From: an uncultured Verrucomicrobiota bacterium
GTDB taxonomy: Bacteria > Verrucomicrobiota > Verrucomicrobiia > Limisphaerales > UBA1096
Direction: 5' to 3'
Assembly: GCA_913030945.1 (NCBI GenBank)
Contig: CAJWEP010000002.1
Coordinates: 1 to 57,287 of the forward strand
DNA: 57,287 nt
Below are positions 1 through 57,287 of the stretch, piece by piece (position 1 is the first letter of the stretch; each line of letters starts with the position of its first letter). The position numbers and the translations under genes were made by a program. Below the pieces are notes generated by a model that worked only from the letters and a program-made list of their open reading frames with translations, was not told the DNA's origin and ran no database searches.

Positions 1-61
1 GCCCTATCGATCAACTGCTAAAGAATCCCGCTTCCCAAATTCTCCAGTCCTTTCTCGACCA

Positions 62-808
62 ATGGGCAGCGAAGCGGAACTTGCCCCATACTTGAGGCTC
101 GTTACACTGTCCTCACCCATGAGTGATCACAACGCTATTCTCGAGGCCAAGCTGAAAGTCATCGACGAAACCCATCGTTGTGTTGCCGGTAAAACCGCGC
201 TGATTGTCATCGACATGCAGCATGGGTTCATTGACGAGGGCGCCTCACTGGAGGTGGCCGCCGCGCAGCATATCATCCCCATTATCTCCGGGCTGATTGA
301 TGCTTGCCGATCGAAAGGTGCGCCGGTGATTTTCACGGAGTTTGTGTATGCGGACAACGTGCCGTGCCTGCGCGGTGATCCTTTCGGCATCGAGCACCTG
401 CCGAGCGAGAGCTCGCCCGGTTTTGGCAGCAAATCGAGCAACTGCCTGATCGGCCACAACGCCGGAACAGGAGTGGAGTCTGCGGAAACGATTGAAGAAC
501 TCAAGCCGCGTCCGGAGGAACTCATCATTCGCGGGCATACCTACGACAAATTTTATGGCACACCGCTGGATCTTGCCCTGCGCAGCCAGGGAATAACGCA
601 CCTACTGATGACCGGCATCACCACCGACGTGTGCGTCAACTCCACCCTCATTGCCGCCACCCAGCGCAACTATCGGGTTACTGCCATCACCGATGGCTGC
701 GCCTCACCCTGGCCGGAGTTGCACGAGGCCTGTTTTAAGATCTGGCAGCCCAAATTTGCGCGGCTAAAAACTGCAGCTGAGGTGTTGGAAGAATTCGAGG
801 TCCTGTAG
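62..808 (+). CDS. isochorismatase-family (cysteine hydrolase) protein
   Basis: 248-aa ORF. The LIVIDMQHGF and TGITTDVCVNST blocks are typical of the isochorismatase/nicotinamidase fold. The start could be an internal Met. Confidence 0.8.
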   Translation: MGSEAELAPYLRLVTLSSPMSDHNAILEAKLKVIDETHRCVAGKTALIVIDMQHGFIDEGASLEVAAAQHIIPIISGLIDACRSKGAPVIFTEFVYADNVPCLRGDPFGIEHLPSESSPGFGSKSSNCLIGHNAGTGVESAETIEELKPRPEELIIRGHTYDKFYGTPLDLALRSQGITHLLMTGITTDVCVNSTLIAATQRNYRVTAITDGCASPWPELHEACFKIWQPKFARLKTAAEVLEEFEVL

Positions 809-962
809 GGCAAAATTCCTCTGAAGCGATTAGTTATGCCAACATTTTTGTTACCACCTCGCCGCTGACGTTGGTTAGTCGAGCGTCGAATGCACTGGGA
901 CAAATGCGAGACGCAAAAAACAGTTTGCTGCTTTGAGCGATGAGCTACATCGATGGCAAATC

Positions 963-3128
963 CTACCAGATGGATTTTAGTTCGTGGGCTTCCAGGTTGA
1001 CAAGTTTCGCCTTGCCTCCCTGGGCTACGACCGAGACTTCTGTTGTGTCCTGTTTTGCGGGTCCCGATCCACTGATGAAAACCCGGCCATCGTTGCCGAC
1101 AATCTCGGTCAGCGAACGGTCTGCCAGAACCTGTATGCTGATCTTGCCATCCGCCGGTTTGAGCGGCGAGCCGTTCAGCTTTTGACCATTCACGTCATAC
1201 TTGATGGTTCGACCGGGCAAGTTGAGGACAATGGCCTTGGCGACACCCAGCTCTACGGTCAGGCGCACGTCGAGGAGATCGCTACCCACGGCCATGGTGA
1301 CCGGTTTGTCGGCGGCGAGTTCCTGGGCCCGAGCCTGGTTGCTCTTGGCACGCAGGTTCTCGATTTCCTTGATCGGTTTGGCGTACATGCGGACACCATC
1401 CTCCGTCTGGCGCAAGGTCAGGCGGTGGGGAAAGCTGAAGTGCTGGTTGTACGGCCCCGGGGCACCGATGCGCAACCAGCCCATCTGGATTTTGCGCCCG
1501 TCGGGCGGATTATCGAAGGTCTGGGAGGCATAATAAGGGCCCCAGTGCACCTGGTGCTTCTCCTTGTGCTCGGGGGTGAAGACCTTGCCGTCGAACTGTC
1601 CAACCTGGTATTTGGCATCGGCCGCGTAAACCACCCAGCGGGTGTTCTTCTTGTCGCCGTCGACCGGTAGTTCGAAGAGCTCGGTGCACTCGTAGTAGCC
1701 CGGCAGGTGGCTTTGCTCGGTCCATTCCTTCATGTCGGTCGAGGTGTAGAAGGCGGCGTTTCTGCCGTGTTCCTTGTTCTGGTCAAACACGGTCATGACC
1801 CAGTGGCCACCCAGTTTCCTGGCTGCATCATCGAGGGGCCTATCCTTTTTATCGTATTCGTACCAGGTTACCTTCGGGTCACGCCCGCCATGTTTCACCA
1901 CGGGGTTCTTCTCGTAGTAGGTGAAGGTGTCTCCGTTATCGTTGCTGTAGGCGATGCATTCGCCGCATCCGGTGTCGGTGAAGAAGGCGACTAAAGTGTT
2001 CTTGCCCCAACCGGCTGTGTTTTCCTTGTCCACCGTGGCGCTGCCGGAGAAGCAGTCGCGCACTGCCATGGTTTTCGGAAAGAGCTTGTTCGGTTGCTGC
2101 TCCCAGTACAGGAGATCCTTGCTCGTGGCGTGCCCCCAGGTCATGTTGCCCCATGGGAGCGCCACTGGGTTGTGCTGAAAGAAGAAGTGCCAGGTGCCTT
2201 CATGGTAGACCATCCCGTTGGGATCGTTGTTCCAACCCACTTTCTGGGTGAAGTGGAACTGGGGACGATAAGGCTCTTTGTAGAAGTTCTCCTCGCCCGG
2301 TATGACGTCGGACTGCTTGACTAAGGCAAAACCGTCTTCTGTGGCCTTGCTCGCCACCACACGAGCTTTCTTGCCCTTGTAGCTCTCTATGGTGAAGTAG
2401 GCGTACCAGTTGGTCGATTCGGCAGAAGGTGCGATGCTAAGGCCATAGCGACGCACTTCCTCGTCGTCCACAAAAAGCTGTATCTGCCCACCTTTGCCCC
2501 CACTGTCCTGAATAGGTATGACGAGGTACTTGTTCTCGACCGTGAATTCCTTCTCATTGTTGCCGAAATTGGGAATTTTGGGCTTGGTATCGGTTTGGAC
2601 GATATGATCCACATTGACGTGCCCCCAGCCACCGGTCTCGGCATCCACGATCTGCAGCGTGACCGTTTTGCCTTTGAATTTCTTTACGTCCCAAACGCCG
2701 GGCTGCAGCGTCTCGCTACCGCCGGGCTGGTTGTTGGTACCGGTGACACTACGGACTGTTTTCCCGTCCAGCAAGAGGTTCATGCAGGTCTTGCCTCTAT
2801 GCCCCCCTCCCCCGACGAGAAAGCTCAGGTAGTTACGTTCTACTTTAATCGATGGAGAAGTCAGGGTGCCAACCGTGCGATCGTGGTTGAAAAAGCTGTT
2901 CACGAGACGTTTGCCCTTGTAGCCGCTGACGTGCATCTGCCCTGGCAAGGTCCCCTTCGCCGGCCCGGGACCAAAGGCTTCGCCCTCCACCTTCCAGTCG
3001 CCGTAGGTTTCAGCCTCGAAATCGGCGATCAAAAGATCGGGGCGTGGTTTATCTTGCTGGGCCCAAACAAGGGAACCGGTTGTTACCAAGGCCGTAAATA
3101 CCGTTTTGATATGGGTTTTCAGATTCAC
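963..3128 (-). CDS. glycoside hydrolase family 32 (levanase/fructan beta-fructosidase-like), secreted
   Basis: 721-aa ORF with an N-terminal signal peptide. It carries the GH32 catalytic blocks WNNDPNG (W at residue 299), FSGSA and ECTELF, preceded by a ~290-aa N-terminal extension. Confidence 0.85.
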   Translation of the reverse strand: MNLKTHIKTVFTALVTTGSLVWAQQDKPRPDLLIADFEAETYGDWKVEGEAFGPGPAKGTLPGQMHVSGYKGKRLVNSFFNHDRTVGTLTSPSIKVERNYLSFLVGGGGHRGKTCMNLLLDGKTVRSVTGTNNQPGGSETLQPGVWDVKKFKGKTVTLQIVDAETGGWGHVNVDHIVQTDTKPKIPNFGNNEKEFTVENKYLVIPIQDSGGKGGQIQLFVDDEEVRRYGLSIAPSAESTNWYAYFTIESYKGKKARVVASKATEDGFALVKQSDVIPGEENFYKEPYRPQFHFTQKVGWNNDPNGMVYHEGTWHFFFQHNPVALPWGNMTWGHATSKDLLYWEQQPNKLFPKTMAVRDCFSGSATVDKENTAGWGKNTLVAFFTDTGCGECIAYSNDNGDTFTYYEKNPVVKHGGRDPKVTWYEYDKKDRPLDDAARKLGGHWVMTVFDQNKEHGRNAAFYTSTDMKEWTEQSHLPGYYECTELFELPVDGDKKNTRWVVYAADAKYQVGQFDGKVFTPEHKEKHQVHWGPYYASQTFDNPPDGRKIQMGWLRIGAPGPYNQHFSFPHRLTLRQTEDGVRMYAKPIKEIENLRAKSNQARAQELAADKPVTMAVGSDLLDVRLTVELGVAKAIVLNLPGRTIKYDVNGQKLNGSPLKPADGKISIQVLADRSLTEIVGNDGRVFISGSGPAKQDTTEVSVVAQGGKAKLVNLEAHELKSIW

Positions 3129-3459
3129 AGTAAGTTTCCTTTCTTCGGAGCTAAAGTGCTAATGACGGCTGCTGCGTTGACATATTCACAACAGATTACC
3201 AGCTTGTTTAACAACGGTCAACTGCTGCGACTCCCCACACCCCGCCAATAGCACGGCTGCGATTGTTGTGATTATCTGTTGTTTCATTTTCGTTTAGCTT
3301 TCAATTCTTTACCTGTCTTGGTGCTGTGTATATGGAGGAGGTTGACGGTTCACCGTGCCGTACGCAAATCCAGAAGACTCTTGTTCCGAACTTAGCTTAA
3401 AGCACCTTGATCTGGATTTGATTGCAGCCGTATTGCTCATCTGATTCCAACGTGCCGGT

Positions 3460-5184
3460 TTATACTTTTTTCACCAGGAAATCCCCGATGGCAAGGTATT
3501 GGAGGTCGCTGCCAAAAAACATCTCCAGGGCGTCTTCCGGAGAGCAGACCATCGGCTCGCCGCGACGGTTAAGTGAGGTGTTAAGCAGCATCGGAATACC
3601 AGTCCGAGCCTCGAATTTTTTCAGCAGCTCATGGTAGCGCGGATTCGAGTTCTGAGTGACAATTTGCGGCCGTACGGTGCCGTCCTCGTGGACAATCTCC
3701 GGCACGCGCGGCTTCCAATGGTCAGCCACGTCAAAAGTGAAAGTCATGTAGGGGGAGGGATGTTTGGTTTGTAGGAAGTCGCAGGCCACGGTGTCGAGGA
3801 TGGATGGACAAAAGGGACGCCAACGCTCTCGGTATTTGATCTGGGTGTTGATGGTATCGGCTGTGCCGTGAATGCCAGGATGGCCGAGGATGCTGCGGTT
3901 ACCCAGGGCGCGCGGGCCGAACTCCATCCTACCTTGGAACCATGAGACTACCTCACCCCGGGAGAGCAATTCGCTGACGGTGTCGGTGATGGAATCGCAT
4001 CGCTCGTACCGGACGTCCCGCGTGTCAAGCATTCGGCGAATCTCATCATTGGAATACTCGGGGCCAAGATAGGCGTGCTGCATTGGCAGAACTTTGTCAC
4101 CCAGTTGGTGAGCCGCATGGGTGGCCGCCCCAAGCGCGGAACCAGCATCGCTGGCTGCCGGCTGCACGAACAATTCACCCTCTATCGGGTCGAGGTATTC
4201 AACAATTCGCTGGTTGGCCTTGACGTTGAGCGCCACGCCACCGGCATAGGCGAGCCGACGGGTACTGCTGATGAGGTCCCCGAGATAGTGCCGAATCAGC
4301 GCAAGGAGCACCTCCTCGAGTTGACGCTGGACCGCGGCAGCAATGTGGATATAGGGCTCATCTTTGTCATCGCCGCTGCGTGGCAACCCCCAGTGGTCGA
4401 TCAATTTTTGTGAAAAATAGGTTCCTTGGCCGGTGTCGCGTTTGTGGCGGCGGATGCCGATGCAGTTTGCCAGTTGGGTGTTGACTCGGAAGCCGCGCTC
4501 ATCCCAGTCCATGAGCTGCGACACATCAGAGCGCTGCGGATCGCCATAGGGGGCCATGCCCATGACCTTGAATTCTCCGTCCAGCATCTCAAAGCCCAGA
4601 AACTCAGTGACAGCTCCGTAGAGTCCCCCCAGTGAGTCGGGCATGTAAAACTCCTTGATGCAATGAATTTCCCCGCTCCGGCCGTGTCCAAACCAAGTGG
4701 TGGCGTATTCGCCATTGCCGTCCACACTCAGGATGGCGGAGTCGCGATATCCAGAAAGATGATAGGCACTGGAGGCGTGTGCCAGATGATGCTCCACGGG
4801 AAAAAAACGGATTTTGTCCGGGTTGATGCCGAGTCGTTTTAGCGCAGCGAAGAGTTGATGGCGAAACCGACGAAACCGGCGGTTGCCGTTGAAAATGGCT
4901 GTCAGCGCGCGGTCGGGCGCATACCAGTGGCGTCGAGCGAAATGCCAGCGGCCGGGATGAAAAAAAGCAAGCGGAGCAAAGGGGATGGCAACAGCATCGA
5001 CATCGGACGGCTTGAGCCCGGCGTGCTCAAGGCAGAACCTCGCCGCCTCGCTAGCCTGCCTCCCCTTGGCGTGTTTGTCCCGGATCAACCTCTCCTCCTC
5101 AACTGCGGCGACAACTCGCCCATCGACGACCAACGCCGCCGCCGGGTCGTGACCGACGCATCCTCCCATTCCCAAGACGTTCAT
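3460..5184 (-). CDS. carbamoyltransferase (NodU/CmcH family)
   Basis: 574-aa ORF. The N-terminus MNVLGMGG..HDPAAALVVDGRVVAAVEEERLIRDKH and the overall length are typical of NodU/CmcH O-carbamoyltransferases. Its start lies 1 nt from the stop of the upstream ankyrin gene. Confidence 0.85.
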   Translation of the reverse strand: MNVLGMGGCVGHDPAAALVVDGRVVAAVEEERLIRDKHAKGRQASEAARFCLEHAGLKPSDVDAVAIPFAPLAFFHPGRWHFARRHWYAPDRALTAIFNGNRRFRRFRHQLFAALKRLGINPDKIRFFPVEHHLAHASSAYHLSGYRDSAILSVDGNGEYATTWFGHGRSGEIHCIKEFYMPDSLGGLYGAVTEFLGFEMLDGEFKVMGMAPYGDPQRSDVSQLMDWDERGFRVNTQLANCIGIRRHKRDTGQGTYFSQKLIDHWGLPRSGDDKDEPYIHIAAAVQRQLEEVLLALIRHYLGDLISSTRRLAYAGGVALNVKANQRIVEYLDPIEGELFVQPAASDAGSALGAATHAAHQLGDKVLPMQHAYLGPEYSNDEIRRMLDTRDVRYERCDSITDTVSELLSRGEVVSWFQGRMEFGPRALGNRSILGHPGIHGTADTINTQIKYRERWRPFCPSILDTVACDFLQTKHPSPYMTFTFDVADHWKPRVPEIVHEDGTVRPQIVTQNSNPRYHELLKKFEARTGIPMLLNTSLNRRGEPMVCSPEDALEMFFGSDLQYLAIGDFLVKKV

Positions 5185-5185
5185 T

Positions 5186-5461
5186 TCAAAACCAATACCA
5201 TTGATTGGCTAATGGCTCGTATGAGCTTGAATGCGAACTCCTTGCTGTGAGCAGTTCGACGATTTCCTTGTGAACAAGACGAGTCGCATAATTCAAAGGA
5301 GTCAATCCACTTACATCCTCATCACCCACATCCATGCCTTTACTCAATTCCGCTTGGACACCAGCAAGATCTCCATTCTCGGCAGCATCGTGAATCGGGT
5401 CTGCGAAGGCAGTTGTGACCAGTAGTAAGGTAATCGTCAGCGTCGTGATTAACTGTTTCAT
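5186..5461 (-). CDS. small secreted ankyrin-repeat protein
   Basis: 91-aa ORF. It has a signal peptide (MKQLITTLTITLLLVTTAFA) and an ANK-like block (GLTPLNYATRLVHKEIVELL). Confidence 0.65.
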   Translation of the reverse strand: MKQLITTLTITLLLVTTAFADPIHDAAENGDLAGVQAELSKGMDVGDEDVSGLTPLNYATRLVHKEIVELLTARSSHSSSYEPLANQWYWF

Positions 5462-5607
5462 CGGTCAAACAGAAATCCAACCATTCATAATCGGTTTAAA
5501 GCACCGCCAAAACTGTCTGAAGCAAAACAATTACTGCAATGCACACTCAACCAATAGCACAACTGGGGTACCATCCAAACACCTCACTAAAACCGGCACG
5601 TCGAGCT

Positions 5608-6537
5608 TCAGTGGGTCATCGCGTAGATGAGAATGTTGATACCCATCGGGTACGACTTGGGCTCGGAGAAATGTTTAAAATACCAAGGGGTCGCCCCCTC
5701 CTCCTCCCAGCCGTCGCCGACATCGGTGTTGTGGCAGGCAACGCCCATCATGCGGTTCTTCTTGTCAAAGTAGGCGTAATAATGAGGCAAGGGCGGCAGG
5801 GTCTCGTACTGTTTTCTCTCCCAAGTAACTCCGCTTTCCAAGGCCTGTTGCGCCGTGGCGAACCGATGACTCTCGTACCAGTCCTCACTCGGAACCTGCG
5901 GCTTTTCATTTAACGGAAATACATGGTTAAAAAGCGGATGATCAACGGCCAAATCGACCGGTTCAATATTGGGTAATACCCGTTTCATTTCACGGTAAAA
6001 CGTCTCCCACTCCGATTCGCTCCAAAAATCATCTGCCATGAAAAAGCCGCCGTTGAGCAGGTAATCGCGAAAGCCCTTGACCTCATCCTCGCCAAGGGAC
6101 ATGGAACGCGGATCGGTGATGTAGACAAACGGATGCTCATTCAGCAAATCCCCTGTGAACTCGACAAGCGTGCCATCCGGGTCGGCCTTGATGGCGGTGA
6201 GCTGCTCGATGCGAAAGGAAAAATTCAGGTCTGCATCGGGATAATCCACCCGCCACCCGCCGCCGAACCCCCGGCCATAGCCGGAGTATTGCACCCGGGC
6301 AAAGGTGAACTTGTCATGCGGCAACTCAGCATCGTTTTCCCAATCCGGCACGCCGGCACGGCCACCCCGGCCGCCGCCGAATCCGCCGCGACCACTACGG
6401 CCTCCGGGATCACGGGTCCACTGCGCCACAGCTGCTGCTCCCAGCAGAGCCACAGCCAGCATCGACAAAACGATTTTTTGTGCCCAGTTTTTCAAGAGTC
6501 CCGCTTGGTTAAGCGCCTGGCCTGACCAAGTTGCCAT
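5608..6537 (-). CDS. DUF4159-like exported/membrane-anchored protein
   Basis: 309-aa ORF with an N-terminal TM helix and a Gly/Arg-rich linker. The blocks RVDYPDADLNFSFRIEQLT, HPFVYITD, LLNGGFFMADDF and the C-terminal GINILIYAMTH resemble DUF4159, as recalled from memory. Confidence 0.6.
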   Translation of the reverse strand: MATWSGQALNQAGLLKNWAQKIVLSMLAVALLGAAAVAQWTRDPGGRSGRGGFGGGRGGRAGVPDWENDAELPHDKFTFARVQYSGYGRGFGGGWRVDYPDADLNFSFRIEQLTAIKADPDGTLVEFTGDLLNEHPFVYITDPRSMSLGEDEVKGFRDYLLNGGFFMADDFWSESEWETFYREMKRVLPNIEPVDLAVDHPLFNHVFPLNEKPQVPSEDWYESHRFATAQQALESGVTWERKQYETLPPLPHYYAYFDKKNRMMGVACHNTDVGDGWEEEGATPWYFKHFSEPKSYPMGINILIYAMTH

Positions 6538-6607
6538 ACGCCGCAGGTCACGAATTAGTTACGGTTTGCCCTCAAAAAGCAAGCCAAGCGAATGATCCCC
6601 AACATGT

Positions 6608-7513
6608 TCAGGTGGCCGGAATACAGCGCTGAAACAGCATAGCCAAACCAAAAAGCAGGAAGAACACCATGCCGGTTTGCATATCCTGATTTGCTGCCAA
6701 CAAAAAATCGAGAAGCACAATGCCCGCCAGCAAACCGGATACCGTCCGGCCGTATTGTGGCATGATTGACTTGAACGTGAACAGCAGGCTGCGAACAATC
6801 CAAAGAGCATAAAGGCATGCGGCGAAGATTAACCCGCTCCAAGCCACCTCCACCCCGCCGGGTAAACATGCTGATGCAATCGCAAGCAGCAAAGGCAAGG
6901 CAAGCAACCAGGCAGGCCAGGAATTGACCCGGCCACCCGTAGCCTCTCGACGGGCAATGTTGCTGAGGCCCACGACATAGCCGCACAACGCAACCGCCCC
7001 GAGGATGACTGGCAAGGTAACGCAGCCAACAGCGACGGCACAAGCCAGCAGGTACAGAAGAAAACGGCACAAGCCCATGATGAGCGGCGACCAGATGATT
7101 CGCTTGTGAAGCCAGTCGTACCAAAGAATGCCTCCAGCCAAGCCCAGCGCGAAGAGTGCCGCAATGGAGTTGATCCAAACGACACAGCCAAGACCAAGCG
7201 CCATCTGGACGCTCCCCAAAATCCAGACTGCCCTAGCGCTGATGGCGCCGCTGGGGATGGGGCGCTCAGTTCGATGTTCCCGATCAAACCGTTCATCGAA
7301 AGCGTCATTGAGAAACATTCCGGCGAGATAGAGCAACGTCGCCCCACCGGCAAGCCAGACGAAACGTACCTGATCCGCGGACTCGACCAGCGCGCCGTCG
7401 GCCAACAACCAAGCGGCGAGGCAGTTCGACCACACCGTGGGAAGGTTGGAAACCCGGCCCAGCATCAGTATGGCCTTCAAACAACCGTAGGATGAATCGC
7501 GCTTCGGGCGCAT
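6608..7513 (-). CDS. eboC: UbiA-family prenyltransferase (EboC-like by context)
   Basis: 301-aa polytopic membrane ORF with the Asp-rich motif NDAFDERFD. It starts 1 nt after the stop of the EboE-like gene. Confidence 0.7.
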   Translation of the reverse strand: MRPKRDSSYGCLKAILMLGRVSNLPTVWSNCLAAWLLADGALVESADQVRFVWLAGGATLLYLAGMFLNDAFDERFDREHRTERPIPSGAISARAVWILGSVQMALGLGCVVWINSIAALFALGLAGGILWYDWLHKRIIWSPLIMGLCRFLLYLLACAVAVGCVTLPVILGAVALCGYVVGLSNIARREATGGRVNSWPAWLLALPLLLAIASACLPGGVEVAWSGLIFAACLYALWIVRSLLFTFKSIMPQYGRTVSGLLAGIVLLDFLLAANQDMQTGMVFFLLFGLAMLFQRCIPAT

Positions 7514-7514
7514 G

Positions 7515-8693
7515 TCAGTCAGTTGGGGTAATCCCCTGCTCTGCCAGCTTGGCCAGGGTCCAGTCGTACTCGCCGACGAGTTGATCGACGACGTCGCGCT
7601 GTTTCATCTCGTCGGGCAACACTTCCCACGTGTACGTCTCCATTTCGATGTGCGAACAGAGCGCCGGGTTGGCGCCGAGCACACCGATGGCTTGCTGCAG
7701 CTGGTCTGCCGTGGTGTCGAACAACACCGTCGGCGGGCAGTGCAGCGGGACGTGAAAATGAATCCGCCACTCGGTGTCGCCAGCTGTCTCGCTGCGCGCG
7801 GCGGCGGCCAACGCGTCCGGCAAATCGCGATACCGCGTGAGCGCACCGTCCGCGCTTCTTGTCACGACTTGATGAAAATAAATGTCCTCCGCGAAGCCGG
7901 CCAAGCCGTCAAGCGTCTCGGCGCTTGGCTGCACCTTGAGCGCGGAACTGAAATGCAGCTTGCTGATGCGAATGCCCTCGGCAGCCAACGAGTCAAGTGC
8001 GGCGGCAGCCTCCTCGAACTCGACGGCCAGATGGCAGGTGTCGTAGTTAATCCCCAAGCGCTTGGCCAACCGATCGTCACCGGGCCGGTCGTCGCGCAGT
8101 TGCCGGTAAAACCGGATCATCTCCTCAGTCGTTTCCAGATAACACAACGGCTCTGGCTCGAGGCCGAGGTGCAGATCCTTGCCGGTCTTTTCGCTGAGCA
8201 CGTCGATGTGCTCGACCACTTCCCAAACGTTGCGCCGCATGGCCTCGACCTGCTCGTCACCGGTGATGAATTCCTTGAACGAGCATGGCACGGTGCTGAC
8301 GCTGCCACCCGCATCCGCCGGGGCAAGCTCGGCTAGGATATCGAACAGCCGCCTGGTGTATTCCACGCGCTCCGGAGTCGTCCAGTCCGGCTGATAAACC
8401 TGCTCCTTGATGCGTTTCCCGTGAAAATCGCCATGCGGGAAGCCGTTGATGGTGAAGATGTAACAGTTGTTTTCGTCGAGCCAGGCGCGAAAGCGTTCAA
8501 GCTCGCCCGCTTGGCCAAGCTGGCGGGAGGCAGTGTCGCCCAACCGCAGGCCGATCGCATAAGGCCTACCCGCACCAACGCGGTCCCGCACGCGGAGCGT
8601 ATGCTCGTTTAGCGACCGGAACGTCTCCGGCCAGTCGCCACCGCGATGGACGTTTGTGCAGTAGGCCAGATGGATGCCGTGGCTGAGCCTCAT
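7515..8693 (-). CDS. eboE: EboE-like xylose-isomerase-fold TIM-barrel protein
   Basis: 392-aa ORF. The N-terminus HLAYCTNVHRGGDWPETF and the length match my recollection of the EboE family. It sits between TatD-like and UbiA genes. Confidence 0.7.
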   Translation of the reverse strand: MRLSHGIHLAYCTNVHRGGDWPETFRSLNEHTLRVRDRVGAGRPYAIGLRLGDTASRQLGQAGELERFRAWLDENNCYIFTINGFPHGDFHGKRIKEQVYQPDWTTPERVEYTRRLFDILAELAPADAGGSVSTVPCSFKEFITGDEQVEAMRRNVWEVVEHIDVLSEKTGKDLHLGLEPEPLCYLETTEEMIRFYRQLRDDRPGDDRLAKRLGINYDTCHLAVEFEEAAAALDSLAAEGIRISKLHFSSALKVQPSAETLDGLAGFAEDIYFHQVVTRSADGALTRYRDLPDALAAAARSETAGDTEWRIHFHVPLHCPPTVLFDTTADQLQQAIGVLGANPALCSHIEMETYTWEVLPDEMKQRDVVDQLVGEYDWTLAKLAEQGITPTD

Positions 8694-8709
8694 GTGCGCT
8701 TGGGCAAGC

Positions 8710-9522
8710 TCAAAGCCCCACGGGCCTGATGAAGCGCGGGCTCTGGCTCATGAACTCGATCGGGTTTTGATAAACCACCTTGTCGATATACTGGGCATCA
8801 TTGCCACGACGTTTCATTTCCTGCGCAGCCTGCGGCACGGCCAACGGCACACTGATGCCCCAGTCGCACGCGCTGTTCATCCAGATGCGCTCGTTTCCGT
8901 ACACCTCTAGAATGTCAATCGCGCGGTTGGCAGTACACTTGGTCTCGGGGTACAGGGTCATGCCGGCCCAGAACCCGTCATCGAGCACCATTCCCACCGT
9001 ATGCTCCTCGACATGGTCGATGATGCAACGCTCCGGCCGAATGCGGCTGTCGCTTTTGAGCACGTCCAGAATCAGCCGTGTGCCCTTGCGCTTGTCCTCG
9101 AGGTGCGGCGTGTGGACGAGGATCAACTGATCGTTGCTCCCCGCCAGGTCGACGTGCTTCTCGAGCACGGTCATCTCGTTGCGGCTGTTTTTGTTCAGGC
9201 CGATCTCCCCGATGCCAAGCACGTTCGGGCTGTCCATGAATTCCGGGATGATCGCCAGCACTTCGTCAGCGAGCGCGAGGTCCTCCGACTCCTTCGGGTT
9301 GATGCAAAGCCAGGTGTAGTGCGGCAGGCCAAATATCGAGGCTCTTCGCGGCTCGTGCTGCGTGAGTTGGCAAAAGTAGTCGTAAAAGCCCTGCGCCGAA
9401 CTGCGGTCGAACCCCGCCCAGAACGCTGGCTCGCACACCGCCTGACAGCCGGCCATGGCCATGGCCCGGTAATCGTCCGTCGTGCGGCTGACCATGTGGC
9501 CGTGTGGCTCAATGTAGCGCAT
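8710..9522 (-). CDS. eboB: TatD-family metal-dependent hydrolase (EboB-like)
   Basis: 270-aa ORF. The N-terminus MRYIEPHGHMVSRTTDDYRAMAMAG..EPAFW is typical of the EboB subgroup of TatD hydrolases. Confidence 0.7.
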   Translation of the reverse strand: MRYIEPHGHMVSRTTDDYRAMAMAGCQAVCEPAFWAGFDRSSAQGFYDYFCQLTQHEPRRASIFGLPHYTWLCINPKESEDLALADEVLAIIPEFMDSPNVLGIGEIGLNKNSRNEMTVLEKHVDLAGSNDQLILVHTPHLEDKRKGTRLILDVLKSDSRIRPERCIIDHVEEHTVGMVLDDGFWAGMTLYPETKCTANRAIDILEVYGNERIWMNSACDWGISVPLAVPQAAQEMKRRGNDAQYIDKVVYQNPIEFMSQSPRFIRPVGL

Positions 9523-9534
9523 CGTCCTGTTCGG

Positions 9535-9810
9535 TCAGTCTTCGTCCGCGCCGGGCCAGGCACCGCAGGCGGCCTTGGTGGTCGCTGCAGGGATAGGTTC
9601 GTCCGTAGGATCGCTGAAGGCCAAGAGTACCTTCTCGGCTCGGTCCGGTTGCCCACTCTCCAGCGCCTTCAGCGCCTCGCGGTAGGCGTTGTATCGAAAA
9701 TCCGTCTCGCCGCCAGCGCGGTCCACGCGATCCATAAACGCCGCGATGTCGATCAGCCTCGCCCGGGCGTCCAAAAAATAAAGGTCGAGGATGTTTTTTT
9801 GGTCAGCCAT
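9535..9810 (-). CDS. hypothetical small protein leading the ebo-like genes
   Basis: 91-aa ORF, 12 nt upstream of the TatD-like gene on the same strand. No motif recognised. Confidence 0.45.
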   Translation of the reverse strand: MADQKNILDLYFLDARARLIDIAAFMDRVDRAGGETDFRYNAYREALKALESGQPDRAEKVLLAFSDPTDEPIPAATTKAACGAWPGADED

Positions 9811-9860
9811 TTTTCAGTGTAAAGGAGGGAAATAAACACCCGAATCGACTCGTTGGCAAT

Positions 9861-10907
9861 CTATTGCTGATCGGCAGTTGAGCTGGGCTTCATCACCCGC
9901 CAAATGCCAGCGGCGATACTGCCCAGGATGCAGTGTGTCACGGCGCTGACAGCACATGGCACGGCGACGAGCGGCAGAGCCGCGAAATGCTTCGTGGCCA
10001 AGGCGGTGCCTAGGCCGCTGTTCTGCATACCCACCTCGATCGATACCGTGCGGCTCGATTGCTCGTCGAACCTCATCAACCTAGCCAATCCGTACCCCAG
10101 CCCAAAGCCGCCGACGTGCAGCATCAGCACCGAGGCGACCAGCGTTTGCCAGTTCCCGAGGATGGAGTCACGGTTTTGAGAAAGGATGTAACCGACGATC
10201 AAGATGATAACGAGCACTGATACGAACGGAGAGACAGCGGCTATCCGCTTGGATACCTTACCGAAAAAGTGGTTAATCGCGATCCCGACAGCGACCGGTA
10301 GGATGACGATGACCAATATACTCTGCAACAGGCCAAGAGCATCCACCGGCACCTGTTCGCTCACGTAAAACTTGGTGAGCAGAGGGGTCAGCACAACGGC
10401 CATCGTCGTAGAAATGGCGGTCATGCTGACGGATAGTGCTACATTTGCCCGGGCGAGAAACGCGACGACGTTCGAAGCGGTCCCGCCGGGGCAACTGGCA
10501 ACCAGCACCAAGCCGACGGCCATGTCCAGGGGCAATTCCATCAAGTGACCGATGCCCCACCCGAGTATTGGCATCACGGTGAATTGAAGTGCCACGCCGC
10601 CAACCAAGGCGAACGGGATCACGAATACCCGCCGGAAATCGTCGAGGGTCAGCGTTAGCCCCATCCCCAGCATGATGATGCCAAGGCCGATGCGGATCAT
10701 CGTACCGTTGGGAATATCGCCCTCACCCCACTCGGGATGATCCTCGGTTCCAAACTTGCCGTCAGGCCCTGAGTGCCAATCAAATGCGCTTGGCCAGACA
10801 AGCGCTACCACGGCGACAAGCACGGACCAGAGTGGGAATAGGTTGGTCAAGCACCGAAAAAAGGTTTGCACGGCGCAGATAGAGACCGCTTGGCCTGATA
10901 GCGGCAA
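9861..10907 (-). CDS. bile acid:sodium symporter (BASS/SBF) family transporter
   Basis: 348-aa polytopic ORF. The EVGMQNSGLGTALA block is characteristic of BASS-family transporters. Confidence 0.8.
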   Translation of the reverse strand: MPLSGQAVSICAVQTFFRCLTNLFPLWSVLVAVVALVWPSAFDWHSGPDGKFGTEDHPEWGEGDIPNGTMIRIGLGIIMLGMGLTLTLDDFRRVFVIPFALVGGVALQFTVMPILGWGIGHLMELPLDMAVGLVLVASCPGGTASNVVAFLARANVALSVSMTAISTTMAVVLTPLLTKFYVSEQVPVDALGLLQSILVIVILPVAVGIAINHFFGKVSKRIAAVSPFVSVLVIILIVGYILSQNRDSILGNWQTLVASVLMLHVGGFGLGYGLARLMRFDEQSSRTVSIEVGMQNSGLGTALATKHFAALPLVAVPCAVSAVTHCILGSIAAGIWRVMKPSSTADQQ

Positions 10908-10972
10908 TCAAAATTTAGTAAAAATCCCGGCTTCGGCTTGAGTTGCCGGAGGAGCGGGATTAGATTGCCGAC

Positions 10973-11554
10973 ATGAAGCGTTTGTTGTTTGGCTTGTTTT
11001 TGGGTGCAACCTGCCTTTTGGAACCCACCGTCGCCCTGGCGCAGGGGGCTTCACTGGAGACACGCGCGCTACGGGAGGATTATCGGCGATTACAGAGCCA
11101 ACTGGCGGATCTTCTCGAGGCGCACAATGCCCTTAAGAGCGAACTCTCCAAGCTCAGCACCGAGGTGCGTCTGCTCCGTGCCCAAGCGGCGACAAAGGAT
11201 CCCGCCACCGTCACCAGGGCCGACCTGGAGGGGTTGGCCAAGTCGATCCGCGAAATCGACAGCAAGCGCGTTCAGGATAAGAATCTGATTCTCAAGGAGA
11301 TGCAGGCGTTGCTTCGATCCGCCCCAACAGGGGCTAAGCCGCCCGCCGCGGCGCTCCATCCGGAAAAAGGCTTCGACCACTCCGTCGAAGCCGGCCAGAC
11401 CATCTCGGCCATCATCGCCGCCTACAACAACAAATTGAAAAGCCAGGGTGTAAAAAAACGAATCACACTTAAGTCGGTACTCGAGGCCAACCCGAACCTG
11501 AATCCGCGGACGATACGGATCGGCCAATCGCTTTTCATTCCGGACCCGAGATAA
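10973..11554 (+). CDS. secreted coiled-coil protein with C-terminal LysM domain
   Basis: 193-aa ORF with a signal peptide, a heptad-like Leu/Glu-rich middle and a LysM-like C-terminus (HSVEAGQTISAIIAAY...IRIGQSLFIP). Confidence 0.7.
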   Translation: MKRLLFGLFLGATCLLEPTVALAQGASLETRALREDYRRLQSQLADLLEAHNALKSELSKLSTEVRLLRAQAATKDPATVTRADLEGLAKSIREIDSKRVQDKNLILKEMQALLRSAPTGAKPPAAALHPEKGFDHSVEAGQTISAIIAAYNNKLKSQGVKKRITLKSVLEANPNLNPRTIRIGQSLFIPDPR

Positions 11555-11571
11555 CATCGCGCCCGAGCCTG

Positions 11572-11937
11572 ATGGATTTCTTGACAGAGAATTGGAGTAC
11601 AATCGTCTGGGCGGTTCCCGGGACATGGGTGGTTATTATTCTGGCGGTTTTCTGGGCGCTGCCCAGGATTGACTTTCGCGTCGGTTCCAACGCCGTGGTG
11701 ATCGAGTGGATGGGCTACGCCCTGCGCCGAATCCCGCTGTCGGACATCAACCGGGTCTCGAAGCGACTCAAGGGGAAGCCAGAGGTTTGGAGGAACACCT
11801 TGAGGGGGAACCACCGGATGCTGGTGCTTTACCGAAAAAGCGGCAAGCGGCCGGTGGTGATCACGCCTCACAACCGGTACGTGTTCCGAAACCAACTCGA
11901 GGCGAATCTCCAACGGCTGGCTTCCCCGGCCGCCTAG
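11572..11937 (+). CDS. hypothetical small membrane protein
   Basis: 121-aa ORF, 18 nt after the LysM gene, with one N-terminal TM helix. No family recognised. Confidence 0.45.
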   Translation: MDFLTENWSTIVWAVPGTWVVIILAVFWALPRIDFRVGSNAVVIEWMGYALRRIPLSDINRVSKRLKGKPEVWRNTLRGNHRMLVLYRKSGKRPVVITPHNRYVFRNQLEANLQRLASPAA

Positions 11938-12812
11938 CCGTAGTCCGGTGTGTACGATTTGCGCCGCGACCGGAGCCAGGTCTTCAACCCGATGCCCAGC
12001 TTGTCCAAGTGATTGATTTTCAACCTCCTCCCGTTCGACTGAAACACATTGTACTGAACAGCTCGAAGCTTCCCCAGCAAGCGCCAGTAGATGCCCCCCA
12101 TGGCTTCCGAGGCCACGAGCCGCTGCCTTTGCTCCTCCGGAAATGATTCGCGGGCCAGGCGGTAATGCGCCCAAGCGCGTTCGGCGATTTCCTGGGTGGC
12201 GTTCGCGTATCCAGCAGAGAAGCGACCGTTCAAAATGTCTTCCTCGGCGACCTCGTGTTTTTCCAGCATCGATTGTGGAAGATAAATCCTGCCCCGTTTG
12301 GCATCCTCGGCGACGTCGCGCAGAATGTTCGTCAACTGCAGCGCTTGGCCAAGATTTTCCGCGTAGCGTTCCGCCTCATCGCCGTCACATTTAAAAATTC
12401 GGATGCTCAGCAGGCCCACCACCGAGGCGACGCGGTGGCAGTAAAGTTTCAGTTCGTCAAAGTCCCTGTAACGGTTTTTCTCCAAGTCGGACTCCATCCC
12501 GACGAGCAACTCGTCAAACAAATAAAAAGGCAGAGCGAATTGGCGGATGAACGGGCGCAACTCGCGGCAAACCTGGAATTGGGGTTCCCCCCACTCGCAG
12601 GCTCTGCGGATGTCGTCCCTCCACTGCTGCAGGCTTGCAGCGCGCTTGACCGACGGCACGGAATCATTGTCGGCAGCATCGTCGACTTCCCGGCAGAAGG
12701 CATAGAGCGCGACCATCGCATGGCGCTTGGCCTTGGGCAGCAAGAAAAAAGCGGCTGCCAAATTGGAGCCGCTTTTTGCCGTAACCAACTGACTTTGTGA
12801 TGGTTGGATCAC
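11934..12812 (-). CDS. squalene/phytoene synthase family protein (HpnD/HpnC/CrtB-like)
   Basis: 292-aa ORF with the Asp-rich motifs FCREVDDAADN and NILRDVAEDAKRGRIYLP. Confidence 0.8.
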   Translation of the reverse strand: MIQPSQSQLVTAKSGSNLAAAFFLLPKAKRHAMVALYAFCREVDDAADNDSVPSVKRAASLQQWRDDIRRACEWGEPQFQVCRELRPFIRQFALPFYLFDELLVGMESDLEKNRYRDFDELKLYCHRVASVVGLLSIRIFKCDGDEAERYAENLGQALQLTNILRDVAEDAKRGRIYLPQSMLEKHEVAEEDILNGRFSAGYANATQEIAERAWAHYRLARESFPEEQRQRLVASEAMGGIYWRLLGKLRAVQYNVFQSNGRRLKINHLDKLGIGLKTWLRSRRKSYTPDYG

Positions 12813-13195
12813 TAATCCGGTTTTGTTTCGTCGTCCTCCGGTGTAGCACTGTTCTTAGGAGGCAGACCGCCGGTTTCAGAGAGGGTCGGATTTCGTTTTC
12901 GGTGATCCCGGCGGCGGCGCTTGTGGCGGCGGCGCTTTTTGCGCCGGGTGCCCTCCTCGCCCGGGGCCATCGGCTTGGAAGTTGTCAGACGGGCAGCGCG
13001 TCCGCGCTTGGATTGCCTTCCGCCACCAACACTGTGCATCGCTAGGATCACCATGGCGATGATGAGGGCAAGGCCAAGCGCGATGGTGACGATCAGCAAC
13101 GGCATCTTGATCGAGTCCAGAAAACCGTCGGTATTCGGGTTGCCGGGATTCATTAGGGCCAACAATTGCCCTTGCGTTGTCATTAACAGGTTCAT
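12812..13195 (-). CDS. hypothetical single-pass membrane protein with extremely Arg/Lys-rich tail
   Basis: 127-aa ORF. Its start overlaps the regulator stop by 4 nt and its stop shares 1 nt with the next start. It has one TM helix followed by RRKKRRRHKRRRRDHRKR. Confidence 0.5.
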   Translation of the reverse strand: MNLLMTTQGQLLALMNPGNPNTDGFLDSIKMPLLIVTIALGLALIIAMVILAMHSVGGGRQSKRGRAARLTTSKPMAPGEEGTRRKKRRRHKRRRRDHRKRNPTLSETGGLPPKNSATPEDDETKPD

Positions 13196-14607
13196 TCGGC
13201 GACTGGGTTCCCCTCATCATCCGTGTCAGTCTCTGGGGTAAGCTGCAGGCGTGTCATCCGGTAGCGCAAAGCGTGCCGACTGATGCCCAGTTTCTGCGAG
13301 GTTCGGCTAAGGTTCTTGTCATTGCGTGCCAACTCGGTGCGAATTATGTTACTCTCGAATGAAGCAAGCGCCTCCTCAAGTGAAAGCCCCTCATAGGACG
13401 AAGCGGAGTCATCCTCCTTTCGCAGGCGCGTCTCGAACCTAAAGTCAGGCAGGTTCATGGGGTGGATCATATCGGAGGTTGAGAGGATCACCGCACGCTC
13501 CATCGTGTTTCGCAACTCACGGACATTGCCCGGCCAATGGTGGCTTTCGAGCATGTGACGCACCTCACTAGAGAGCGGCTGAAACTGCTTGTTCATCTTG
13601 CGGCCGAACCCCGATAGAAAATGCTCCGCCAACAAGATGACATCCCCGTCACGATCCCGCAGTGGCGAGACTCTCAACTGAACCACGTTCAATCGATGGT
13701 AGAGGTCCTCCCTAAAATCGCCGTTCTCAATGGCTTCAATGATGTCCCGGTTGGTCGCCGCAATGATCCGAACATCCACCCGGAGTTCCTCCGTTCCGCC
13801 GACGCGGACAAATGTGCCATCCTCGAGAAACCGCAGCAGCTTGGCCTGAAGGGATCGGGACATCTCGCCGATTTCATCCAGGAACAGAGTGCCGCCGTTG
13901 GCCTCCTCCACCTGGCCGCTCTTCTGTTTCACCGCGCCGGTGAAGGATCCTTTTTCGTGCCCGAACAATTCGCTCTCGAGCAGCGTCTCCGGGATGGCCG
14001 CGCAGTTCAATCGAACGTACGGCTCCTCGCGACGCTGGCTGGAGTGGTGAACGGAACCGGCGATCAGCTCCTTGCCGGTGCCGCTTTCGCCAAGGATCAG
14101 AATCGTTGCTTCGGTCGGGCCAACCGTCCGGATCATCTCACGCAGATCCTTCAGGCTTTGGCAGTTCCCGATGATGTCGTCCAGCTGGTAGCCATACGGC
14201 AGGCGTGCCTTGAGCTTTTCGTTCTGGCGGATGAGTTCGTGCCGCTCGGCGCAGCGGTTTACGGAGTGCAGCAGTTCCTCCGGCTCGAACGGCTTGGATA
14301 GGTAATCGATGGCCCCGGTCTGGATCGCCTCCACCGCCAGTTTCGGCGTGGCGTAGGCGGTGATCATCAGCACAGGCAGGTCCGGCCAGCGCTCATGCGT
14401 TTCGCGGAGAAAATCATAGCCGCTCATCCCCTCGAGCCGCGCGTCAGTGATAACCATGAAATAATCAGACTTCTCAACCACCTTCAATCCATCCTCCGCT
14501 GACTCGACGGTGTCCACCTGGTATCCCCGCGACTCAAGAACGGTCTTGAGCGAATCGCGCATATTGCGCTCATCGTCAACGACCAGTAGGCTTTGGTTTC
14601 CGTTCAT
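13192..14607 (-). CDS. sigma-54-dependent response regulator (NtrC family)
   Basis: 471-aa ORF with a receiver domain, an AAA+ domain (Walker A GESGTGKE and GSFTGA loop) and a C-terminal Fis-type HTH. Confidence 0.9.
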   Translation of the reverse strand: MNGNQSLLVVDDERNMRDSLKTVLESRGYQVDTVESAEDGLKVVEKSDYFMVITDARLEGMSGYDFLRETHERWPDLPVLMITAYATPKLAVEAIQTGAIDYLSKPFEPEELLHSVNRCAERHELIRQNEKLKARLPYGYQLDDIIGNCQSLKDLREMIRTVGPTEATILILGESGTGKELIAGSVHHSSQRREEPYVRLNCAAIPETLLESELFGHEKGSFTGAVKQKSGQVEEANGGTLFLDEIGEMSRSLQAKLLRFLEDGTFVRVGGTEELRVDVRIIAATNRDIIEAIENGDFREDLYHRLNVVQLRVSPLRDRDGDVILLAEHFLSGFGRKMNKQFQPLSSEVRHMLESHHWPGNVRELRNTMERAVILSTSDMIHPMNLPDFRFETRLRKEDDSASSYEGLSLEEALASFESNIIRTELARNDKNLSRTSQKLGISRHALRYRMTRLQLTPETDTDDEGNPVAE

Positions 14608-15983
14608 TTCGACTGGAGCCGAATGGCTGTCCTCCCTGGGAAGAATAGATTGAACCGTGTGTATTTTCCAAGTTCCGATTCAATTTTAACAGTACCGCCG
14701 TACAATTCGGTGTTGTGGCGGACGATGGCCAGCCCCAGCCCGGTGCCCTTTTCCTTGGTGGAGTGGTACGGCTCGAAGACCGATTCGAGGTTCTCCGTCG
14801 GTATGCCTGGGCCGTTGTCCTCGATGACCACCCGGAAGGTGTAGTCGCCCTCATAGCTGGTTTTTATCCGGATTTCGCCGTTGTTGCCCAGCACTTCCCG
14901 CGCATTTTGAATGACATTGACGAACACTTCGCTGATGTGCTCGGGTTGGGCTAGCAGCGGCGGCAGGGCGATCCCGTAATCGCGCCGGATGCGGATGCCA
15001 AACTTGGTGCCCTTCGGGAACACCTGCATAATGGCTGCGTCGAGCGTCTCGTTTACGTCGAGCTTGGCCAAGCGCCCCTCGACCAATTGGGCATAGCCCA
15101 TCAGCTTGGTGATGATCTGGTCCGCCCGGTTCACCTCCTCGCGAATCAGGCCCACCTGGCGCTTGGCCGTTTCGTTTTCATTCGTCGCTTGGCCAAGCGC
15201 GAATGCGGCATTGTTGATGATGCCCAGCGGGTTCTTCACCTGGTGCGCGATCTCCGCCGCGAGCCGCCCGGATGCCTGAAGCTGGCTCTGGCGCCGGTCG
15301 TACTCGTCCTCCTCGGCCTCCATGCGACGCTGCTTGTCGATCAGCACCTGCAGCCCGTAACCGCAGGCCGTCATCAACATCAGCAACAACGCCCGCAGCA
15401 TGACCGGCTCGCCCGTGATGTTCTCGAGTTCCTCCTCCGAACGCGCAACCACGATGTCAAACGCACCGGCACAAAGATAGATCACGCTGACGGATAGGTT
15501 CGCCACGATCTGCGTCGTGGCGATGGGCATGCTGATCGCGTTGCGAATCTGCAACCCCAGGAACATCCAAAACAGGAAGCTCTCAAAGCCGCCAGTCAGT
15601 TCCGTCATCATCGCCAGCAGCAACGCGTCGAACAGGCAGATGGAAAATACCACCTCCCGGAGCATCCGCGTTGAAAACTCCTCCATCCGGATGAGCATCA
15701 CGCCAATGATTACGTTGACGATGAGGCAGAAAACGAAGAACCACTGTATGGTGCGCAACAGCGTCCAGCGCACCCGGTCGGCGTCTATCATCTCGGGCCA
15801 CTCGATAAAGTAGAGATAAAAAATGAGAACGAGGAAGTAAACCACCTTGACTGGCAGGATGGTGTTGCGCTCCATGAACCGAATACGTGCACGTTGCGAG
15901 CCGTCGTCGGGCGCAACGGACTTGAACAACTGGGACAGCCGCCACCAGTCGATCCAAGTCTTGCTGCCCCTTGGGGAAGCCAT
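14604..15983 (-). CDS. sensor histidine kinase with multi-TM N-terminal sensor
   Basis: 459-aa ORF with about 5-6 TM helices, an H-box (EIAHQVKNPL) and an HATPase G-box (GTGLGLAIV). It overlaps the regulator start by 4 nt. Confidence 0.85.
   Translation of the reverse strand: MASPRGSKTWIDWWRLSQLFKSVAPDDGSQRARIRFMERNTILPVKVVYFLVLIFYLYFIEWPEMIDADRVRWTLLRTIQWFFVFCLIVNVIIGVMLIRMEEFSTRMLREVVFSICLFDALLLAMMTELTGGFESFLFWMFLGLQIRNAISMPIATTQIVANLSVSVIYLCAGAFDIVVARSEEELENITGEPVMLRALLLMLMTACGYGLQVLIDKQRRMEAEEDEYDRRQSQLQASGRLAAEIAHQVKNPLGIINNAAFALGQATNENETAKRQVGLIREEVNRADQIITKLMGYAQLVEGRLAKLDVNETLDAAIMQVFPKGTKFGIRIRRDYGIALPPLLAQPEHISEVFVNVIQNAREVLGNNGEIRIKTSYEGDYTFRVVIEDNGPGIPTENLESVFEPYHSTKEKGTGLGLAIVRHNTELYGGTVKIESELGKYTRFNLFFPGRTAIRLQSK
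15186..15199. repeat. perfect 14-bp palindrome CGCTTGGCCAAGCG
   Basis: Exact match read from the sequence. It lies inside the histidine kinase gene and encodes ALGQA. Confidence 0.95.
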
Positions 15984-15987
15984 TTGA

Positions 15988-16551
15988 TCAATCGTCCACC
16001 CGCTCCACGCCCAGCAAATTCAGCGCATGGATGGCAATTCCGTCCACGGGCCAGAGCCGCCCGATGCCCTCGTAACCGCACGACAACAGCCCCTTGTCCG
16101 GGCCGATAAACTCCGCACCTCGCTCCCTCAGTGTTGCCACATTGGCCTCGGTGGCGGGGTGCCGCCACATCTTGCCGTTCATCGCCGGGGCCACCAGCAA
16201 CTTGGCCTCGGACCGCAGCGCCAGCGCCACACAGCCCAGCGCATCGTCTGCCAGGCCGAGGGCCAGCTTGGCAAGGGTGTTGGCCGTGGCCGGGGCCACC
16301 AGCAGCAAGTCGGTACGATCGGCGGCTTGGACGTGGGCGACGCCATTCTCCCCCTCGTCGTACAGGCTGGTGATCACGCTCCGGCGAGTAAGCGTCTGAA
16401 ACGGAAGCGGCTTGACGAACTGCTGCGCATCCCGGGTCAGCACGACATCCACCTCGCACCCGGCCTTGGTCAACAGGCTCGCCAAGTCGATCGCCTTGTG
16501 GGCGGCGATCGAGCCACTCACACCCAGCACAATGTTTTTTGGTTTACTCAT
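15988..16551 (-). CDS. coaC: flavoprotein, phosphopantothenoylcysteine decarboxylase-like (standalone CoaC/HFCD family)
   Basis: ORF trimmed to the internal Met (MSKPKNIVLGVSGSIAAHKAIDL...), the typical flavin-binding N-terminus of CoaC. No CoaB half follows. Confidence 0.7.
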   Translation of the reverse strand: MSKPKNIVLGVSGSIAAHKAIDLASLLTKAGCEVDVVLTRDAQQFVKPLPFQTLTRRSVITSLYDEGENGVAHVQAADRTDLLLVAPATANTLAKLALGLADDALGCVALALRSEAKLLVAPAMNGKMWRHPATEANVATLRERGAEFIGPDKGLLSCGYEGIGRLWPVDGIAIHALNLLGVERVDD

Positions 16552-17170
16552 GGGTCGGAATGGCTTCGCGCTTGGCCAAACGGACGTTCTCGATGATGCC
16601 AAGCAACCGGTCGACGTCGACCTCGCGGGTTTGGCTGGTCAGCGAGTGGTCAAATTTTTCGGCCTGATCCATTTCATCCTTCGCGATGGCCAGGCGCCTG
16701 GCGATCGCTTCCTCGGAGTCGGTACCCCGGCCGCGAAGCCGCTGCTCCAGTTCCCCGAGGCTTGGCGGGCACAAAAACACAGTGATTAGCGAGCGACTCA
16801 ATACCGGGTCGGTTGCGGCGCGTTCACGGATGGTTGCCGCGCCTTGCACGTCGATGTTGAGCAGCACGTCGCTTCCCTCGGCGAGCTTGGCACGCAGCTC
16901 CGACTTGAGCACGCCGTAATAATTACCGTGCACGACGGCGTTCTCCAGAAACTCACCACCTTCGACCCGGGCGAGGAACTCTTCCTCGTCGAGAAAATAA
17001 TAGTCCACTCCGTCCAATTCCCCGTCCCTCGGCTTGCGGGTGGTGCAGGTCACCGCGCGGCTTGCGCTTGGCAGCGCGGCGCGGACGTTGTCGCAAAGGG
17101 TGCTCTTGCCGGCACCGGATGGTGCGGAAACGACCACCAAAAGCGGCGCGCTGGAAACGGCACTGCTCAT
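16544..17170 (-). CDS. gmk: guanylate kinase
   Basis: Contains the P-loop SAPSGAGKST. The start was trimmed to Met58 of the track ORF, which gives an ATGA overlap with the yicC stop. Confidence 0.9.
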   Translation of the reverse strand: MSSAVSSAPLLVVVSAPSGAGKSTLCDNVRAALPSASRAVTCTTRKPRDGELDGVDYYFLDEEEFLARVEGGEFLENAVVHGNYYGVLKSELRAKLAEGSDVLLNIDVQGAATIRERAATDPVLSRSLITVFLCPPSLGELEQRLRGRGTDSEEAIARRLAIAKDEMDQAEKFDHSLTSQTREVDVDRLLGIIENVRLAKREAIPTHE

Positions 17171-18048
17171 TCGACGTTTTGAACCTGCTCGCGGATTTTC
17201 TCGAGCTCGGTTTTCAGGGTGACCACTTCCCCAGAAATCACTCCATCGTTTGCCTTGGAGCCTATCGTGTTGATTTCCCGGAACATTTCCTGCGCCAAAA
17301 AGTCGAGCTTGCGCCCCACCGGCTGGGTGACGCGGAGGCACTGCTCAAGCTGGGCAAAATGACTGTCAAGCCGGGTCAACTCCTCGGTAATATCCATCCG
17401 GTCCGTGTAATAGACCATCTCCCGTAGCAGCCGCTCGTCGTCCGCCCCAGGCGTCTCGACGTTGGCATTGTTCAGCCGCTCAATCAGTCGCTCGCGATGC
17501 TGCTTCAGAACCGCCGGAGCGCGCCTGGCCACCCGCCTGGCCACGCGCCTCAGACCGGCCAGGCGCTTGGCCAAGTCCCGGCCCAGGTTTGTCCCCTCTT
17601 TCTCGCGCATGGCCTGCAATGCCTCGAGCGCCTGGCCGAGCGCCCGCTTTGCCGGGGCGCGAAACGCCTTGCCATCGAGCGTCGGCTCGGAGGGCTCCAG
17701 CACGCCGGGCAAACGCAGCAAAGTCTCCAGCGAAAGATTGTCCGGCATCTTCAGCGACTTGGCCAGCCTGACCAGTTCCCGCCGGTACGCCCTGGCCTGC
17801 TCCTCGTTGACAGCGTTCGAAACAGTTCGGCTCGCGCCGGAATGCTGCAGTGCCACCCTGCCGTTGACCCGACCGCGGGAGATGGAGGCGAGGATCATGT
17901 CGCGCAATTCCGGCTCGATGGACTCGAGCGCAGGCGGAATCCCCAGCGACACTTCCGCCTGTTTGCGGTTCACCGTGTTCAACTCGACGGTGATATGCAC
18001 GCCCTTTGCAGCACATTCACCCCGTCCGTAACCGGTCATTGATTTCAT
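17167..18048 (-). CDS. yicC: YicC-family stress-induced protein
   Basis: 293-aa ORF with the MKSMTGYG N-terminus characteristic of YicC. It sits in conserved yicC-gmk synteny. Confidence 0.85.
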   Translation of the reverse strand: MKSMTGYGRGECAAKGVHITVELNTVNRKQAEVSLGIPPALESIEPELRDMILASISRGRVNGRVALQHSGASRTVSNAVNEEQARAYRRELVRLAKSLKMPDNLSLETLLRLPGVLEPSEPTLDGKAFRAPAKRALGQALEALQAMREKEGTNLGRDLAKRLAGLRRVARRVARRAPAVLKQHRERLIERLNNANVETPGADDERLLREMVYYTDRMDITEELTRLDSHFAQLEQCLRVTQPVGRKLDFLAQEMFREINTIGSKANDGVISGEVVTLKTELEKIREQVQNVE

Positions 18049-18063
18049 CGCTTCAACACCATC

Positions 18064-19440
18064 CTATCCAAGACTGGTATAGTAGGCATCCACCCGCTCG
18101 GCGACGTCGCGGTAGCCGATGTCCCTCTCGTAAATAATCTTGAACTGGTCGATCGACTCCTCCGTGCGTTCCATTGAGTCGAGTACGCAGCCAAGTTGGT
18201 AGTGCAAATCCATCTTTTCGTCGTCCATGACCTCCTTCTTCTCGAGCGCCTTTTGCAGAGTGCCGGCGGCCATGTCGTTCATGCCCCGCTTCGCAAAACA
18301 ACGGCCGATTTGCATCAGCGAGGCAATCTCCCGGTGGGGATTGGCCTGTGCGCGCTGGAAGGACTGGATCGCCAAGGTGACCTCCCCAGCCTCGAGTTGC
18401 AGCACGCCCAGGTCGTATCGTAGCGACAGGTCGGATGGATACGTGTCGGACAAGCGCTGAATCTGCGCCATCTCGAACGCCTTGCGCTCGACGCTCAACG
18501 CCCCGGCCTCACTTTCACCGGCCTGCTCGATCCGCCAGTCATACTGTTGCAGCTTGGTGTCCACGATGGCCCGGTCCACGGCGGCATCAGAGCGCAGGTT
18601 GGTCTTGTTGAACCGCTCGTAGTACTCGATGGACCTGTCGTAATTCTTTACGCGGCAATGCAGCTCTGCCAACGAGCGAATGAGCTTTAGGTTGTTCGGC
18701 TCATCCCGGAGCCGCTGTTCGTACTCACGGATAAGATTCTCGGCAGTGGACTCCTGCTCCGAGCGGCGATTCTCCTGCTCAAGCAGCACCGCCTCGTCCT
18801 CGTCCTTCAGCACCGCACGGTAATCGGCTTCACCGGAAGCCACCTTGTCGTACCCGCCCTCGGCCAGCGTGCGGCTTGCGGTCAGGTTCTTGGAGAGCTG
18901 CAGCACCTCCTGGTCGCCGGGATGCGCCCTGGCCAACGTCGCACAGGTTTCCTCCGCCTTGGCCACGTCGCCGTTGCTCACCAAGGCCTGGCAGTATTTC
19001 ATGGTACTAGCCTTGTTGTCCGGCTGCTGTTTCATAACCAGATCCCAAGCAAACACCGCCGTGCGCGGGAACTCGGCCGCCGTGGCCGCCTCCGCCAGCA
19101 GCTTGTTGCCCATCACGCTGTACGGGTCGTCATTCAAAATCTGCTCCGCCACCTCAATGGCCTCGAGCGGATTCTTCTTCAGCACCAACTGCCCCTTGGG
19201 CAGGAGTGACGAGGAGGTCGTCTTACCGAACATCCGAAAAAAACCACTCTTCTTGCCGGAGCGCTTGAACTGGTTAAGCCGGAGCGCTTCGCGGCACTCG
19301 AAAAAGCCCGGCTCACGACGAAGCCCCTGCTCGAAAAGCTTGGTCGCATACTCGAGATTATCCTTGCGCAGCGCGTCAAGGCCCTTGTCAAAAAACTCAC
19401 GGGCCTGAGGCTGCACCTCTTTTTTTGTCTTTTCCGGCAT
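18064..19440 (-). CDS. tetratricopeptide (TPR) repeat protein
   Basis: 458-aa ORF with repeated 34-residue A/L/Y-patterned helical units. Confidence 0.7.
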   Translation of the reverse strand: MPEKTKKEVQPQAREFFDKGLDALRKDNLEYATKLFEQGLRREPGFFECREALRLNQFKRSGKKSGFFRMFGKTTSSSLLPKGQLVLKKNPLEAIEVAEQILNDDPYSVMGNKLLAEAATAAEFPRTAVFAWDLVMKQQPDNKASTMKYCQALVSNGDVAKAEETCATLARAHPGDQEVLQLSKNLTASRTLAEGGYDKVASGEADYRAVLKDEDEAVLLEQENRRSEQESTAENLIREYEQRLRDEPNNLKLIRSLAELHCRVKNYDRSIEYYERFNKTNLRSDAAVDRAIVDTKLQQYDWRIEQAGESEAGALSVERKAFEMAQIQRLSDTYPSDLSLRYDLGVLQLEAGEVTLAIQSFQRAQANPHREIASLMQIGRCFAKRGMNDMAAGTLQKALEKKEVMDDEKMDLHYQLGCVLDSMERTEESIDQFKIIYERDIGYRDVAERVDAYYTSLG

Positions 19441-19521
19441 TCGTTAAAACCTGCTCGAATCGTACCGGCAAATCCCACCTGATGCAAACAACCTCCCGCC
19501 CTGCAGTCGCGTGCTTCGCGG

Positions 19522-19550
19522 TTGCCCTGTCCAGGAGGGTCGTGTACAAT
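19522..19550 (+). promoter_or_regulatory. candidate sigma-70-type promoter for grpE-dnaJ (TTGCCC-N17-TACAAT)
   Basis: TTGCCC lies at 19522-19527 and TACAAT at 19545-19550, with a 17-nt spacer, 29 nt upstream of the grpE ATG at 19579. This is a pattern match only. Confidence 0.3.
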
Positions 19551-19578
19551 ATTTGCCGCCGGTTATCGGCAGACATCC

Positions 19579-20262
19579 ATGAGCAGCGAAGGCAAAGAGG
19601 AAAACCAGAAAGCCAATCATATCGAGATCACCGACTCGGAGGAAAAAGACACTTCCATCCAAGCCGAGTCAGAGCAAGAAAGCCAAGCGCTTGGCCAAGC
19701 GGAGGGAGAGCCCGAACCCGACGAACCCGTAACCGAAGAGGAAGAAGAGCTGCCACCACCCACCCCCGGGGAACTCAAAGAACTCCGCCAGCAGGCAGCC
19801 AAGGCGGAAGAATACTACGACCGGCTCCAGCGACAAGTCGCCGAGGCCGACAACCTCCGCAAGCGCTTGGCCAAGGAGAAACAGGACGCCATCCGATACG
19901 CCAACGAGTCCCTCATTGAGGAACTGCTACCCACGATGGACAGCTTCGAAATGGCCATCAGCGCCGTGCGGAACTCAGATGACAACTCAATCGATTCACT
20001 AAAGACCGGCATCGAGATGGTCTACACCCAACTCAAGCGAACCCTACAGGAGATCGGCGTCACAGAAATCGACGCCACCGGCCAAGCGTTCGATCCCTCC
20101 CAGCACGAGGCCATGTCCCGGAAGAAAACCGACGAAGCCGAGGAAGGCACCGTGCTCGAGCAAACCCGAAAAGGCTACCGCTTGCGGGACCGCCTGCTCC
20201 GGGCCGCATCCGTCGTCGTGGCCACCCCCCTGGATGACGCAGAGGAGGAGACTGAACAATAA
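19579..20262 (+). CDS. grpE: nucleotide exchange factor GrpE
   Basis: Acidic N-terminus, coiled coil and a conserved C-terminal beta domain ([16 protein letters not shown]). The start was trimmed to MSSEGKEE. Confidence 0.9.
19688..19701. repeat. perfect 14-bp palindrome CGCTTGGCCAAGCG
   Basis: Exact match inside grpE, encoding ALGQA. It is preceded by an overlapping CCAAGCGCTTGG palindrome (19683-19694). Confidence 0.95.
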
Positions 20263-20264
20263 CC

Positions 20265-21407
20265 ATGGCCAAGCGCGACTACTACGAAGTGCTCGGCTTG
20301 AGCAAGGGCGCCTCTGCGGACGAAATCAAGAAAGCCTACCGCAAACTGGCCGTCAAATATCATCCCGACAAGAATCCCGACAACAAGGAGGCCGAAGAAA
20401 AATTCAAGGAAATCGGCGAGGCCTACGAGGCGTTGAGCGACCCCGAGAAAAAGGCAGCCTACGATCAGTTTGGCCATGCCGCATTCGGCCCCGGTTCCCG
20501 TGCCAGTCGCGGCGGGGGCGGGTTCCACGATCCGTTCGATATCTTCCGCGAAGCCTTCAGCAGCAGCGGGGGCGGCGGCAGTATTTTCGAGGACTTGTTT
20601 GGCGGGGGCGGCCAGCGCGGCTCGTCCGGCCCGTCTCGCGGCTCCGACCTTCGCTACGACATGGAACTGACCTTCGAGGAGGCCGTCCACGGCTGCGAAA
20701 AGGAAATCCGCCTCAACAAACTCGATGCGTGTGACACGTGCAGCGGCACCGGAGCCGCCGACGGCGGACGCCGGACCACCTGCGGCACCTGCAACGGCCG
20801 CGGACAAGTAGTCCAGTCGCAGGGCTTTTTCAGCGTGGCGCAGACCTGTCCCCGTTGCAACGGCAGCGGTTCCACCATCGACAAGCCATGCCCCAAGTGC
20901 AACGGCGAGGGCCGCCGCGACAAGTCCGGCAAGGTCACCATTCGCGTCCCGGCCGGGGTCGACACCGGCGCACGACTGCGCTCTACCGGCAACGGTGAGG
21001 CCGGGATGCACGGCGGAAAACCAGGCGACCTATACGTCGTGCTGCACGTGAAGGAGCATGAGATTTTCGAGCGTGACGGCGACGACCTCCAATGCGAGGT
21101 GCCGATCAGTTTTGTACAGGCCACGCTCGGCTCAGAGATTGAGGTGCCCACCCTCAGCGGCAGCGCACGCATCAACGTACCGCCCGGAACCCAGTCCGCC
21201 ACCATCCTGCGGCTCCGGGGCAAAGGCGTGAAAAACGTCCAGGGCTACGGACACGGCGATCTGCACGTGCGCGTCATCGTCGAGGTGCCCATCCGCCTGA
21301 ACGCAGAGCAGAAAACAAAGCTCACCGAGTTCGGCGACCTCTGCGACGACCGTGTCAACCCGATGCGCGGCTCCTTCTTCGAGAAGGCCAAGAAGTTTTT
21401 CAGCTGA
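20265..21407 (+). CDS. dnaJ: molecular chaperone DnaJ
   Basis: J-domain ([11 protein letters not shown]...HPDKNP), a G/F-rich region and four CxxCxGxG zinc-finger repeats. Confidence 0.95.
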
Positions 21408-21421
21408 TCCGCCCCAGTTTC

Positions 21422-22171
21422 ATGCACCGATTTTTCATCCCTCCGGAGGCGTGCCACAATAACCCGCTTTGCCTTTCCCCGGAAGAGTCCAAACACGCCC
21501 GCTCGGTACTGCGCCTGCGCATAGGCGACCGCGTCGTCGTCCTCAACGGCGCCGGCAAGGAACTGCTCTGCCAAGCGGAGGAAGTTCGGAGTGACTCGAC
21601 AACACTCAGCATCATTCAGGAAAACAGCGTCCGCCCCCTGCCCTTCGAGATCACGCTCTACCAGGCCGTGGCCAAAGGCAAGGCGATGGATTTCATCATC
21701 CAAAAAGCCGCCGAACTGGGGGCACACCGCATCGTGCCGGTCCTCTCCGAACGCTCCGTGCCGGACTGGGACGAGACCAAGGCAGCAGCCAAAGTTGAAA
21801 AGTGGCGAAGCATCTGCGTCGAGTCGATCAAGCAGTGCGGCTCCGCATGGCTGCCCGGGCTCGAGCTGCCGATGAAGCCAGACGACGCGCTAACAGACGC
21901 CCGGCAAGCCGACTTGTCGTTGATAGCCACGCTTCAGCCCGACGCGAAACACCCCCGCGAACACATCGATGCCTACTCCACAGAGCATGCCCAAGCGCCG
22001 GGCAAGCTGGCAATCTGGATCGGGCCGGAGGGTGACTACACCCCAGCGGAAATCAACACCATCCGCACCGCCGCCCTGCCGATCACGCTTGGCCCGCTGG
22101 TGCTCCGCAGCGAGACCGCCGCCATCTACTGCCTCGCCGTGCTCAACTACGAGTTGCAGGCGCGCCACTAG
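21422..22171 (+). CDS. rsmE: 16S rRNA (uracil1498-N3)-methyltransferase
   Basis: 249-aa ORF. The MHRFFI start, a PUA-like N-terminus and the C-terminal GPEGDYTPAEI..LGPLVLRSETA block are typical of RsmE. Confidence 0.85.
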   Translation: MHRFFIPPEACHNNPLCLSPEESKHARSVLRLRIGDRVVVLNGAGKELLCQAEEVRSDSTTLSIIQENSVRPLPFEITLYQAVAKGKAMDFIIQKAAELGAHRIVPVLSERSVPDWDETKAAAKVEKWRSICVESIKQCGSAWLPGLELPMKPDDALTDARQADLSLIATLQPDAKHPREHIDAYSTEHAQAPGKLAIWIGPEGDYTPAEINTIRTAALPITLGPLVLRSETAAIYCLAVLNYELQARH

Positions 22172-22192
22172 CCGCTTGCCCAAGCGCTTGAC

Positions 22193-23005
22193 CTATGCAG
22201 AAGCTTCCTGCATGTAGCGCAGGCTCTCGCGAGCGATTGTCTTGGGGCCTTCCTCAAAGTCGAACACCTCCACCGACACGAACCCGTCGTAGCCGACTTC
22301 CTTCAGCGCAGCAAAGATCGGCTTGAAATCGACATCGCCAAAACCGGGGCCCTTGAGATTAGCGTCGTTGGCGTGGAAGTAGGCGAAGTTCGGGTGCGAG
22401 TCGCGGATGATGTCTGGGATCGGCTTGGGATCGGAACACATTGCTTTCACGTCGAGGATGATCTTGAAGGCCTCACTGTCAAACTGCTGAATAAACTCGA
22501 TGCCCTTCTCGGCTGTGTTGACAAAATCCGTCTCCGACGGGGCCAGCGGCTCGAAACAAATTGTCACCCCCTTGTCCTCGGCCAGCTTGATCGACGGCGC
22601 AAACGTCTCCCGTGCCAGTTCCCACGCCTCCTCAAAACTGATGCCCGGCAATAGATTTCGCTGCTTCGGCGAACCGACGACAATCGCCTCGCCGCCAAGA
22701 TCGGCGCAAAACTCGACGAGTTCGCAAAAATAATTCGCTGTCTTGCGGCGAACTTCCGGGTCGGTGTGCGTCATGTACATGCCCTCGGTCTTGAGGAGCA
22801 CCCAATGCACCGCCGAAATTCCGATACCGCAGTCAGCGGCGACATCGCGTATTCGCCGCCTCTCCACAACCGGCACCTCCGTCACGTACTGCGCCAGTGT
22901 AAACGGCGCGATCTCAATCGCATCGTACCCCGTCTCGGCGACAAGCTTGATGGAATCATCAATCTCCCATCCCTCAAAAACCTCGTTGCAAATGGCAAAT
23001 TTCAT
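22193..23005 (-). CDS. sugar phosphate isomerase/epimerase (xylose-isomerase-like TIM barrel)
   Basis: The MKFAICNEVF..GYDAIEI N-terminus is typical of this family. The start was trimmed from the 23041 ORF start. Confidence 0.75.
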   Translation of the reverse strand: MKFAICNEVFEGWEIDDSIKLVAETGYDAIEIAPFTLAQYVTEVPVVERRRIRDVAADCGIGISAVHWVLLKTEGMYMTHTDPEVRRKTANYFCELVEFCADLGGEAIVVGSPKQRNLLPGISFEEAWELARETFAPSIKLAEDKGVTICFEPLAPSETDFVNTAEKGIEFIQQFDSEAFKIILDVKAMCSDPKPIPDIIRDSHPNFAYFHANDANLKGPGFGDVDFKPIFAALKEVGYDGFVSVEVFDFEEGPKTIARESLRYMQEASA

Positions 23006-23056
23006 TTTGTGGATTAGCGTGAAAAACGAGTAGTCAACCACAGTTGGGCTTGGTTT

Positions 23057-23947
23057 TCAGGCTAATTCACAAAAATGCCCAAGCAAACGCGCTGCCTGCT
23101 CACCAGCCTGATGGGCTTGCTGAAGCACCTCCTCGTGGGTGATTGGTGACTTGGCCAATCCGGCGGCGGCGTTGGTGATGCATGACAGGCCAGCAACATC
23201 CAATCCAAGCTGTCGGGCCACGATCGCCTCCGGCGCGGTACTCATGGCAACGGCGTCCGCGCCCAACGTTGCGAGGGCGCGAATCTCGGCTGGCGTCTCG
23301 TAGCTTGGCCCAGGCACAGCAGCGAAAACACCGCTCTTCAACGCAACGCCGCAGTCAGCGGCGGCTTGGGCAAGCGCTTGGCCAAGCGGCCCAGAGTAGG
23401 CCGCGGACATGTCCACAAAGCCCGCCGCCGCTTCGCCGCGCAGCGGATTGACGCCCATCAGGTTGATGTGGTCAGTGATGCGCATGAAGTCGCCGACCGC
23501 TAAATCTTCCGCGATGCCACCGGCCGCATTGGTGAGCAAAACCTGCCCGACACCGAATTCGGCCATGATGCGGATTGGGAACGTCACCTGATCCATCGAG
23601 TGACCCTCGTAGTAGTGCAACCGGCCGGCCTGCAACAGGACGTCCGCACCGCCGAGGCAACCGATGACAAATTGTCCCGCGTGGCCATCCACTCCCGGGA
23701 CGGTACAACCGGGCAGCTCGGCGAAGCCAACCTCCGTGGCGTCAGCAACCTCATCGATCACTTGGCCAAAGGCGCTACCCAGCACGATGCCCAAGCGGGG
23801 CCGCAAGGGGGTTGAGGCACAAAGAACCTCGGTGGCGTTTTGAAGATCCGACTGCACCCGGCCGGTATGGCGCTTGGCCAAGCGGATTTCAAGCCAAGAG
23901 GAGATGATCGTTGCGGCGGATTTGCAACGAAGCCATCTGTGGATCAA
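23057..23947 (-). CDS. purine nucleoside phosphorylase (PNP/MTAP family)
   Basis: Contains the GIVLGSAFG, GRLHYYEGHSM and ETPAEIR blocks. The family-typical N-terminal length suggests the true start may be the GTG at 23857. Confidence 0.8.
   Translation of the reverse strand: MIHRWLRCKSAATIISSWLEIRLAKRHTGRVQSDLQNATEVLCASTPLRPRLGIVLGSAFGQVIDEVADATEVGFAELPGCTVPGVDGHAGQFVIGCLGGADVLLQAGRLHYYEGHSMDQVTFPIRIMAEFGVGQVLLTNAAGGIAEDLAVGDFMRITDHINLMGVNPLRGEAAAGFVDMSAAYSGPLGQALAQAAADCGVALKSGVFAAVPGPSYETPAEIRALATLGADAVAMSTAPEAIVARQLGLDVAGLSCITNAAAGLAKSPITHEEVLQQAHQAGEQAARLLGHFCELA
23375..23388. repeat. perfect 14-bp palindrome CGCTTGGCCAAGCG
   Basis: Exact match inside the PNP gene. It is preceded by the one-mismatch 12-nt unit CTTGGGCAAGCG in tandem. 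Confidence 0.95.
23871..23884. repeat. perfect 14-bp palindrome CGCTTGGCCAAGCG
   Basis: Exact match in the PNP 5' region. It is upstream of the gene if the GTG at 23857 is the true start. Confidence 0.95.
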
Positions 23948-24020
23948 TGAAAACCAATTTGATCGTGAAATCTGTTGACGACCCTCGGAACCTGCCGCTA
24001 CGTTTCCCGCCCCTCTGGGT

Positions 24021-24095
24021 TCCAGAGTAGCTCAATGGTAGAGCGAGCGGCTGTTAACCGCTAGGTTGCTGGTTCGAGTCCAGCCTCTGGAGCCA
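24021..24095 (+). tRNA. tRNA-Asn (anticodon GTT), CCA encoded
   Basis: The cloverleaf was folded by hand. Acceptor stem is TCCAGAG/CTCTGGA, D stem GCTC/GAGC, anticodon stem AGCGG/CCGCT with loop CTGTTAA, and T stem GCTGG/CCAGC with loop TTCGAGT. Discriminator G and CCA follow. Confidence 0.9.
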
Positions 24096-27000
24096 TTTCT
24101 TTTTCCTTCAATGACTCGCTGGATGATCCCTGTGCAAGCGAGCAATCCAAGCCAAGCGTGCCGTTGAGCGCGGCGAGGTAGTCGCTGCTCCGGGCGAAAT
24201 CCAGTTCCTCCTCCACCCTGCTCAGGCGCTTGACCAAGCCGAGCCGCTCAGCCTCTTCACGGTGCGTCTCCTTGCCAAGAAACGCCCTCATGTAGTCCAG
24301 TTGGTCCTCTAGGTAGCGCACATCCCGCTCCTGCTTGACCTTGAGGCGGTCGAGGTACCATTGCTGGCCGCGCACTTTATTTGGGTCGAACAGTCCGCGC
24401 ACAGCGGGATCATCGATAGTTTTACCCTCGAACTGCCCGAGCGCCATGCTGTGCAGCAGAGCCTTGAGCGGCGGAATGGCCTCTTCAACGGAGCCGTCCT
24501 CGAAGTAATGGCCGGCGATTCGCTGCTGGGTCTCGACGATGTTTTTAATGCCGTCGACAAAATCGCCGATCCCCTGCAACTCAGGCTTGAGCATGTCCGG
24601 CGGCACGACCGAGTCCGGGTTGGTGAAAATGCGGCCGAAAAAATCGAGTACGAATCGGCTCGTGATCCGGTAGCCGAGGCGGCTTGCCAGCACGGCTTGG
24701 CCTTTGTGGTCGAAATCCTCCAGTTTCTCCAGATAGCCGCCGCTAATGAGGTAGTCCGCCCGGCGTTCCTCCGCCGACATGCGGGCCCACAACTCCGGAA
24801 TCAGCAGGCTGATGTCGTGATCCACGCGGTATTTCGGCCCGATGTAGCCGGCGGCCGATGTGAAACAGTCATCGCCCGTGAGCATGTAACTGACCAGCGC
24901 GTTGTTCAGGTCCACGACCGGCGGGAGAGCGTTGAACGGCCCCTTGGTCAGCGCCCCCTCCGAGCCGGCACCGGTGGTTGAGGGCGATTTGCCGGTGAGC
25001 GAGCTGACAAAATCCATGAACAATTCCGGCAACTCCTGGTAATGGATCGGCCCGTAAACAGCCAGGGCTCGGATGCCGGCTTGATGGTCGGGCGGGTTGT
25101 TGCGGCGTCCGGCCAGCACGGCGTCCACCGGAAAGCGCACCGCTTGGCCAAGTGGCACCCGCCGGTACAGTCGAGTGCCGACGCCGGCGAGGTAGCGCCC
25201 TCTGGCATCCTCCACGTCCGGCCGGTTCTGCAAATAGCGTGGATTCCTCGTCGGCTTGCCGTCCACGATTCGCGGCCGGGCGGATGAGACCATGAATTCG
25301 CGGGAGTTGGACCCATCGAGAAACTCCTGAAAAACCTCCTGCAGCCCGTGCGTGTACCCCCCAAACTCCAGCGCATCGGCCACCTCGTCCCGGGCCTCCT
25401 GCCTCGTAATCGGATGATAGTTTGAGGCGAAAAGATTTTTGCGGCAAAAGTCGGACTCGGCCTTTTTATCGTACCCGCGCCGCACCGCATCGTCCGGTCT
25501 TTGGAAAAACCGGTATTCGCAATTGGCGACGAACTTGAGCGAGGGGCGGGGTTCGCCGTTCTTCCACCCGGACAAGCCGTCCGTCGAAACGACCGTGCTG
25601 GCAGAAATGTCGTCCTCGCGCTGCAACTTGACCGTGGGGATGAAGTCCTTTCGCAAGGTGAACGTCCGCCACAGGGCGTCCCCGGTGAAACCGACCCGCA
25701 AATATTGGGCCACCAGTTTTTGCTGCCGGTACTTGAGTTCCTTGCCCGGCTGGCCGTTGACGGTGTCCACCGAGAAATGCCGCCGCCAATCCTCCCCCCA
25801 CTCCTGCCGGTAAAACCGCTTGATGGTGAACACGAGATCCTTCACGTGCATGGGGATACTGTTGAGCCATTCGTTGTACTCCTCCGTGTAGGCCCGGCTG
25901 GGGGTCAGCAGCTTGACCACCGAGCCAAGCGAGCGGCGCTCATCGAGCACGCTGCGCCCCCGCTTGATGTCCGGCGGGTTCTTGAAGCGGCCGGAATATT
26001 TACGCTGGAGAATTTGCCCGACGGCATCCATATCCTCGTGGAAATCGGCGACAAAAACCGGCCCGGCCAAAATAGCGTCCATGATGGATTTGGAGATTTC
26101 CGACTTGCCTCCGCCAGACACCGTGCACGGCTTGTGGCAGAACACGCCCTCCGCAGCGGTCCCAACCAAGCGCCAATGCCCTCCCACGGAGCGACGCACC
26201 ATCAACAACTTGTAACCGGATGGAAGCACATATATCATTCCCGGCGTCAACCGGATCCCCTGTTCGGCCCCGTCTCTGATCCAATTGATTTGCTGTTTTC
26301 TAAGCAGCACGCGGGAGTTCTCGGGGATGTAATGGATTTCAGGGAACCGCTTGTCAATCGCATGGCCTTCCGGTTGGAGATCCATCATAGCCCCGAACGA
26401 CCGCAGCATCTCCTCAAACGTATGATCGACCTCCTTGACGAAGCCGCTGAGTTGGAAGTCCTCACCGAGGTCGCAGCTAGAAAAGGCGATGGCGCCGCCG
26501 GCATGTTCCTCCTCCGTGTTGCCCAGCAGGTTGGCGGAAAAACTGATCTGGGTTTTCACCTCCTTCTTGCAGTAGCCAAAATAGTTGTCGGCAATCAGCG
26601 TAACCATCACCCCGGAGGCGTCTCGGCAGGCCACCTTGAAGCCGCCGCCGTCGTTGTAGCGCTCCTCCTCCGATTCCCAGCACATGCCGTCCCGTTTTTG
26701 CCGATCGGTAGCCTCCGAAACATGCGGTAGGCCAAGCTCCCTTTTGCCAAGCGTGACCAGGTGCGGAGCGAGCACCACGCAGCCTGTGTGTCCGGTCCAA
26801 TGTTCCGGGTCAAGGGCGGCGTCGTTTTCCGACAGGTATGGGTCGCCTGCGTTGCCGAAAATCGATTCTACAAAATCCAGATTGGCGACCAAGCTGCCAG
26901 GCGCGAAAAACCTCGTCTCAAGCGAACGTTCCCCGCTGACACCCTCGACTCCCGGCATCACCACCGGCCTCAGCAGCAGCGAAACAAACAATCGTGCCCG

Positions 27001-27597
27001 CTCCTTTTGCGAACTGGTGAACGGGATCTCCATCACCGATTTCGGCGGTCCAAGCGCTTGACCAAGCAGCGCGGCGAATACCCGCTTCGGCATCTCCTTT
27101 TTGTCGTGTGGAATCGGCAGGCCTCCCTCAACGATGTGGAACACGCCCTTGGTCGTCCGGCGGTCGCTCCTTGGGTTGTGCAGCACGCCCTGCTCAATCC
27201 GGTACGAGTCGAGGTACTCCGAAGTGTACGAATCCCTGTCGGGCGGCAGCGACAGGGTGCGCGCCAGTCCGTGATGCTCCAGTTGAAGGGCGTTGGTCGG
27301 GAGACGGGGAATATCACATCCGCAGCCACCAAGCGTGCGATCCAAAAAAGCCTGAATCCGCGCGTCGGCCGGGCAGTGGTATTCCGCCAGTAAACGGTTT
27401 TTCTCCTGCAGGTTTGCCAGAAGGTGCTTGCTGGCCTTCAGGAGGGCAAACTCGCTCTCCTTCCCGACGATCGGCTGACCACGAAACCACAGCTTGGCGT
27501 TGATCACCTCCGCCAGACGCCGCCTATCCTCGTCGGAGTTGAGATTCACGCCGAACCCCAGTCGCCGTTTCAGTTCCTTTGCATCATCCAGATTCAT
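24061..27597 (-). CDS. large conserved protein, possibly PPi-dependent phosphoenolpyruvate carboxykinase-like
   Basis: Uninterrupted 1178-aa ORF with non-repetitive, globular-looking composition and an SGGGKSE P-loop-like motif. The size class matches my recollection of PPi-type PEPCK. The functional call is low confidence; existence of the CDS is high confidence. Confidence 0.55.
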   Translation of the reverse strand: MNLDDAKELKRRLGFGVNLNSDEDRRRLAEVINAKLWFRGQPIVGKESEFALLKASKHLLANLQEKNRLLAEYHCPADARIQAFLDRTLGGCGCDIPRLPTNALQLEHHGLARTLSLPPDRDSYTSEYLDSYRIEQGVLHNPRSDRRTTKGVFHIVEGGLPIPHDKKEMPKRVFAALLGQALGPPKSVMEIPFTSSQKERARLFVSLLLRPVVMPGVEGVSGERSLETRFFAPGSLVANLDFVESIFGNAGDPYLSENDAALDPEHWTGHTGCVVLAPHLVTLGKRELGLPHVSEATDRQKRDGMCWESEEERYNDGGGFKVACRDASGVMVTLIADNYFGYCKKEVKTQISFSANLLGNTEEEHAGGAIAFSSCDLGEDFQLSGFVKEVDHTFEEMLRSFGAMMDLQPEGHAIDKRFPEIHYIPENSRVLLRKQQINWIRDGAEQGIRLTPGMIYVLPSGYKLLMVRRSVGGHWRLVGTAAEGVFCHKPCTVSGGGKSEISKSIMDAILAGPVFVADFHEDMDAVGQILQRKYSGRFKNPPDIKRGRSVLDERRSLGSVVKLLTPSRAYTEEYNEWLNSIPMHVKDLVFTIKRFYRQEWGEDWRRHFSVDTVNGQPGKELKYRQQKLVAQYLRVGFTGDALWRTFTLRKDFIPTVKLQREDDISASTVVSTDGLSGWKNGEPRPSLKFVANCEYRFFQRPDDAVRRGYDKKAESDFCRKNLFASNYHPITRQEARDEVADALEFGGYTHGLQEVFQEFLDGSNSREFMVSSARPRIVDGKPTRNPRYLQNRPDVEDARGRYLAGVGTRLYRRVPLGQAVRFPVDAVLAGRRNNPPDHQAGIRALAVYGPIHYQELPELFMDFVSSLTGKSPSTTGAGSEGALTKGPFNALPPVVDLNNALVSYMLTGDDCFTSAAGYIGPKYRVDHDISLLIPELWARMSAEERRADYLISGGYLEKLEDFDHKGQAVLASRLGYRITSRFVLDFFGRIFTNPDSVVPPDMLKPELQGIGDFVDGIKNIVETQQRIAGHYFEDGSVEEAIPPLKALLHSMALGQFEGKTIDDPAVRGLFDPNKVRGQQWYLDRLKVKQERDVRYLEDQLDYMRAFLGKETHREEAERLGLVKRLSRVEEELDFARSSDYLAALNGTLGLDCSLAQGSSSESLKEKEMAPEAGLEPAT

Positions 27598-27698
27598 TCA
27601 AAAAAGGCATTATCGTCTGACGCGCCAAAATGTCAGGGAAAAACCGGCGTACAGCTTCCGCGGTCGATTCCGCGCCCGGCCTGCTGTAGAGTGGCGGC

Positions 27699-27905
27699 AT
27701 GTCACAGGACGAACGACTGGTCAATATCGAGTCCGACCTGACCCACTTGGAGCAACTGGTGGAGTCGCTCAACCAAACTGTCATTGAACAGGATAAGGTC
27801 ATCCAGCAACTACAGGCGCAGGTGCAACGCCTCACCACCGGCTTGGAGTCGAAAGAGATGGAAACAATCAAGGGCAACGTCACCAAGCCGCCCCATTATC
27901 AATAA
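27699..27905 (+). CDS. slyX: SlyX-family coiled-coil protein
   Basis: 68-aa ORF with RLVNIESDLTHLEQLVESLNQTVIEQDKVIQQLQ, typical of SlyX. Confidence 0.7.
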   Translation: MSQDERLVNIESDLTHLEQLVESLNQTVIEQDKVIQQLQAQVQRLTTGLESKEMETIKGNVTKPPHYQ

Positions 27906-28921
27906 GCGCAAACCAGTGGACGAATGTCCTGCTGGCTCGCCGTGCCCGTTGTGCCCAGTTGATGAACCACCACTGAAGCAGCCGCCATCGCGAGCGTCAT
28001 GGCCTCGCTCGTCCCCGCTCCCGCGGCCAGAGCCATCGCCAAATTAGCCATCACGGAATCGCCGGCCCCAACGATGTCAATCTCGCCCCGCAACGGTTGA
28101 CATGGCACATGCTCGGGTGCCTCCCCCGGTCTGGCCCCGGCAATGCCGTCCTCGCTCAGGCTCACGAACACCGCTTGGCCCCGCTCAGCAGCCAAGCGCC
28201 CGATCGCTGCACACAACTCAGCCAAGGGCATATCCGCCGACTCGCCGGTCAGTCCGGTAAACTCCTCCCGATTCATTTTCAGGCCAACGGAGGGGAAATG
28301 GGCCGGCCCACGGCGGCTGTCGGCCAAGATCAGGAGCTCGGGATGATCGTGTCGTATTTGGTTAAGCGCCTCCAGGACACCTCCCGCCAGCACACCGGTG
28401 TCCGCCTCGTCCACCTGCTCAAGCAGCACCATCACATCCACCTGCTTGGCCAAGGCATAGAGCGAACTGGCGATCTGCTCCTGCACCGGCTTCGGTGTGG
28501 GCGACCAGTTTTTGAAATCAAGGCGGTTCAGCTCCTTCGGTGAACGCCCCGACTCCATCACCAGCGGCTTGGTGTAGGAAAAAGTCCGACGCTCACTCGT
28601 CTGAAAAAAATGTCCCAAGTCCACACAGCCCGCTTGGCCAAGCGCGTGCATCAACTCGTATCCCTCGCCATCCTCGCCGGCAAAGCCGACCGGAAACACC
28701 GTTCCCGCGCCAAGCGCCGAGAGGTTGTTGAGGATGGTTCCACAACCGCCGGGCTGCGATCGCACCCGGGCCACGTTGAACACCTCCAGCCCGGTTTCGA
28801 TCGAGGTCTCCGCGCGGGCCGGATCGATCTCAAGATACCGGTCGAGGCAGAAGTCTCCAACCAACGCCACCCGCAGTTCGGAATACCGGCCAGCCAATTC
28901 TGCAAAACGTTCCCCATTCAC
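27899..28921 (-). CDS. PfkB-family carbohydrate kinase (RfaE domain I / ribokinase-like)
   Basis: 340-aa ORF with an N-terminal VALVGDFCLDRY block and a C-terminal DIVGAGDSVMA anion-hole motif. Confidence 0.8.
   Translation of the reverse strand: MNGERFAELAGRYSELRVALVGDFCLDRYLEIDPARAETSIETGLEVFNVARVRSQPGGCGTILNNLSALGAGTVFPVGFAGEDGEGYELMHALGQAGCVDLGHFFQTSERRTFSYTKPLVMESGRSPKELNRLDFKNWSPTPKPVQEQIASSLYALAKQVDVMVLLEQVDEADTGVLAGGVLEALNQIRHDHPELLILADSRRGPAHFPSVGLKMNREEFTGLTGESADMPLAELCAAIGRLAAERGQAVFVSLSEDGIAGARPGEAPEHVPCQPLRGEIDIVGAGDSVMANLAMALAAGAGTSEAMTLAMAAASVVVHQLGTTGTASQQDIRPLVCAY
28631..28644. repeat. perfect 14-bp palindrome CGCTTGGCCAAGCG
   Basis: Exact match inside the PfkB kinase gene, encoding ALGQA. 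Confidence 0.95.
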
Positions 28922-30033
28922 AACTCGTTACCGCCACCCAGCGCGCGAGACAGATGCTGCATAAATGCCAGGTTGTCGCATTGCAGGTAATGCATCGTAC
29001 CACCCATACGGGCATACGTTTTGCAGAAACGCAAATAGTATGCCGGGCTGGTGATGGGCGGTTCGCCCTGCGTCCAATCCCAATTGCCGCCATCCTGCAG
29101 ATCGACAATGTACATGGAGTGATCACTCACGATCGGCTGCCCCTCCTGCAGGCGAATGTGGTTCACGCAGCTCAGCGCCTTCTCAAATACCTGCGGCCCC
29201 ATGATGGCCGAGCCAACCGACAACACCACGCCGCCGTCGAGCTGCTCGAGCGTCCCGGCGAATAGTTGAAAATCGACCTGCGCCGCTCGGCCGATCGCCG
29301 CTCCATTGAACATCGGGTGGTTCGAAATAATGTCGTACCCAATCCCGGGATGCACCGTCAACGGCACCCCGTGACTGTAGGCCGAAGCCACGACCGAAGC
29401 CTGCTTCCAGCGATGCTCCAGTTCGCACCGCCCTTCCGGCATAGAGCCGTCGCGCATAGCGTGGAGCAACTCCGCCCGCGCCGCCGTCAACTCGTGCGCC
29501 GGCTCTGCCGCGATCAGATCGGCCAACTCTCCCACCGCCGGAAGATCCACTCCGTCTCCATCGATCAACCGCCCAAGCGCCTCCCCGTAGCCCAGCCCCT
29601 CAATCCCGCCGGCGAGCAGCGCCAAGTGAATGTTGCGTCCGGTCTCCTCCCACGTGCCAAACGTACCGGTGGCGACATTCGAGCGGACACACTCGGTCGA
29701 ACGGCCCAGCCAGGCATACTCCCAGTCATGAATCGTCCCTGCCCCGTTGGTGGCCAGGTGCGTCAGCCATCCGTCGACGATCAGGTTGTCGAGAATCAGC
29801 GCGGCGCCGTTTTTGATCAGGTGCGCCCCGTAGATCAGCATCACGGCCTTGCCGTTGGCCTTGGCGTTGCGAATGCGCCCGGCGCAATCCTCCACCTGGC
29901 TCATTAGCGCGTCGCTGATCGCCGCCGGTTCAGCCCCGATCGGCACCAGCGTCTCCTCGACCGTGCTCAGGCTGTTGCGCTTGGCCAAGGGCAGTGGCTT
30001 GATTTTCCGGAGGTCAATTTTGTTACCGATCAT
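28918..30033 (-). CDS. conserved protein of unknown function (possibly deoxyhypusine-synthase-like Rossmann fold)
   Basis: 371-aa ORF with 4-nt overlaps to both neighbours. The blocks YGAHLIKNG, ATNGAGTIHDWEYAW, HPGIGYDI and SVGSAIMGPQVFEKAL could not be assigned to a characterised family. Confidence 0.65.
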   Translation of the reverse strand: MIGNKIDLRKIKPLPLAKRNSLSTVEETLVPIGAEPAAISDALMSQVEDCAGRIRNAKANGKAVMLIYGAHLIKNGAALILDNLIVDGWLTHLATNGAGTIHDWEYAWLGRSTECVRSNVATGTFGTWEETGRNIHLALLAGGIEGLGYGEALGRLIDGDGVDLPAVGELADLIAAEPAHELTAARAELLHAMRDGSMPEGRCELEHRWKQASVVASAYSHGVPLTVHPGIGYDIISNHPMFNGAAIGRAAQVDFQLFAGTLEQLDGGVVLSVGSAIMGPQVFEKALSCVNHIRLQEGQPIVSDHSMYIVDLQDGGNWDWTQGEPPITSPAYYLRFCKTYARMGGTMHYLQCDNLAFMQHLSRALGGGNEL

Positions 30034-30896
30034 TTTCCCTCAATTATGTCCAGCAACACGGCGGCGTCGCGGTAATCCGGCACGACAATGTCGGCGCCGA
30101 CGCCGAGCAGGCGTTCGCGTTTCCACTTGTCAAATCGCCCCGCCCCGTTGTTGGCTTCGTCGCTGGCCACCGCCACAGCAAGGCCGCCGGCATTTTTCCC
30201 GTCCTCGATCTCCACATATCCGTCACCAATCACCAGCAACCGATCTCCCTTCACCTCGTTCTCCCGGAGAATGCGCTCGATCACCTGTTTTTTGGAGAAG
30301 CTTTTGTAGTCGTCCTGCGCCCCGTAAATATGCCCACCAAAATACCGGCTAAGCCCGAGCAACCCGGCCTCTCGCTTGACAAACGACTCATCCGTCCCGC
30401 TGGCCAGATAAAGGTTCCACCCGCGCGCCTCCAGGCAGTCGAGGAGCGAAATTGACCCGTGCAGCAGAAACTCCCCCGGCTCTGCATCGCCGTCGGCCAA
30501 GCGGTTGACGCGGGAATGAATCCGCGTCTCGAGCCTCCGCAGGTACTCATGCTTGTACTCCAGCGGATCCCGCGCCACGCCGCCTCGCTCGGTGACGCGC
30601 TCGGCGAACTTCATCATTTGAAAGATCGTCTGCCTGCCGTTGAGCGTCATGATGTCGTCCAACAGCATCGCACGCACTTTGTCCGGCTCATCCCCGTCAA
30701 CCGGTGGCAGCAGTTCCTCAAACATCGGCAGCATTACCTCCGGCCAGCCCTCGCGGATCAGCGACAGGGTGCCGTCGAAATCGAACACCACATGTTGAAT
30801 GGTCGGGCGGGGAGCAAAGTGGCCGGCAAACTCCACCTTGCCTGTGAATCGCGCGCCCAGGCTTTCGTGCAGGGTTAAAGAGGAGGTCTCAGTCAT
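30030..30896 (-). CDS. HAD-superfamily hydrolase/phosphatase
   Basis: Contains DFDGTLS (motif I) and LVIGDGYVEIEDG (motif IV). The start was trimmed to MTETSS at 30896. Confidence 0.75.
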   Translation of the reverse strand: MTETSSLTLHESLGARFTGKVEFAGHFAPRPTIQHVVFDFDGTLSLIREGWPEVMLPMFEELLPPVDGDEPDKVRAMLLDDIMTLNGRQTIFQMMKFAERVTERGGVARDPLEYKHEYLRRLETRIHSRVNRLADGDAEPGEFLLHGSISLLDCLEARGWNLYLASGTDESFVKREAGLLGLSRYFGGHIYGAQDDYKSFSKKQVIERILRENEVKGDRLLVIGDGYVEIEDGKNAGGLAVAVASDEANNGAGRFDKWKRERLLGVGADIVVPDYRDAAVLLDIIEGK

Positions 30897-31038
30897 AAAA
30901 CAGCGCTTACCCAAGGTAGCCGTCGGCCTCCGCTCGGAGAAGCAGAAACTCCCGTTCCCCTTGGCCAAGCGCCCAAAAATACTTGCAGTCCGGCCTGGCG
31001 ATGGGTTTACTGTTCCCCCGCTTTTGGCGCGCAAACTC

Positions 31039-32970
31039 ATGGCAACGGAAAAAAAAGAATTCAAGACCGAGGTCCAGCAACTGCTCGACCTAGTGATACA
31101 CTCGCTCTACTCGAACAAGGACATTTTCCTGCGGGAGCTCATCAGCAACGGATCGGATGCGATCGACCGACTACGCTTCAAGGCCCTGTCCGACAAGGAA
31201 CTCATCAAGGATGATCCGGAGTTCCGGATCAAGCTCCATGTGGACAACGAGGGCAAGACGCTGCGCATCGAGGACAATGGAATCGGCATGACCCGCGACG
31301 AACTCGAGGTGAACATTGGCACCATCGCCCGGTCCGGCACACGGCAGTTCATGGAGGAATTAAAAAAGAGCAAGGCTGCCGACAACCCGGAATTGATCGG
31401 CCAGTTCGGCGTCGGTTTCTACTCGGCCTTCATGGTCGCCGACAAGGTCACCCTCAAGACCCGCTCAGCTGGGAGCGACGAGTCGTGGACGTGGGAATCG
31501 AGCGGCGACGGAAGCTATGAACTCTCCGACGGTGACCGTGACAAGCGCGGCACCGAGATCACACTGCACCTCAACGAGAACAGCCGGGATTACATCGTCG
31601 AGTTTCGGCTCCGCCAGATCGTCAAGAAATATTCCGACTTCGTCGAGTACCCGATCTTGATGGACATCATCCGCGACGAGACCCCGAAGGACGACGAGGG
31701 CAAGCCGAAGGAGGGCGCGGAAAAACAAACCACCGTCACCGAGGAAACGCTCAACTCGATGAAGGCGATCTGGATGCGCCCAAAGAGCGAGGTAAAGAAG
31801 GAGGAGTACAACGAGTTTTACAAGCACGTCTCCCACGACTACACCGACCCGCTCAGGACCATCCACTACTCCGCCGAGGGGAAGATCGAGTTCAAGGCGC
31901 TGCTCTACCTGCCATCCAAGGCACCGTTTGACATGTTCCAGCAGGAGGGCCCCAAGCACGGCATCCACCTTTACGTGAAGCGTATCTTCATCATGGACAA
32001 CTGCGAGGCGCTGCTGCCGCGCTACCTGCGTTTCGCCAAGGGCGTCGTCGAGTCCAACGACCTGCCGCTCAATGTCTCCCGCGAAATCCTGCAGGAGGAT
32101 GCGATCATCAAGAAGATCGAGAAAAGCGTCACCACCAAGATCCTCTCTGAGCTGAAGTCCATGATGAAAAAATCGGGAGAGGATTACCTCACCTTCTACC
32201 GGGAGTTCGGCAAGGTGCTTAAGGAGGGCATCGAGGTCGACCCGACCAACAAGGACAAAATCAAGGAACTCCTGCTGTTCGAGAGCAGCAGAACCGAGCC
32301 GGGCAAATACGTGTCGCTCAAGGAATACACCGAGCGCATGGTGCTGGATCAAAAGGAAATCTACTACATCACCGGCACCTCACGCGCCTCAGTCGAAAAC
32401 TCGCCACACCTCGAGGTTTTCAAAAAGAAGGAGATCGAGGTGCTGTTCATGGTCGAGCCGGTCGATGAGTTCATTCTGGCCGGTTTCGGCGAGTACGACG
32501 AAAAGAAACTCAAATCCATCGCCCAAGGTGACATCGACCTTGGCAGCGAGGAGGAAAAGAAACTCGCCGACGAGCAGAAAAAGGAGGCCTCCGGCAAATT
32601 CAAGAAACTCATCAAGAAGGTGCAGGACAGCCTCAAGGACGACGTGAAGGAAGTGCGCCTCTCCGACCGGTTGACCGACAGCGCCAGCTGCCTCGTCACC
32701 GACGAGGGCGACATGAATCCGCAGATGGAGCGCATCTTCGCCGCCATGAACCAGCCGATGCCGGAGACCAAGCGCATCCTTGAGTTGAACCCCAACCATC
32801 CGGTCATCGAGACGATGAACGACCTATTCACTGCCGACAAAAAAGACCCGAAGATCGCCGACTACTCTGAACTGCTCTATGACCAGGCGCTGCTGACCGA
32901 AGGCATCGCCGTCAAAAACCCCGCCAGATTCGCCCAACTAATCTCCGCCCTGATGGTCCAAGCCAAGTAA
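31039..32970 (+). CDS. htpG: molecular chaperone HtpG (Hsp90)
   Basis: Starts MATEKKEFKTEVQQLLDLVIHSLYSNKDIFLRELISNGSDA and contains GQFGVGFYS. The start was trimmed from the 30799 ORF start. Confidence 0.95.
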   Translation: MATEKKEFKTEVQQLLDLVIHSLYSNKDIFLRELISNGSDAIDRLRFKALSDKELIKDDPEFRIKLHVDNEGKTLRIEDNGIGMTRDELEVNIGTIARSGTRQFMEELKKSKAADNPELIGQFGVGFYSAFMVADKVTLKTRSAGSDESWTWESSGDGSYELSDGDRDKRGTEITLHLNENSRDYIVEFRLRQIVKKYSDFVEYPILMDIIRDETPKDDEGKPKEGAEKQTTVTEETLNSMKAIWMRPKSEVKKEEYNEFYKHVSHDYTDPLRTIHYSAEGKIEFKALLYLPSKAPFDMFQQEGPKHGIHLYVKRIFIMDNCEALLPRYLRFAKGVVESNDLPLNVSREILQEDAIIKKIEKSVTTKILSELKSMMKKSGEDYLTFYREFGKVLKEGIEVDPTNKDKIKELLLFESSRTEPGKYVSLKEYTERMVLDQKEIYYITGTSRASVENSPHLEVFKKKEIEVLFMVEPVDEFILAGFGEYDEKKLKSIAQGDIDLGSEEEKKLADEQKKEASGKFKKLIKKVQDSLKDDVKEVRLSDRLTDSASCLVTDEGDMNPQMERIFAAMNQPMPETKRILELNPNHPVIETMNDLFTADKKDPKIADYSELLYDQALLTEGIAVKNPARFAQLISALMVQAK

Positions 32971-32984
32971 TCCTGCTTGGTTAG

Positions 32985-34523
32985 TTACGGCCTCGGGAAA
33001 GAGCGCATTCGACTGTAGCGTTTGTAGGTTTCCCAGATGTCGCCTTGGTCAAGCGCGCGGGGGTCGCCTGTTTCTTTCAGGTAAGCGTCCATTTGGTCGC
33101 GATACGTTTGGGTGGTTTTGTAGTGGGCCGGATCGAGGGCGAGGTTTTTCAGGCAGGCCGGGTCACTGGTAATGTCGTACAACTCCTCGCCGGGCCGCTT
33201 GTCCACGGACCAGTGAAAGTACCGCGCAACGGCAGGCTGGGTCCGGTTCTCGATTAAAAACGTGAGCGACGGGCAGGCGTCGATGTCGTGATAGCCGCCG
33301 TGCATCGGGCCGAGTTTGCCAGAGGCGTCGAACTTTTGTGGATCGCCGGCTGGCCAGCGGTCCGGCTTGAAGTTGCGAATGTAAATGTACCGATCAGTTC
33401 GCAGGCATCGCTGCGGGTAGGTCATGTTGTTGTGGCGGGAGGAGGAGTGACGTTCGCGGCCGCTGAACACATGGGTTCGCTGCGGTTCCACCCGACCAGA
33501 TTTCCCCGACTCGAGCAACGCAACCAAACTGCGCCCGACCGGCGCCAGCCCCTCTTGGCCAAGCGCCGGGTGTGTCACGCCGGCCGCCTCGAGGATGGTC
33601 GCCGTGAGATCGACGAAACCCACCGGGTCGGTCACCTCGCGTCCGCCCCTGGCCCGGCTTGGCCACATGATCGCCAGCGGCACGTGCACGCCAAACTCGA
33701 AGCAGTTGGCCTTGGCCCGGGGGAACGCCATGCCGTTGTCCGAGGTGACGATAACCAGCGTGTTGTCCAGTTCGCCAAGTTCGTCGAGCCTGACCAAGGC
33801 CCGGCCGAGGTGCGAGTCGAACCACTCGATTTCGGCGTAGTAGTCGAGGATGTCGCTGCGAATTTCCGGCGTGTCCGGCAGGAAGGCCGGCACTTCCGCA
33901 TCCTCAAGTTTCTTGCCCTGCTTGAGGCCGATGCCTTTCTCGAAAACCCGGTGCGGTTCGTGTCCGCCAAGCCAGAAACAAAACGGCTGGCCGTCGGAAC
34001 GTTTTTTCAGGAAGTCGTCAAAGTTTGCCGCATAGTCGGTGGAGGAAATGCCCTTGATGTGGGAGTTCTTTTTCTTGGACGAAAAGCCGGGACCGGCCGG
34101 GTTCTGCTTAAAGCCGCCATCCCTGTAATTGCCCGGCCCCCACCCCTTGCCAGTGTAGCCGACCCAGTAGCCGGCCTTTTCGAGCAGGCCGGGGAAGGTC
34201 TCGTACTTCGAGTCGAACTTGCTGGCGTGCGTGCCGGCGTGCTCGATCATCCAGTGATAACGACCGGTCAGCACCGACGCCCGGCTTGGACTGCACCCCG
34301 GCGATCCGGCGATGCAGGTGCGGAACAACACGCCGCTCTTGGCCACATGATCGAAGGAGGGGGTGCGTATGCCCCGGCAAGCGTAGGCCGACGCATGTGG
34401 GTATGATTGGTCGTCCGAGATCGCGAAGAGAATGTTCGGCCGCTTGGCCATGGGCTGGGCATCGGCCAAAAAAAAGCCCGCGACAAACGTGCAGGCAAAG
34501 AGAACTCGAGATGAGAGTTTCAT
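32985..34523 (-). CDS. sulfatase (formylglycine-dependent, arylsulfatase A family), secreted
   Basis: Signal peptide, PNILFAISDDQ and the CSPSRASVLTGR sulfatase signature. Confidence 0.85.
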   Translation of the reverse strand: MKLSSRVLFACTFVAGFFLADAQPMAKRPNILFAISDDQSYPHASAYACRGIRTPSFDHVAKSGVLFRTCIAGSPGCSPSRASVLTGRYHWMIEHAGTHASKFDSKYETFPGLLEKAGYWVGYTGKGWGPGNYRDGGFKQNPAGPGFSSKKKNSHIKGISSTDYAANFDDFLKKRSDGQPFCFWLGGHEPHRVFEKGIGLKQGKKLEDAEVPAFLPDTPEIRSDILDYYAEIEWFDSHLGRALVRLDELGELDNTLVIVTSDNGMAFPRAKANCFEFGVHVPLAIMWPSRARGGREVTDPVGFVDLTATILEAAGVTHPALGQEGLAPVGRSLVALLESGKSGRVEPQRTHVFSGRERHSSSRHNNMTYPQRCLRTDRYIYIRNFKPDRWPAGDPQKFDASGKLGPMHGGYHDIDACPSLTFLIENRTQPAVARYFHWSVDKRPGEELYDITSDPACLKNLALDPAHYKTTQTYRDQMDAYLKETGDPRALDQGDIWETYKRYSRMRSFPRP

Positions 34524-34532
34524 TTCAAAAAT

Positions 34533-35267
34533 TCATTCAAGGCCAAGGACATTTTCCATGCTGTAGAGCCCTGGCTCGCGGGAACTGGACCAGATGGCGG
34601 CACGCAGCGCGCCGTTGGCAAACGTGTCGCGGCTGGCTGCCCTGTGCGTCAACTCAAGCCGCTCGCCGTTTCCGGCGTACACCACGGTGTGGTCACCGAC
34701 CACGTCACCACCCCGCAGTGAGTGCATCCCGATCTCGGAATCTGTCCGCTCACCGACGATGCCTTCGCGGCCGTGACGTAGTTCTTTCTCGAGAGACACC
34801 TTTCGAACCTCTGCCAAAATCTCGGCGAGCGTGGCGGCGGTACCACTGGGCGCGTCGCGCTTGAGGCGGTGATGCATCTCAACGACTTCGAGGTCGAAGT
34901 CCGCTCCCAACACCTCGGTCGCCTTTCGTGTGAGCCAAAACAGGGTATTGACCCCGGTGGAATAGTTGGACGCCCACACGATGGGGATCTCAGATTGCAG
35001 CTTCAGCACGGCCGCCTTGTCTTCTTCGGTGTGGCCGGTGGTGCCGATGACCAACGCCTTTTTGTGCGCGGCACAAAGCTCGGCCGTGGGCCGCGTGACC
35101 TCGTGAAAGCTGAAGTCGATCACCACATCCGTCTGCTCGATCATTCCGGCCAAGTCGTCGTCGATGTCAATCCCGGCGACAATCTCGATGTCGGGATTAG
35201 CCTCGCCGCAGCAGAGCAGCGTTTCACCCATTCGGCCCTTCGACCCATTGATGATCACCTTGGTCAT
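34533..35267 (-). CDS. dapB: 4-hydroxy-tetrahydrodipicolinate reductase
   Basis: Contains the MTKVIINGSKGRMG dinucleotide-binding N-terminus and EMHHRLKRDAPSGTA. The start was trimmed to 35267, 5 nt after the dapA stop. Confidence 0.9.
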   Translation of the reverse strand: MTKVIINGSKGRMGETLLCCGEANPDIEIVAGIDIDDDLAGMIEQTDVVIDFSFHEVTRPTAELCAAHKKALVIGTTGHTEEDKAAVLKLQSEIPIVWASNYSTGVNTLFWLTRKATEVLGADFDLEVVEMHHRLKRDAPSGTAATLAEILAEVRKVSLEKELRHGREGIVGERTDSEIGMHSLRGGDVVGDHTVVYAGNGERLELTHRAASRDTFANGALRAAIWSSSREPGLYSMENVLGLE

Positions 35268-35272
35268 CGCGG

Positions 35273-36160
35273 TTATTTTTTTAGCACGCCACAGGCTTTG
35301 AGTGTCTTGGCCAATTGCGCCCGGTTGGATGCCGACATTTTGCAGAGCGGCAGGCGGTACTCCTCCGTGCATTTGCCCTGCATGGCCAGGGCTGCTTTCG
35401 CTGGCACGGGGTTCGTCTCGATGAACAAATCCTTGAACATCGGGTAATATTTCTGGTGCAGCCTGAGTGCCGCAGCCGAATTGCCGGTGGCAAATGCATT
35501 GACCATCTTCGCAATTTGCCGCGGGATGATGTTCGAGGCCACACTGATGACGCCCTCAGCACCGACGGCCATGAACGGGAGCGTCAGCGCGTCGTCGCCG
35601 CTCAGGATGGTAAACCGTTGGCCAAGCGCGGCGCGGAGCCGGCTCACGCGATCAGCATCGCCACCGGCCTCCTTGATGCCAACGATGTTTTTGCAAGCCT
35701 TGGCCAGGCGCTGCACGGTTGGCACCTCGATGGCGATGTTGCAACGGCCGGGGATGCTGTAAAGGATGATCGGCAGCCTGGTTGCGCGGGCGATCTTTTT
35801 GAAATGCTGGAACAGGCCCTCCTGCGAGGGCTTATTGTAGTAGGGCGCCACCTGTAACGATCCATCGACCCCGGCCGCCTCGGCAGCTCGGGTGAGGTGG
35901 ATCGCCTCTGTGGTGGAGTTGGCGCCGGTGCCGGCGAGTATCTTAACCCTGCCCTTGGCTGCCTGCACGGCGAGTTCGATGACCCAGATGTGCTCGTCAA
36001 AGCCAAGCGAGGGTGATTCGCCGGTGGTGCCCACTGGCACGATCCCATCCACTCCCCCGCGGACTTGATCGTAGATCAATTTTTTGTATGCCCCTTCATC
36101 GACTCGCCCCTTGTGGAACGGCGTAACCAGGGCGGTGTAGGTTCCTGCAAACATCGTCAA
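35273..36160 (-). CDS. dapA: 4-hydroxy-tetrahydrodipicolinate synthase
   Basis: 295-aa ORF with the GTTGESP and YNKP blocks. Confidence 0.9.
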   Translation of the reverse strand: MTMFAGTYTALVTPFHKGRVDEGAYKKLIYDQVRGGVDGIVPVGTTGESPSLGFDEHIWVIELAVQAAKGRVKILAGTGANSTTEAIHLTRAAEAAGVDGSLQVAPYYNKPSQEGLFQHFKKIARATRLPIILYSIPGRCNIAIEVPTVQRLAKACKNIVGIKEAGGDADRVSRLRAALGQRFTILSGDDALTLPFMAVGAEGVISVASNIIPRQIAKMVNAFATGNSAAALRLHQKYYPMFKDLFIETNPVPAKAALAMQGKCTEEYRLPLCKMSASNRAQLAKTLKACGVLKK

Positions 36161-36217
36161 AATGCGCGGTGAGAGTCAGGGGAAACGCGCCGTTTGACCA
36201 GCAAGATTTTGGGGGAG

Positions 36218-36643
36218 TCAGGGATTGAGCGCCTTGGGCATCAGATCGATGCCTTTAGACTTGGCCATTTGACCGTAGGCATCGTCGCACTTGGGGCAAG
36301 AGGGAGAGCCGAACTCATCGTATTTTGGAAAAAGATGCAGGATGAAAACAGATCCGCAGGTTTCACACTCGTTGACAGGGTGAGCAGGTCCTTTCTTACA
36401 AAGTACACAGTACAAAACAGAATCGCTCATCGCCCCTGGATATTGCCTCCAATTGGTTGGGTAGTCATCCCGATATGCCGATAAATCCTCAGTCTGTTTA
36501 CATGAAAGGCAGTAATAACCAAGCTTTACCTGTGAGAGTGTCATGTTGGTGTTCCAAGACCAAACCAATAGCCCCACAGCTCCCAATGCGGCGACAATGA
36601 TTCCTATCTGCTTTAGTGAACTTTTGGACTCTTTCTCGCTCAT
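36218..36643 (-). CDS. hypothetical membrane-anchored protein with four CxxC pairs (double zinc ribbon)
   Basis: 141-aa ORF with one TM helix, then CLSC, CVLC, CETC and CPKC. It overlaps the stop of the pseudopilin-like gene by 4 nt. Confidence 0.55.
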
Positions 36644-37488
36644 AGACGAGCGCGGATCGGGTTCGTGATGTCACCCAAATCCTCCTGATAGATGTAGTAT
36701 TGGCGCCCACCGGGGTTCCAACTGTGAATGAAGTACATTTGCGCGAACTTAACCCAACGTACAGACCCGTCGGCGTAGCACTGATTCCCGCCTATCGGTC
36801 TACCTCCACTAGCATGAGCCGGATATCCACCATAAGCCGTGGGACGACCGCCCCCCCAAGTTCCGTCTATCCTTCCAACCAAATCGGCAAGCAGCACCAT
36901 TTGAGGACCATCCTGCCCCGAGTTGACTGGACTGCGGGATCTAAACCTACCAGCGGAATTATTCCACGTGTCAGCACCACCGAAATGCTGAAAGCCAAGG
37001 ATCATTTGGGGATAATTTTTCTCCCAAGCAGGAAACAACGGGTTGGTAGTGTAACCCCTAGGCAACGCACCGGGGTAACGTAATCCAGGACAACCGAATA
37101 CACGATTTAGCTGTAGCGGGGGATACGGCCCGTGCCTGTGGATATATGGGCTAGATCTATCATAATCATTCGGCTTGACGGACGCTAAATTATACTGTGG
37201 CAAAAGTGCGACTTGGGGCACATCTAAACATTTTTGAACAATATTATCATTACCTTCAGGTTGAGCACCTCGACCAGGTAGATATACGCCATCATTATCA
37301 TCTCGGTACATGAAAAGAGCCAAACTTGTCTGCTTCATGTTGTTCGAGCATACCGCCTTTAGCGCAGTTGCCTTGGCATTGGCCAATGCGGGCAGCAGCA
37401 GCGCCGCTAGAATCGCAATTATGGCGATCACCACCAGTAACTCGATCAGGGTAAAACCACTCCGTCGGTATTGTCTTTTTGAGTTCAT
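36640..37488 (-). CDS. prepilin-type N-terminal cleavage/methylation domain protein (DUF1559-like pseudopilin)
   Basis: Contains the [26 protein letters not shown]-terminus and a C-terminal [10 protein letters not shown] block, typical of the PVC-group family. Confidence 0.8.
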
Positions 37489-37552
37489 TGTATAATCAGA
37501 TTTATGTCAGCGCAAATTACCCCTTGGCCAAACGCAATGCAACCCCTCAAAC

Positions 37553-39337
37553 TCAACTTGGCGGCGGATAAACCAGATGCCCGTCAGGACCAAGCGGAAT
37601 CCCCAGTCCCACCCAGACCAGCAGTAAAATCGTCCAAAATATACAGAAAATGATGCTAAACGGCAGCATCGTCGAGATCAGCGTGCCCATGCCGCCCCTG
37701 GGCGCGATGTTCTTCATGAATGCCAGCATGATAACCATGTACGGGTTGAGCGGCGTGATGCAGTTGGTCACCGAGTCGCCGATCCGGTAGGCGCACTGCG
37801 TCAACTCCGGCGCGATGCCGACCATCATGAACATCGGGATGAAGATCGGCGCGAACATGGTGTACTTGGCTGACATCGACCCGACGAACATATTGAAGCA
37901 CATCGTCATCAGGATGAACGCCACCAGCAGCATTGACGTTGGCAGCGCCGCTTGGCCAAGCGCCTGGCCGCCGGTCATCGCCAGCATTTTGTCCAGACCG
38001 GAATACTTAAAGTGCTCGACAAACTGCCCGGCGAAAAACGCCATCACAATGATCGACGCCATGCCGGCCATCGAGTCGGTCAGCAGCCTGGTCACGTCGC
38101 GGTCGCTGCGAATCTTTTTCTGCACCACACCGTAAACAATGCCGGGGATGATGAAGACGATGAACACCAGCGGCACGATCGCCTTGACCCAGCGCGGGAA
38201 AATGTTGGCCGAGGGCACCAGCAGCAGGCCGTCCTGCTCGACGCTCCCTTTCGGTGGCGACTGCCCATCGGCCAACTCGACCACTTCCGCGGCCACCATC
38301 TGCCCCGGGTTCGTCGGCGACTCCATCTGGTAGGTGTACAACGGCGAACCGGGGACCATGATCAAGACCAGCACCACCACCAACCCCGCAATAAACACGC
38401 CGGTGGAAATCTTCAGTGCGCGCCAATCCTCCGAGGAAAGTTTTTGCGCCGTAAGGTCGCCGGCATCCACCGGAGTCGGACCACCCTCCTCCGGCGGCTT
38501 GCCGGCCAGTCGTTTTTCAACAATCCCATCGGCGACGAACCAGCCGACGCCGGTCATCGCCACGGTCGAGGCGATCATGAACCACCAGTTGCATGCGGGA
38601 TTCAACTGGTAGCCGGGATCGATCACCTGTGCCCCACCGTTGGCCAAGCCGGCCAGCAGCGGCTCGAGGCTGGTGATGAACAGGTTGGCGTTGAAGCCGG
38701 CCCCCACTCCGGCAAACACCGCAGCCAGTCCTGCCAAGGGCGCACGGCCCACCGCCTTGTACAGCGCGGCGGCCAGGGGCGGCAGGATGATGTAGCCGGC
38801 GTCGGAGGTCAGCGATGACATGATGCCCATGAATACGACCGCCGGGGTGAGCAGCCGCCCCGGCACCACCATCAGCATCGCCTTGAGCGCCGAGCCGATG
38901 AAGCCGGTTCTCTCCGCGATTCCGATGCCGAGCATCCCCACCAGCACGATGCCCAGCGGAGCGAAGTTGATAAAATTCTTCACCATGCTCGAGATCGCCC
39001 AAAACAGGCCGTCGCGCGTCAGGATGTTGCTGGCCTCGTAGGTATTGCCGGTGGCCACCCACTTGACCGCAGTATCGGCTTGCGACGAAAGCTCGGCTGC
39101 TTGGCCAAGCGCGGCGGTCTGCTCCGGCAGGCGCTCCTCGACGATCCAGTGGGTCTTGGTCGCCACCGCCGAGGCGATCATCACCAGCACCGTGCCGATG
39201 AGAAACAGTGTCGCCGGATCCGGCAGCCGGTTACCGATGCGCTCGATCCAGCCCAGCCAGCCGCCAGTAGAGCTGGGGTTTGTGGTGGAGGTGTGCTCGG
39301 CCATGAATTCGTGAAAGCGCGGATTCTGCCCGGACAA
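37553..39337 (-). CDS. AbgT-family transporter (p-aminobenzoyl-glutamate / antimetabolite efflux family)
   Basis: 594-aa polytopic ORF. The N-terminus WLGWIERIGNRLPDPATLF is typical of the AbgT family. Confidence 0.85.
   Translation of the reverse strand: MSGQNPRFHEFMAEHTSTTNPSSTGGWLGWIERIGNRLPDPATLFLIGTVLVMIASAVATKTHWIVEERLPEQTAALGQAAELSSQADTAVKWVATGNTYEASNILTRDGLFWAISSMVKNFINFAPLGIVLVGMLGIGIAERTGFIGSALKAMLMVVPGRLLTPAVVFMGIMSSLTSDAGYIILPPLAAALYKAVGRAPLAGLAAVFAGVGAGFNANLFITSLEPLLAGLANGGAQVIDPGYQLNPACNWWFMIASTVAMTGVGWFVADGIVEKRLAGKPPEEGGPTPVDAGDLTAQKLSSEDWRALKISTGVFIAGLVVVLVLIMVPGSPLYTYQMESPTNPGQMVAAEVVELADGQSPPKGSVEQDGLLLVPSANIFPRWVKAIVPLVFIVFIIPGIVYGVVQKKIRSDRDVTRLLTDSMAGMASIIVMAFFAGQFVEHFKYSGLDKMLAMTGGQALGQAALPTSMLLVAFILMTMCFNMFVGSMSAKYTMFAPIFIPMFMMVGIAPELTQCAYRIGDSVTNCITPLNPYMVIMLAFMKNIAPRGGMGTLISTMLPFSIIFCIFWTILLLVWVGLGIPLGPDGHLVYPPPS
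37949..37962. repeat. perfect 14-bp palindrome CGCTTGGCCAAGCG
   Basis: Exact match inside the AbgT transporter gene, encoding ALGQA. Confidence 0.95.
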
Positions 39338-39398
39338 TCCGGCGGGTCAATTCCCGATTGCTTTTTGAACAGCACGGTCCCAATATCAGCCCACGCAA

Positions 39399-41630
39399 AT
39401 GAGGATGAAGAGCCACATCTCAGTCATCGCAGCCATCGCCTTCCTGGCCGCCCCGCTTGGCCAAGCGGTCGAGTTGTCCGAGAAGGATAGCGGCAAAATC
39501 GCCCGGGTCGTCGGGTTCCTGCTTTCCAACACCCACTTCAAGCGCACGCCGCTGAACGACGACATCTCTCAGGCATTCCTCAGGAAATACATGGAGTCGC
39601 TTGACTACAGTCGCATGGTTTTCCTGCAGTCCGACTACGAGGAATTCGAGGCCAAGTACGGCACGCTGCTTGATAACCTGACCAAGCGCGGCGACGTCTC
39701 GCCGGCAAACGAGATTCACAAACGCTACTTCACCCGGCTCAAGACGGCGCACAGCTGGCTCGAGGACATTATCTGGAGCGACTTTGATTTTACCATCGAC
39801 GAGTCGTTTGTACCCGACCGCACCGAGGCTAACTGGCCGGCAAACGAGAAAGAGGCGCGCGACCTTTGGCGGAAGCGCATCAAGTACGAGGTGCTCGGCA
39901 CCCGCCTTGGCAAACGGCGCAGCGTCGAGGCCATGAAGGCCAAGGCCAACAACGGCGAGGTCATCAAAAAAGACGATGGCACACCGGTCAAGCCGTACGA
40001 CATCAAGACTGAAAAAGAGAAAATCCTGCGCCGTTACGAGCGCTTCCTCCGCGTCCGCACCGAGATGGACTCCGGCGACGTGCTGCAGGTTTACCTGACC
40101 GCCCTCTCCAACGGCTACGATCCCCACTCCGACTACTTCAGCCCGCGCAAGGCGGAGAACTTCGAGATCAACAACATCAAGCTCTCCCTCACCGGCATCG
40201 GCGCCCGCCTCCAGTGGGACGACGGATACACCAAGCTCATCGAGCTCGTCCCCGGTGGTCCTGCCATCCGCAGCAAGAAACTCAAGCCGGGCGACCGCAT
40301 CATCGCCGTGGCCCAGGGCGAGGAAGGCGAAGCAGTCGATGTCATCGAGATGGAACTCGACAAAGTCGTCGACAAGATTCGCGGCGAGAAAGGCACCCTG
40401 GTTCGCCTCACCATCATTCCGGCTGACGCCGCCGATGACAGCGAAACCAGGGAGGTTCGCCTGATCCGGGACAAGATCAAGCTGACCGACAGTCTCGCCA
40501 AGGCCCAAGTCATCGACTACCCGGAGGGAGACGACTCGCAGCCGCGCCTGGGCGTGATCAATCTCCCGCAGTTTTACGAGAACTGCGCCCGCGACGTGGC
40601 GCTCATTCTGGATCGGTTCAAGGATGAAAAAGTCAGCGGTCTCGTGCTTGATCTCCGACGCAACGGCGGTGGCCTGCTGCCCGAGGCTGTCAAGTTGGCC
40701 GGCCTGTTCATCGAACAAGGTCCGATGGTGCAGGTCATCGACAGTCGCCGCCGCAAACAGGTCCTGCAGGACAAGGACACCAAGATCGGCTACGACGGGC
40801 CAATGATTGTCCTCGTCGGCAAACTCAGCGCCTCCGCCTCCGAGATCGTGGCAGCTGCCCTGCAGGACTACGGCCGCGCCCTCATCGTCGGCAGCCTGTC
40901 CACCCACGGCAAAGGCACCGTCCAGACCGTCATGCCGCTCAACAACTGGGTGCGCCTGCCTGACTCCGGCAAACTCAAGCTGACCGTCTCCAAGTTTTAT
41001 CGAGTGGTCGGCAGCACCACCCAGAAGCAGGGCGTGATCCCCGACCTTATCCTGCCCTCGCCGTACGACTACATGGAGATTGGCGAGGCCACCCTGCCCA
41101 ACTGCCTCGAGGCCGATCACACTCAAAAACTCGACTACCGTCACGTCAACAAGGTAGCCGGACGCGTCGAACCACTGACCAAACTCTCCAACGGGCGCAT
41201 CAAGGGAGATCAGGATTTCGCCTACATCCTCGAGGACATCGAAACCCTGAAGGAACGGTTAAAGGACAAGTCCATATCGCTCAACGAAACCAAGCGCTTA
41301 GCTGAAAAGGACGAGGAAAAGACCAAGCGCGATGACCGAAAAAAAGAACGCAAGACACGTGGCGATGCCGAGGAGACCGTCTTCGACCTCACGATCAAGA
41401 TGATCAAGACCAACACCAAGCTGGGCGAGGAGGTCGAAAACGAGGAGAAACCGATCCGGCTCGAGGAAGACCCCGAGGACGGCGTGGAAATCGAGAATGA
41501 AGAGGATCAACCGAAGCTCGACCCACACATGCGCGAGACACTCCACATCCTTCACGATTACATCAAGCTGCTGGATCCCAAAAAACAAATCGCCGTCAAG
41601 GAGAACGACGACCAAGCTGAAATTCGCTAG
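39399..41630 (+). CDS. prc: carboxy-terminal processing (tail-specific) protease, S41 family
   Basis: Signal peptide, PDZ block (GIGARL...PGGPAIRS..LKPGDRIIAV) and S41 catalytic blocks (DLRRNGGGLL, SASASEI), followed by a charged C-terminal tail. Confidence 0.85.
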   Translation: MRMKSHISVIAAIAFLAAPLGQAVELSEKDSGKIARVVGFLLSNTHFKRTPLNDDISQAFLRKYMESLDYSRMVFLQSDYEEFEAKYGTLLDNLTKRGDVSPANEIHKRYFTRLKTAHSWLEDIIWSDFDFTIDESFVPDRTEANWPANEKEARDLWRKRIKYEVLGTRLGKRRSVEAMKAKANNGEVIKKDDGTPVKPYDIKTEKEKILRRYERFLRVRTEMDSGDVLQVYLTALSNGYDPHSDYFSPRKAENFEINNIKLSLTGIGARLQWDDGYTKLIELVPGGPAIRSKKLKPGDRIIAVAQGEEGEAVDVIEMELDKVVDKIRGEKGTLVRLTIIPADAADDSETREVRLIRDKIKLTDSLAKAQVIDYPEGDDSQPRLGVINLPQFYENCARDVALILDRFKDEKVSGLVLDLRRNGGGLLPEAVKLAGLFIEQGPMVQVIDSRRRKQVLQDKDTKIGYDGPMIVLVGKLSASASEIVAAALQDYGRALIVGSLSTHGKGTVQTVMPLNNWVRLPDSGKLKLTVSKFYRVVGSTTQKQGVIPDLILPSPYDYMEIGEATLPNCLEADHTQKLDYRHVNKVAGRVEPLTKLSNGRIKGDQDFAYILEDIETLKERLKDKSISLNETKRLAEKDEEKTKRDDRKKERKTRGDAEETVFDLTIKMIKTNTKLGEEVENEEKPIRLEEDPEDGVEIENEEDQPKLDPHMRETLHILHDYIKLLDPKKQIAVKENDDQAEIR
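39454..39467. repeat. perfect 14-bp palindrome CGCTTGGCCAAGCG (16-bp palindrome 39453-39468)
   Basis: Exact match inside the prc signal-peptide region, encoding PLGQAV. Confidence 0.95.
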
Positions 41631-41639
41631 TTAAGCAGT

Positions 41640-42470
41640 TTAATTCAAGACATCATCGGGATCGAGCGGGCCGCAAACCCGCTCGATTTGCTTCCGGATT
41701 TGGCCGTTGCTGGCGATGACGGCATAGGTGTAATCCCCCTTCTTTCGAGGCATCCGCCAAAACTCACCGCCGGCACACTCGATAATCAGCCCCCCCGCTG
41801 CGATATCCCACAAATTAACCTTCGATTCAATGTAGCCGTGAAACCGGCCACTGGCAACGTAGGTCAGCGCGAGCGTCGCCGATCCCATCATTCGAGGCTT
41901 GCGGATTTTCAACGCCAACTTGCTGAAGTACGGCATCATGTACTCCATCGTTTTCTTGTCCTTGGCGAAGCCGATGCTCAGCAGCGCCTCCCTCAAGCCA
42001 CCGTCGTTCACGCGGATTTTTTTGCCGTTAAGCTTCGCCGCCTGTCCCCTGATCGCCGTCCAAAGCTCGTCCGTGAACGGATCGAACACTGCACCGACAA
42101 CGGTTTCGTAATCGTCCCCGTACTCGTTCCGCTTGGCCAAGCGCTGCTGCAACGCGATCGACACGCAGGCATGCGGGATGCCGTAGGTGAAGTTGACCGT
42201 GCCGTCAATCGGATCGACCACCCAGCGCAACTCGGTTTCGATGTCACCGGCATTTTCTTCCTCACCCAGTATGCCAATCTCCGGATGCGCCCTGATCAGT
42301 ATCGACTCGATCTTCCGCTGGCATCGCACGTCCAGTTCCAGCTTGATGTCGCGCTGGGTGGCTTCGTTGATTTTTTTCGAAGCCAGGCGATTGCGCCGCA
42401 TGATATCGCCGGCTGCGTGCGCCGCCTTCACGGCAGTCGCAAGCAGTTGTTTCTTTTGGGCCACAATCAT
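41640..42470 (-). CDS. inositol monophosphatase family protein
   Basis: Contains WVVDPIDGTVNF and the WDIAAG motif. Its start shares 1 nt with the valS stop. Confidence 0.85.
   Translation of the reverse strand: MIVAQKKQLLATAVKAAHAAGDIMRRNRLASKKINEATQRDIKLELDVRCQRKIESILIRAHPEIGILGEEENAGDIETELRWVVDPIDGTVNFTYGIPHACVSIALQQRLAKRNEYGDDYETVVGAVFDPFTDELWTAIRGQAAKLNGKKIRVNDGGLREALLSIGFAKDKKTMEYMMPYFSKLALKIRKPRMMGSATLALTYVASGRFHGYIESKVNLWDIAAGGLIIECAGGEFWRMPRKKGDYTYAVIASNGQIRKQIERVCGPLDPDDVLN
42130..42143. repeat. perfect 14-bp palindrome CGCTTGGCCAAGCG
   Basis: Exact match inside the inositol monophosphatase gene, encoding RLAKR. Confidence 0.95.
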
Positions 42471-45130
42471 CAGGCAGAAAGCTTTTCAAGCGCCTCGTTG
42501 ATCTGGCCGCGCTTGGTCTGCCAATCGGCCAGTCGCTGGCGCTGTTCTTCCAGCACCTCGGCAGGAGCGCGCTCGACGAAATTCGGATTACCAAGTTTGG
42601 CCTCCACCTTGGCGATCTCTTTCTCGACCTTTTGCAACTCCTTGGCCAAGCGCTCGCGCTCGGCGTCGAAGTCGATCAAGCCTTCCAGCGGCAGATACAG
42701 ATCGCCAAAGGCCGAGCCCACGCGCGGCGTCCCCTTGGGCACATCCGAGCCAAGCGATACCGTCTCGGCATTCAACAGCAATTTGAGCACCTCAACCTCA
42801 TGGGCGTCCTGCTCGCCGCCAGGGTTGAACGTGTAGTCCACTTTCCTGTTGAACGGGATGTTGTACGTGGCGCGTAGGTTGCGTCCCTGCGTCACAAGCT
42901 CATGCTTCGCGGCGACGAACCGCTCCACCGTGTCGTCCAGCCCGTAAAGCTCGTTGAACGCTGTGTCGAACGCCTTGGGCCAACGGGCGGTCATGATGGT
43001 TTTCCCGCCCTGCTCCGCCGGCATGTCCCTAGAATATCCAAGGCCGTGCCACAGCTCCTCGGTGATAAACGGCAGGAACGGGTGAAACAATCGCAGCGTG
43101 TTTCCCATCACGAAATCAACCACCGCCAGCACGTTGGCCTTGCGAGCCTCGTCATCGCCGAAGAAGGTCGCCTTGCAGGACTCAATGTACCAGTCGCAAT
43201 ATTCGCTCCAGAAAAACCGGTACAACGCCGCCGTGGCATCGGAGAAACGGTACGCCTGGAACGCCGCCGTCACTTCGGCGATCGCTTGGCCAAGGCGAAG
43301 CAGAATCCACTTGTCATCGCTCGTGAGCCGCTCCTGACATATCTCCCCCTCCATTTCGCCGCCCTGCATTTCGCGAAAACGGCAGGCATTCCACAGCTTG
43401 TTGCAAAAGTTGCGGCCCAACTCGACGTCCTTCTCGTCGAACAACACGTCGAGACCGAGCGGCGCACTGCGCATCGTGCCAAAGCGGAGGGCGTCCGCAC
43501 CGTAACGGCCGATGAGTTCCAGCGGGTCGGGCGAGTTGCCGAGGCTCTTCGACATCTTGCGACCCTTTTTATCGCGAATGATGCCGGTGAAATAAACGTT
43601 GCGGAAAGGCAGGTCACCTCGCCACTCGTAGCCGGCCATGATCATGCGGGCGACCCAGAAGAAAATGATGTCTGGACCGGTGACGAGGTCAGTGGTGGGA
43701 TAAAATTTCTTGAGCGTCTCGGTTTCTTCCGGCCAGCCCATCGTGGCGAAAGGCCAAAGCCAAGAACTGCACCAGGTGTCGAGTACATCAGGATCCTGTT
43801 CCCAGCCGTCGCCATCGGGTGTCTCAAGCCCGCAGTAAACCTCCTCGCCTCGATACCACACCGGAATTCGGTGCCCCCACCAAAGCTGTCGACTGATACA
43901 CCAATCCTGCAGCCCACCCATCCAGTAGTCGTAAGTCTTTGACCACCGCTCGGGATGGAATTTCATCGTGCCATTGGCCACGCAATCGCGTGCCTGCTCC
44001 TGACTGGGGTACCTCAAAAACCACTGCTCGGAGAGACGCGGCTCGACCGGCACATCGGCGCGTTCGCTGAAGCCGACGTTGTTTTTATAATCCTCCACCT
44101 TGACCAACGCGCCAAGTTCTTCAAGCTTGGCAGCAGCCTCCTTGCGTGCCTCGAAACGATCCTTCCCAGCTAGATCCGCACCGGCCAGGTTGCTCATCCT
44201 GCCGTCAGATTCGAGAACGTCGATGACTTCCAACCCGTGCCTTTGGCCGATGTCAAAGTCGGCCTTGTCGTGCGCAGGCGTGACCTTCAGCACACCGGTG
44301 CCGAACTCGATATCGATATGCTCATCGGCAACGATGGGCAGATGCTCCTGGCTTTCCACCGGCAGCGGGCGAATGGCGTGCTTCCCGACCAAGTGGCCGT
44401 AGCGCGGATCCTTCGGATTGACCGCAAACCCGCTGTCGCCAGGGATCGTTTCCGGGCGCGTGGTAGCAACCTCCAGCCATGCGCCCGCTTCCTCGACCAC
44501 CTGCACCTTGAAATAATAGAGCTGGCTGTTCTGCTCCTTCATGATGACCTCCTCGTCCGAGAGGGCTGTCAGCGACTTGGGGCACCAGTTCACCATCCGC
44601 TTGCCGCGGTAGATGAGCCCCTTCTCGTAAAGGTCCACGAAAACTCGCTGCACGCACAGCGTGTATTCCTCGTCCATCGTGAAACGCAGCCGTGACCAGT
44701 CGCACGACGCGCCGAGCTTTTTCAACTGATCGATGATAATGCTGCCGTGCTTCTCTTTCCATTTCCATATGTGCTCAAGCAACTTCTCGCGCCCAAGATC
44801 GTCGCGGTGCTTCATCACACCCTCCTTGCGCAACGTGCGCTCCACCACATTTTGCGTCGCTATGCCCGCATGATCCGTTCCCGGCAACCACAGCACCTCT
44901 TTGCCGTCCATCCGCGCCTTGCGGGCAAGGATATCCTGAATGGTGTTGTTGAGCACATGCCCCATGTGCAGCACGCCGGTGACATTGGGCGGAGGAATGA
45001 CAATTGAGTATGCCGGGCGATCGTCGCCCACGCGCTTCGGCCTAGCCGTAAAACATTCATTCTCCTCCCAGAATGAATACCACTTTGTTTCTACTGACTG
45101 AGGGTCGTAAGCCTTGGGGATTTCCGGCAT
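42470..45130 (-). CDS. valS: valine--tRNA ligase
   Basis: 886-aa ORF with PPPNVTGVLHMGH (HIGH), KMSKS and a C-terminal coiled coil. Confidence 0.95.
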   Translation of the reverse strand: MPEIPKAYDPQSVETKWYSFWEENECFTARPKRVGDDRPAYSIVIPPPNVTGVLHMGHVLNNTIQDILARKARMDGKEVLWLPGTDHAGIATQNVVERTLRKEGVMKHRDDLGREKLLEHIWKWKEKHGSIIIDQLKKLGASCDWSRLRFTMDEEYTLCVQRVFVDLYEKGLIYRGKRMVNWCPKSLTALSDEEVIMKEQNSQLYYFKVQVVEEAGAWLEVATTRPETIPGDSGFAVNPKDPRYGHLVGKHAIRPLPVESQEHLPIVADEHIDIEFGTGVLKVTPAHDKADFDIGQRHGLEVIDVLESDGRMSNLAGADLAGKDRFEARKEAAAKLEELGALVKVEDYKNNVGFSERADVPVEPRLSEQWFLRYPSQEQARDCVANGTMKFHPERWSKTYDYWMGGLQDWCISRQLWWGHRIPVWYRGEEVYCGLETPDGDGWEQDPDVLDTWCSSWLWPFATMGWPEETETLKKFYPTTDLVTGPDIIFFWVARMIMAGYEWRGDLPFRNVYFTGIIRDKKGRKMSKSLGNSPDPLELIGRYGADALRFGTMRSAPLGLDVLFDEKDVELGRNFCNKLWNACRFREMQGGEMEGEICQERLTSDDKWILLRLGQAIAEVTAAFQAYRFSDATAALYRFFWSEYCDWYIESCKATFFGDDEARKANVLAVVDFVMGNTLRLFHPFLPFITEELWHGLGYSRDMPAEQGGKTIMTARWPKAFDTAFNELYGLDDTVERFVAAKHELVTQGRNLRATYNIPFNRKVDYTFNPGGEQDAHEVEVLKLLLNAETVSLGSDVPKGTPRVGSAFGDLYLPLEGLIDFDAERERLAKELQKVEKEIAKVEAKLGNPNFVERAPAEVLEEQRQRLADWQTKRGQINEALEKLSA

Positions 45131-45158
45131 GGATATTGAACTTAAATGCCTGCGAAAG

Positions 45159-46718
45159 TTATTTTTTCAGCAGGCGAAACTCGATGCTGTCCAGCAAGGC
45201 CTGCAGGCTGGCTTCGATGATGTTTTCATCCACCCCAACCGTGTACCAACGTTCCTTGCCATCAGTAGACTCGATCAGCACACGGGTCTTGGCCGCCGTG
45301 CCGCTACCGCCGTTAAGGATGCGGACCTTGTAGTCGGTGAGTTTCACCTTTTTCAGCACCGGATAAAATCCGCGAAGAGCATTCCGCAGCGCTTGATCGA
45401 GCGCGTTCACCGGGCCATCGCCATCAGCCACGGTGTGTGCTGTATTCTCGCCGACTCGCACCTTGACGGTGGCCTCGCAGACATGCTCCGCGGCGTCGCC
45501 GCGCATGGAGACATGGAACGCCTCGAGATGAAACGCCGGCTCGACGCGCCCAAGCGCCTTGCGGATGAGCAACGCCAGCGAGCCTTCCGCTCCCTCGTAA
45601 TCGTAGCCAAGGTGTTCCTGCTCCTTGACCTTAGCCAAGATATCCTTCAACTGCGGCGTGTCGTTGCTGACACGAATGCCCATTTCCTGGGCCTTCATCA
45701 CGATGTTGCTGCGTCCAGCCAAGTCACTCACAAGGATGCGGCGCTTGTTGCCCACCACACCCGGGTTAGCGTGCTCGAAACTGTGTGCCACCTTTTGCAC
45801 AGCGTTCACATGCATGCCTCCCTTGTGCGCGAACGCGGTGCCGCCCACCCATGGCTGGCGCCGGTCCGGCATCAGGTTGGCGATCTCATCCACGAAGCGG
45901 GACAGTTCCCGCAACTTTCCGATGCTCGCCTTCGGGATCGTACGCCTATCCATCTTGAGTGAAAGATTCGGGACGGCGATGGTCAGGTTGCAGTTACCGG
46001 TACGTTCCCCGTAGCCGTTGATGGTTCCCTGCACCTGCGTCGCGCCGGCGTCTACGGCGGTCAACGCGTTGGCCACGCCGAGGCCGATGTCGTTGTGGGT
46101 ATGAATCCCCACGCTACAGGAAAGCTTCTCGCGGGCGGCAGCCGTGATGGCGCTCACTTCGCTCGGAAGCGAACCGCCGTTGGTGTCGCACAACACCACG
46201 AAATCCGCCCCGGCCTCCTCCGCTGCAAGCCACGTGGCCATTGCGTATTCGGGGTCATCCTTGTAGCCGTCGAGCGCGTGTTCCGCATCGTAAATAACTT
46301 TCTTTCCCTTTTTTTTCAGGAACCGGATTGTGTCGCCGATCATCGCCAGGTTTTCCTTCGGCGTGGTGCGCAGCACTTCCTTGACGTGCAGCAACCACGT
46401 CTTGCCAAAAATGGTCACCACCGGCGTCTTGGCGTCGATGAGCAGCTTGACCTGCGGGTCATCCTTGACAGCAACTTTCTTGCGGCGTGTCGAGCCGAAG
46501 GCGGCAATCTGGGTATTCCTCCACTTGCGCCTGGCCGCCTGTTTGAAAAACTCAATGTCCTTCGGGTTGCTCCCCGGCCAGCCTCCTTCGACGTAGTGCA
46601 CACCAAAGGCATCGAGTTTCTCGGCCACGCGCAGCTTGTCTGCCACCGAGAAACTCACACCCTCACCCTGCGTGCCGTCCCGCAGGGTCGTGTCATAGAT
46701 TTCCACCGATTCCTTCAT
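45159..46718 (-). CDS. cimA: citramalate synthase (LeuA/CimA family)
   Basis: Starts MKESVEIYDTTLRDGTQGEGVSFS... and carries a C-terminal LeuA-dimer-like domain. The start was trimmed to Met131 of the track ORF. Confidence 0.8.
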   Translation of the reverse strand: MKESVEIYDTTLRDGTQGEGVSFSVADKLRVAEKLDAFGVHYVEGGWPGSNPKDIEFFKQAARRKWRNTQIAAFGSTRRKKVAVKDDPQVKLLIDAKTPVVTIFGKTWLLHVKEVLRTTPKENLAMIGDTIRFLKKKGKKVIYDAEHALDGYKDDPEYAMATWLAAEEAGADFVVLCDTNGGSLPSEVSAITAAAREKLSCSVGIHTHNDIGLGVANALTAVDAGATQVQGTINGYGERTGNCNLTIAVPNLSLKMDRRTIPKASIGKLRELSRFVDEIANLMPDRRQPWVGGTAFAHKGGMHVNAVQKVAHSFEHANPGVVGNKRRILVSDLAGRSNIVMKAQEMGIRVSNDTPQLKDILAKVKEQEHLGYDYEGAEGSLALLIRKALGRVEPAFHLEAFHVSMRGDAAEHVCEATVKVRVGENTAHTVADGDGPVNALDQALRNALRGFYPVLKKVKLTDYKVRILNGGSGTAAKTRVLIESTDGKERWYTVGVDENIIEASLQALLDSIEFRLLKK

Positions 46719-46793
46719 CAAAGCAGGCGGGCTGTCCCGCCAAAGCCGGTAACTTCTACTGCCTGAAGCCAAGCGACACCAGCACCAAAACCG

Positions 46794-46807
46794 CGCTTGG
46801 CCAAGCG
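46794..46807. repeat. perfect 14-bp palindrome CGCTTGGCCAAGCG (16-bp palindrome 46793-46808)
   Basis: Exact match in the trmL-cimA spacer, directly abutting the trmL stop codon. Confidence 0.95.
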
Positions 46808-47293
46808 CTACACCTCCCCCTCGAAACCCAACTGTTGAACCGCCTCGTACAAAACCAAGGCCACGCAGTTCGAGAGATTTAACGAACGCGCCTCGTCGTG
46901 AAACATCGGAATACGCAGCCATCGATCCCCGGCAGCCCGGCAAAGCTGTCCCGGCAGCCCGACGGTTTCCCGCCCAAAGATCAAGTAATCCCCGCTGGAA
47001 AACAGGGCATCGGCATAGCGAGTCGGCCCGCCGGATTCGACGAACCACAGCTTGGCCTCCGGTGACACCGAGGCTGCGAACGCCTTCCAGTCCGGCCACG
47101 CTTGCCACTCCACATGCTGCCAGTAATCCATCCCGGCCCGTTTCAACTGGCGGTCGCCCAACTCAAAACCAAGCGGCTCGACCAAGTGTAGCCTCGTTCG
47201 GGTTGCCGCGCAAAGCCGCGCCACGTTGCCGGTGTTGGGCGGAATCTCCGGCTCGACCAAAACGACGTTCAGCCCGCTACCCGGGCGGCTCAT
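46808..47293 (-). CDS. trmL: tRNA (cytidine/uridine-2'-O-)-methyltransferase TrmL (SpoU family)
   Basis: Contains LNVVLVEPEIPPNTGNVARLCAAT. The trimmed start gives an ATGA overlap with the truA stop. Confidence 0.85.
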   Translation of the reverse strand: MSRPGSGLNVVLVEPEIPPNTGNVARLCAATRTRLHLVEPLGFELGDRQLKRAGMDYWQHVEWQAWPDWKAFAASVSPEAKLWFVESGGPTRYADALFSSGDYLIFGRETVGLPGQLCRAAGDRWLRIPMFHDEARSLNLSNCVALVLYEAVQQLGFEGEV

Positions 47294-48063
47294 CGCTTGG
47301 CCTTCCCCTTGCGATAATGGACCTTCCACAAAACCAGCCCGTGCGGAGGGGCGGTCACTCCCGCCCGGGCGCGGTCGCACGATTTCAGGATGTCACAAAC
47401 ATCGCCTGGCTTGAGTTTGCCGGCTCCGACCTCGACCAGCGTCCCGACAATGCCACGGCACATCTTGTACAGGAAACCGTCGCCCTCGATGACCCAGGTC
47501 AGCAGCGACTCTTTTTTGTACACCTTGCAGCCGGTCACCGTGCGAACCGTCGAGCGCATCTCGTACTCGCGCTTCACGGCGAAGGCCCGGAAATCGTGCC
47601 TGCCTACAAAATGCCTCGCACCTCGCTGCATGCGCTCGAAGTCCAGTTCGCGGGGCACGTGCCAGGCGGTGTTGTTTTGAAGCGGATCCATCACGGGATG
47701 ATTCCACACGCTGTAACGGTACTGCTTGCCGCTGGCATCGAACCGCGCATGGAAGGTCATCGGCACGCGCCTGGCCTCCATCACCCGCACGTCGTCCGGC
47801 AAAAACGCATTCAACGCGAGGCGCAATTTTTGATCCTCGATACGATACTCTGCCTTCGACACCTCCACATGGGCCACCATCCCGCGCGCGTGCACCCCGG
47901 TGTCCGTTCGGCTTGAGCTGTGAACGCGGTCCACTCCCGGAAACAACTGCCGCAGCGCCTCCTCGATCCGCTGCTGGACTGTCACGTCGTTTTTCTGCAA
48001 CTGCCAACCCTTGTAGTGGGTGCCGTCATACGCAACGGTCAGCTTAAATTTCAGGTGATCCAT
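47290..48063 (-). CDS. truA: tRNA pseudouridine(38-40) synthase
   Basis: Contains LTVAYDGTHYKGWQ and SSRTDTGVHA (catalytic Asp). Confidence 0.9.
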   Translation of the reverse strand: MDHLKFKLTVAYDGTHYKGWQLQKNDVTVQQRIEEALRQLFPGVDRVHSSSRTDTGVHARGMVAHVEVSKAEYRIEDQKLRLALNAFLPDDVRVMEARRVPMTFHARFDASGKQYRYSVWNHPVMDPLQNNTAWHVPRELDFERMQRGARHFVGRHDFRAFAVKREYEMRSTVRTVTGCKVYKKESLLTWVIEGDGFLYKMCRGIVGTLVEVGAGKLKPGDVCDILKSCDRARAGVTAPPHGLVLWKVHYRKGKAKR

Positions 48064-48068
48064 GGCGT

Positions 48069-48479
48069 TCAGGCCAGGCTGTCGAGGTACGATTGCAGCA
48101 GGATCGCCGCCGCCATCGCGTCGATGTTCTTCCGCTTTTTCTTTTTCTTCACCCCGCCCTGGGAGAGCACGCGGTTGGCCTGGACGGAGGTCAGCCTCTC
48201 ATCCCAGGTTTTCATCGGCACAGTGATGCTGTTTTTCAACACCGCTGCAAACTCACGCACTTTTAGAGACGCCTCGCCGAAGCTGCCGTCCATGTTGCGA
48301 GGCATGCCAATCAGGATCAACTCCACCTCGTACTCGTGCAGTAGTTCCTTCAACCGATCAAGGAATCCGGAGAAGGGCTCGGCCGGGATGAACTCGAGCG
48401 GCTGCGCGATCATTTTCAACTCGTCGCTCATCGCGATGCCCATCCGGACAGTTCCGTGGTCTATGGCGAGGACTCGCAT
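48069..48479 (-). CDS. ruvX: Holliday junction resolvase-like protein RuvX (YqgF)
   Basis: 136-aa ORF with the MRVLAIDHGTVRMGIA N-terminus. Confidence 0.85.
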   Translation of the reverse strand: MRVLAIDHGTVRMGIAMSDELKMIAQPLEFIPAEPFSGFLDRLKELLHEYEVELILIGMPRNMDGSFGEASLKVREFAAVLKNSITVPMKTWDERLTSVQANRVLSQGGVKKKKKRKNIDAMAAAILLQSYLDSLA

Positions 48480-48482
48480 GAG

Positions 48483-49769
48483 CTAAAGCGCCTTCATCAC
48501 CTCAACCGCGGCCTCGATCGTCCTCCCGATTGTCGCCTCATCGTGCGCCGCCGAGATGAACCCGGCCTCGAACTGCGACGGCGCCACGTAAATCCCCGCC
48601 TCCAGCATCCCGTGGAAATAGTTGCCGAATCGGTCACGGTCGCTCTTCATCGCATCGGCCATGTTGTGAACCGGCGCGTCGTTGAAGTAGCAGCAGGACA
48701 TCGAGCCGATACGCTGCAACTGAACCGCAACCCCCGCCGACTCCGCCGCCCTGGCCAGGCCATCCGACAGCGCTTGGCCAAGCGCCTCGATTTTTTTGTA
48801 AACGGAACCGTCCGCCAGCGCCTCCAGCACAGCGACACCGGCGGCCATGGCCAGGGGATTGCCGCTCAGCGTGCCCGCCTGGTACACCGGCCCGTCCGGC
48901 GCGAGGCAGTCCATGATTTCCCCGCGCCCGCCAAACGCCCCAACCGGCAACCCGCCGCCGATGACCTTACCGAAACAGCTCAAGTCCGGCGTGATGCCAA
49001 AGCGCCCCTGGGCCCCGGCCAAGCCGAGGCGAAAGCCAGTCATCACTTCGTCAAAAATCAACAACGACTCATGCCCGGCGGTGATTTCACGCAGAAACTC
49101 CAAGTAGCCGTCGCGCGGCAAATAAAGTCCCGCGTTGGCCGGCACCGGTTCCAAAATGATCCCGGCAATATCCGGACCATGCGCGGCAAACGCTTCCCGC
49201 ACCGCCTGAACATCATTGAACGGCAGCACGATTGTTTGGCTGGTAAACTCCAGCGGCACACCGGCGCTGTCCGGTTGGCCAAGCGTCAACGCGCCCGAGC
49301 CGGCCTTGACCAGCAGCGAGTCGACGTGGCCGTGGTAGCAGCCCTCAAACTTGATGATTTTGCCGCGCTTGGTGAAGCCCCGCGCCAGGCGGATCGCCGA
49401 CATCGTTGCCTCGGTGCCGGAATTGCACATCCGCACCTTCTCGACCGACGGCACGGCATTGACCACCAACTCGGCCATCCGCACCTCGAGTGGATTGGGA
49501 ATCCCGAAGCTGGTTCCATGTTCCGCCGCGCTTTTGACAGCATCCACAACGACCCGCGGGGCGTGCCCCAGAATCGCCGGTCCCCACGTGCCCACATAGT
49601 CGACGTACTCGTTGCCGTCGGCGTCCCGAACCGTGGCGCCGTTGGCCCGCACCGCGAAAAACGGATTGCCACCAACGGCGCGAAAAGCCCGCACCGGCGA
49701 GTTCACCCCGCCGGGGATCCATTGCAACGCCTTGTCAAATAATGCCTGTGATTCTGCGCTCAAACGCAT
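48483..49769 (-). CDS. hemL: glutamate-1-semialdehyde 2,1-aminomutase
   Basis: Contains [12 protein letters not shown] and class-III aminotransferase blocks. The start was trimmed to MRLSAESQ at 49769. Confidence 0.9.
48771..48784. repeat. perfect 14-bp palindrome CGCTTGGCCAAGCG (16-bp palindrome 48770-48785)
   Basis: Exact match inside hemL, encoding ALGQA. Confidence 0.95.
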
Positions 49770-49821
49770 GCCGCGACAAAATACCGACTCCCCACTCAAA
49801 CGCACGCGGAAAGTGCGGTAC

Positions 49822-51171
49822 CTACTCCGAACCGCGCAGGTCGGCGACCCAGCGTTCGTGAATCGCCTTGAGACGTTTCAACTGATCCGGGTGCGTGTAG
49901 CGAAGATTTTTTTGCTCCTCGACATCAATCGAAATATTCACAAGAAAGAGCTTATCGTCCTTGGACAGTGGAGTTTTCCGGGTCGGATCTCTCGGGTTAC
50001 CAATCAACTTCCAATCCCCCTCCCGTACTGCCCACTGTGAGTTCGAACCGCCCCCCATCCAGTGGAATTCCGAATGGGGCGATTTTGCATCGTCCGACTC
50101 AATAACCTTGGCCAGGTTCTTGCCGTCGAGTTTGCGCTTGGGCAACGGCACACCCGCATAATCCGCCAACGTCGGCAACCAATCGACCGACACGCCAAAC
50201 TGCCCGCGCACTTGGCCAGCCGGAATTTTACCCGGCCAACGAATCATCGCCGGCACACGTATCCCTCCCTCGAAATAACTGAACTTCGCCCCGCGATACG
50301 GCCCGGGATTACCGCCACCACCAAACGTGCGCTCTTCCACCGAGTGGCCGTGGTCACTTTGAAACACAACAATCGTGTCCTCCCGCAAACCGAGACTGTC
50401 GATCTCCTCCAGCAAACCGCCAATCGCCTCATCCATCGAGGACATAAACGCAGCGTAGCGGCGGCGTTTTTCGTCTTTGATGTGAGCGTAACGGCGACGC
50501 CACTTTTCCGTACCTTGCAACGGGTAGTGAGGCAGGTTGATCGCCCAATACATGAAAAACGGTTTCTCGCGATTTGCCTCCATGAACTTTGCTGCTTCGT
50601 CCACCATCAACGTCGGGAAGTATTCTCCCGTTCGCCAGATCTCCTTGCCGTTCTCGTAAAGGTCGTGGCGGTTCGGAGGCACCCAGTAAAAAAAGTGCGA
50701 GTAGTTGTCGATGCACCCGCCCATGTGCCCGAACGAATAATCGAAGCCCTGCCCGTTCGGCATGGTCGGCGGCGTAAAGCCGAGATGCCACTTGCCGATG
50801 TGCGCCGTGGCATATCCCGCAGTCTTGAACATTTCCGCCATGGTCACCTGCTCGGCCGGCATCGCGCCACGGCCACCGGGGTGGGACGACACATTCCCCG
50901 GCACACCCGCGCGAACCGGCACCCGCCCCGTCAACAACGCCGCTCGCGAAGGCGAACAGACGGCTGACGCTGAATAAAACTGGGTAAACCGCAGGCCGTC
51001 CCGGCAAAGCGAATCCATCGCAGGCGTGACCAAATCCTTCGCCCCGTAGGCGTTGACATCGATCGAACCCTGATCGTCGGTGTAGATGACCACCACGTTG
51101 GGCTTGCGAGCTTCCGCGCTGGCCACAATCGCCAACACACACAACATCGTTAAAAAGTGTTTCGGTTTCAT
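49822..51171 (-). CDS. sulfatase (formylglycine-dependent), secreted
   Basis: Signal peptide, [12 protein letters not shown] and the [12 protein letters not shown] signature. It overlaps the glcF-like stop by 4 nt. Confidence 0.85.
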
Positions 51172-52394
51172 TTCAAATAATCAGCAATGTGCACGGCCCG
51201 AACATGATTCGCCCCGGCCTTTTTCAACCCCGATTGAATTTGCAACAAACATCCCGGGTTGGTCGTCACAACCACATCCGCGCCCGATTCGAGGATGTTT
51301 TGCACCTTCCGGGATTTTAGTTTTTTGGCCATCTCCGGTTCGGTCAGGTTATAGCTCCCGGCGCTGCCACAGCAAAGATCCGATTCGACCAACTCAACAA
51401 ACTCGCCTCCCGCCCGGGCGCGCACCAATTGCCTCGGCTCATCTTTTATCCCCTGAGCATGGCACAAGTGACACGCGTCATGATACGTCACTTTCTTTCT
51501 ACTCTTCACCGGGGTCACCTGCGAATTATCCAACCATGCCACCAAGTCCCGCACCTTAGCACTGAATGCTTCCGCGCGTTCCGCCCATTCCGGATCGCCC
51601 TTCAGCAACTCCCCGTACTCGACCAACGTGGAACCGCAACCGGCAGCGTTGATGATAATGGCTTCCAATGACTGACCTTCGAACGCGGCGATGTTTCGGC
51701 GGGCACACTCGCGGGCTTTTTCCAGTTGACCGCTGTGCGCGTACAACGCACCGCAGCAACCTTGACTGGCGGGCGTAACAACATTCCATCCGTCGCGCTG
51801 CAGCAGTTCGGCGCTCGAGTCATTCGTGTCGCCGAACATGACCTGCATCACGCAGCCTTCGATGAAGCCGACTTTTCCCCTTCCCTCCCCCTTGGCCAAG
51901 CGCTCGGCTGGCAATTTGCCCCTGGCCAGGCGCTGCGGCAGCAGTTCCATCATTTCCCGGGCAAACTTCGGCAGTATAAAGGTAAGCCGCAAAAAACGAA
52001 TCATGCGCATCGGCAACAGGGCCAGGCGCAGTCGCCACGGCAATGGGAAAATCTGCTCGATGACGAATCTCCGCAAAAGCCATTGGAACAGGCCGCGCCC
52101 ATGATGTTTCTCGATATGATCGCGCGTCTCCTCCAGCAGCGTCCCGTACTGCACCCCGCTTGGGCAGGCTGTCTCGCAGGCACGACAGCCCAGGCATAAA
52201 TCGATATGGCGAACCGCTGCGGCCTCCACGCCCAACTGCCCCGACTGCATGGCACGCATGATGTAAATACGGCCGCGCGGCGAGTCGTTCTCGTTCCCCG
52301 TTTCGAGGTAAGTCGGACAGGACGAGAGGCACAGCCCGCAGTGCACACAGGACAGCGCCTTAGTTTCATCGAGAAATTGGCCAAGCGCGCTCAT
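51168..52394 (-). CDS. glcF: glycolate oxidase iron-sulfur subunit (GlcF-like, CCG-domain Fe-S protein)
   Basis: Two ferredoxin-type clusters (CVHCGLCLSSCP and CLGCRACETACP), followed by Cys-rich CCG repeats. Confidence 0.8.
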   Translation of the reverse strand: MSALGQFLDETKALSCVHCGLCLSSCPTYLETGNENDSPRGRIYIMRAMQSGQLGVEAAAVRHIDLCLGCRACETACPSGVQYGTLLEETRDHIEKHHGRGLFQWLLRRFVIEQIFPLPWRLRLALLPMRMIRFLRLTFILPKFAREMMELLPQRLARGKLPAERLAKGEGRGKVGFIEGCVMQVMFGDTNDSSAELLQRDGWNVVTPASQGCCGALYAHSGQLEKARECARRNIAAFEGQSLEAIIINAAGCGSTLVEYGELLKGDPEWAERAEAFSAKVRDLVAWLDNSQVTPVKSRKKVTYHDACHLCHAQGIKDEPRQLVRARAGGEFVELVESDLCCGSAGSYNLTEPEMAKKLKSRKVQNILESGADVVVTTNPGCLLQIQSGLKKAGANHVRAVHIADYLK

Positions 52395-53290
52395 CCGGCC
52401 AGGACTCCTTTCGGGTCAAAAATCTCCTTCACCCGCTGCTGCAACTCTAGCGACGGTGCCTCAGTCGGCTTGGCGCTGGTATGATAAATCACACCATTGC
52501 CCGCGCGGGCCACAAACGACTCATCGCCCAAGTCCTGCAATGTCGAAATCAATTTTCCGGGGGCGACCGATATGAAACTGGAAGCCGTTCGGCGAAATCG
52601 GGCATCGTAATCAAGCGACACCTCATCAGCGAAGCCAAGTGCGCTCGCCGCACCCGACTGGGCCTCCACATCGGCGCTTGGTCCGGCGAAGCCGGCAACC
52701 AGCGTGAGTTGTTCGCCGTCAATGCGATGCAGATCAAGTACGGTCGGTTGCAGGTCCGAGTCCCAGATTTTGTCGAGCAGGGCCTCCGCCTGGCCAAGCG
52801 ACTCGCAAGGCTTGGCCAAGTGCGCCTCCGCCTCCAGCAGAGGCGACAGCTTGAACGTCGCCTCGACGATGATGCCCAACGTGTCACGTGCGCCGACGAA
52901 CAACCGGCAGAGATCAAATCCGGCGACGTTTTTCACCACCTTGCCTCCGTTGCGAATCACCCGACCGTCCGGCAGCACCACGGCCATGCCAATGACCCAG
53001 TCGCGAATCGTCCCGCAACCGAAACGCCTTGGCCCGTTGAGGTTGTTGGCCAGCAATTTGCCGATTGTGAGGGCCTCCGGATTCGGCGGATCGATCGGGA
53101 GCCATTGGCCCGCCTTGGCCAAGTGCGCTTGAAAATCCGCCAGGCTCATCCCGGCCTGCACTGTCGCCGTCATGTCCTCCGGCACATGCTCGATGAGTTG
53201 AGCGACAGCTTCCAGCGACACCCCGGCCACTCGCCGCGATTGAGACAGCGACTCCTGCAACTCAGAAATGGAACCCGGCTTGAGCGTCAT
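52391..53290 (-). CDS. glcE: glycolate oxidase FAD-binding subunit (GlcE-like)
   Basis: 299-aa FAD-binding PCMH-type ORF (GGKVVKNVAGFDL), positioned between GlcD-like and GlcF-like genes with 4-nt overlaps. Confidence 0.7.
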   Translation of the reverse strand: MTLKPGSISELQESLSQSRRVAGVSLEAVAQLIEHVPEDMTATVQAGMSLADFQAHLAKAGQWLPIDPPNPEALTIGKLLANNLNGPRRFGCGTIRDWVIGMAVVLPDGRVIRNGGKVVKNVAGFDLCRLFVGARDTLGIIVEATFKLSPLLEAEAHLAKPCESLGQAEALLDKIWDSDLQPTVLDLHRIDGEQLTLVAGFAGPSADVEAQSGAASALGFADEVSLDYDARFRRTASSFISVAPGKLISTLQDLGDESFVARAGNGVIYHTSAKPTEAPSLELQQRVKEIFDPKGVLAG

Positions 53291-54732
53291 GCAACAACCT
53301 GTTTTTTGGGGGCGAACTCGGCGCAGCGCTTGGCACCGGGGAACATTTTGTGCGGGTTGCAGCGCTTATCCGGGTCAAACACGCGGCGCAACTGCTGCAT
53401 GGCCTCGAGGTCGTCCTCGGCAAACTGCCTGGACATAAAGTCGATTTTCTCCGCGCCAATGCCGTGCTCGCCGGTGACGCTGCCGCCCAACTCGATGCAT
53501 TTGCTGAGAATGTCATCGCCGGCCTGCAGGGCCCGCTTCACCTGATCCGGATCGCGTTCATCGTAAAGGATCAGCGGATGAATGTTGCCGTCGCCGGCGT
53601 GGAAGACGTTGGGAATCCGCAGCCGATGTTTGTCGCTGACGGAGCGAATGAAGCGCATGATCTCCGGCAATCTGCTGCGCGGCACGACACCGTCCTGCGT
53701 GACGTAATTCGGGCTCAGGCGGCCAATCGCCCCGAAGGCGCGCTTGCGGCACTTCCACAGGGCGGCGCGCTCGGCATCGTCCTTGGCCAGGCGCACTTCG
53801 CTGGCGTTGTTTCGGCGGCAAATCTCATCGACTAGCCTGGCCTGCTGCTCGACGCCCTTGGCCAGGCCGTCCAACTCGACGATCAGCACCGCGCCGGCAT
53901 CGAGCGGGAAGCCGAAGTGATACGCCTCCTCAAGCGCCTGCGTGATCAGTTGATCCATCATCTCGAGCGCAGCCGGCACGATGCCGGCGGCGATGATGTC
54001 ACTTACCGTCTGGCTGGCCTGATCCACACTGTCAAACACGCCCAGGAAGGTCTTGAATGCCGAGGGTGCCTTGGTGAGTCGCACCAGCGCCCGCGTGATC
54101 ACGCCGAACATGCCCTCCGAGCCGATGCCCGCGCCACGCAGATCGTAGCCGCCGACCTCCTCACCACCGTCCGGCTCGACACCCAGCCACTCGATGCTGC
54201 CGTCCGGCAACACCATCTCGTAGCCAAGCACATGGTTGGTGGTAACGCCGTTTTTCAGTGTGTGCGGTCCGCCGGAGTTGGTCGCAATATTGCCGCCAAT
54301 CGTGCAAGCCGGCTGGCTCGACGGATCGGGGGCATAAAACAGACCGTGTTCTTCCGCATCACGAGTGATCCATGCGTTCACGCAACCAGCCTCAACCAGT
54401 GCTCGGCGGTTTCGTGGATCAATACCCAGCACGCGATTCATTCGCGTCAGGGCAATGATGACGCCGCCGTCAACCGCCAATACTCCGCCACTCAGGCTCG
54501 TGCCCGCGCCACGGGGAATGATGGGCAAATCCAGACCGGCACACAGGCGGACGACCGCCGCCACTTCCTGAGTGGACCGGGGAAGAACCACCGCGGTGGG
54601 AAGGTTTTTTTGGAGGGTGTAGGCGTCGCATTCGTAAACGACAAGCTCACGTTCGTCGGTGAGCACGGCATCCTCGCCGACAATTTCAGCTAAGCGGCGG
54701 GTGAGGTTCTTTTTGTCAGCCTTGCTGTTCAT
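53287..54732 (-). CDS. glcD: FAD-linked oxidase, glycolate oxidase subunit GlcD-like
   Basis: Contains PRGAGTSLSGG and GEHGIG blocks. The start was trimmed to MNSKADKK at 54732 (track ORF extends to 54810). Confidence 0.85.
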   Translation of the reverse strand: MNSKADKKNLTRRLAEIVGEDAVLTDERELVVYECDAYTLQKNLPTAVVLPRSTQEVAAVVRLCAGLDLPIIPRGAGTSLSGGVLAVDGGVIIALTRMNRVLGIDPRNRRALVEAGCVNAWITRDAEEHGLFYAPDPSSQPACTIGGNIATNSGGPHTLKNGVTTNHVLGYEMVLPDGSIEWLGVEPDGGEEVGGYDLRGAGIGSEGMFGVITRALVRLTKAPSAFKTFLGVFDSVDQASQTVSDIIAAGIVPAALEMMDQLITQALEEAYHFGFPLDAGAVLIVELDGLAKGVEQQARLVDEICRRNNASEVRLAKDDAERAALWKCRKRAFGAIGRLSPNYVTQDGVVPRSRLPEIMRFIRSVSDKHRLRIPNVFHAGDGNIHPLILYDERDPDQVKRALQAGDDILSKCIELGGSVTGEHGIGAEKIDFMSRQFAEDDLEAMQQLRRVFDPDKRCNPHKMFPGAKRCAEFAPKKQVVA

Positions 54733-54784
54733 GCACAACAGATCCAACCCAGCCTGATCGGATGCAAAAGAACGGAGCCTCATC

Positions 54785-54798
54785 CGCTTGGCCAAGCG
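54785..54798. repeat. perfect 14-bp palindrome CGCTTGGCCAAGCG (16-bp palindrome 54784-54799)
   Basis: Exact match between the platform-protein gene end (54857) and the probable glcD start (54732). Confidence 0.95.
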
Positions 54799-54856
54799 GG
54801 GAAGCAGCACTCCCGGCCGAATGTCTACAGGATCAAGTGCGTCGCCCTTGGCTTGG

Positions 54857-56143
54857 TTACTCTATGCCCTCGATCATCTTGATCAGCGGCAGGAACATGG
54901 CGATCACGATGCTGCCCACGATGACGGCCAGAAAGACGATCATGATCGGCTCGATCAACGAGGTGAGTGACTCGACGGCACGATCCACTTCCTCATCGTA
55001 CGTGTCGGCAATCTTCTCGAGCATCTGGGGCATGTCACCGGTTTTTTCACCGACATCCACCATGCTGATGACCATCGGGGGAAACACGCGAGAAGCCTCC
55101 AGCGGCGCGACGATGGTCTCACCCTCCTTGACACTGTCGTGGACGTCCTGAACGGCTCGCGACACCACGACATTGCCGGAAGTGTCCTTGACAATGTTGA
55201 GAGCCTGAAGGATCGGCACACCGGAATTGATGAGCGTGCCGAGGGTGCGTGCGAATCTGGCAATGGCCACCTTTTCCACCACAGGACCTATGATTGGGAA
55301 CAACAGACTCATCTTGTCCAAAATGTAACGGCCGAAGTGGGTTCGACCGACCATGGCGAAGGTGAACATACAGGCAAACATGCCAGACAAGGTTCCCATG
55401 GCGTTCAAGCGCACCACGTCACTGATGTTCAGGACAATTGTTGTGAATTCTGGGAGCCCCGTCCCCATCATTTCAGCAAACACATCCTTAAACTTGGGGA
55501 TAACGAACACCAGCAGAACGCCCATGATGACTATCGCAACCACAAGCACTGCGATGGGGTAAAACATGGCGGCCTTTACCTTCCCCTTGATTCTCATGGC
55601 CTTCTCCATGAACTGGGCTAGGCGGTCCAGCACCACTTCCAGCACACCGCCGAGTTCGCCTGCCTTGACCATGCTGACGAACAGCTTGTTGAACACCTTG
55701 GGGTTCTGGGCCAAGCCCTCGGAGAAGGTGCCACCTCCCTCGATCACCTCGGCCAAGTCGCCCACTACACGTCGCAGCGTGGGGGTTTTCTCCTGCCTCT
55801 CGAGCACCCTGAGGCCACTAAGCAGGGGCAATCCCGCGGAGGTCAACTGGGCCAACTGGCGGGTGAAGATTGTGAGGTTTTTTTCCTTAACCCTGCCGCC
55901 CAACCCGGGGATGTTGATCTCCATATCCCCGAGACCCTTCTTGGCCCCTTTTTTGCCCTTGGCCGCGCCTCGCTTGGCTTTGGCCTTTTTGGGACCCTCC
56001 TTCTTGACAGGGTCCACCTTTATGGGGGCCAGTCCCATCTCCTGCAGGCGAGCCAATGCCTCGGCCTGACTGCCGACGTTCAACTCGCCCTTTTCAGTTT
56101 TCCCGCTCTGAGCGTTTAACGCCTCGTATTGAAAGGTGGCCAT
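54857..56143 (-). CDS. type II secretion / type IV pilus platform protein (GspF/PilC family)
   Basis: 428-aa ORF with two GspF-type repeats and 3 TM segments. It lies immediately downstream of the secretion ATPase. Confidence 0.85.
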   Translation of the reverse strand: MATFQYEALNAQSGKTEKGELNVGSQAEALARLQEMGLAPIKVDPVKKEGPKKAKAKRGAAKGKKGAKKGLGDMEINIPGLGGRVKEKNLTIFTRQLAQLTSAGLPLLSGLRVLERQEKTPTLRRVVGDLAEVIEGGGTFSEGLAQNPKVFNKLFVSMVKAGELGGVLEVVLDRLAQFMEKAMRIKGKVKAAMFYPIAVLVVAIVIMGVLLVFVIPKFKDVFAEMMGTGLPEFTTIVLNISDVVRLNAMGTLSGMFACMFTFAMVGRTHFGRYILDKMSLLFPIIGPVVEKVAIARFARTLGTLINSGVPILQALNIVKDTSGNVVVSRAVQDVHDSVKEGETIVAPLEASRVFPPMVISMVDVGEKTGDMPQMLEKIADTYDEEVDRAVESLTSLIEPIMIVFLAVIVGSIVIAMFLPLIKMIEGIE

Positions 56144-56163
56144 TATTATGCGTCCCGCTTGTT

Positions 56164-57285
56164 TTACGTGTAACGGAGCACCTCTTCCACGGTCGTATCA
56201 CCATCGTGGATGCCACGCAAGCCATCTTGTCTCAGGGTGGTCATTCCCTGCTCAACGGCTTTTTGACGGACAACGATGGTTGGCGCAACTTGGTTGATTA
56301 ACTCCCGTATCTCGTCGTTAACCGTCAAAAACTCAAAAATACCGCGTCGGCCGGAATAACCGGTGTCGTGACATGATGAACAACCCCGACCGTAATGAAA
56401 CTGAGAGTCGCTCAAGTCAGAACGTTTCATACCCAGCTGTTCGATCTGTTTGTCGGTGGGGTCAAATGGACTACTGCATTTTTTGCAAATGGTCCGGATC
56501 AGACGCTGCGCAAGCACACACAATAGGGTTGAGGAGATGAGGAACGGTTCAACCCCCATGTCCAGCAAGCGGGTTACGGCACCCGCGGCGTCGTTGGTGT
56601 GCAGGGTACTAAGCACCAAGTGACCCGTTAGGGAGGCCTGAATGGATATCTGCGCGGTCTCAAGATCGCGCATTTCCCCAACCATGATAATGTCCGGGTC
56701 CTGGCGAAGGAAAGCCCGCAGGCCAGCCGCAAAAGTCATCCCGATCGCTTCCCTCACGGGAACCTGCATGATTCCGTCAATGTCGAACTCAACCGGATCC
56801 TCCACCGACAAAATCTTATCGCCGATGGAGTTCACCTCGTGAAGCGTGGAATAGAGGGTGGTGGTTTTTCCGCAACCGGTCGGCCCCGTTACGATAAAAA
56901 TGCCGTTGGGCGTTCTTGCGATTTCCCTGATCATGGTCAGCATGTCGTCCGGAAAACCAAGCGCATCCAAGTCCAGTTTGATGGCCTCGCGATCCAGCAC
57001 GCGCAACACGACGGATTCTCCAAACTGCGTCGGCAGACAGGACACACGAAGATCGATTTTGCGGCCGTCGGGCATGATGCGGGGAATGCGGCCGTCCTGC
57101 GGGCGACGGCGTTCGTCCGGCTTGAGATCCGCCATGACCTTGATGCGGCCCACCACGTTCGGTGCCAGGCTTTTCGGGGGACTTGTCAACTCATAGAGCG
57201 CCCCGTCCACACGGGCCCGAATCTTGAAATCATTCTCGAATGGCTCGAAATGAATATCACTGGCACGATCCCCGATGGCCGTCAC
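56164..57285 (-). CDS. type II secretion / type IV pilus assembly ATPase (GspE/PilB family), N-terminus outside window
   Basis: Walker [11 protein letters not shown], an Asp box, Walker B, a His box and a CxxC...CxxC tetracysteine motif. The ORF is open at the window edge. Confidence 0.9.
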
Positions 57286-57287
57286 CA

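Follow-up and report, generated by a model that had tools for sequence, protein, structure and literature searches.

Which of the closely spaced minus-strand genes at positions 3460-10907 form one ebo system, and what would that system make? An earlier note on this DNA, a stretch of 57,287 nt that we refer to as the window, described seven tightly packed genes as a non-canonical ebo layout in which EboB, EboE and EboC are coupled to a DUF4159 protein, a secreted ankyrin protein and a carbamoyltransferase, with a prenylated and possibly carbamoylated envelope metabolite as the product. Upon analysing the locus and its relatives, we arrived at a smaller unit. With a probability of about 80%, minus-strand positions 6608-9810 carry a functional operon of four genes, eboG, eboB, eboE and eboC, which make up the core of the eboG-type ebo variant; the host genome is that of an uncultured Verrucomicrobiota of Limisphaerales/Pedosphaeraceae-like affiliation. 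What these four genes are, how they are ordered, that purifying selection acts on them and that they recur in related genomes was directly observed.

Layout and selection

All eight minus-strand ORFs were recovered at their positions, with the strands and gaps that the earlier note had given. In the direction of transcription, a BASS/SBF transporter gene, eboG, eboB, eboE and eboC follow each other with gaps of 50, 12, 16 and 1 nt, and gaps of 70, 146 and 1 nt then lead from eboC over a DUF4159 gene and an ankyrin-like ORF to the carbamoyltransferase gene. Purifying selection was found for eboG, eboB, eboE, eboC, DUF4159 and BASS, with dN/dS values of 0.03-0.17 as computed against relatives at dS of 0.4 to >2. 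Together with the gaps of 12, 16 and 1 nt, these dN/dS values point to a working operon. They equally speak against the idea that we are looking at a decaying, non-functional remnant of a once-complete ebo operon, which would account for the missing eboD and eboF at the locus: all four ORFs are intact, the selection holds over considerable divergence, and EboB is 75-97% identical across related loci. We therefore give the remnant reading the least credence of all that we considered. Scans of positions 3000-13500 for sigma-70 promoters and terminators stayed at or below shuffle expectation and yielded no usable operon boundaries.

The four core genes

The 91-aa ORF at 9535-9810, 12 nt ahead of eboB, had been left anonymous. 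Judged from its Deinococcus homology and its position before eboB, it is EboG, the small protein that stands in for EboA in eboG-type operons. Its match in Deinococcus sp. AB2017081 is a 108-aa 'hypothetical' protein whose gene is flanked by eboD and eboB (38% identity over 90 aa, E 1e-12), and the two proteins align end to end with the invariant motifs AAFxDR...G..DFR and SD...A.GA. A tblastn search of 7.3 Gb of plasmid sequence (72,556 plasmids) returned just three matches, each adjoining eboB on an ebo-carrying replicon, and eboG homologues stand directly before eboB in about 37 of some 80 related loci; the dN/dS of eboG is 0.06-0.12. No Pfam or NCBIfam model matched EboG, the EboA models included, nor did a sequence search of the PDB. 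We rejected an identity as EboA, given the lack of a match to NF035937 or NF035938 at E<=0.01, models on which the EboA of Ketogulonicigenium, taken as a control, scored 132-150 bits. AlphaFold produced a three-helix model (pLDDT 68), which suggests that EboG is small and helical and carries a tail that is strongly conserved and probably unstructured. Because it always precedes eboB, EboG may serve EboB as an accessory subunit or as a partner, a role proposed from adjacency and from this medium-confidence model.

EboB (8710-9522) has a predicted metallo-hydrolase fold of the TatD kind and falls in the eboG-type clade. Pfam TatD_DNase matched it at 27.4 bits (cutoff 27), and its identity to the EboBs of four annotated ebo clusters was 39-61%, in keeping with the TatD/EboB-like call made earlier. 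An EboB-specific NCBIfam model was matched by none of the Ebo proteins scanned. Identities were higher to the eboG-type EboBs (57% in Deinococcus, 61% in Gemmatirosa) than to the eboA-type ones (45% in Streptomyces, 39% in Ketogulonicigenium). By these full-length pairwise identities to the four references, used in place of a tree, EboB groups with the eboG-associated EboBs. EboB has been described as splitting into two clades (PMC5133447), and the values of 57-61% versus 39-45% agree with that published split. No other gene of the locus is as conserved as eboB (dN/dS 0.03-0.07), and the sole match of EboB in a sequence search of the PDB was the uncharacterised archaeal protein 3guw.

EboE (7515-8693) was recognised most directly, scoring 447.5 bits on the NCBIfam model NF035939 (TIM_EboE; cutoff 250) over model positions 1-378 of 379, which bears out the earlier call. 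Homologues that are 83-88% identical are already annotated in NCBI MAGs as 'metabolite traffic protein EboE', and identity to the EboE of complete operons was 38-42%. EboE is predicted to be a xylose-isomerase-like TIM-barrel protein; the PDB held no sequence match to it.

For the gene at 6608-7513, the UbiA/EboC-like call likewise stands: by position, best match and motifs, it encodes the EboC orthologue, a predicted membrane prenyltransferase of the UbiA superfamily. Full-length identity is 35% with the EboC of Deinococcus and 33% with that of Ketogulonicigenium, the invariant NDxxDxxxD, RPxPxG and YDxxHK motifs of known EboCs are retained, and the gene directly follows eboE after 1 nt, as in Deinococcus. 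Its 120.7 bits on NF035940 lie below the cutoff of 250, but this model is narrow, with the EboCs of complete Deinococcus and Ketogulonicigenium clusters reaching just 96.3 and 76.4 bits. The score on the SCO3242 model was sub-threshold as well (92 bits).

Recurrence and flanking genes

A contig scan gave about 80 related loci, most of them with a Verrucomicrobiota label, and we surveyed their neighbourhoods. The ebo gene sets there span every degree of scatter, from E alone through EC and GBE to GBEC. While G, B, E and C occur all together in 15 loci, GBE or EC occur in many more. The seven genes are indeed packed with the small gaps that the earlier note listed, but conservation beyond one clade is limited to G-B-E-C. 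Clustering of the neighbouring ORFs at the 80 loci gave no further conserved partners beyond these four; the rest was clade-level synteny and common sulfatases and ABC transporters.

The BASS/SBF gene (9861-10907) lies co-directionally upstream of eboG. Its family call has Pfam support (SBF, 143 bits), with TIGR00841 at 249.6 bits, below the cutoff of 326. Wherever a clade member has sufficient flanking sequence (L003, L005, L007-L010 and L088-L094), the BASS gene precedes eboG, and it does so in none of the surveyed loci outside the clade. BASS is a clade-specific neighbour that is possibly co-transcribed with eboG-B-E-C within the clade, where, speculatively, it might move a carboxylated precursor or product. 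A sigma-54 two-component system neighbours the locus and had prompted a search for sigma-54 promoters upstream of BASS and eboG; with 79 matches against 73.5 expected, and none suitably placed, such a promoter was discarded.

On the downstream side, we regard the DUF4159 gene (5608-6537; PF13709, 135 bits) as a neighbour by synteny and place it outside the demonstrated operon. It follows eboC in one clade only. Because opposite-strand genes intervene even there, it is not an obligate operon member: in L088 two of them, an FG-GAP/ASPIC gene and one resembling a multihaem cytochrome, lie between eboC and DUF4159, and in L091 and L092 a single one does. The proposed coupling of the ebo genes to DUF4159 does not hold. 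The translated N-terminus, judged by eye, begins with a hydrophobic, signal-like segment. Translation more likely starts at Met26 (284 aa), as gene callers have it, which would widen the gap to eboC from 70 to about 145 nt. A PDB sequence search gave the uncharacterised 4i66 as the sole match.

The 91-aa ankyrin-like ORF at 5186-5461 had been described as a secreted ankyrin protein. The ORF exists and has a signal-like N-terminus, but its Ank_2 score is sub-threshold (27.1 bits against a cutoff of 27.3, about 1.5 repeats), it went uncalled by the assemblies' gene callers in both same-species contigs (L001 and L002), and it is frameshifted by a 1-nt deletion in the near-identical contig L002. 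The GC content of the window is 59%, that of the ORF 46%, and the 146-nt spacer that parts it from DUF4159 is AT-rich too (45% GC). Being limited to same-species contigs, it is a doubtful gene that we place outside the system.

The carbamoyltransferase (3460-5184) is genuine, with Carbam_trans_N at 154.6 bits and Carbam_trans_C at 228.2 bits supporting its NodU/CmcH-family assignment. It is present downstream of DUF4159, together with the ankyrin-like ORF, only in L001 and L002; in L004, L005, L088, L091, L092 and L093 the region downstream of the cluster lacks it. Species whose EboE is 83-91% identical carry FtsY/PHP/NusB or Mrp-antiporter genes at this place instead, and among the 44 loci with >=7 kb of flank a single one has a homologue, which is distant (32%). 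The carbamoyltransferase is thus a species-specific neighbour by chance adjacency and lies outside the system. These observations bear on the larger unit of seven or eight genes, whose ebo-like enzymes, carbamoyltransferase, exported DUF4159 and secreted ankyrin protein would jointly make a prenylated, carbamoylated envelope metabolite. Its genes are co-directional with short gaps in one species and its carbamoyltransferase domains are sound, but the absence of both outer genes from this position in every other species examined, the poor gene quality of the ankyrin-like ORF, the AT-rich spacer and the opposite-strand insertions make such a unit very improbable. No result lent support to a carbamoylated envelope metabolite, and the coupling to the carbamoyltransferase and ankyrin genes that the earlier note proposed failed on the very lack of conserved adjacency that it had named as refuting.

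eboD and eboF

The earlier statement that neither eboD nor eboF is in the window was correct. For eboD, Pfam searches of about 45 ORFs of the 57-kb window gave no DHQ_synthase match, and tblastn with two reference EboDs gave none either; for eboF, tblastn with three reference EboFs found no match in the window, where weak Phosphodiest matches came from two sulfatases only and from no genuine EboF. Within 10 kb of eboE, tblastn detected eboF at 0 of the 80 related loci and eboD at 1 (L066). As sampled by these loci, a locus devoid of D and F is typical of the phylum. With Deinococcus EboF as the query against the protein database, no Verrucomicrobiota names appeared among the best 120 matches, as is to be expected for a protein that is >60% identical across phyla. 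An inositol-3-phosphate synthase gene (Ino1) was likewise not found in the window. As a candidate for an Actinomycetota-like inositol route we considered, and dismissed, a xylose-isomerase-like TIM barrel at 22193-23041, just 23.5% identical to the Streptomyces gene. It is a generic member of its family and stands among unrelated genes.

Should the lineage have truly lost eboD and eboF, G-B-E-C might form a pathway of its own that makes or exports a prenylated metabolite other than thallusin, with another head group and perhaps with BASS, EboG acting as an EboB-binding subunit of a second chemical branch. A lipid-carrier role in 'metabolite traffic', as proposed for Nostoc, would be one form of it. 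The near-total lack of eboF and eboD around eboE is what such a pathway would predict, BASS keeps its tight linkage and shared direction in the whole clade, eboG-type clusters are without a reported product, and the export model of an earlier study, which assigned ebo a role in metabolite export and not in biosynthesis (PMC6282210), still stands as an option. Against this, all four core genes, eboF included, occur in several Verrucomicrobiota orders, and ebo genes are scattered yet functional in the sister phylum Planctomycetota (bioRxiv 10.64898/2026.05.21.724671). Four Verrucomicrobia are in a supplementary sequence list, apparently the EboF set (PMC5133447), and eboF is present in every complete eboG-type cluster that we examined (two from Deinococcus, one from Gemmatirosa). 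The continuous range from GBEC down to E alone, too, points to dispersal and not to a new minimal unit. We consider a self-contained G-B-E-C pathway unlikely and retain the reading of the locus as the clustered core of an eboG-type system.

Relation to known ebo systems

The G-B-E-C layout is not new. The variant of which it forms the core goes back to a 2016 description (Yurchenko et al.) and is common in Verrucomicrobiota, so the earlier view of a non-canonical arrangement gives way to the central block of a published operon. The eboG-type operon was reported as DGBECF in Deinococcus and CDGBEF in Acidobacteriaceae KBS 96, and also from Herpetosiphon and Truepera (PMC5133447). The inner G-B-E-C order of Deinococcus is identical to ours (annotated Deinococcus plasmids; PMC5133447 Table S2), EboG takes the place of EboA in both, EboB belongs to the same clade (57-61%), and overlaps or short gaps are similar. 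In contrast, D and F flank the block there and do not at the Verrucomicrobiota locus, BASS lies directly upstream in the clade of our locus, and the host belongs to a phylum that was not listed for the variant (PMC5133447).

Canonical eboABCDEF clusters (Bacteroidota, cyanobacteria, eustigmatophyte plastids) share orthologous EboB, EboC and EboE and the same predicted EboC chemistry, prenylation of an aromatic head group derived from cyclitol and aspartate. Our locus differs from them in lacking EboA, D and F, in gene order, and in an EboC far below the NF035940 cutoff. The Actinomycetota type (Ino1, SCO3242 prenyltransferase, EboA, EboB, EboE, EboF) resembles it in having no eboD at the locus, whereas ours has EboG and not EboA, no Ino1 in the window and no adjacent eboF. 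In Planctomycetota the core ebo genes lie scattered, and Verrucomicrobiota have them as well (bioRxiv 10.64898/2026.05.21.724671). Scattered sets such as those of Stieleria maiorica and Rubinisphaera (d//C//F//E//a//B) share with our locus the PVC superphylum and the dispersal, but Planctomycetes carry EboA, not EboG (2016 table, PMC5133447), and four genes stay clustered in our window. In Stieleria each core ebo gene is essential though dispersed (bioRxiv 10.64898/2026.05.21.724671), and dispersal therefore does not mean that function is lost.

Proposed function

The view that the ebo product is still unknown has been overtaken by a 2026 preprint: in Stieleria, thallusin requires each of eboB, C, E and F; EboC farnesylates trihydroxyquinaldic acid, and the precursors are aspartate and a cyclitol (bioRxiv 10.64898/2026.05.21.724671). 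By analogy, the function of the operon is likely the prenylation of a head group derived from cyclitol and aspartate. EboB, as a TatD-fold hydrolase, and EboE, as a TIM barrel, would contribute to assembling this head group, a hydroxylated aromatic compound, out of a cyclitol and L-aspartate. Their partners, which we assume to be encoded elsewhere in the genome, would be EboF as the phosphodiesterase and either EboD or an inositol route to supply the cyclitol. Membrane-bound EboC would then prenylate this head group, farnesyl diphosphate being the donor in tested homologues, and the product might be a thallusin- or saccharoquinoline-like meroterpenoid. As eboG is unmentioned in the preprint text and no eboG-type organism was tested for thallusin there (bioRxiv 10.64898/2026.05.21.724671), the product may differ.

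The finding is largely ordinary, and its value is corrective and modest: the 91-aa ORF has a name, the unit is delimited to G-B-E-C, possibly with BASS, and the carbamoylation and ankyrin story is removed. The wider setting is that ebo genes are widespread and that thallusin is a bacterial signal controlling seaweed development (bioRxiv 10.64898/2026.05.21.724671). The eboG-type variant has been neglected since 2016 and is without a reported product; its core is under strong selection in abundant uncultured aquatic Verrucomicrobiota from freshwater and marine metagenomes.

An eboG-type operon under selection

The coordinates of all eight minus-strand ORFs and of the gaps between them were reproduced, and Pfam and NCBIfam searches upheld most of the family calls made in the earlier note. 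The 392-aa protein encoded at 7515-8693 matched the EboE model NF035939 over its full length (447.5 bits, cutoff 250), the eboB product (270 aa; 8710-9522) was weakly TatD-like (27.4 bits, cutoff 27), and the UbiA-family protein encoded by eboC (301 aa; 6608-7513) had the EboC model NF035940 as its best match, at 120.7 bits and below the cutoff of 250. Because the EboCs of the complete Deinococcus and Ketogulonicigenium clusters score lower still on this model (96 and 76 bits), the shortfall carries no information; the window EboC is 33-35% identical to the reference EboCs and retains all residues that are invariant among them. The first gene 5' of the block (9861-10907) encodes a BASS/SBF transporter, and the 91-aa orf91 (9535-9810) matched nothing in Pfam or NCBIfam. 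The same EboE protein was found on two metagenome contigs of the same species (L001 and L002), homologues at 83-88% identity came from Verrucomicrobiota/Verrucomicrobia MAGs under the NCBI name 'metabolite traffic protein EboE', and remoter relatives were labelled Limisphaerales or Pedosphaera. The absence of eboD and eboF from the window was borne out, as a domain scan of ~45 ORFs spanning its remainder revealed neither a DHQ-synthase-type EboD nor an EboF-type phosphodiesterase (two sulfatases match Phosphodiest weakly only), and tblastn of reference EboD and EboF proteins against the window gave zero matches.

Using annotated clusters taken from plasmids as references, we found that orf91 is, by homology and position, EboG, so that the locus reads G-B-E-C. 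Two Deinococcus plasmids carry, in order, 3-dehydroquinate synthase (EboD), a ~110-aa hypothetical protein, a TatD hydrolase, eboE, a UbiA prenyltransferase and an AlkP-family protein (EboF), which corresponds to the 'DGBECF' arrangement described for Deinococcales, where the small protein EboG substitutes for EboA (PMC5133447 and its Table S2). The ~110-aa protein and orf91 can be aligned over their whole lengths and share invariant motifs (38% identity over 90 residues, E 1e-12). Upon searching 7.3 Gb of plasmid DNA with orf91, we obtained only three matches, each directly 5' of eboB and with eboE on the same replicon, and in ~37 related loci an orf91 homologue directly precedes the TatD gene. 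Database matches to the family number at least 7,994; all of them carry the label 'hypothetical', and Pfam assigns a domain to none. EboB sequences are in line with this assignment: the window EboB has 57% identity to its Deinococcus counterpart and 61% to that of Gemmatirosa, compared to 45% and 39% for the eboA-type proteins of Streptomyces and Ketogulonicigenium, a pattern that fits the published EboB tree, in which eboA-associated and eboG-associated proteins form separate clades (PMC5133447). With dN/dS values of 0.03-0.17, G, B, E and C are all under strong purifying selection, and their gaps of 12, 16 and 1 nt are consistent with a single operon; G-B-E-C in the window is an intact operon under selection.

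AlphaFold modeled EboG as a three-helix N-terminal part followed by a C-terminal tail (model pLDDT 68). The nearly invariant C-terminal stretch FSDPTxEPIxxATTKAACGAWPG was left unstructured (pLDDT <50), and conservation in a tail predicted to be disordered suggests that it docks onto a partner protein, for which EboB is the obvious candidate. As EboG always precedes eboB, we suggest that it is a putative EboB partner.

In the literature searched, the name eboG for this gene occurs only in the 2016 paper (PMC5133447) and is absent from the text of a 2026 preprint on thallusin, whose gene-content survey used EboA-F and Ino1-3 as queries and hence would miss a G-type accessory gene (bioRxiv 10.64898/2026.05.21.724671). 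The preprint also describes eboA as absent from Planctomycetota, yet Blastopirellula marina and Rubinisphaera brasiliensis have EboA accessions in the 2016 paper's Table S2.

Dispersed ebo genes in Verrucomicrobiota and the proposed product

We searched species-representative genomes with a profile of Verrucomicrobiota EboE proteins and obtained 80 loci, mostly labelled Verrucomicrobiota, Limisphaerales or Pedosphaera, with a few carrying other, possibly mis-binned, labels. Among the 40 loci with sufficient flank on both sides, eboE stood alone in 16, and the others read GBE (12), GBEC (7), EC (4) or BEC (1). Within 10 kb of eboE, eboF was found in none of the 80 loci and eboD in one (L066), and no further partner with wide conservation emerged when all neighbouring ORFs were clustered. 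Hence G-B-E-C without D and F, which the earlier note had regarded as non-canonical, is one ordinary state of the gene set in the phylum, with a parallel in Planctomycetota, where the ebo genes are scattered yet functional. The full core set of B, C, E and F has been reported from several Verrucomicrobiota orders (bioRxiv 10.64898/2026.05.21.724671), and four Verrucomicrobia figure in the sequence list of the 2016 supplement, apparently within the EboF set (PMC5133447). A hybrid layout occurs on Gemmatirosa kalamazoonensis plasmid 2 (L086; NZ_CP007130.1, 67763-88026), in a region that is unannotated: eboE lies on one strand, while the other carries, in this order, eboG, eboB, eboF, eboC and the genes for inositol-3-phosphate synthase and a sugar-phosphate isomerase, with eboD absent. 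This joins the eboG-type to the 'ino' route, which the preprint has for Actinomycetota only.

Thallusin production in Stieleria maiorica needs each of eboB, C, E and F, EboC homologues of three phyla farnesylate 6,7,8-trihydroxyquinaldic acid, and the head group derives from L-aspartate and a cyclitol, supplied via EboD or, in Actinomycetota, by an inositol route (bioRxiv 10.64898/2026.05.21.724671). By analogy, B and E of the window would build the head group, with F and the cyclitol source presumably encoded elsewhere, and EboC would then prenylate it; in the clade that shares BASS-G-B-E-C-DUF4159 synteny with the window, the BASS transporter could, speculatively, carry a carboxylated precursor or product. 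We consider it improbable that G-B-E-C alone forms a pathway with a different product. The locus is a member of the known eboG-type ebo family, in the dispersed form typical of the phylum.

Limits of the conserved unit

The earlier note had coupled the ebo genes to three genes on their 3' side, of which only the DUF4159 gene (309 aa; 5608-6537; 135 bits) recurs at this position in other species. The carbamoyltransferase (574 aa with both carbamoyltransferase domains; 3460-5184) and the ankyrin-like ORF (91 aa; 5186-5461; Ank_2 27.1, just below the threshold of 27.3) follow DUF4159 only in the same-species contigs L001 and L002. The next genes after DUF4159 are FtsY, PHP and NusB on the opposite strand in L004 and L005, Mrp-antiporter genes in L088, L091 and L092, and other opposite-strand genes in L093. 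For the carbamoyltransferase and the ankyrin-like ORF the adjacency is thus not conserved, an outcome that the earlier note had set as grounds for rejecting its proposal. The ankyrin-like ORF has 46% GC against 59% for the window, is uncalled by the assemblies' gene callers, and has its frame broken by a 1-nt deletion in L002. Together with the spacer 5' of it, it forms an AT-rich stretch (5186-5607; 45-46% against 59% GC). As the relatives have FtsY or Mrp genes where the window has the stretch that runs from GH32 to this ORF, the region is a rearrangement or insertion point.

DUF4159 adjacency largely failed as well, being confined to one clade and interrupted within it. In L088 (EboE 91% identical), two opposite-strand genes, encoding an FG-GAP/ASPIC protein and a multihaem-cytochrome-like protein, lie between eboC and DUF4159, and L091 and L092 have a single opposite-strand gene there; because of these intervening genes, DUF4159 is not an obligate member of the operon. 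In L088, the closest other species, the insert (11110-15221) comprises the FG-GAP/UnbV_ASPIC gene and that for the 770-aa cytochrome-like protein, and in L091 and L092 (11110-11787) the FG-GAP gene is reduced to a 225-aa remnant. The eboC-DUF4159 junction records recent gain and decay.

On the 5' side, the clade's block runs histidine kinase, sigma-54 regulator, orf127, squalene/phytoene synthase, (orf121 and LysM on the opposite strand), BASS, G, B, E, C and DUF4159. It is syntenic only inside one clade, at EboE identities of at least 65%, and is general synteny of relatives with no specific linkage. In the window, the genes just 5' of the BASS-ebo block (11934-15983, minus strand), syntenic with it clade-wide, encode a squalene/phytoene synthase (SQS_PSY, 255 bits), the small membrane protein orf127 with its Arg/Lys-rich tail, and a histidine kinase together with its sigma-54-dependent response regulator. 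Farnesyl diphosphate would be a substrate shared by squalene synthase and EboC. No sigma-54 promoter was found 5' of BASS/eboG.

Overall, the earlier observation is confirmed in part and its interpretation supported in part: the ebo genes stand, as does the lack of eboD and eboF at the locus. EboE homologues of the locus were already auto-annotated; new are the identification of EboG in Verrucomicrobiota, the limits now set to the conserved unit, and the dismissal of the carbamoylation and ankyrin hypothesis.

Other features of the window

A xylose-isomerase-like TIM-barrel protein (22193-23041, minus strand; 134.6 bits) shares 23.5% identity with the sugar-phosphate isomerase from the ino-type ebo cluster of Streptomyces; its gene adjoins a PNP/UDP phosphorylase amid unrelated genes and is probably unconnected to ebo. 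A 1178-aa ORF (24061-27597, minus strand) matched nothing in Pfam at E<=0.001. Three overlapping co-directional genes (27899-31064, minus strand), for a PfkB-family kinase, a weakly ArgZ-like Rossmann protein and a HAD hydrolase, resemble a small pathway for sugar or nucleoside phosphates. The HAD and HtpG genes overlap when each is read as its longest ORF (HtpG: 30799-32970, plus strand), so that one of them probably has a later true start. The GC minimum of the window (52%; 36001-38000) includes a gene (36640-37488, minus strand) whose pilin-like product carries a methylation motif at its N-terminus.

Follow-up and report, generated by a model that had tools for sequence, protein, structure and literature searches.

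The closest described systems are cyanobacterial HIP1 and the bacterial DNA-uptake sequences (USS/DUS). USS/DUS are known to spread by preferential uptake or recombination, and the same route has lately been suggested for HIP1, which recent work has tied to natural transformation (10.1101/2024.09.10.611283; 10.64898/2026.06.24.733823). Bakkali (2007; PMC1939737) described in both uptake sequences and HIP1 the same graded mismatch load that we report below and termed it molecular drive, and Xu et al. proposed that HIP1 sites are kept by selection for chromosome structure (PMC5861425). We analyzed a 57,287-nucleotide stretch (the window) from a widespread marine Verrucomicrobiota species in which the octamer TTGGCCAA recurs. 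It seems to be a novel word that arose independently of HIP1 and the uptake sequences but parallels them, which it resembles in density, observed/expected ratio, graded mismatch load, between-genome conservation, proteome effect, and absence from one flexible segment. In every testable respect it behaves like HIP1 or USS/DUS, the word and the phylum both being new. It is absent from the HIP surveys consulted, and a wider literature search found no prior description; the original prediction had likewise drawn the comparison with these systems and had not recognized the word as a described element.

Copies in the window, form, and abundance

All 39 starts predicted for the octamer were exact, and the 11 copies of the perfect 14-mer CGCTTGGCCAAGCG were confirmed along with the four that reach 16-bp palindromes (octamer starts 39457, 46797, 48774, and 54788). 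The copies are given below without strand, with the encoded residues and the state in three related loci, L001 and L002 (motif-rich) and L003 (motif-poor).

8062..8069, copy cgcTTGGCCAAccg, xylose-isomerase-like gene, R-L-A-K-R
8511..8518, copy cgcTTGGCCAAgct, xylose-isomerase-like gene, Q-L-G-Q-A
11234..11241, copy gggTTGGCCAAgtc, LysM protein gene, G-L-A-K-S
12345..12352, copy cgcTTGGCCAAgat, squalene/phytoene synthase gene, N-L-G-Q-A
15064..15071, copy agcTTGGCCAAgcg, histidine kinase gene, R-L-A-K-L
15186..15199, perfect 14-mer CGCTTGGCCAAGCG, histidine kinase gene, A-L-G-Q-A
16572..16579, copy cgcTTGGCCAAacg, 3' part of guanylate kinase gene, R-L-A-K-R
17567..17574, copy cgcTTGGCCAAgtc, YicC-like gene, D-L-A-K-R
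19688..19701, perfect 14-mer, grpE, A-L-G-Q-A
19867..19874, copy cgcTTGGCCAAgga, grpE, R-L-A-K-E
23151..23158, copy gacTTGGCCAAtcc, PNP_UDP_1 gene, G-L-A-K-S
23375..23388, perfect 14-mer, PNP_UDP_1 gene, P-L-G-Q-A
23762..23769, copy cacTTGGCCAAagg, PNP_UDP_1 gene, A-F-G-Q-V
23871..23884, perfect 14-mer, PNP_UDP_1 gene (coding, not spacer), R-L-A-K-R
25144..25151, copy cgcTTGGCCAAgtg, 1178-aa PPi-PEPCK-like gene, P-L-G-Q-A
28446..28453, copy tgcTTGGCCAAggc, PfkB kinase gene, A-L-A-K-Q
28631..28644, perfect 14-mer, PfkB kinase gene, A-L-G-Q-A
29981..29988, copy cgcTTGGCCAAggg, 371-aa gene without assigned function, P-L-A-K-R
30961..30968, copy cccTTGGCCAAgcg, intergenic, divergent HAD hydrolase/htpG spacer
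33555..33562, copy ctcTTGGCCAAgcg, sulfatase gene, A-L-G-Q-E
35307..35314, copy gtcTTGGCCAAttg, dapA, Q-L-A-K-T; octamer also in L003
35618..35625, copy ccgTTGGCCAAgcg, dapA, A-L-G-Q-R; T-L-G-P-K in L003
37379..37386, copy gcaTTGGCCAAtgc, prepilin-like N_methyl/DUF1559 gene, A-L-A-N-A; within-species polymorphic
37524..37531, copy cccTTGGCCAAacg, intergenic, 22 nt past the abgT stop; within-species polymorphic
37949..37962, perfect 14-mer, abgT, A-L-G-Q-A; L001 keeps the octamer
38640..38647, copy ccgTTGGCCAAgcc, abgT, G-L-A-N-G; kept in L001
39101..39108, copy tgcTTGGCCAAgcg, abgT, A-L-G-Q-A; kept in L001
39454..39467, perfect 14-mer in 16-bp palindrome CCGC..GCGG, tail-specific protease gene, P-L-G-Q-A; kept in L001
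42130..42143, perfect 14-mer, inositol monophosphatase gene, R-L-A-K-R; kept in L001
42642..42649, copy tccTTGGCCAAgcg, valS, R-L-A-K-E; kept in L001 and L002
43286..43293, copy cgcTTGGCCAAggc, valS, R-L-G-Q-A; kept in L001 and L002
46794..46807, perfect 14-mer in 16-bp palindrome GCGC..GCGC, intergenic, directly past the SpoU-methylase stop; kept in L001 and L002
48771..48784, perfect 14-mer in 16-bp palindrome, class-III aminotransferase (hemL-like) gene, A-L-G-Q-A; L002 keeps the octamer
49275..49282, copy cggTTGGCCAAgcg, same hemL-like gene, T-L-G-Q-P; kept in L002
51892..51899, copy cccTTGGCCAAgcg, Fe-S/CCG (GlcF-like) gene, R-L-A-K-G
52377..52384, copy aaaTTGGCCAAgcg, GlcF-like gene, codons 4-6, A-L-G-Q-F
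52812..52819, copy ggcTTGGCCAAgtg, FAD_binding_4 (GlcE-like) gene, H-L-A-K-P
53115..53122, copy gccTTGGCCAAgtg, GlcE-like gene, H-L-A-K-A
54785..54798, perfect 14-mer in 16-bp palindrome CCGC..GCGG, intergenic, between T2SS-F-type platform gene and GlcD-like gene
1..8061, motif-free segment, UbiA, DUF4159, carbamoyltransferase, GH32, and isochorismatase genes; part of an 8.6-kb motif gap

Gene annotations publicly available for this species place the copies at 30961, 37524, 46797, and 54788 between genes, as predicted, but the fifth suggested spacer copy, at 23874, lies within the PNP_UDP_1 gene. The 14-mer at 46794..46807 is followed by GGTTTTGG on the minus strand, a terminator-like arrangement. 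The gene names proposed earlier were broadly correct (GrpE, DHDPS, ValS, tail-specific protease, AbgT, FAD/CCG oxidase subunits, and the PfkB and guanylate kinases).

The full word is a 16-bp dyad, (G/C)CGC-TTGGCCAA-GCG(G/C). A logo of 734 sites is symmetric over 16 bp, and nothing is conserved outside about ±8 bp of the centre, so the copies are not pieces of a longer repeat. Specificity per position peaks at TGG/CCA and weakens outward across the 7-8 bp of each half-site; one-off variants of the octamer have observed/expected ratios of 3.8-6.9 at position 1/8 and 0.8-4.8 at the inner positions. In the window, most copies other than the perfect 14-mers retain one of the two flanks, CGC or GCG, in agreement with the original description, and the plus and minus strands hold 28 and 25 copies of the half-site CGCTTGGCC.

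The 39 octamers compare with a mean of 1.16 (maximum 4) in dinucleotide shuffles, and the 11 copies of the 14-mer with none in 100 shuffles. Synonymous-codon shuffling within genes, which keeps proteins and codon usage, gave 4.3 ± 1.8 octamers (maximum 11) and 0.19 14-mers, and whole-codon permutation gave 1.7 octamers; thus, the observed count exceeds even the codon- and peptide-controlled expectation about 9-fold. Copies of the 14-mer with 0, 1, 2, 3, 4, and 5 mismatches numbered 11, 13, 16, 32, 51, and 208 against expectations of 0, 0.04, 0.62, 5.5, 39, and 200, a graded excess of 370x, 26x, 5.9x, and 1.3x for one to four mismatches. By extrapolation at about one site per kb, a genome would carry a few thousand copies. 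Spacing of the copies, judged within 57 kb, does not differ from that of randomly placed sites (CV 0.86, P=0.2); for HIP1, a 10-90-kb periodicity has been reported.

The 39 copies read as L-A-K/N in 18 cases and as L/F-G-Q in 17, the remaining four being in spacers (4/39, an intergenic enrichment that is weak at best). This near-equal use of two frames, together with the spacer copies, indicates a signal at the level of DNA. A by-product of codon or peptide usage could be imagined, as the codons TTG, GCC, AAG, CTT, GGC, and CAA are all in use and many copies encode R-L-A-K-R or A-L-G-Q-A, and so could a decayed longer mobile repeat (MITE, REP, or CRISPR-like). Both are ruled out, their probability being vanishingly small: the peptide- and codon-preserving shuffle yields 4.3 copies against 38-39 observed, the same symmetric flanks occur in two frames and in spacers, sister clades have the same proteins without the word, and the copies are mainly intragenic with nothing conserved beyond 16 bp. 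That the word is neither a mobile element nor a peptide motif is therefore well supported, and the logo, the two frames, and the intergenic copies bear out the earlier view of a genome-wide iterated palindrome distinct from a MITE/REP unit, CRISPR array, or duplication, the logo giving no sign of a longer repeat or mobile unit.

Distribution, turnover, and effect on proteins

The window, L001, and L002 carry 0.8-1.1 sites per kb, the latter two loci being equally word-rich at 84% nucleotide identity to the window. Six sister loci have 0.066 sites per kb (ValS identity to these lineages without word richness is 80-83%) and 72 other Verrucomicrobia loci 0.023. A metagenome scan added 120 marine loci with a mean of 0.90 sites per kb and observed/expected ratios of 52-66. 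Across the loci compared, the word is confined to one clade of uncultured marine Verrucomicrobiota, of which it is, on good support, a lineage-specific, genome-wide highly iterated palindrome.

At orthologous positions, the word was kept in 13/13 cases against 27% for control octamers, and over 26 pooled orthologous-locus alignments in 68% against 29.5%. Among the non-conserved sites, 47/58 differ by 1-2 nt, and turnover in these alignments proceeds mostly by one or two bases. Within-species diversity (0.1-0.17%) is too low for a test of biased fixation. On a longer contig of the same species, the 8.6-kb gap has no copy and is bordered on either side by motif-rich DNA; an identical copy of one protein encoded there turns up in just 6 collection blocks, compared with 207-228 for core genes. 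The segment is strain-variable and flexible.

Many positions of the word hold different amino acids in motif-less relatives. P-L-G-Q-A at 39454..39467 is P-F-S-Q-A in sister clades, R-L-A-K-R at 42130..42143 is R-L-P-I-S and similar, and R-L-A-K-E of valS at 42642..42649 is R-L-T-K or R-L-E-K. In the motif-rich clade only, the tripeptides LAK and LGQ show an excess of about 4x and the pentapeptides RLAKR and ALGQA one of >100x. These comparisons show that sites were created via amino-acid replacement, the word having altered the proteins of the clade. Findlay and Redfield describe the same sort of proteome effect for USS (PMC2817400).

Processes that could maintain the word

All three roles offered in the original prediction (an uptake or self-DNA signal, a footprint of methylation-linked repair, and a binding site for a nucleoid or segregation protein) are still live. 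Conservation and absence from the flexible segment are expected under the repair and selected-binding-site models just as under the drive favoured below, and do not discriminate among them.

In the repair model, unlikely on balance but the chief competitor of the drive model, an orphan methyltransferase would mark sites at TGGCCA or GGCC, and methylation-aware mismatch or short-patch repair would convert near-matches and protect full sites, as in Elhai's HIP model; the word would be the footprint of the repair system and possibly also a strand-discrimination signal. Within the word, the inner hexamer TGGCCA tolerates the least change, and one-off variants of the octamer fall most often at its outermost position, a pattern that Elhai saw in HIP1, where every cyanobacterial HIP is paired with a methyltransferase predicted to recognize part of it (PMC4390886). 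Density is 680-900 sites per Mb here and 1000-2000 for cyanobacterial HIPs. A candidate TGGCCA m5C motif has been reported from a marine metagenome-assembled genome of unstated taxon; however, for five Verrucomicrobia genomes the same study lists no methylated motif and no methyltransferase gene, possibly of another clade (PMC8919816). We found no methyltransferase in the window, nor, by motif screening and Pfam, in the small sample of ~0.8 Mb of motif-rich loci. A preference graded to 14-16 bp is also unusual for a type II methyltransferase, and there is no avoidance of GGCC, or of TGGCCA outside the motif, that would point to a cognate restriction enzyme. Of the three earlier roles, very-short-patch repair fares worst, because specificity spans 14-16 bp and there is no depletion of TTGGTCAA, the C-to-T deamination product (observed/expected 4.8). 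An in-cell process of this kind would also account for L149, a phage-like contig (terminase, DnaB) with 8 copies in 13.7 kb.

Selection could instead keep each site for chromosome structure, as the target of an abundant chromosome-organizing or nucleoid-associated dimer with ParB-, Noc-, or SlmA-like recognition acting genome-wide. Dimeric DNA-binding proteins typically have a dyad logo like this 16-bp one, and the sites are kept well more often than control octamers. Known palindromic sites of such proteins, however, occur in tens of copies per genome and only in certain regions, and spacing within the window is random-like. Thousands of individually dispensable sites would need implausibly effective per-site selection, even at the cost of amino-acid replacements. 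We consider this explanation rather improbable, although Xu et al. took such conservation of HIP1 as selection (PMC5861425).

We tentatively favour a drive mediated by a sequence-specific protein that would bind DNA as a dimer and act in its uptake or recombination. Such a protein is predicted because specificity is symmetric, graded, and strongest at the inner TGGCCA. A dimer would recognize the 16-bp dyad, and the process using it would favour word-bearing DNA, the biased step in our favoured reading being preferential uptake and/or recombination of conspecific motif-bearing DNA. Point mutations that improve near-matches would then spread, including amino-acid replacements at tolerant positions; sites already present would stay, and recently arrived DNA would not yet have acquired the word.

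The word could also be a palindromic Chi-like "self" signal for an in-cell helicase-nuclease or recombination machinery, motif-bearing DNA being spared or preferentially recombined by any entry route. Density and absence from the flexible segment would fit, and HIP1 is reported to boost recombination efficiency in a Chi-like manner (10.1101/2024.09.10.611283). Chi-type and KOPS-type signals, however, are asymmetric and skewed with replication direction, and the perfect dyad with equal half-site counts per strand cannot carry direction, which makes this a very improbable reading.

For drive through a binding protein, the load in L149 makes an intracellular process the easier fit, unless L149 is a resident prophage. 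Uptake sequences known to us are asymmetric and never palindromic, so the palindrome here counts against the uptake step; nor do we know of an uptake receptor, competence gene set, or transformation phenotype for this lineage. As a separate observation, weakly relevant to uptake, the window carries type IV pilus/T2SS ATPase and platform genes.

Copy number and anatomy of the octamer

From our count of the window, 39 copies of the palindromic octamer TTGGCCAA were recovered, the same 39 that the original prediction had listed; dinucleotide-preserving shuffles gave 1.16 on average and never more than 4. The density is 680 copies per Mb over the whole window, with an observed/expected ratio of 34. 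Perfect 14-mers (CGCTTGGCCAAGCG) number 11 (0 in 100 shuffles), and four of them are 16-bp palindromes, both counts being as first claimed. The commonest 8- to 14-mers of the window are the word and its overlapping parts, and among palindromic 8-mers TTGGCCAA ranks first in the window as well as in its two motif-rich relatives, L001 and L002. Near-matches to the 14-mer are enriched too, in a manner graded by the number of mismatches: with 0, 1, 2, 3, 4 and 5 mismatches, 11, 13, 16, 32, 51 and 208 occurrences were observed in the window, for first-order Markov expectations of about 0, 0.04, 0.62, 5.5, 39 and 200. The apparent enrichment of a second palindrome, AAGCGCTT, stems from the GCG/CGC flanks: of its 60 copies, 34 abut GGCC.

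A codon-controlled expectation had been proposed as the check on this excess. Synonymous-codon shuffling within each gene, which preserves every protein sequence and the codon usage, left 4.3 ± 1.8 octamers (maximum 11) against the 39 observed, and 0.19 14-mers; whole-codon permutation left 1.7 octamers. Assigning the copies with public gene calls of the same species and Pfam, we found 35 of the 39 (∼90%) inside genes, essential genes included. Two reading frames share them, with 18 copies read as TTG-GCC-AAx (Leu-Ala-Lys/Asn) and 17 as xTT-GGC-CAA (Leu/Phe-Gly-Gln), and none of the 39 in the Trp-Pro frame. Four copies (30961, 37524, 46797, and 54788) are intergenic as had been suggested, while the fifth proposed spacer copy, at 23874, is coding according to the gene calls. 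The synonymous shuffle, the codon permutation, the use of two frames and of intergenic DNA, and the sister clades together rule out a codon or peptide artefact.

The flanks are identical in kind across both frames and the spacers. A logo of 734 sites from the window and the metagenome loci is dyad-symmetric: C occupies −1 in 87% of the sites and −3 in 68%, G occupies −2 in 70%, and −4 is either G or C in 84%. It holds essentially no information past ∼8 bp from the centre. This rules out a longer repeat or mobile unit as the source of the copies, in line with the original prediction. Inside the 14-mer, TGG/CCA at the centre is kept most strictly; specificity falls off towards the outer CG, and the graded preference reaches 14-16 bp. 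A logo this symmetric and graded points to recognition by a dimeric, sequence-specific DNA-binding protein. Copies of the half-site CGCTTGGCC in the window number 28 on the plus strand and 25 on the minus strand, and since GC skew is uniform along the window, the equal counts are not forced by mixed strand composition. Chi and KOPS words are asymmetric and orientation-biased relative to replication; a skewed oligomer of that type is rejected by the palindromic form of the word and its balanced half-sites, and a palindromic Chi-like signal strikes us as very improbable.

Regular spacing was also rejected, as the distances between copies are indistinguishable from random over 57 contiguous kb (CV 0.86, P=0.2; maximum gap P=0.05). 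Among the intergenic copies, only the following has the look of a terminator hairpin with a T-run:

46793-46808, minus strand: 16-bp palindrome GCGCTTGGCCAAGCGC then GGTTTTGG, four bases past the stop of a SpoU-type methylase gene; terminator-like

A terminator role was dismissed on this single copy and on terminator-like matches overall, which are not above shuffles.

Carriers of the word and conservation of its sites

The ValS of the window affiliates with marine Verrucomicrobiota, the nearest records being Verrucomicrobiae, Limisphaerales, and Pedosphaeraceae-type MAGs. Comparisons here rest on loci, the window, and contigs rather than on whole genomes. The two closest genomes, L001 (CAUZVJ01) and L002 (JACNJE01), with 88% ValS and 84% nucleotide identity to the window, carry 11 copies of TTGGCCAA in 9.9 kb and 7 in 7.9 kb, respectively. 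The next relatives (L003-L006, L015, and L066; ValS identity 80-83%) have 0.066 copies per kb, and 72 other Verrucomicrobia loci have 0.023. The word appears to have arisen after the clade split from these relatives with ∼80-83% ValS identity. L010, with three sites in 6.7 kb, was considered as a second motif-bearing lineage and attributed to chance, as the flanks are absent and one site is a conserved ValS codon run. In the motif-poor sister L066 we noticed a 108-bp unit in 11 tandem copies, ∼80% identical and unrelated to the palindrome (12090-13469), which is probably a repeat-protein gene.

The exact ValS of the window is found in 228 blocks and its DnaJ in 207 blocks of a public assembly collection, including the NCBI MAG GCA_937910205.1, which indicates that the species is widespread. 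A metagenome scan with the 18-mer CAAGCGCTTGGCCAAGCG matched at least 120 marine loci (Tara Oceans, deep-ocean, and other samples). The 120 loci listed hold 719 octamers in 795 kb, or 0.90 per kb (about 900 per Mb); their observed/expected ratio is 66, or 52 once the query word is masked. Their tetranucleotide correlation to the window, with the motif masked, has a median r of 0.92 versus 0.84 for Verrucomicrobia in general; they fit a single clade, a placement by composition and not a taxonomic proof. Orthologous loci inside the set are only 72-93% identical to one another, so that the motif-bearing clade spans several species. A-rich octamers (AAAAAAAT, CAAAAAAA, and similar) stand at 12-18 times the base-composition expectation in these loci and the window (genomes of ∼58% GC), and are presumably intergenic A-tracts.

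Viral scans with the 14-mer and the 16-mer returned almost only single, chance-level matches. Among 149 viral loci the sole clearly motif-rich one is L149 (IMGVR_UViG_3300032087_002358, 1-13670), with 8 copies of TTGGCCAA in 13.7 kb and genes for a large terminase, a DnaB-type helicase, and a PDDEXK nuclease; it may represent a prophage, or else a phage that infects the motif-bearing clade. Another contig filed as viral, the 745-kb L093 (IMGVR_UViG_3300048852_000059), has 4 copies of TTGGCCAA (4842-6408) in the 10 kb examined, one of them fully flanked, and may be a host chromosome fragment of a moderately motif-rich relative.

Sites of the window that fall at an orthologous position in the L001 and L002 alignments are conserved in 13 of 13 cases versus 27% of control octamers (24-32% depending on codon phase; P ∼4e-8, or ∼2e-6 with three sites present in both alignments counted once). 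From 26 pooled alignments, covering 23 different pairs of orthologous loci and partly biased as these loci were found via a motif copy, we found 122 of 180 sites (68%) conserved versus 29.5% of controls. Most non-conserved sites (47 of 58) differ by 1-2 nt. At one place, the region of 38455 in the window (GAC CTT ACG GCG CAA) and 9086 in L001 (GAC TTG GCC AAG CAG) are separated by six changes in nine bases on a background divergence of 16%, an isolated hint of a multi-base event. With this one case against the 47 of 58, block conversion was discarded as the origin of new sites and single changes are the rule. Within the species, 83 columns vary in 22.7 kb, two of them in weak-flank motif sites, which is too few for a polymorphism test.

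The proteins bear traces of the word. Where the window has R-L-A-K in ValS, P-L-G-Q-A in a protease, and R-L-A-K-R in an inositol monophosphatase, motif-poor relatives have R-L-T-K or R-L-E-K, P-F-S-Q-A, and R-L-P-I-S, respectively. Of the 11 tripeptides compared, L003 shares just 3, and outgroup residues differ at 8 of 11 sites. By parsimony, the word would have been gained in the window's clade, partly via amino-acid replacements. LAK and LGQ occur at 3.8-4.4 times the composition expectation in the motif-rich clade and at only about 1.3-1.5-fold in the sister clades, and the 120 listed loci contain 80 occurrences of RLAKR and 83 of ALGQA, for 0.6 and 0.7 expected (>100 times). In the window, TTGGCCAA is used by 19 of 32 Leu-Ala-Lys/Asn tripeptides and by 19 of 30 Leu/Phe/Ile/Val-Gly-Gln tripeptides, 17 of the latter 19 being CTTGGCCAA. 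The word thereby explains odd peptide biases of the clade's proteins, such as RLAKR and ALGQA.

Known hyper-abundant words and the possible drive

Work by Robinson in 1995 is reportedly among the defining sources of the HIP class of palindromes. HIPs reach 1000-2000 per Mb with observed/expected in the tens and deviations at outer positions, and HIP genomes code for a methyltransferase whose predicted target covers part of the word (Elhai 2015, PMC4390886). HIP1 sites are conserved above control palindromes and show 10-90-kb periods (Xu et al. 2018, PMC5861425). Like HIP1 (GCGATCGC) and the alternate HIPs (GGGATCCC, TCGATCGA, and CAGGCCTG), the present word is an octameric palindrome at ∼1 copy per kb with observed/expected in the tens, and its copies lie in genes (in several frames) and spacers with no longer repeat unit. 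Shared as well are a moderate enrichment of one-off variants, which deviate most at the outer positions, conservation of sites between related genomes far above control octamers, and a word that varies by lineage with motif-poor relatives. The word here differs in its letters and in a graded preference out to 14-16 bp; its core is 50% GC, whereas Elhai's replacement HIPs are at least 75% GC, and its host belongs to the Verrucomicrobiota rather than the cyanobacteria.

There is a likeness to uptake sequences too. As in the DUS of Neisseriaceae and the USS of Pasteurellaceae, there is ∼1 copy per kb, both orientations are equal, mismatched variants are in graded excess, the encoded tripeptides are over-represented with sites at tolerant protein positions, and sites are conserved between related species, with depletion in seemingly recent acquisitions. 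The words of DUS and USS are asymmetric, whereas the present one is a perfect dyad without a clear terminator or spacer preference. Biased uptake via a pilin receptor has been demonstrated experimentally for DUS and USS. The graded mismatch load of uptake sequences has been described as 'molecular drive' (Bakkali 2007, PMC1939737), and effects of uptake sequences on the proteome have been reported (PMC2817400). The tested properties match both hyper-abundant word classes, save for symmetry (DUS/USS) and for word, GC, and phylum (HIPs). Density, dispersion, graded mismatches, and conservation thus agree with the HIP1-like and DUS-like behaviour in the original prediction, which had also rightly set the word itself apart from both HIP1 and DUS/USS.

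REPs are extragenic elements of 20-40 bp with conserved head sequences, mobilised by a transposase. REP/BIME and MITE elements are likewise short, palindromic, and of many copies; this identity is excluded, as had been argued from the start, by the 16-bp extent of the word, the 35 of 39 intragenic copies, and the lack of conserved flanks. The palindromic sites bound by chromosome-organising proteins (parS, NBS, SBS, and matS) are restricted to particular regions of the chromosome, at about 10-100 in a genome. Together with their proteins (ParB, Noc, SlmA, and MatP), they resemble the present case in a 12-16-bp dyad-symmetric site with graded half-site specificity, which implies a dimeric binding protein. 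They are few and regional, while the word here stands at ∼1 per kb everywhere, essential genes included; a selected nucleoid-protein site seems a rather improbable explanation.

Biased uptake of motif-bearing DNA is the established route by which USS and DUS accumulate. Our favoured reading, which we hold tentatively, is that a similar drive may operate here: a putative dimeric DNA-binding protein would read the word and would bias uptake and/or recombination towards conspecific DNA bearing the motif. The pilus-related genes seen in the window of this uncultured lineage are only a generic T2SS/T4P ATPase, a platform, and a prepilin-like gene. HIP1 raises transformation efficiency in a methylation-dependent manner, and an uptake/recombination route has now been proposed for it (10.1101/2024.09.10.611283). 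More doubtfully, this marine clade may have evolved, independently and fairly recently, its own species-recognition word, a palindromic uptake/recombination signal with a dimeric receptor.

The main rival, which we regard as unlikely, is the methylation-linked repair ratchet of Elhai, driven by an orphan methyltransferase acting on TGGCCA or GGCC. In its favour, the inner hexamer is kept most strictly, TGGCCA is an m5C candidate motif in some marine genome (PMC8919816), and the phage-like L149 carries 8 copies in 13.7 kb, which bears on whether the word is generated by an intracellular process. Against the ratchet, the preference reaches 16 bp, there is no depletion of the deamination product, and the same marine survey found no methyltransferase genes in its five Verrucomicrobia genomes (PMC8919816). 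Gene calls and Pfam gave no methyltransferase in the window, and none was found in ∼0.8 Mb of motif-rich loci (2517 ORFs), a sample too small as evidence of absence. The screen used regular expressions for m5C and N6/N4 catalytic motifs followed by Pfam on the 10 best candidates, all of which turned out to be unrelated proteins.

A Vsr/Dcm footprint consists of an enriched, methylated 4-6-bp site with depletion of the C-to-T deamination product. The original prediction had offered such very-short-patch repair at GGCC/TGGCCA as a candidate role, which the word does not fit, as specificity spans 14-16 bp and the product TTGACCAA/TTGGTCAA has an observed/expected of 4.8.

We found no earlier description of TTGGCCAA; it is absent from the cyanobacterial HIP surveys consulted, and the full-text matches listed are unrelated sequences. 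It is a third, independent case of hyper-abundance, with its own word and in another phylum. To our knowledge, HIP1, under study since 1995, still lacks a settled function, and uptake sequences are known from two bacterial families only. The drive and function of hyper-abundant genomic words are the general question touched here. Public data already include close genomes that carry the word (GCA_937910205.1/CALEON01, CAUZVJ01, JACNJE01, and JACKQG01) and sisters poor in it (NYWG01, SHAK01, WTHG01, CAJWKQ01, JAAZZB01, and JAOLZA01). The causal gene, be it for a methyltransferase, a pilin receptor, or some other DNA-binding protein, can therefore be searched for directly, and motif-rich and motif-poor sisters allow a clean test of drive versus selection. 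If the word does serve uptake or recombination, sequence-selective natural transformation would exist in the PVC superphylum, and the gene behind a HIP-like word would be findable by simple comparative genomics, whereas for HIP1 this has been out of reach for 30 years. As a marker, the word also picks out the clade's contigs in marine metagenomes.

The motif-free segment and strain-variable places

Positions 1-8061 of the window hold no copy and only three one-off variants. In L356, a longer contig of the same species, this gap is a discrete segment:

Window 1-8061; L356 7117-15731: motif-free 8.6-kb segment with genes for UbiA, DUF4159, a carbamoyltransferase, GH32, and an isochorismatase

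On the far side of the gap in L356 the word resumes at once, with 7 copies in the next 6 kb. The identical carbamoyltransferase protein occurs in only 6 collection blocks versus >200 for the core genes ValS and DnaJ, so that the segment probably varies among strains or has been replaced recently, although by tetranucleotide composition it is not foreign (r = 0.91). A slow process that works genome-wide on resident DNA would be expected to leave flexible DNA depleted, and the word may serve as a marker of resident versus recently acquired DNA. Motif depletion has been used with HIP1 and DUS to detect transferred genes (PMC3497702, PMC7371117).

Two further places vary among strains. A prepilin-like N_methyl/DUF1559 gene and an adjacent 141-aa ORF (36218-37488, minus strand) have a GC3 of ∼0.5 versus 0.7-0.8 in their neighbours, and the only two copies polymorphic within the species (37379 and 37524), both with weak flanks, lie in or beside this pair. 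A histidine kinase gene beside a sigma-54 response regulator (window 14604-15983) has no called counterpart in L361, a contig from another strain, where a 96-aa ORF is all that the corresponding region (about 4188-5724) contains; the offset between the two sets of coordinates changes by 155 bp, which indicates that the strains differ structurally there.
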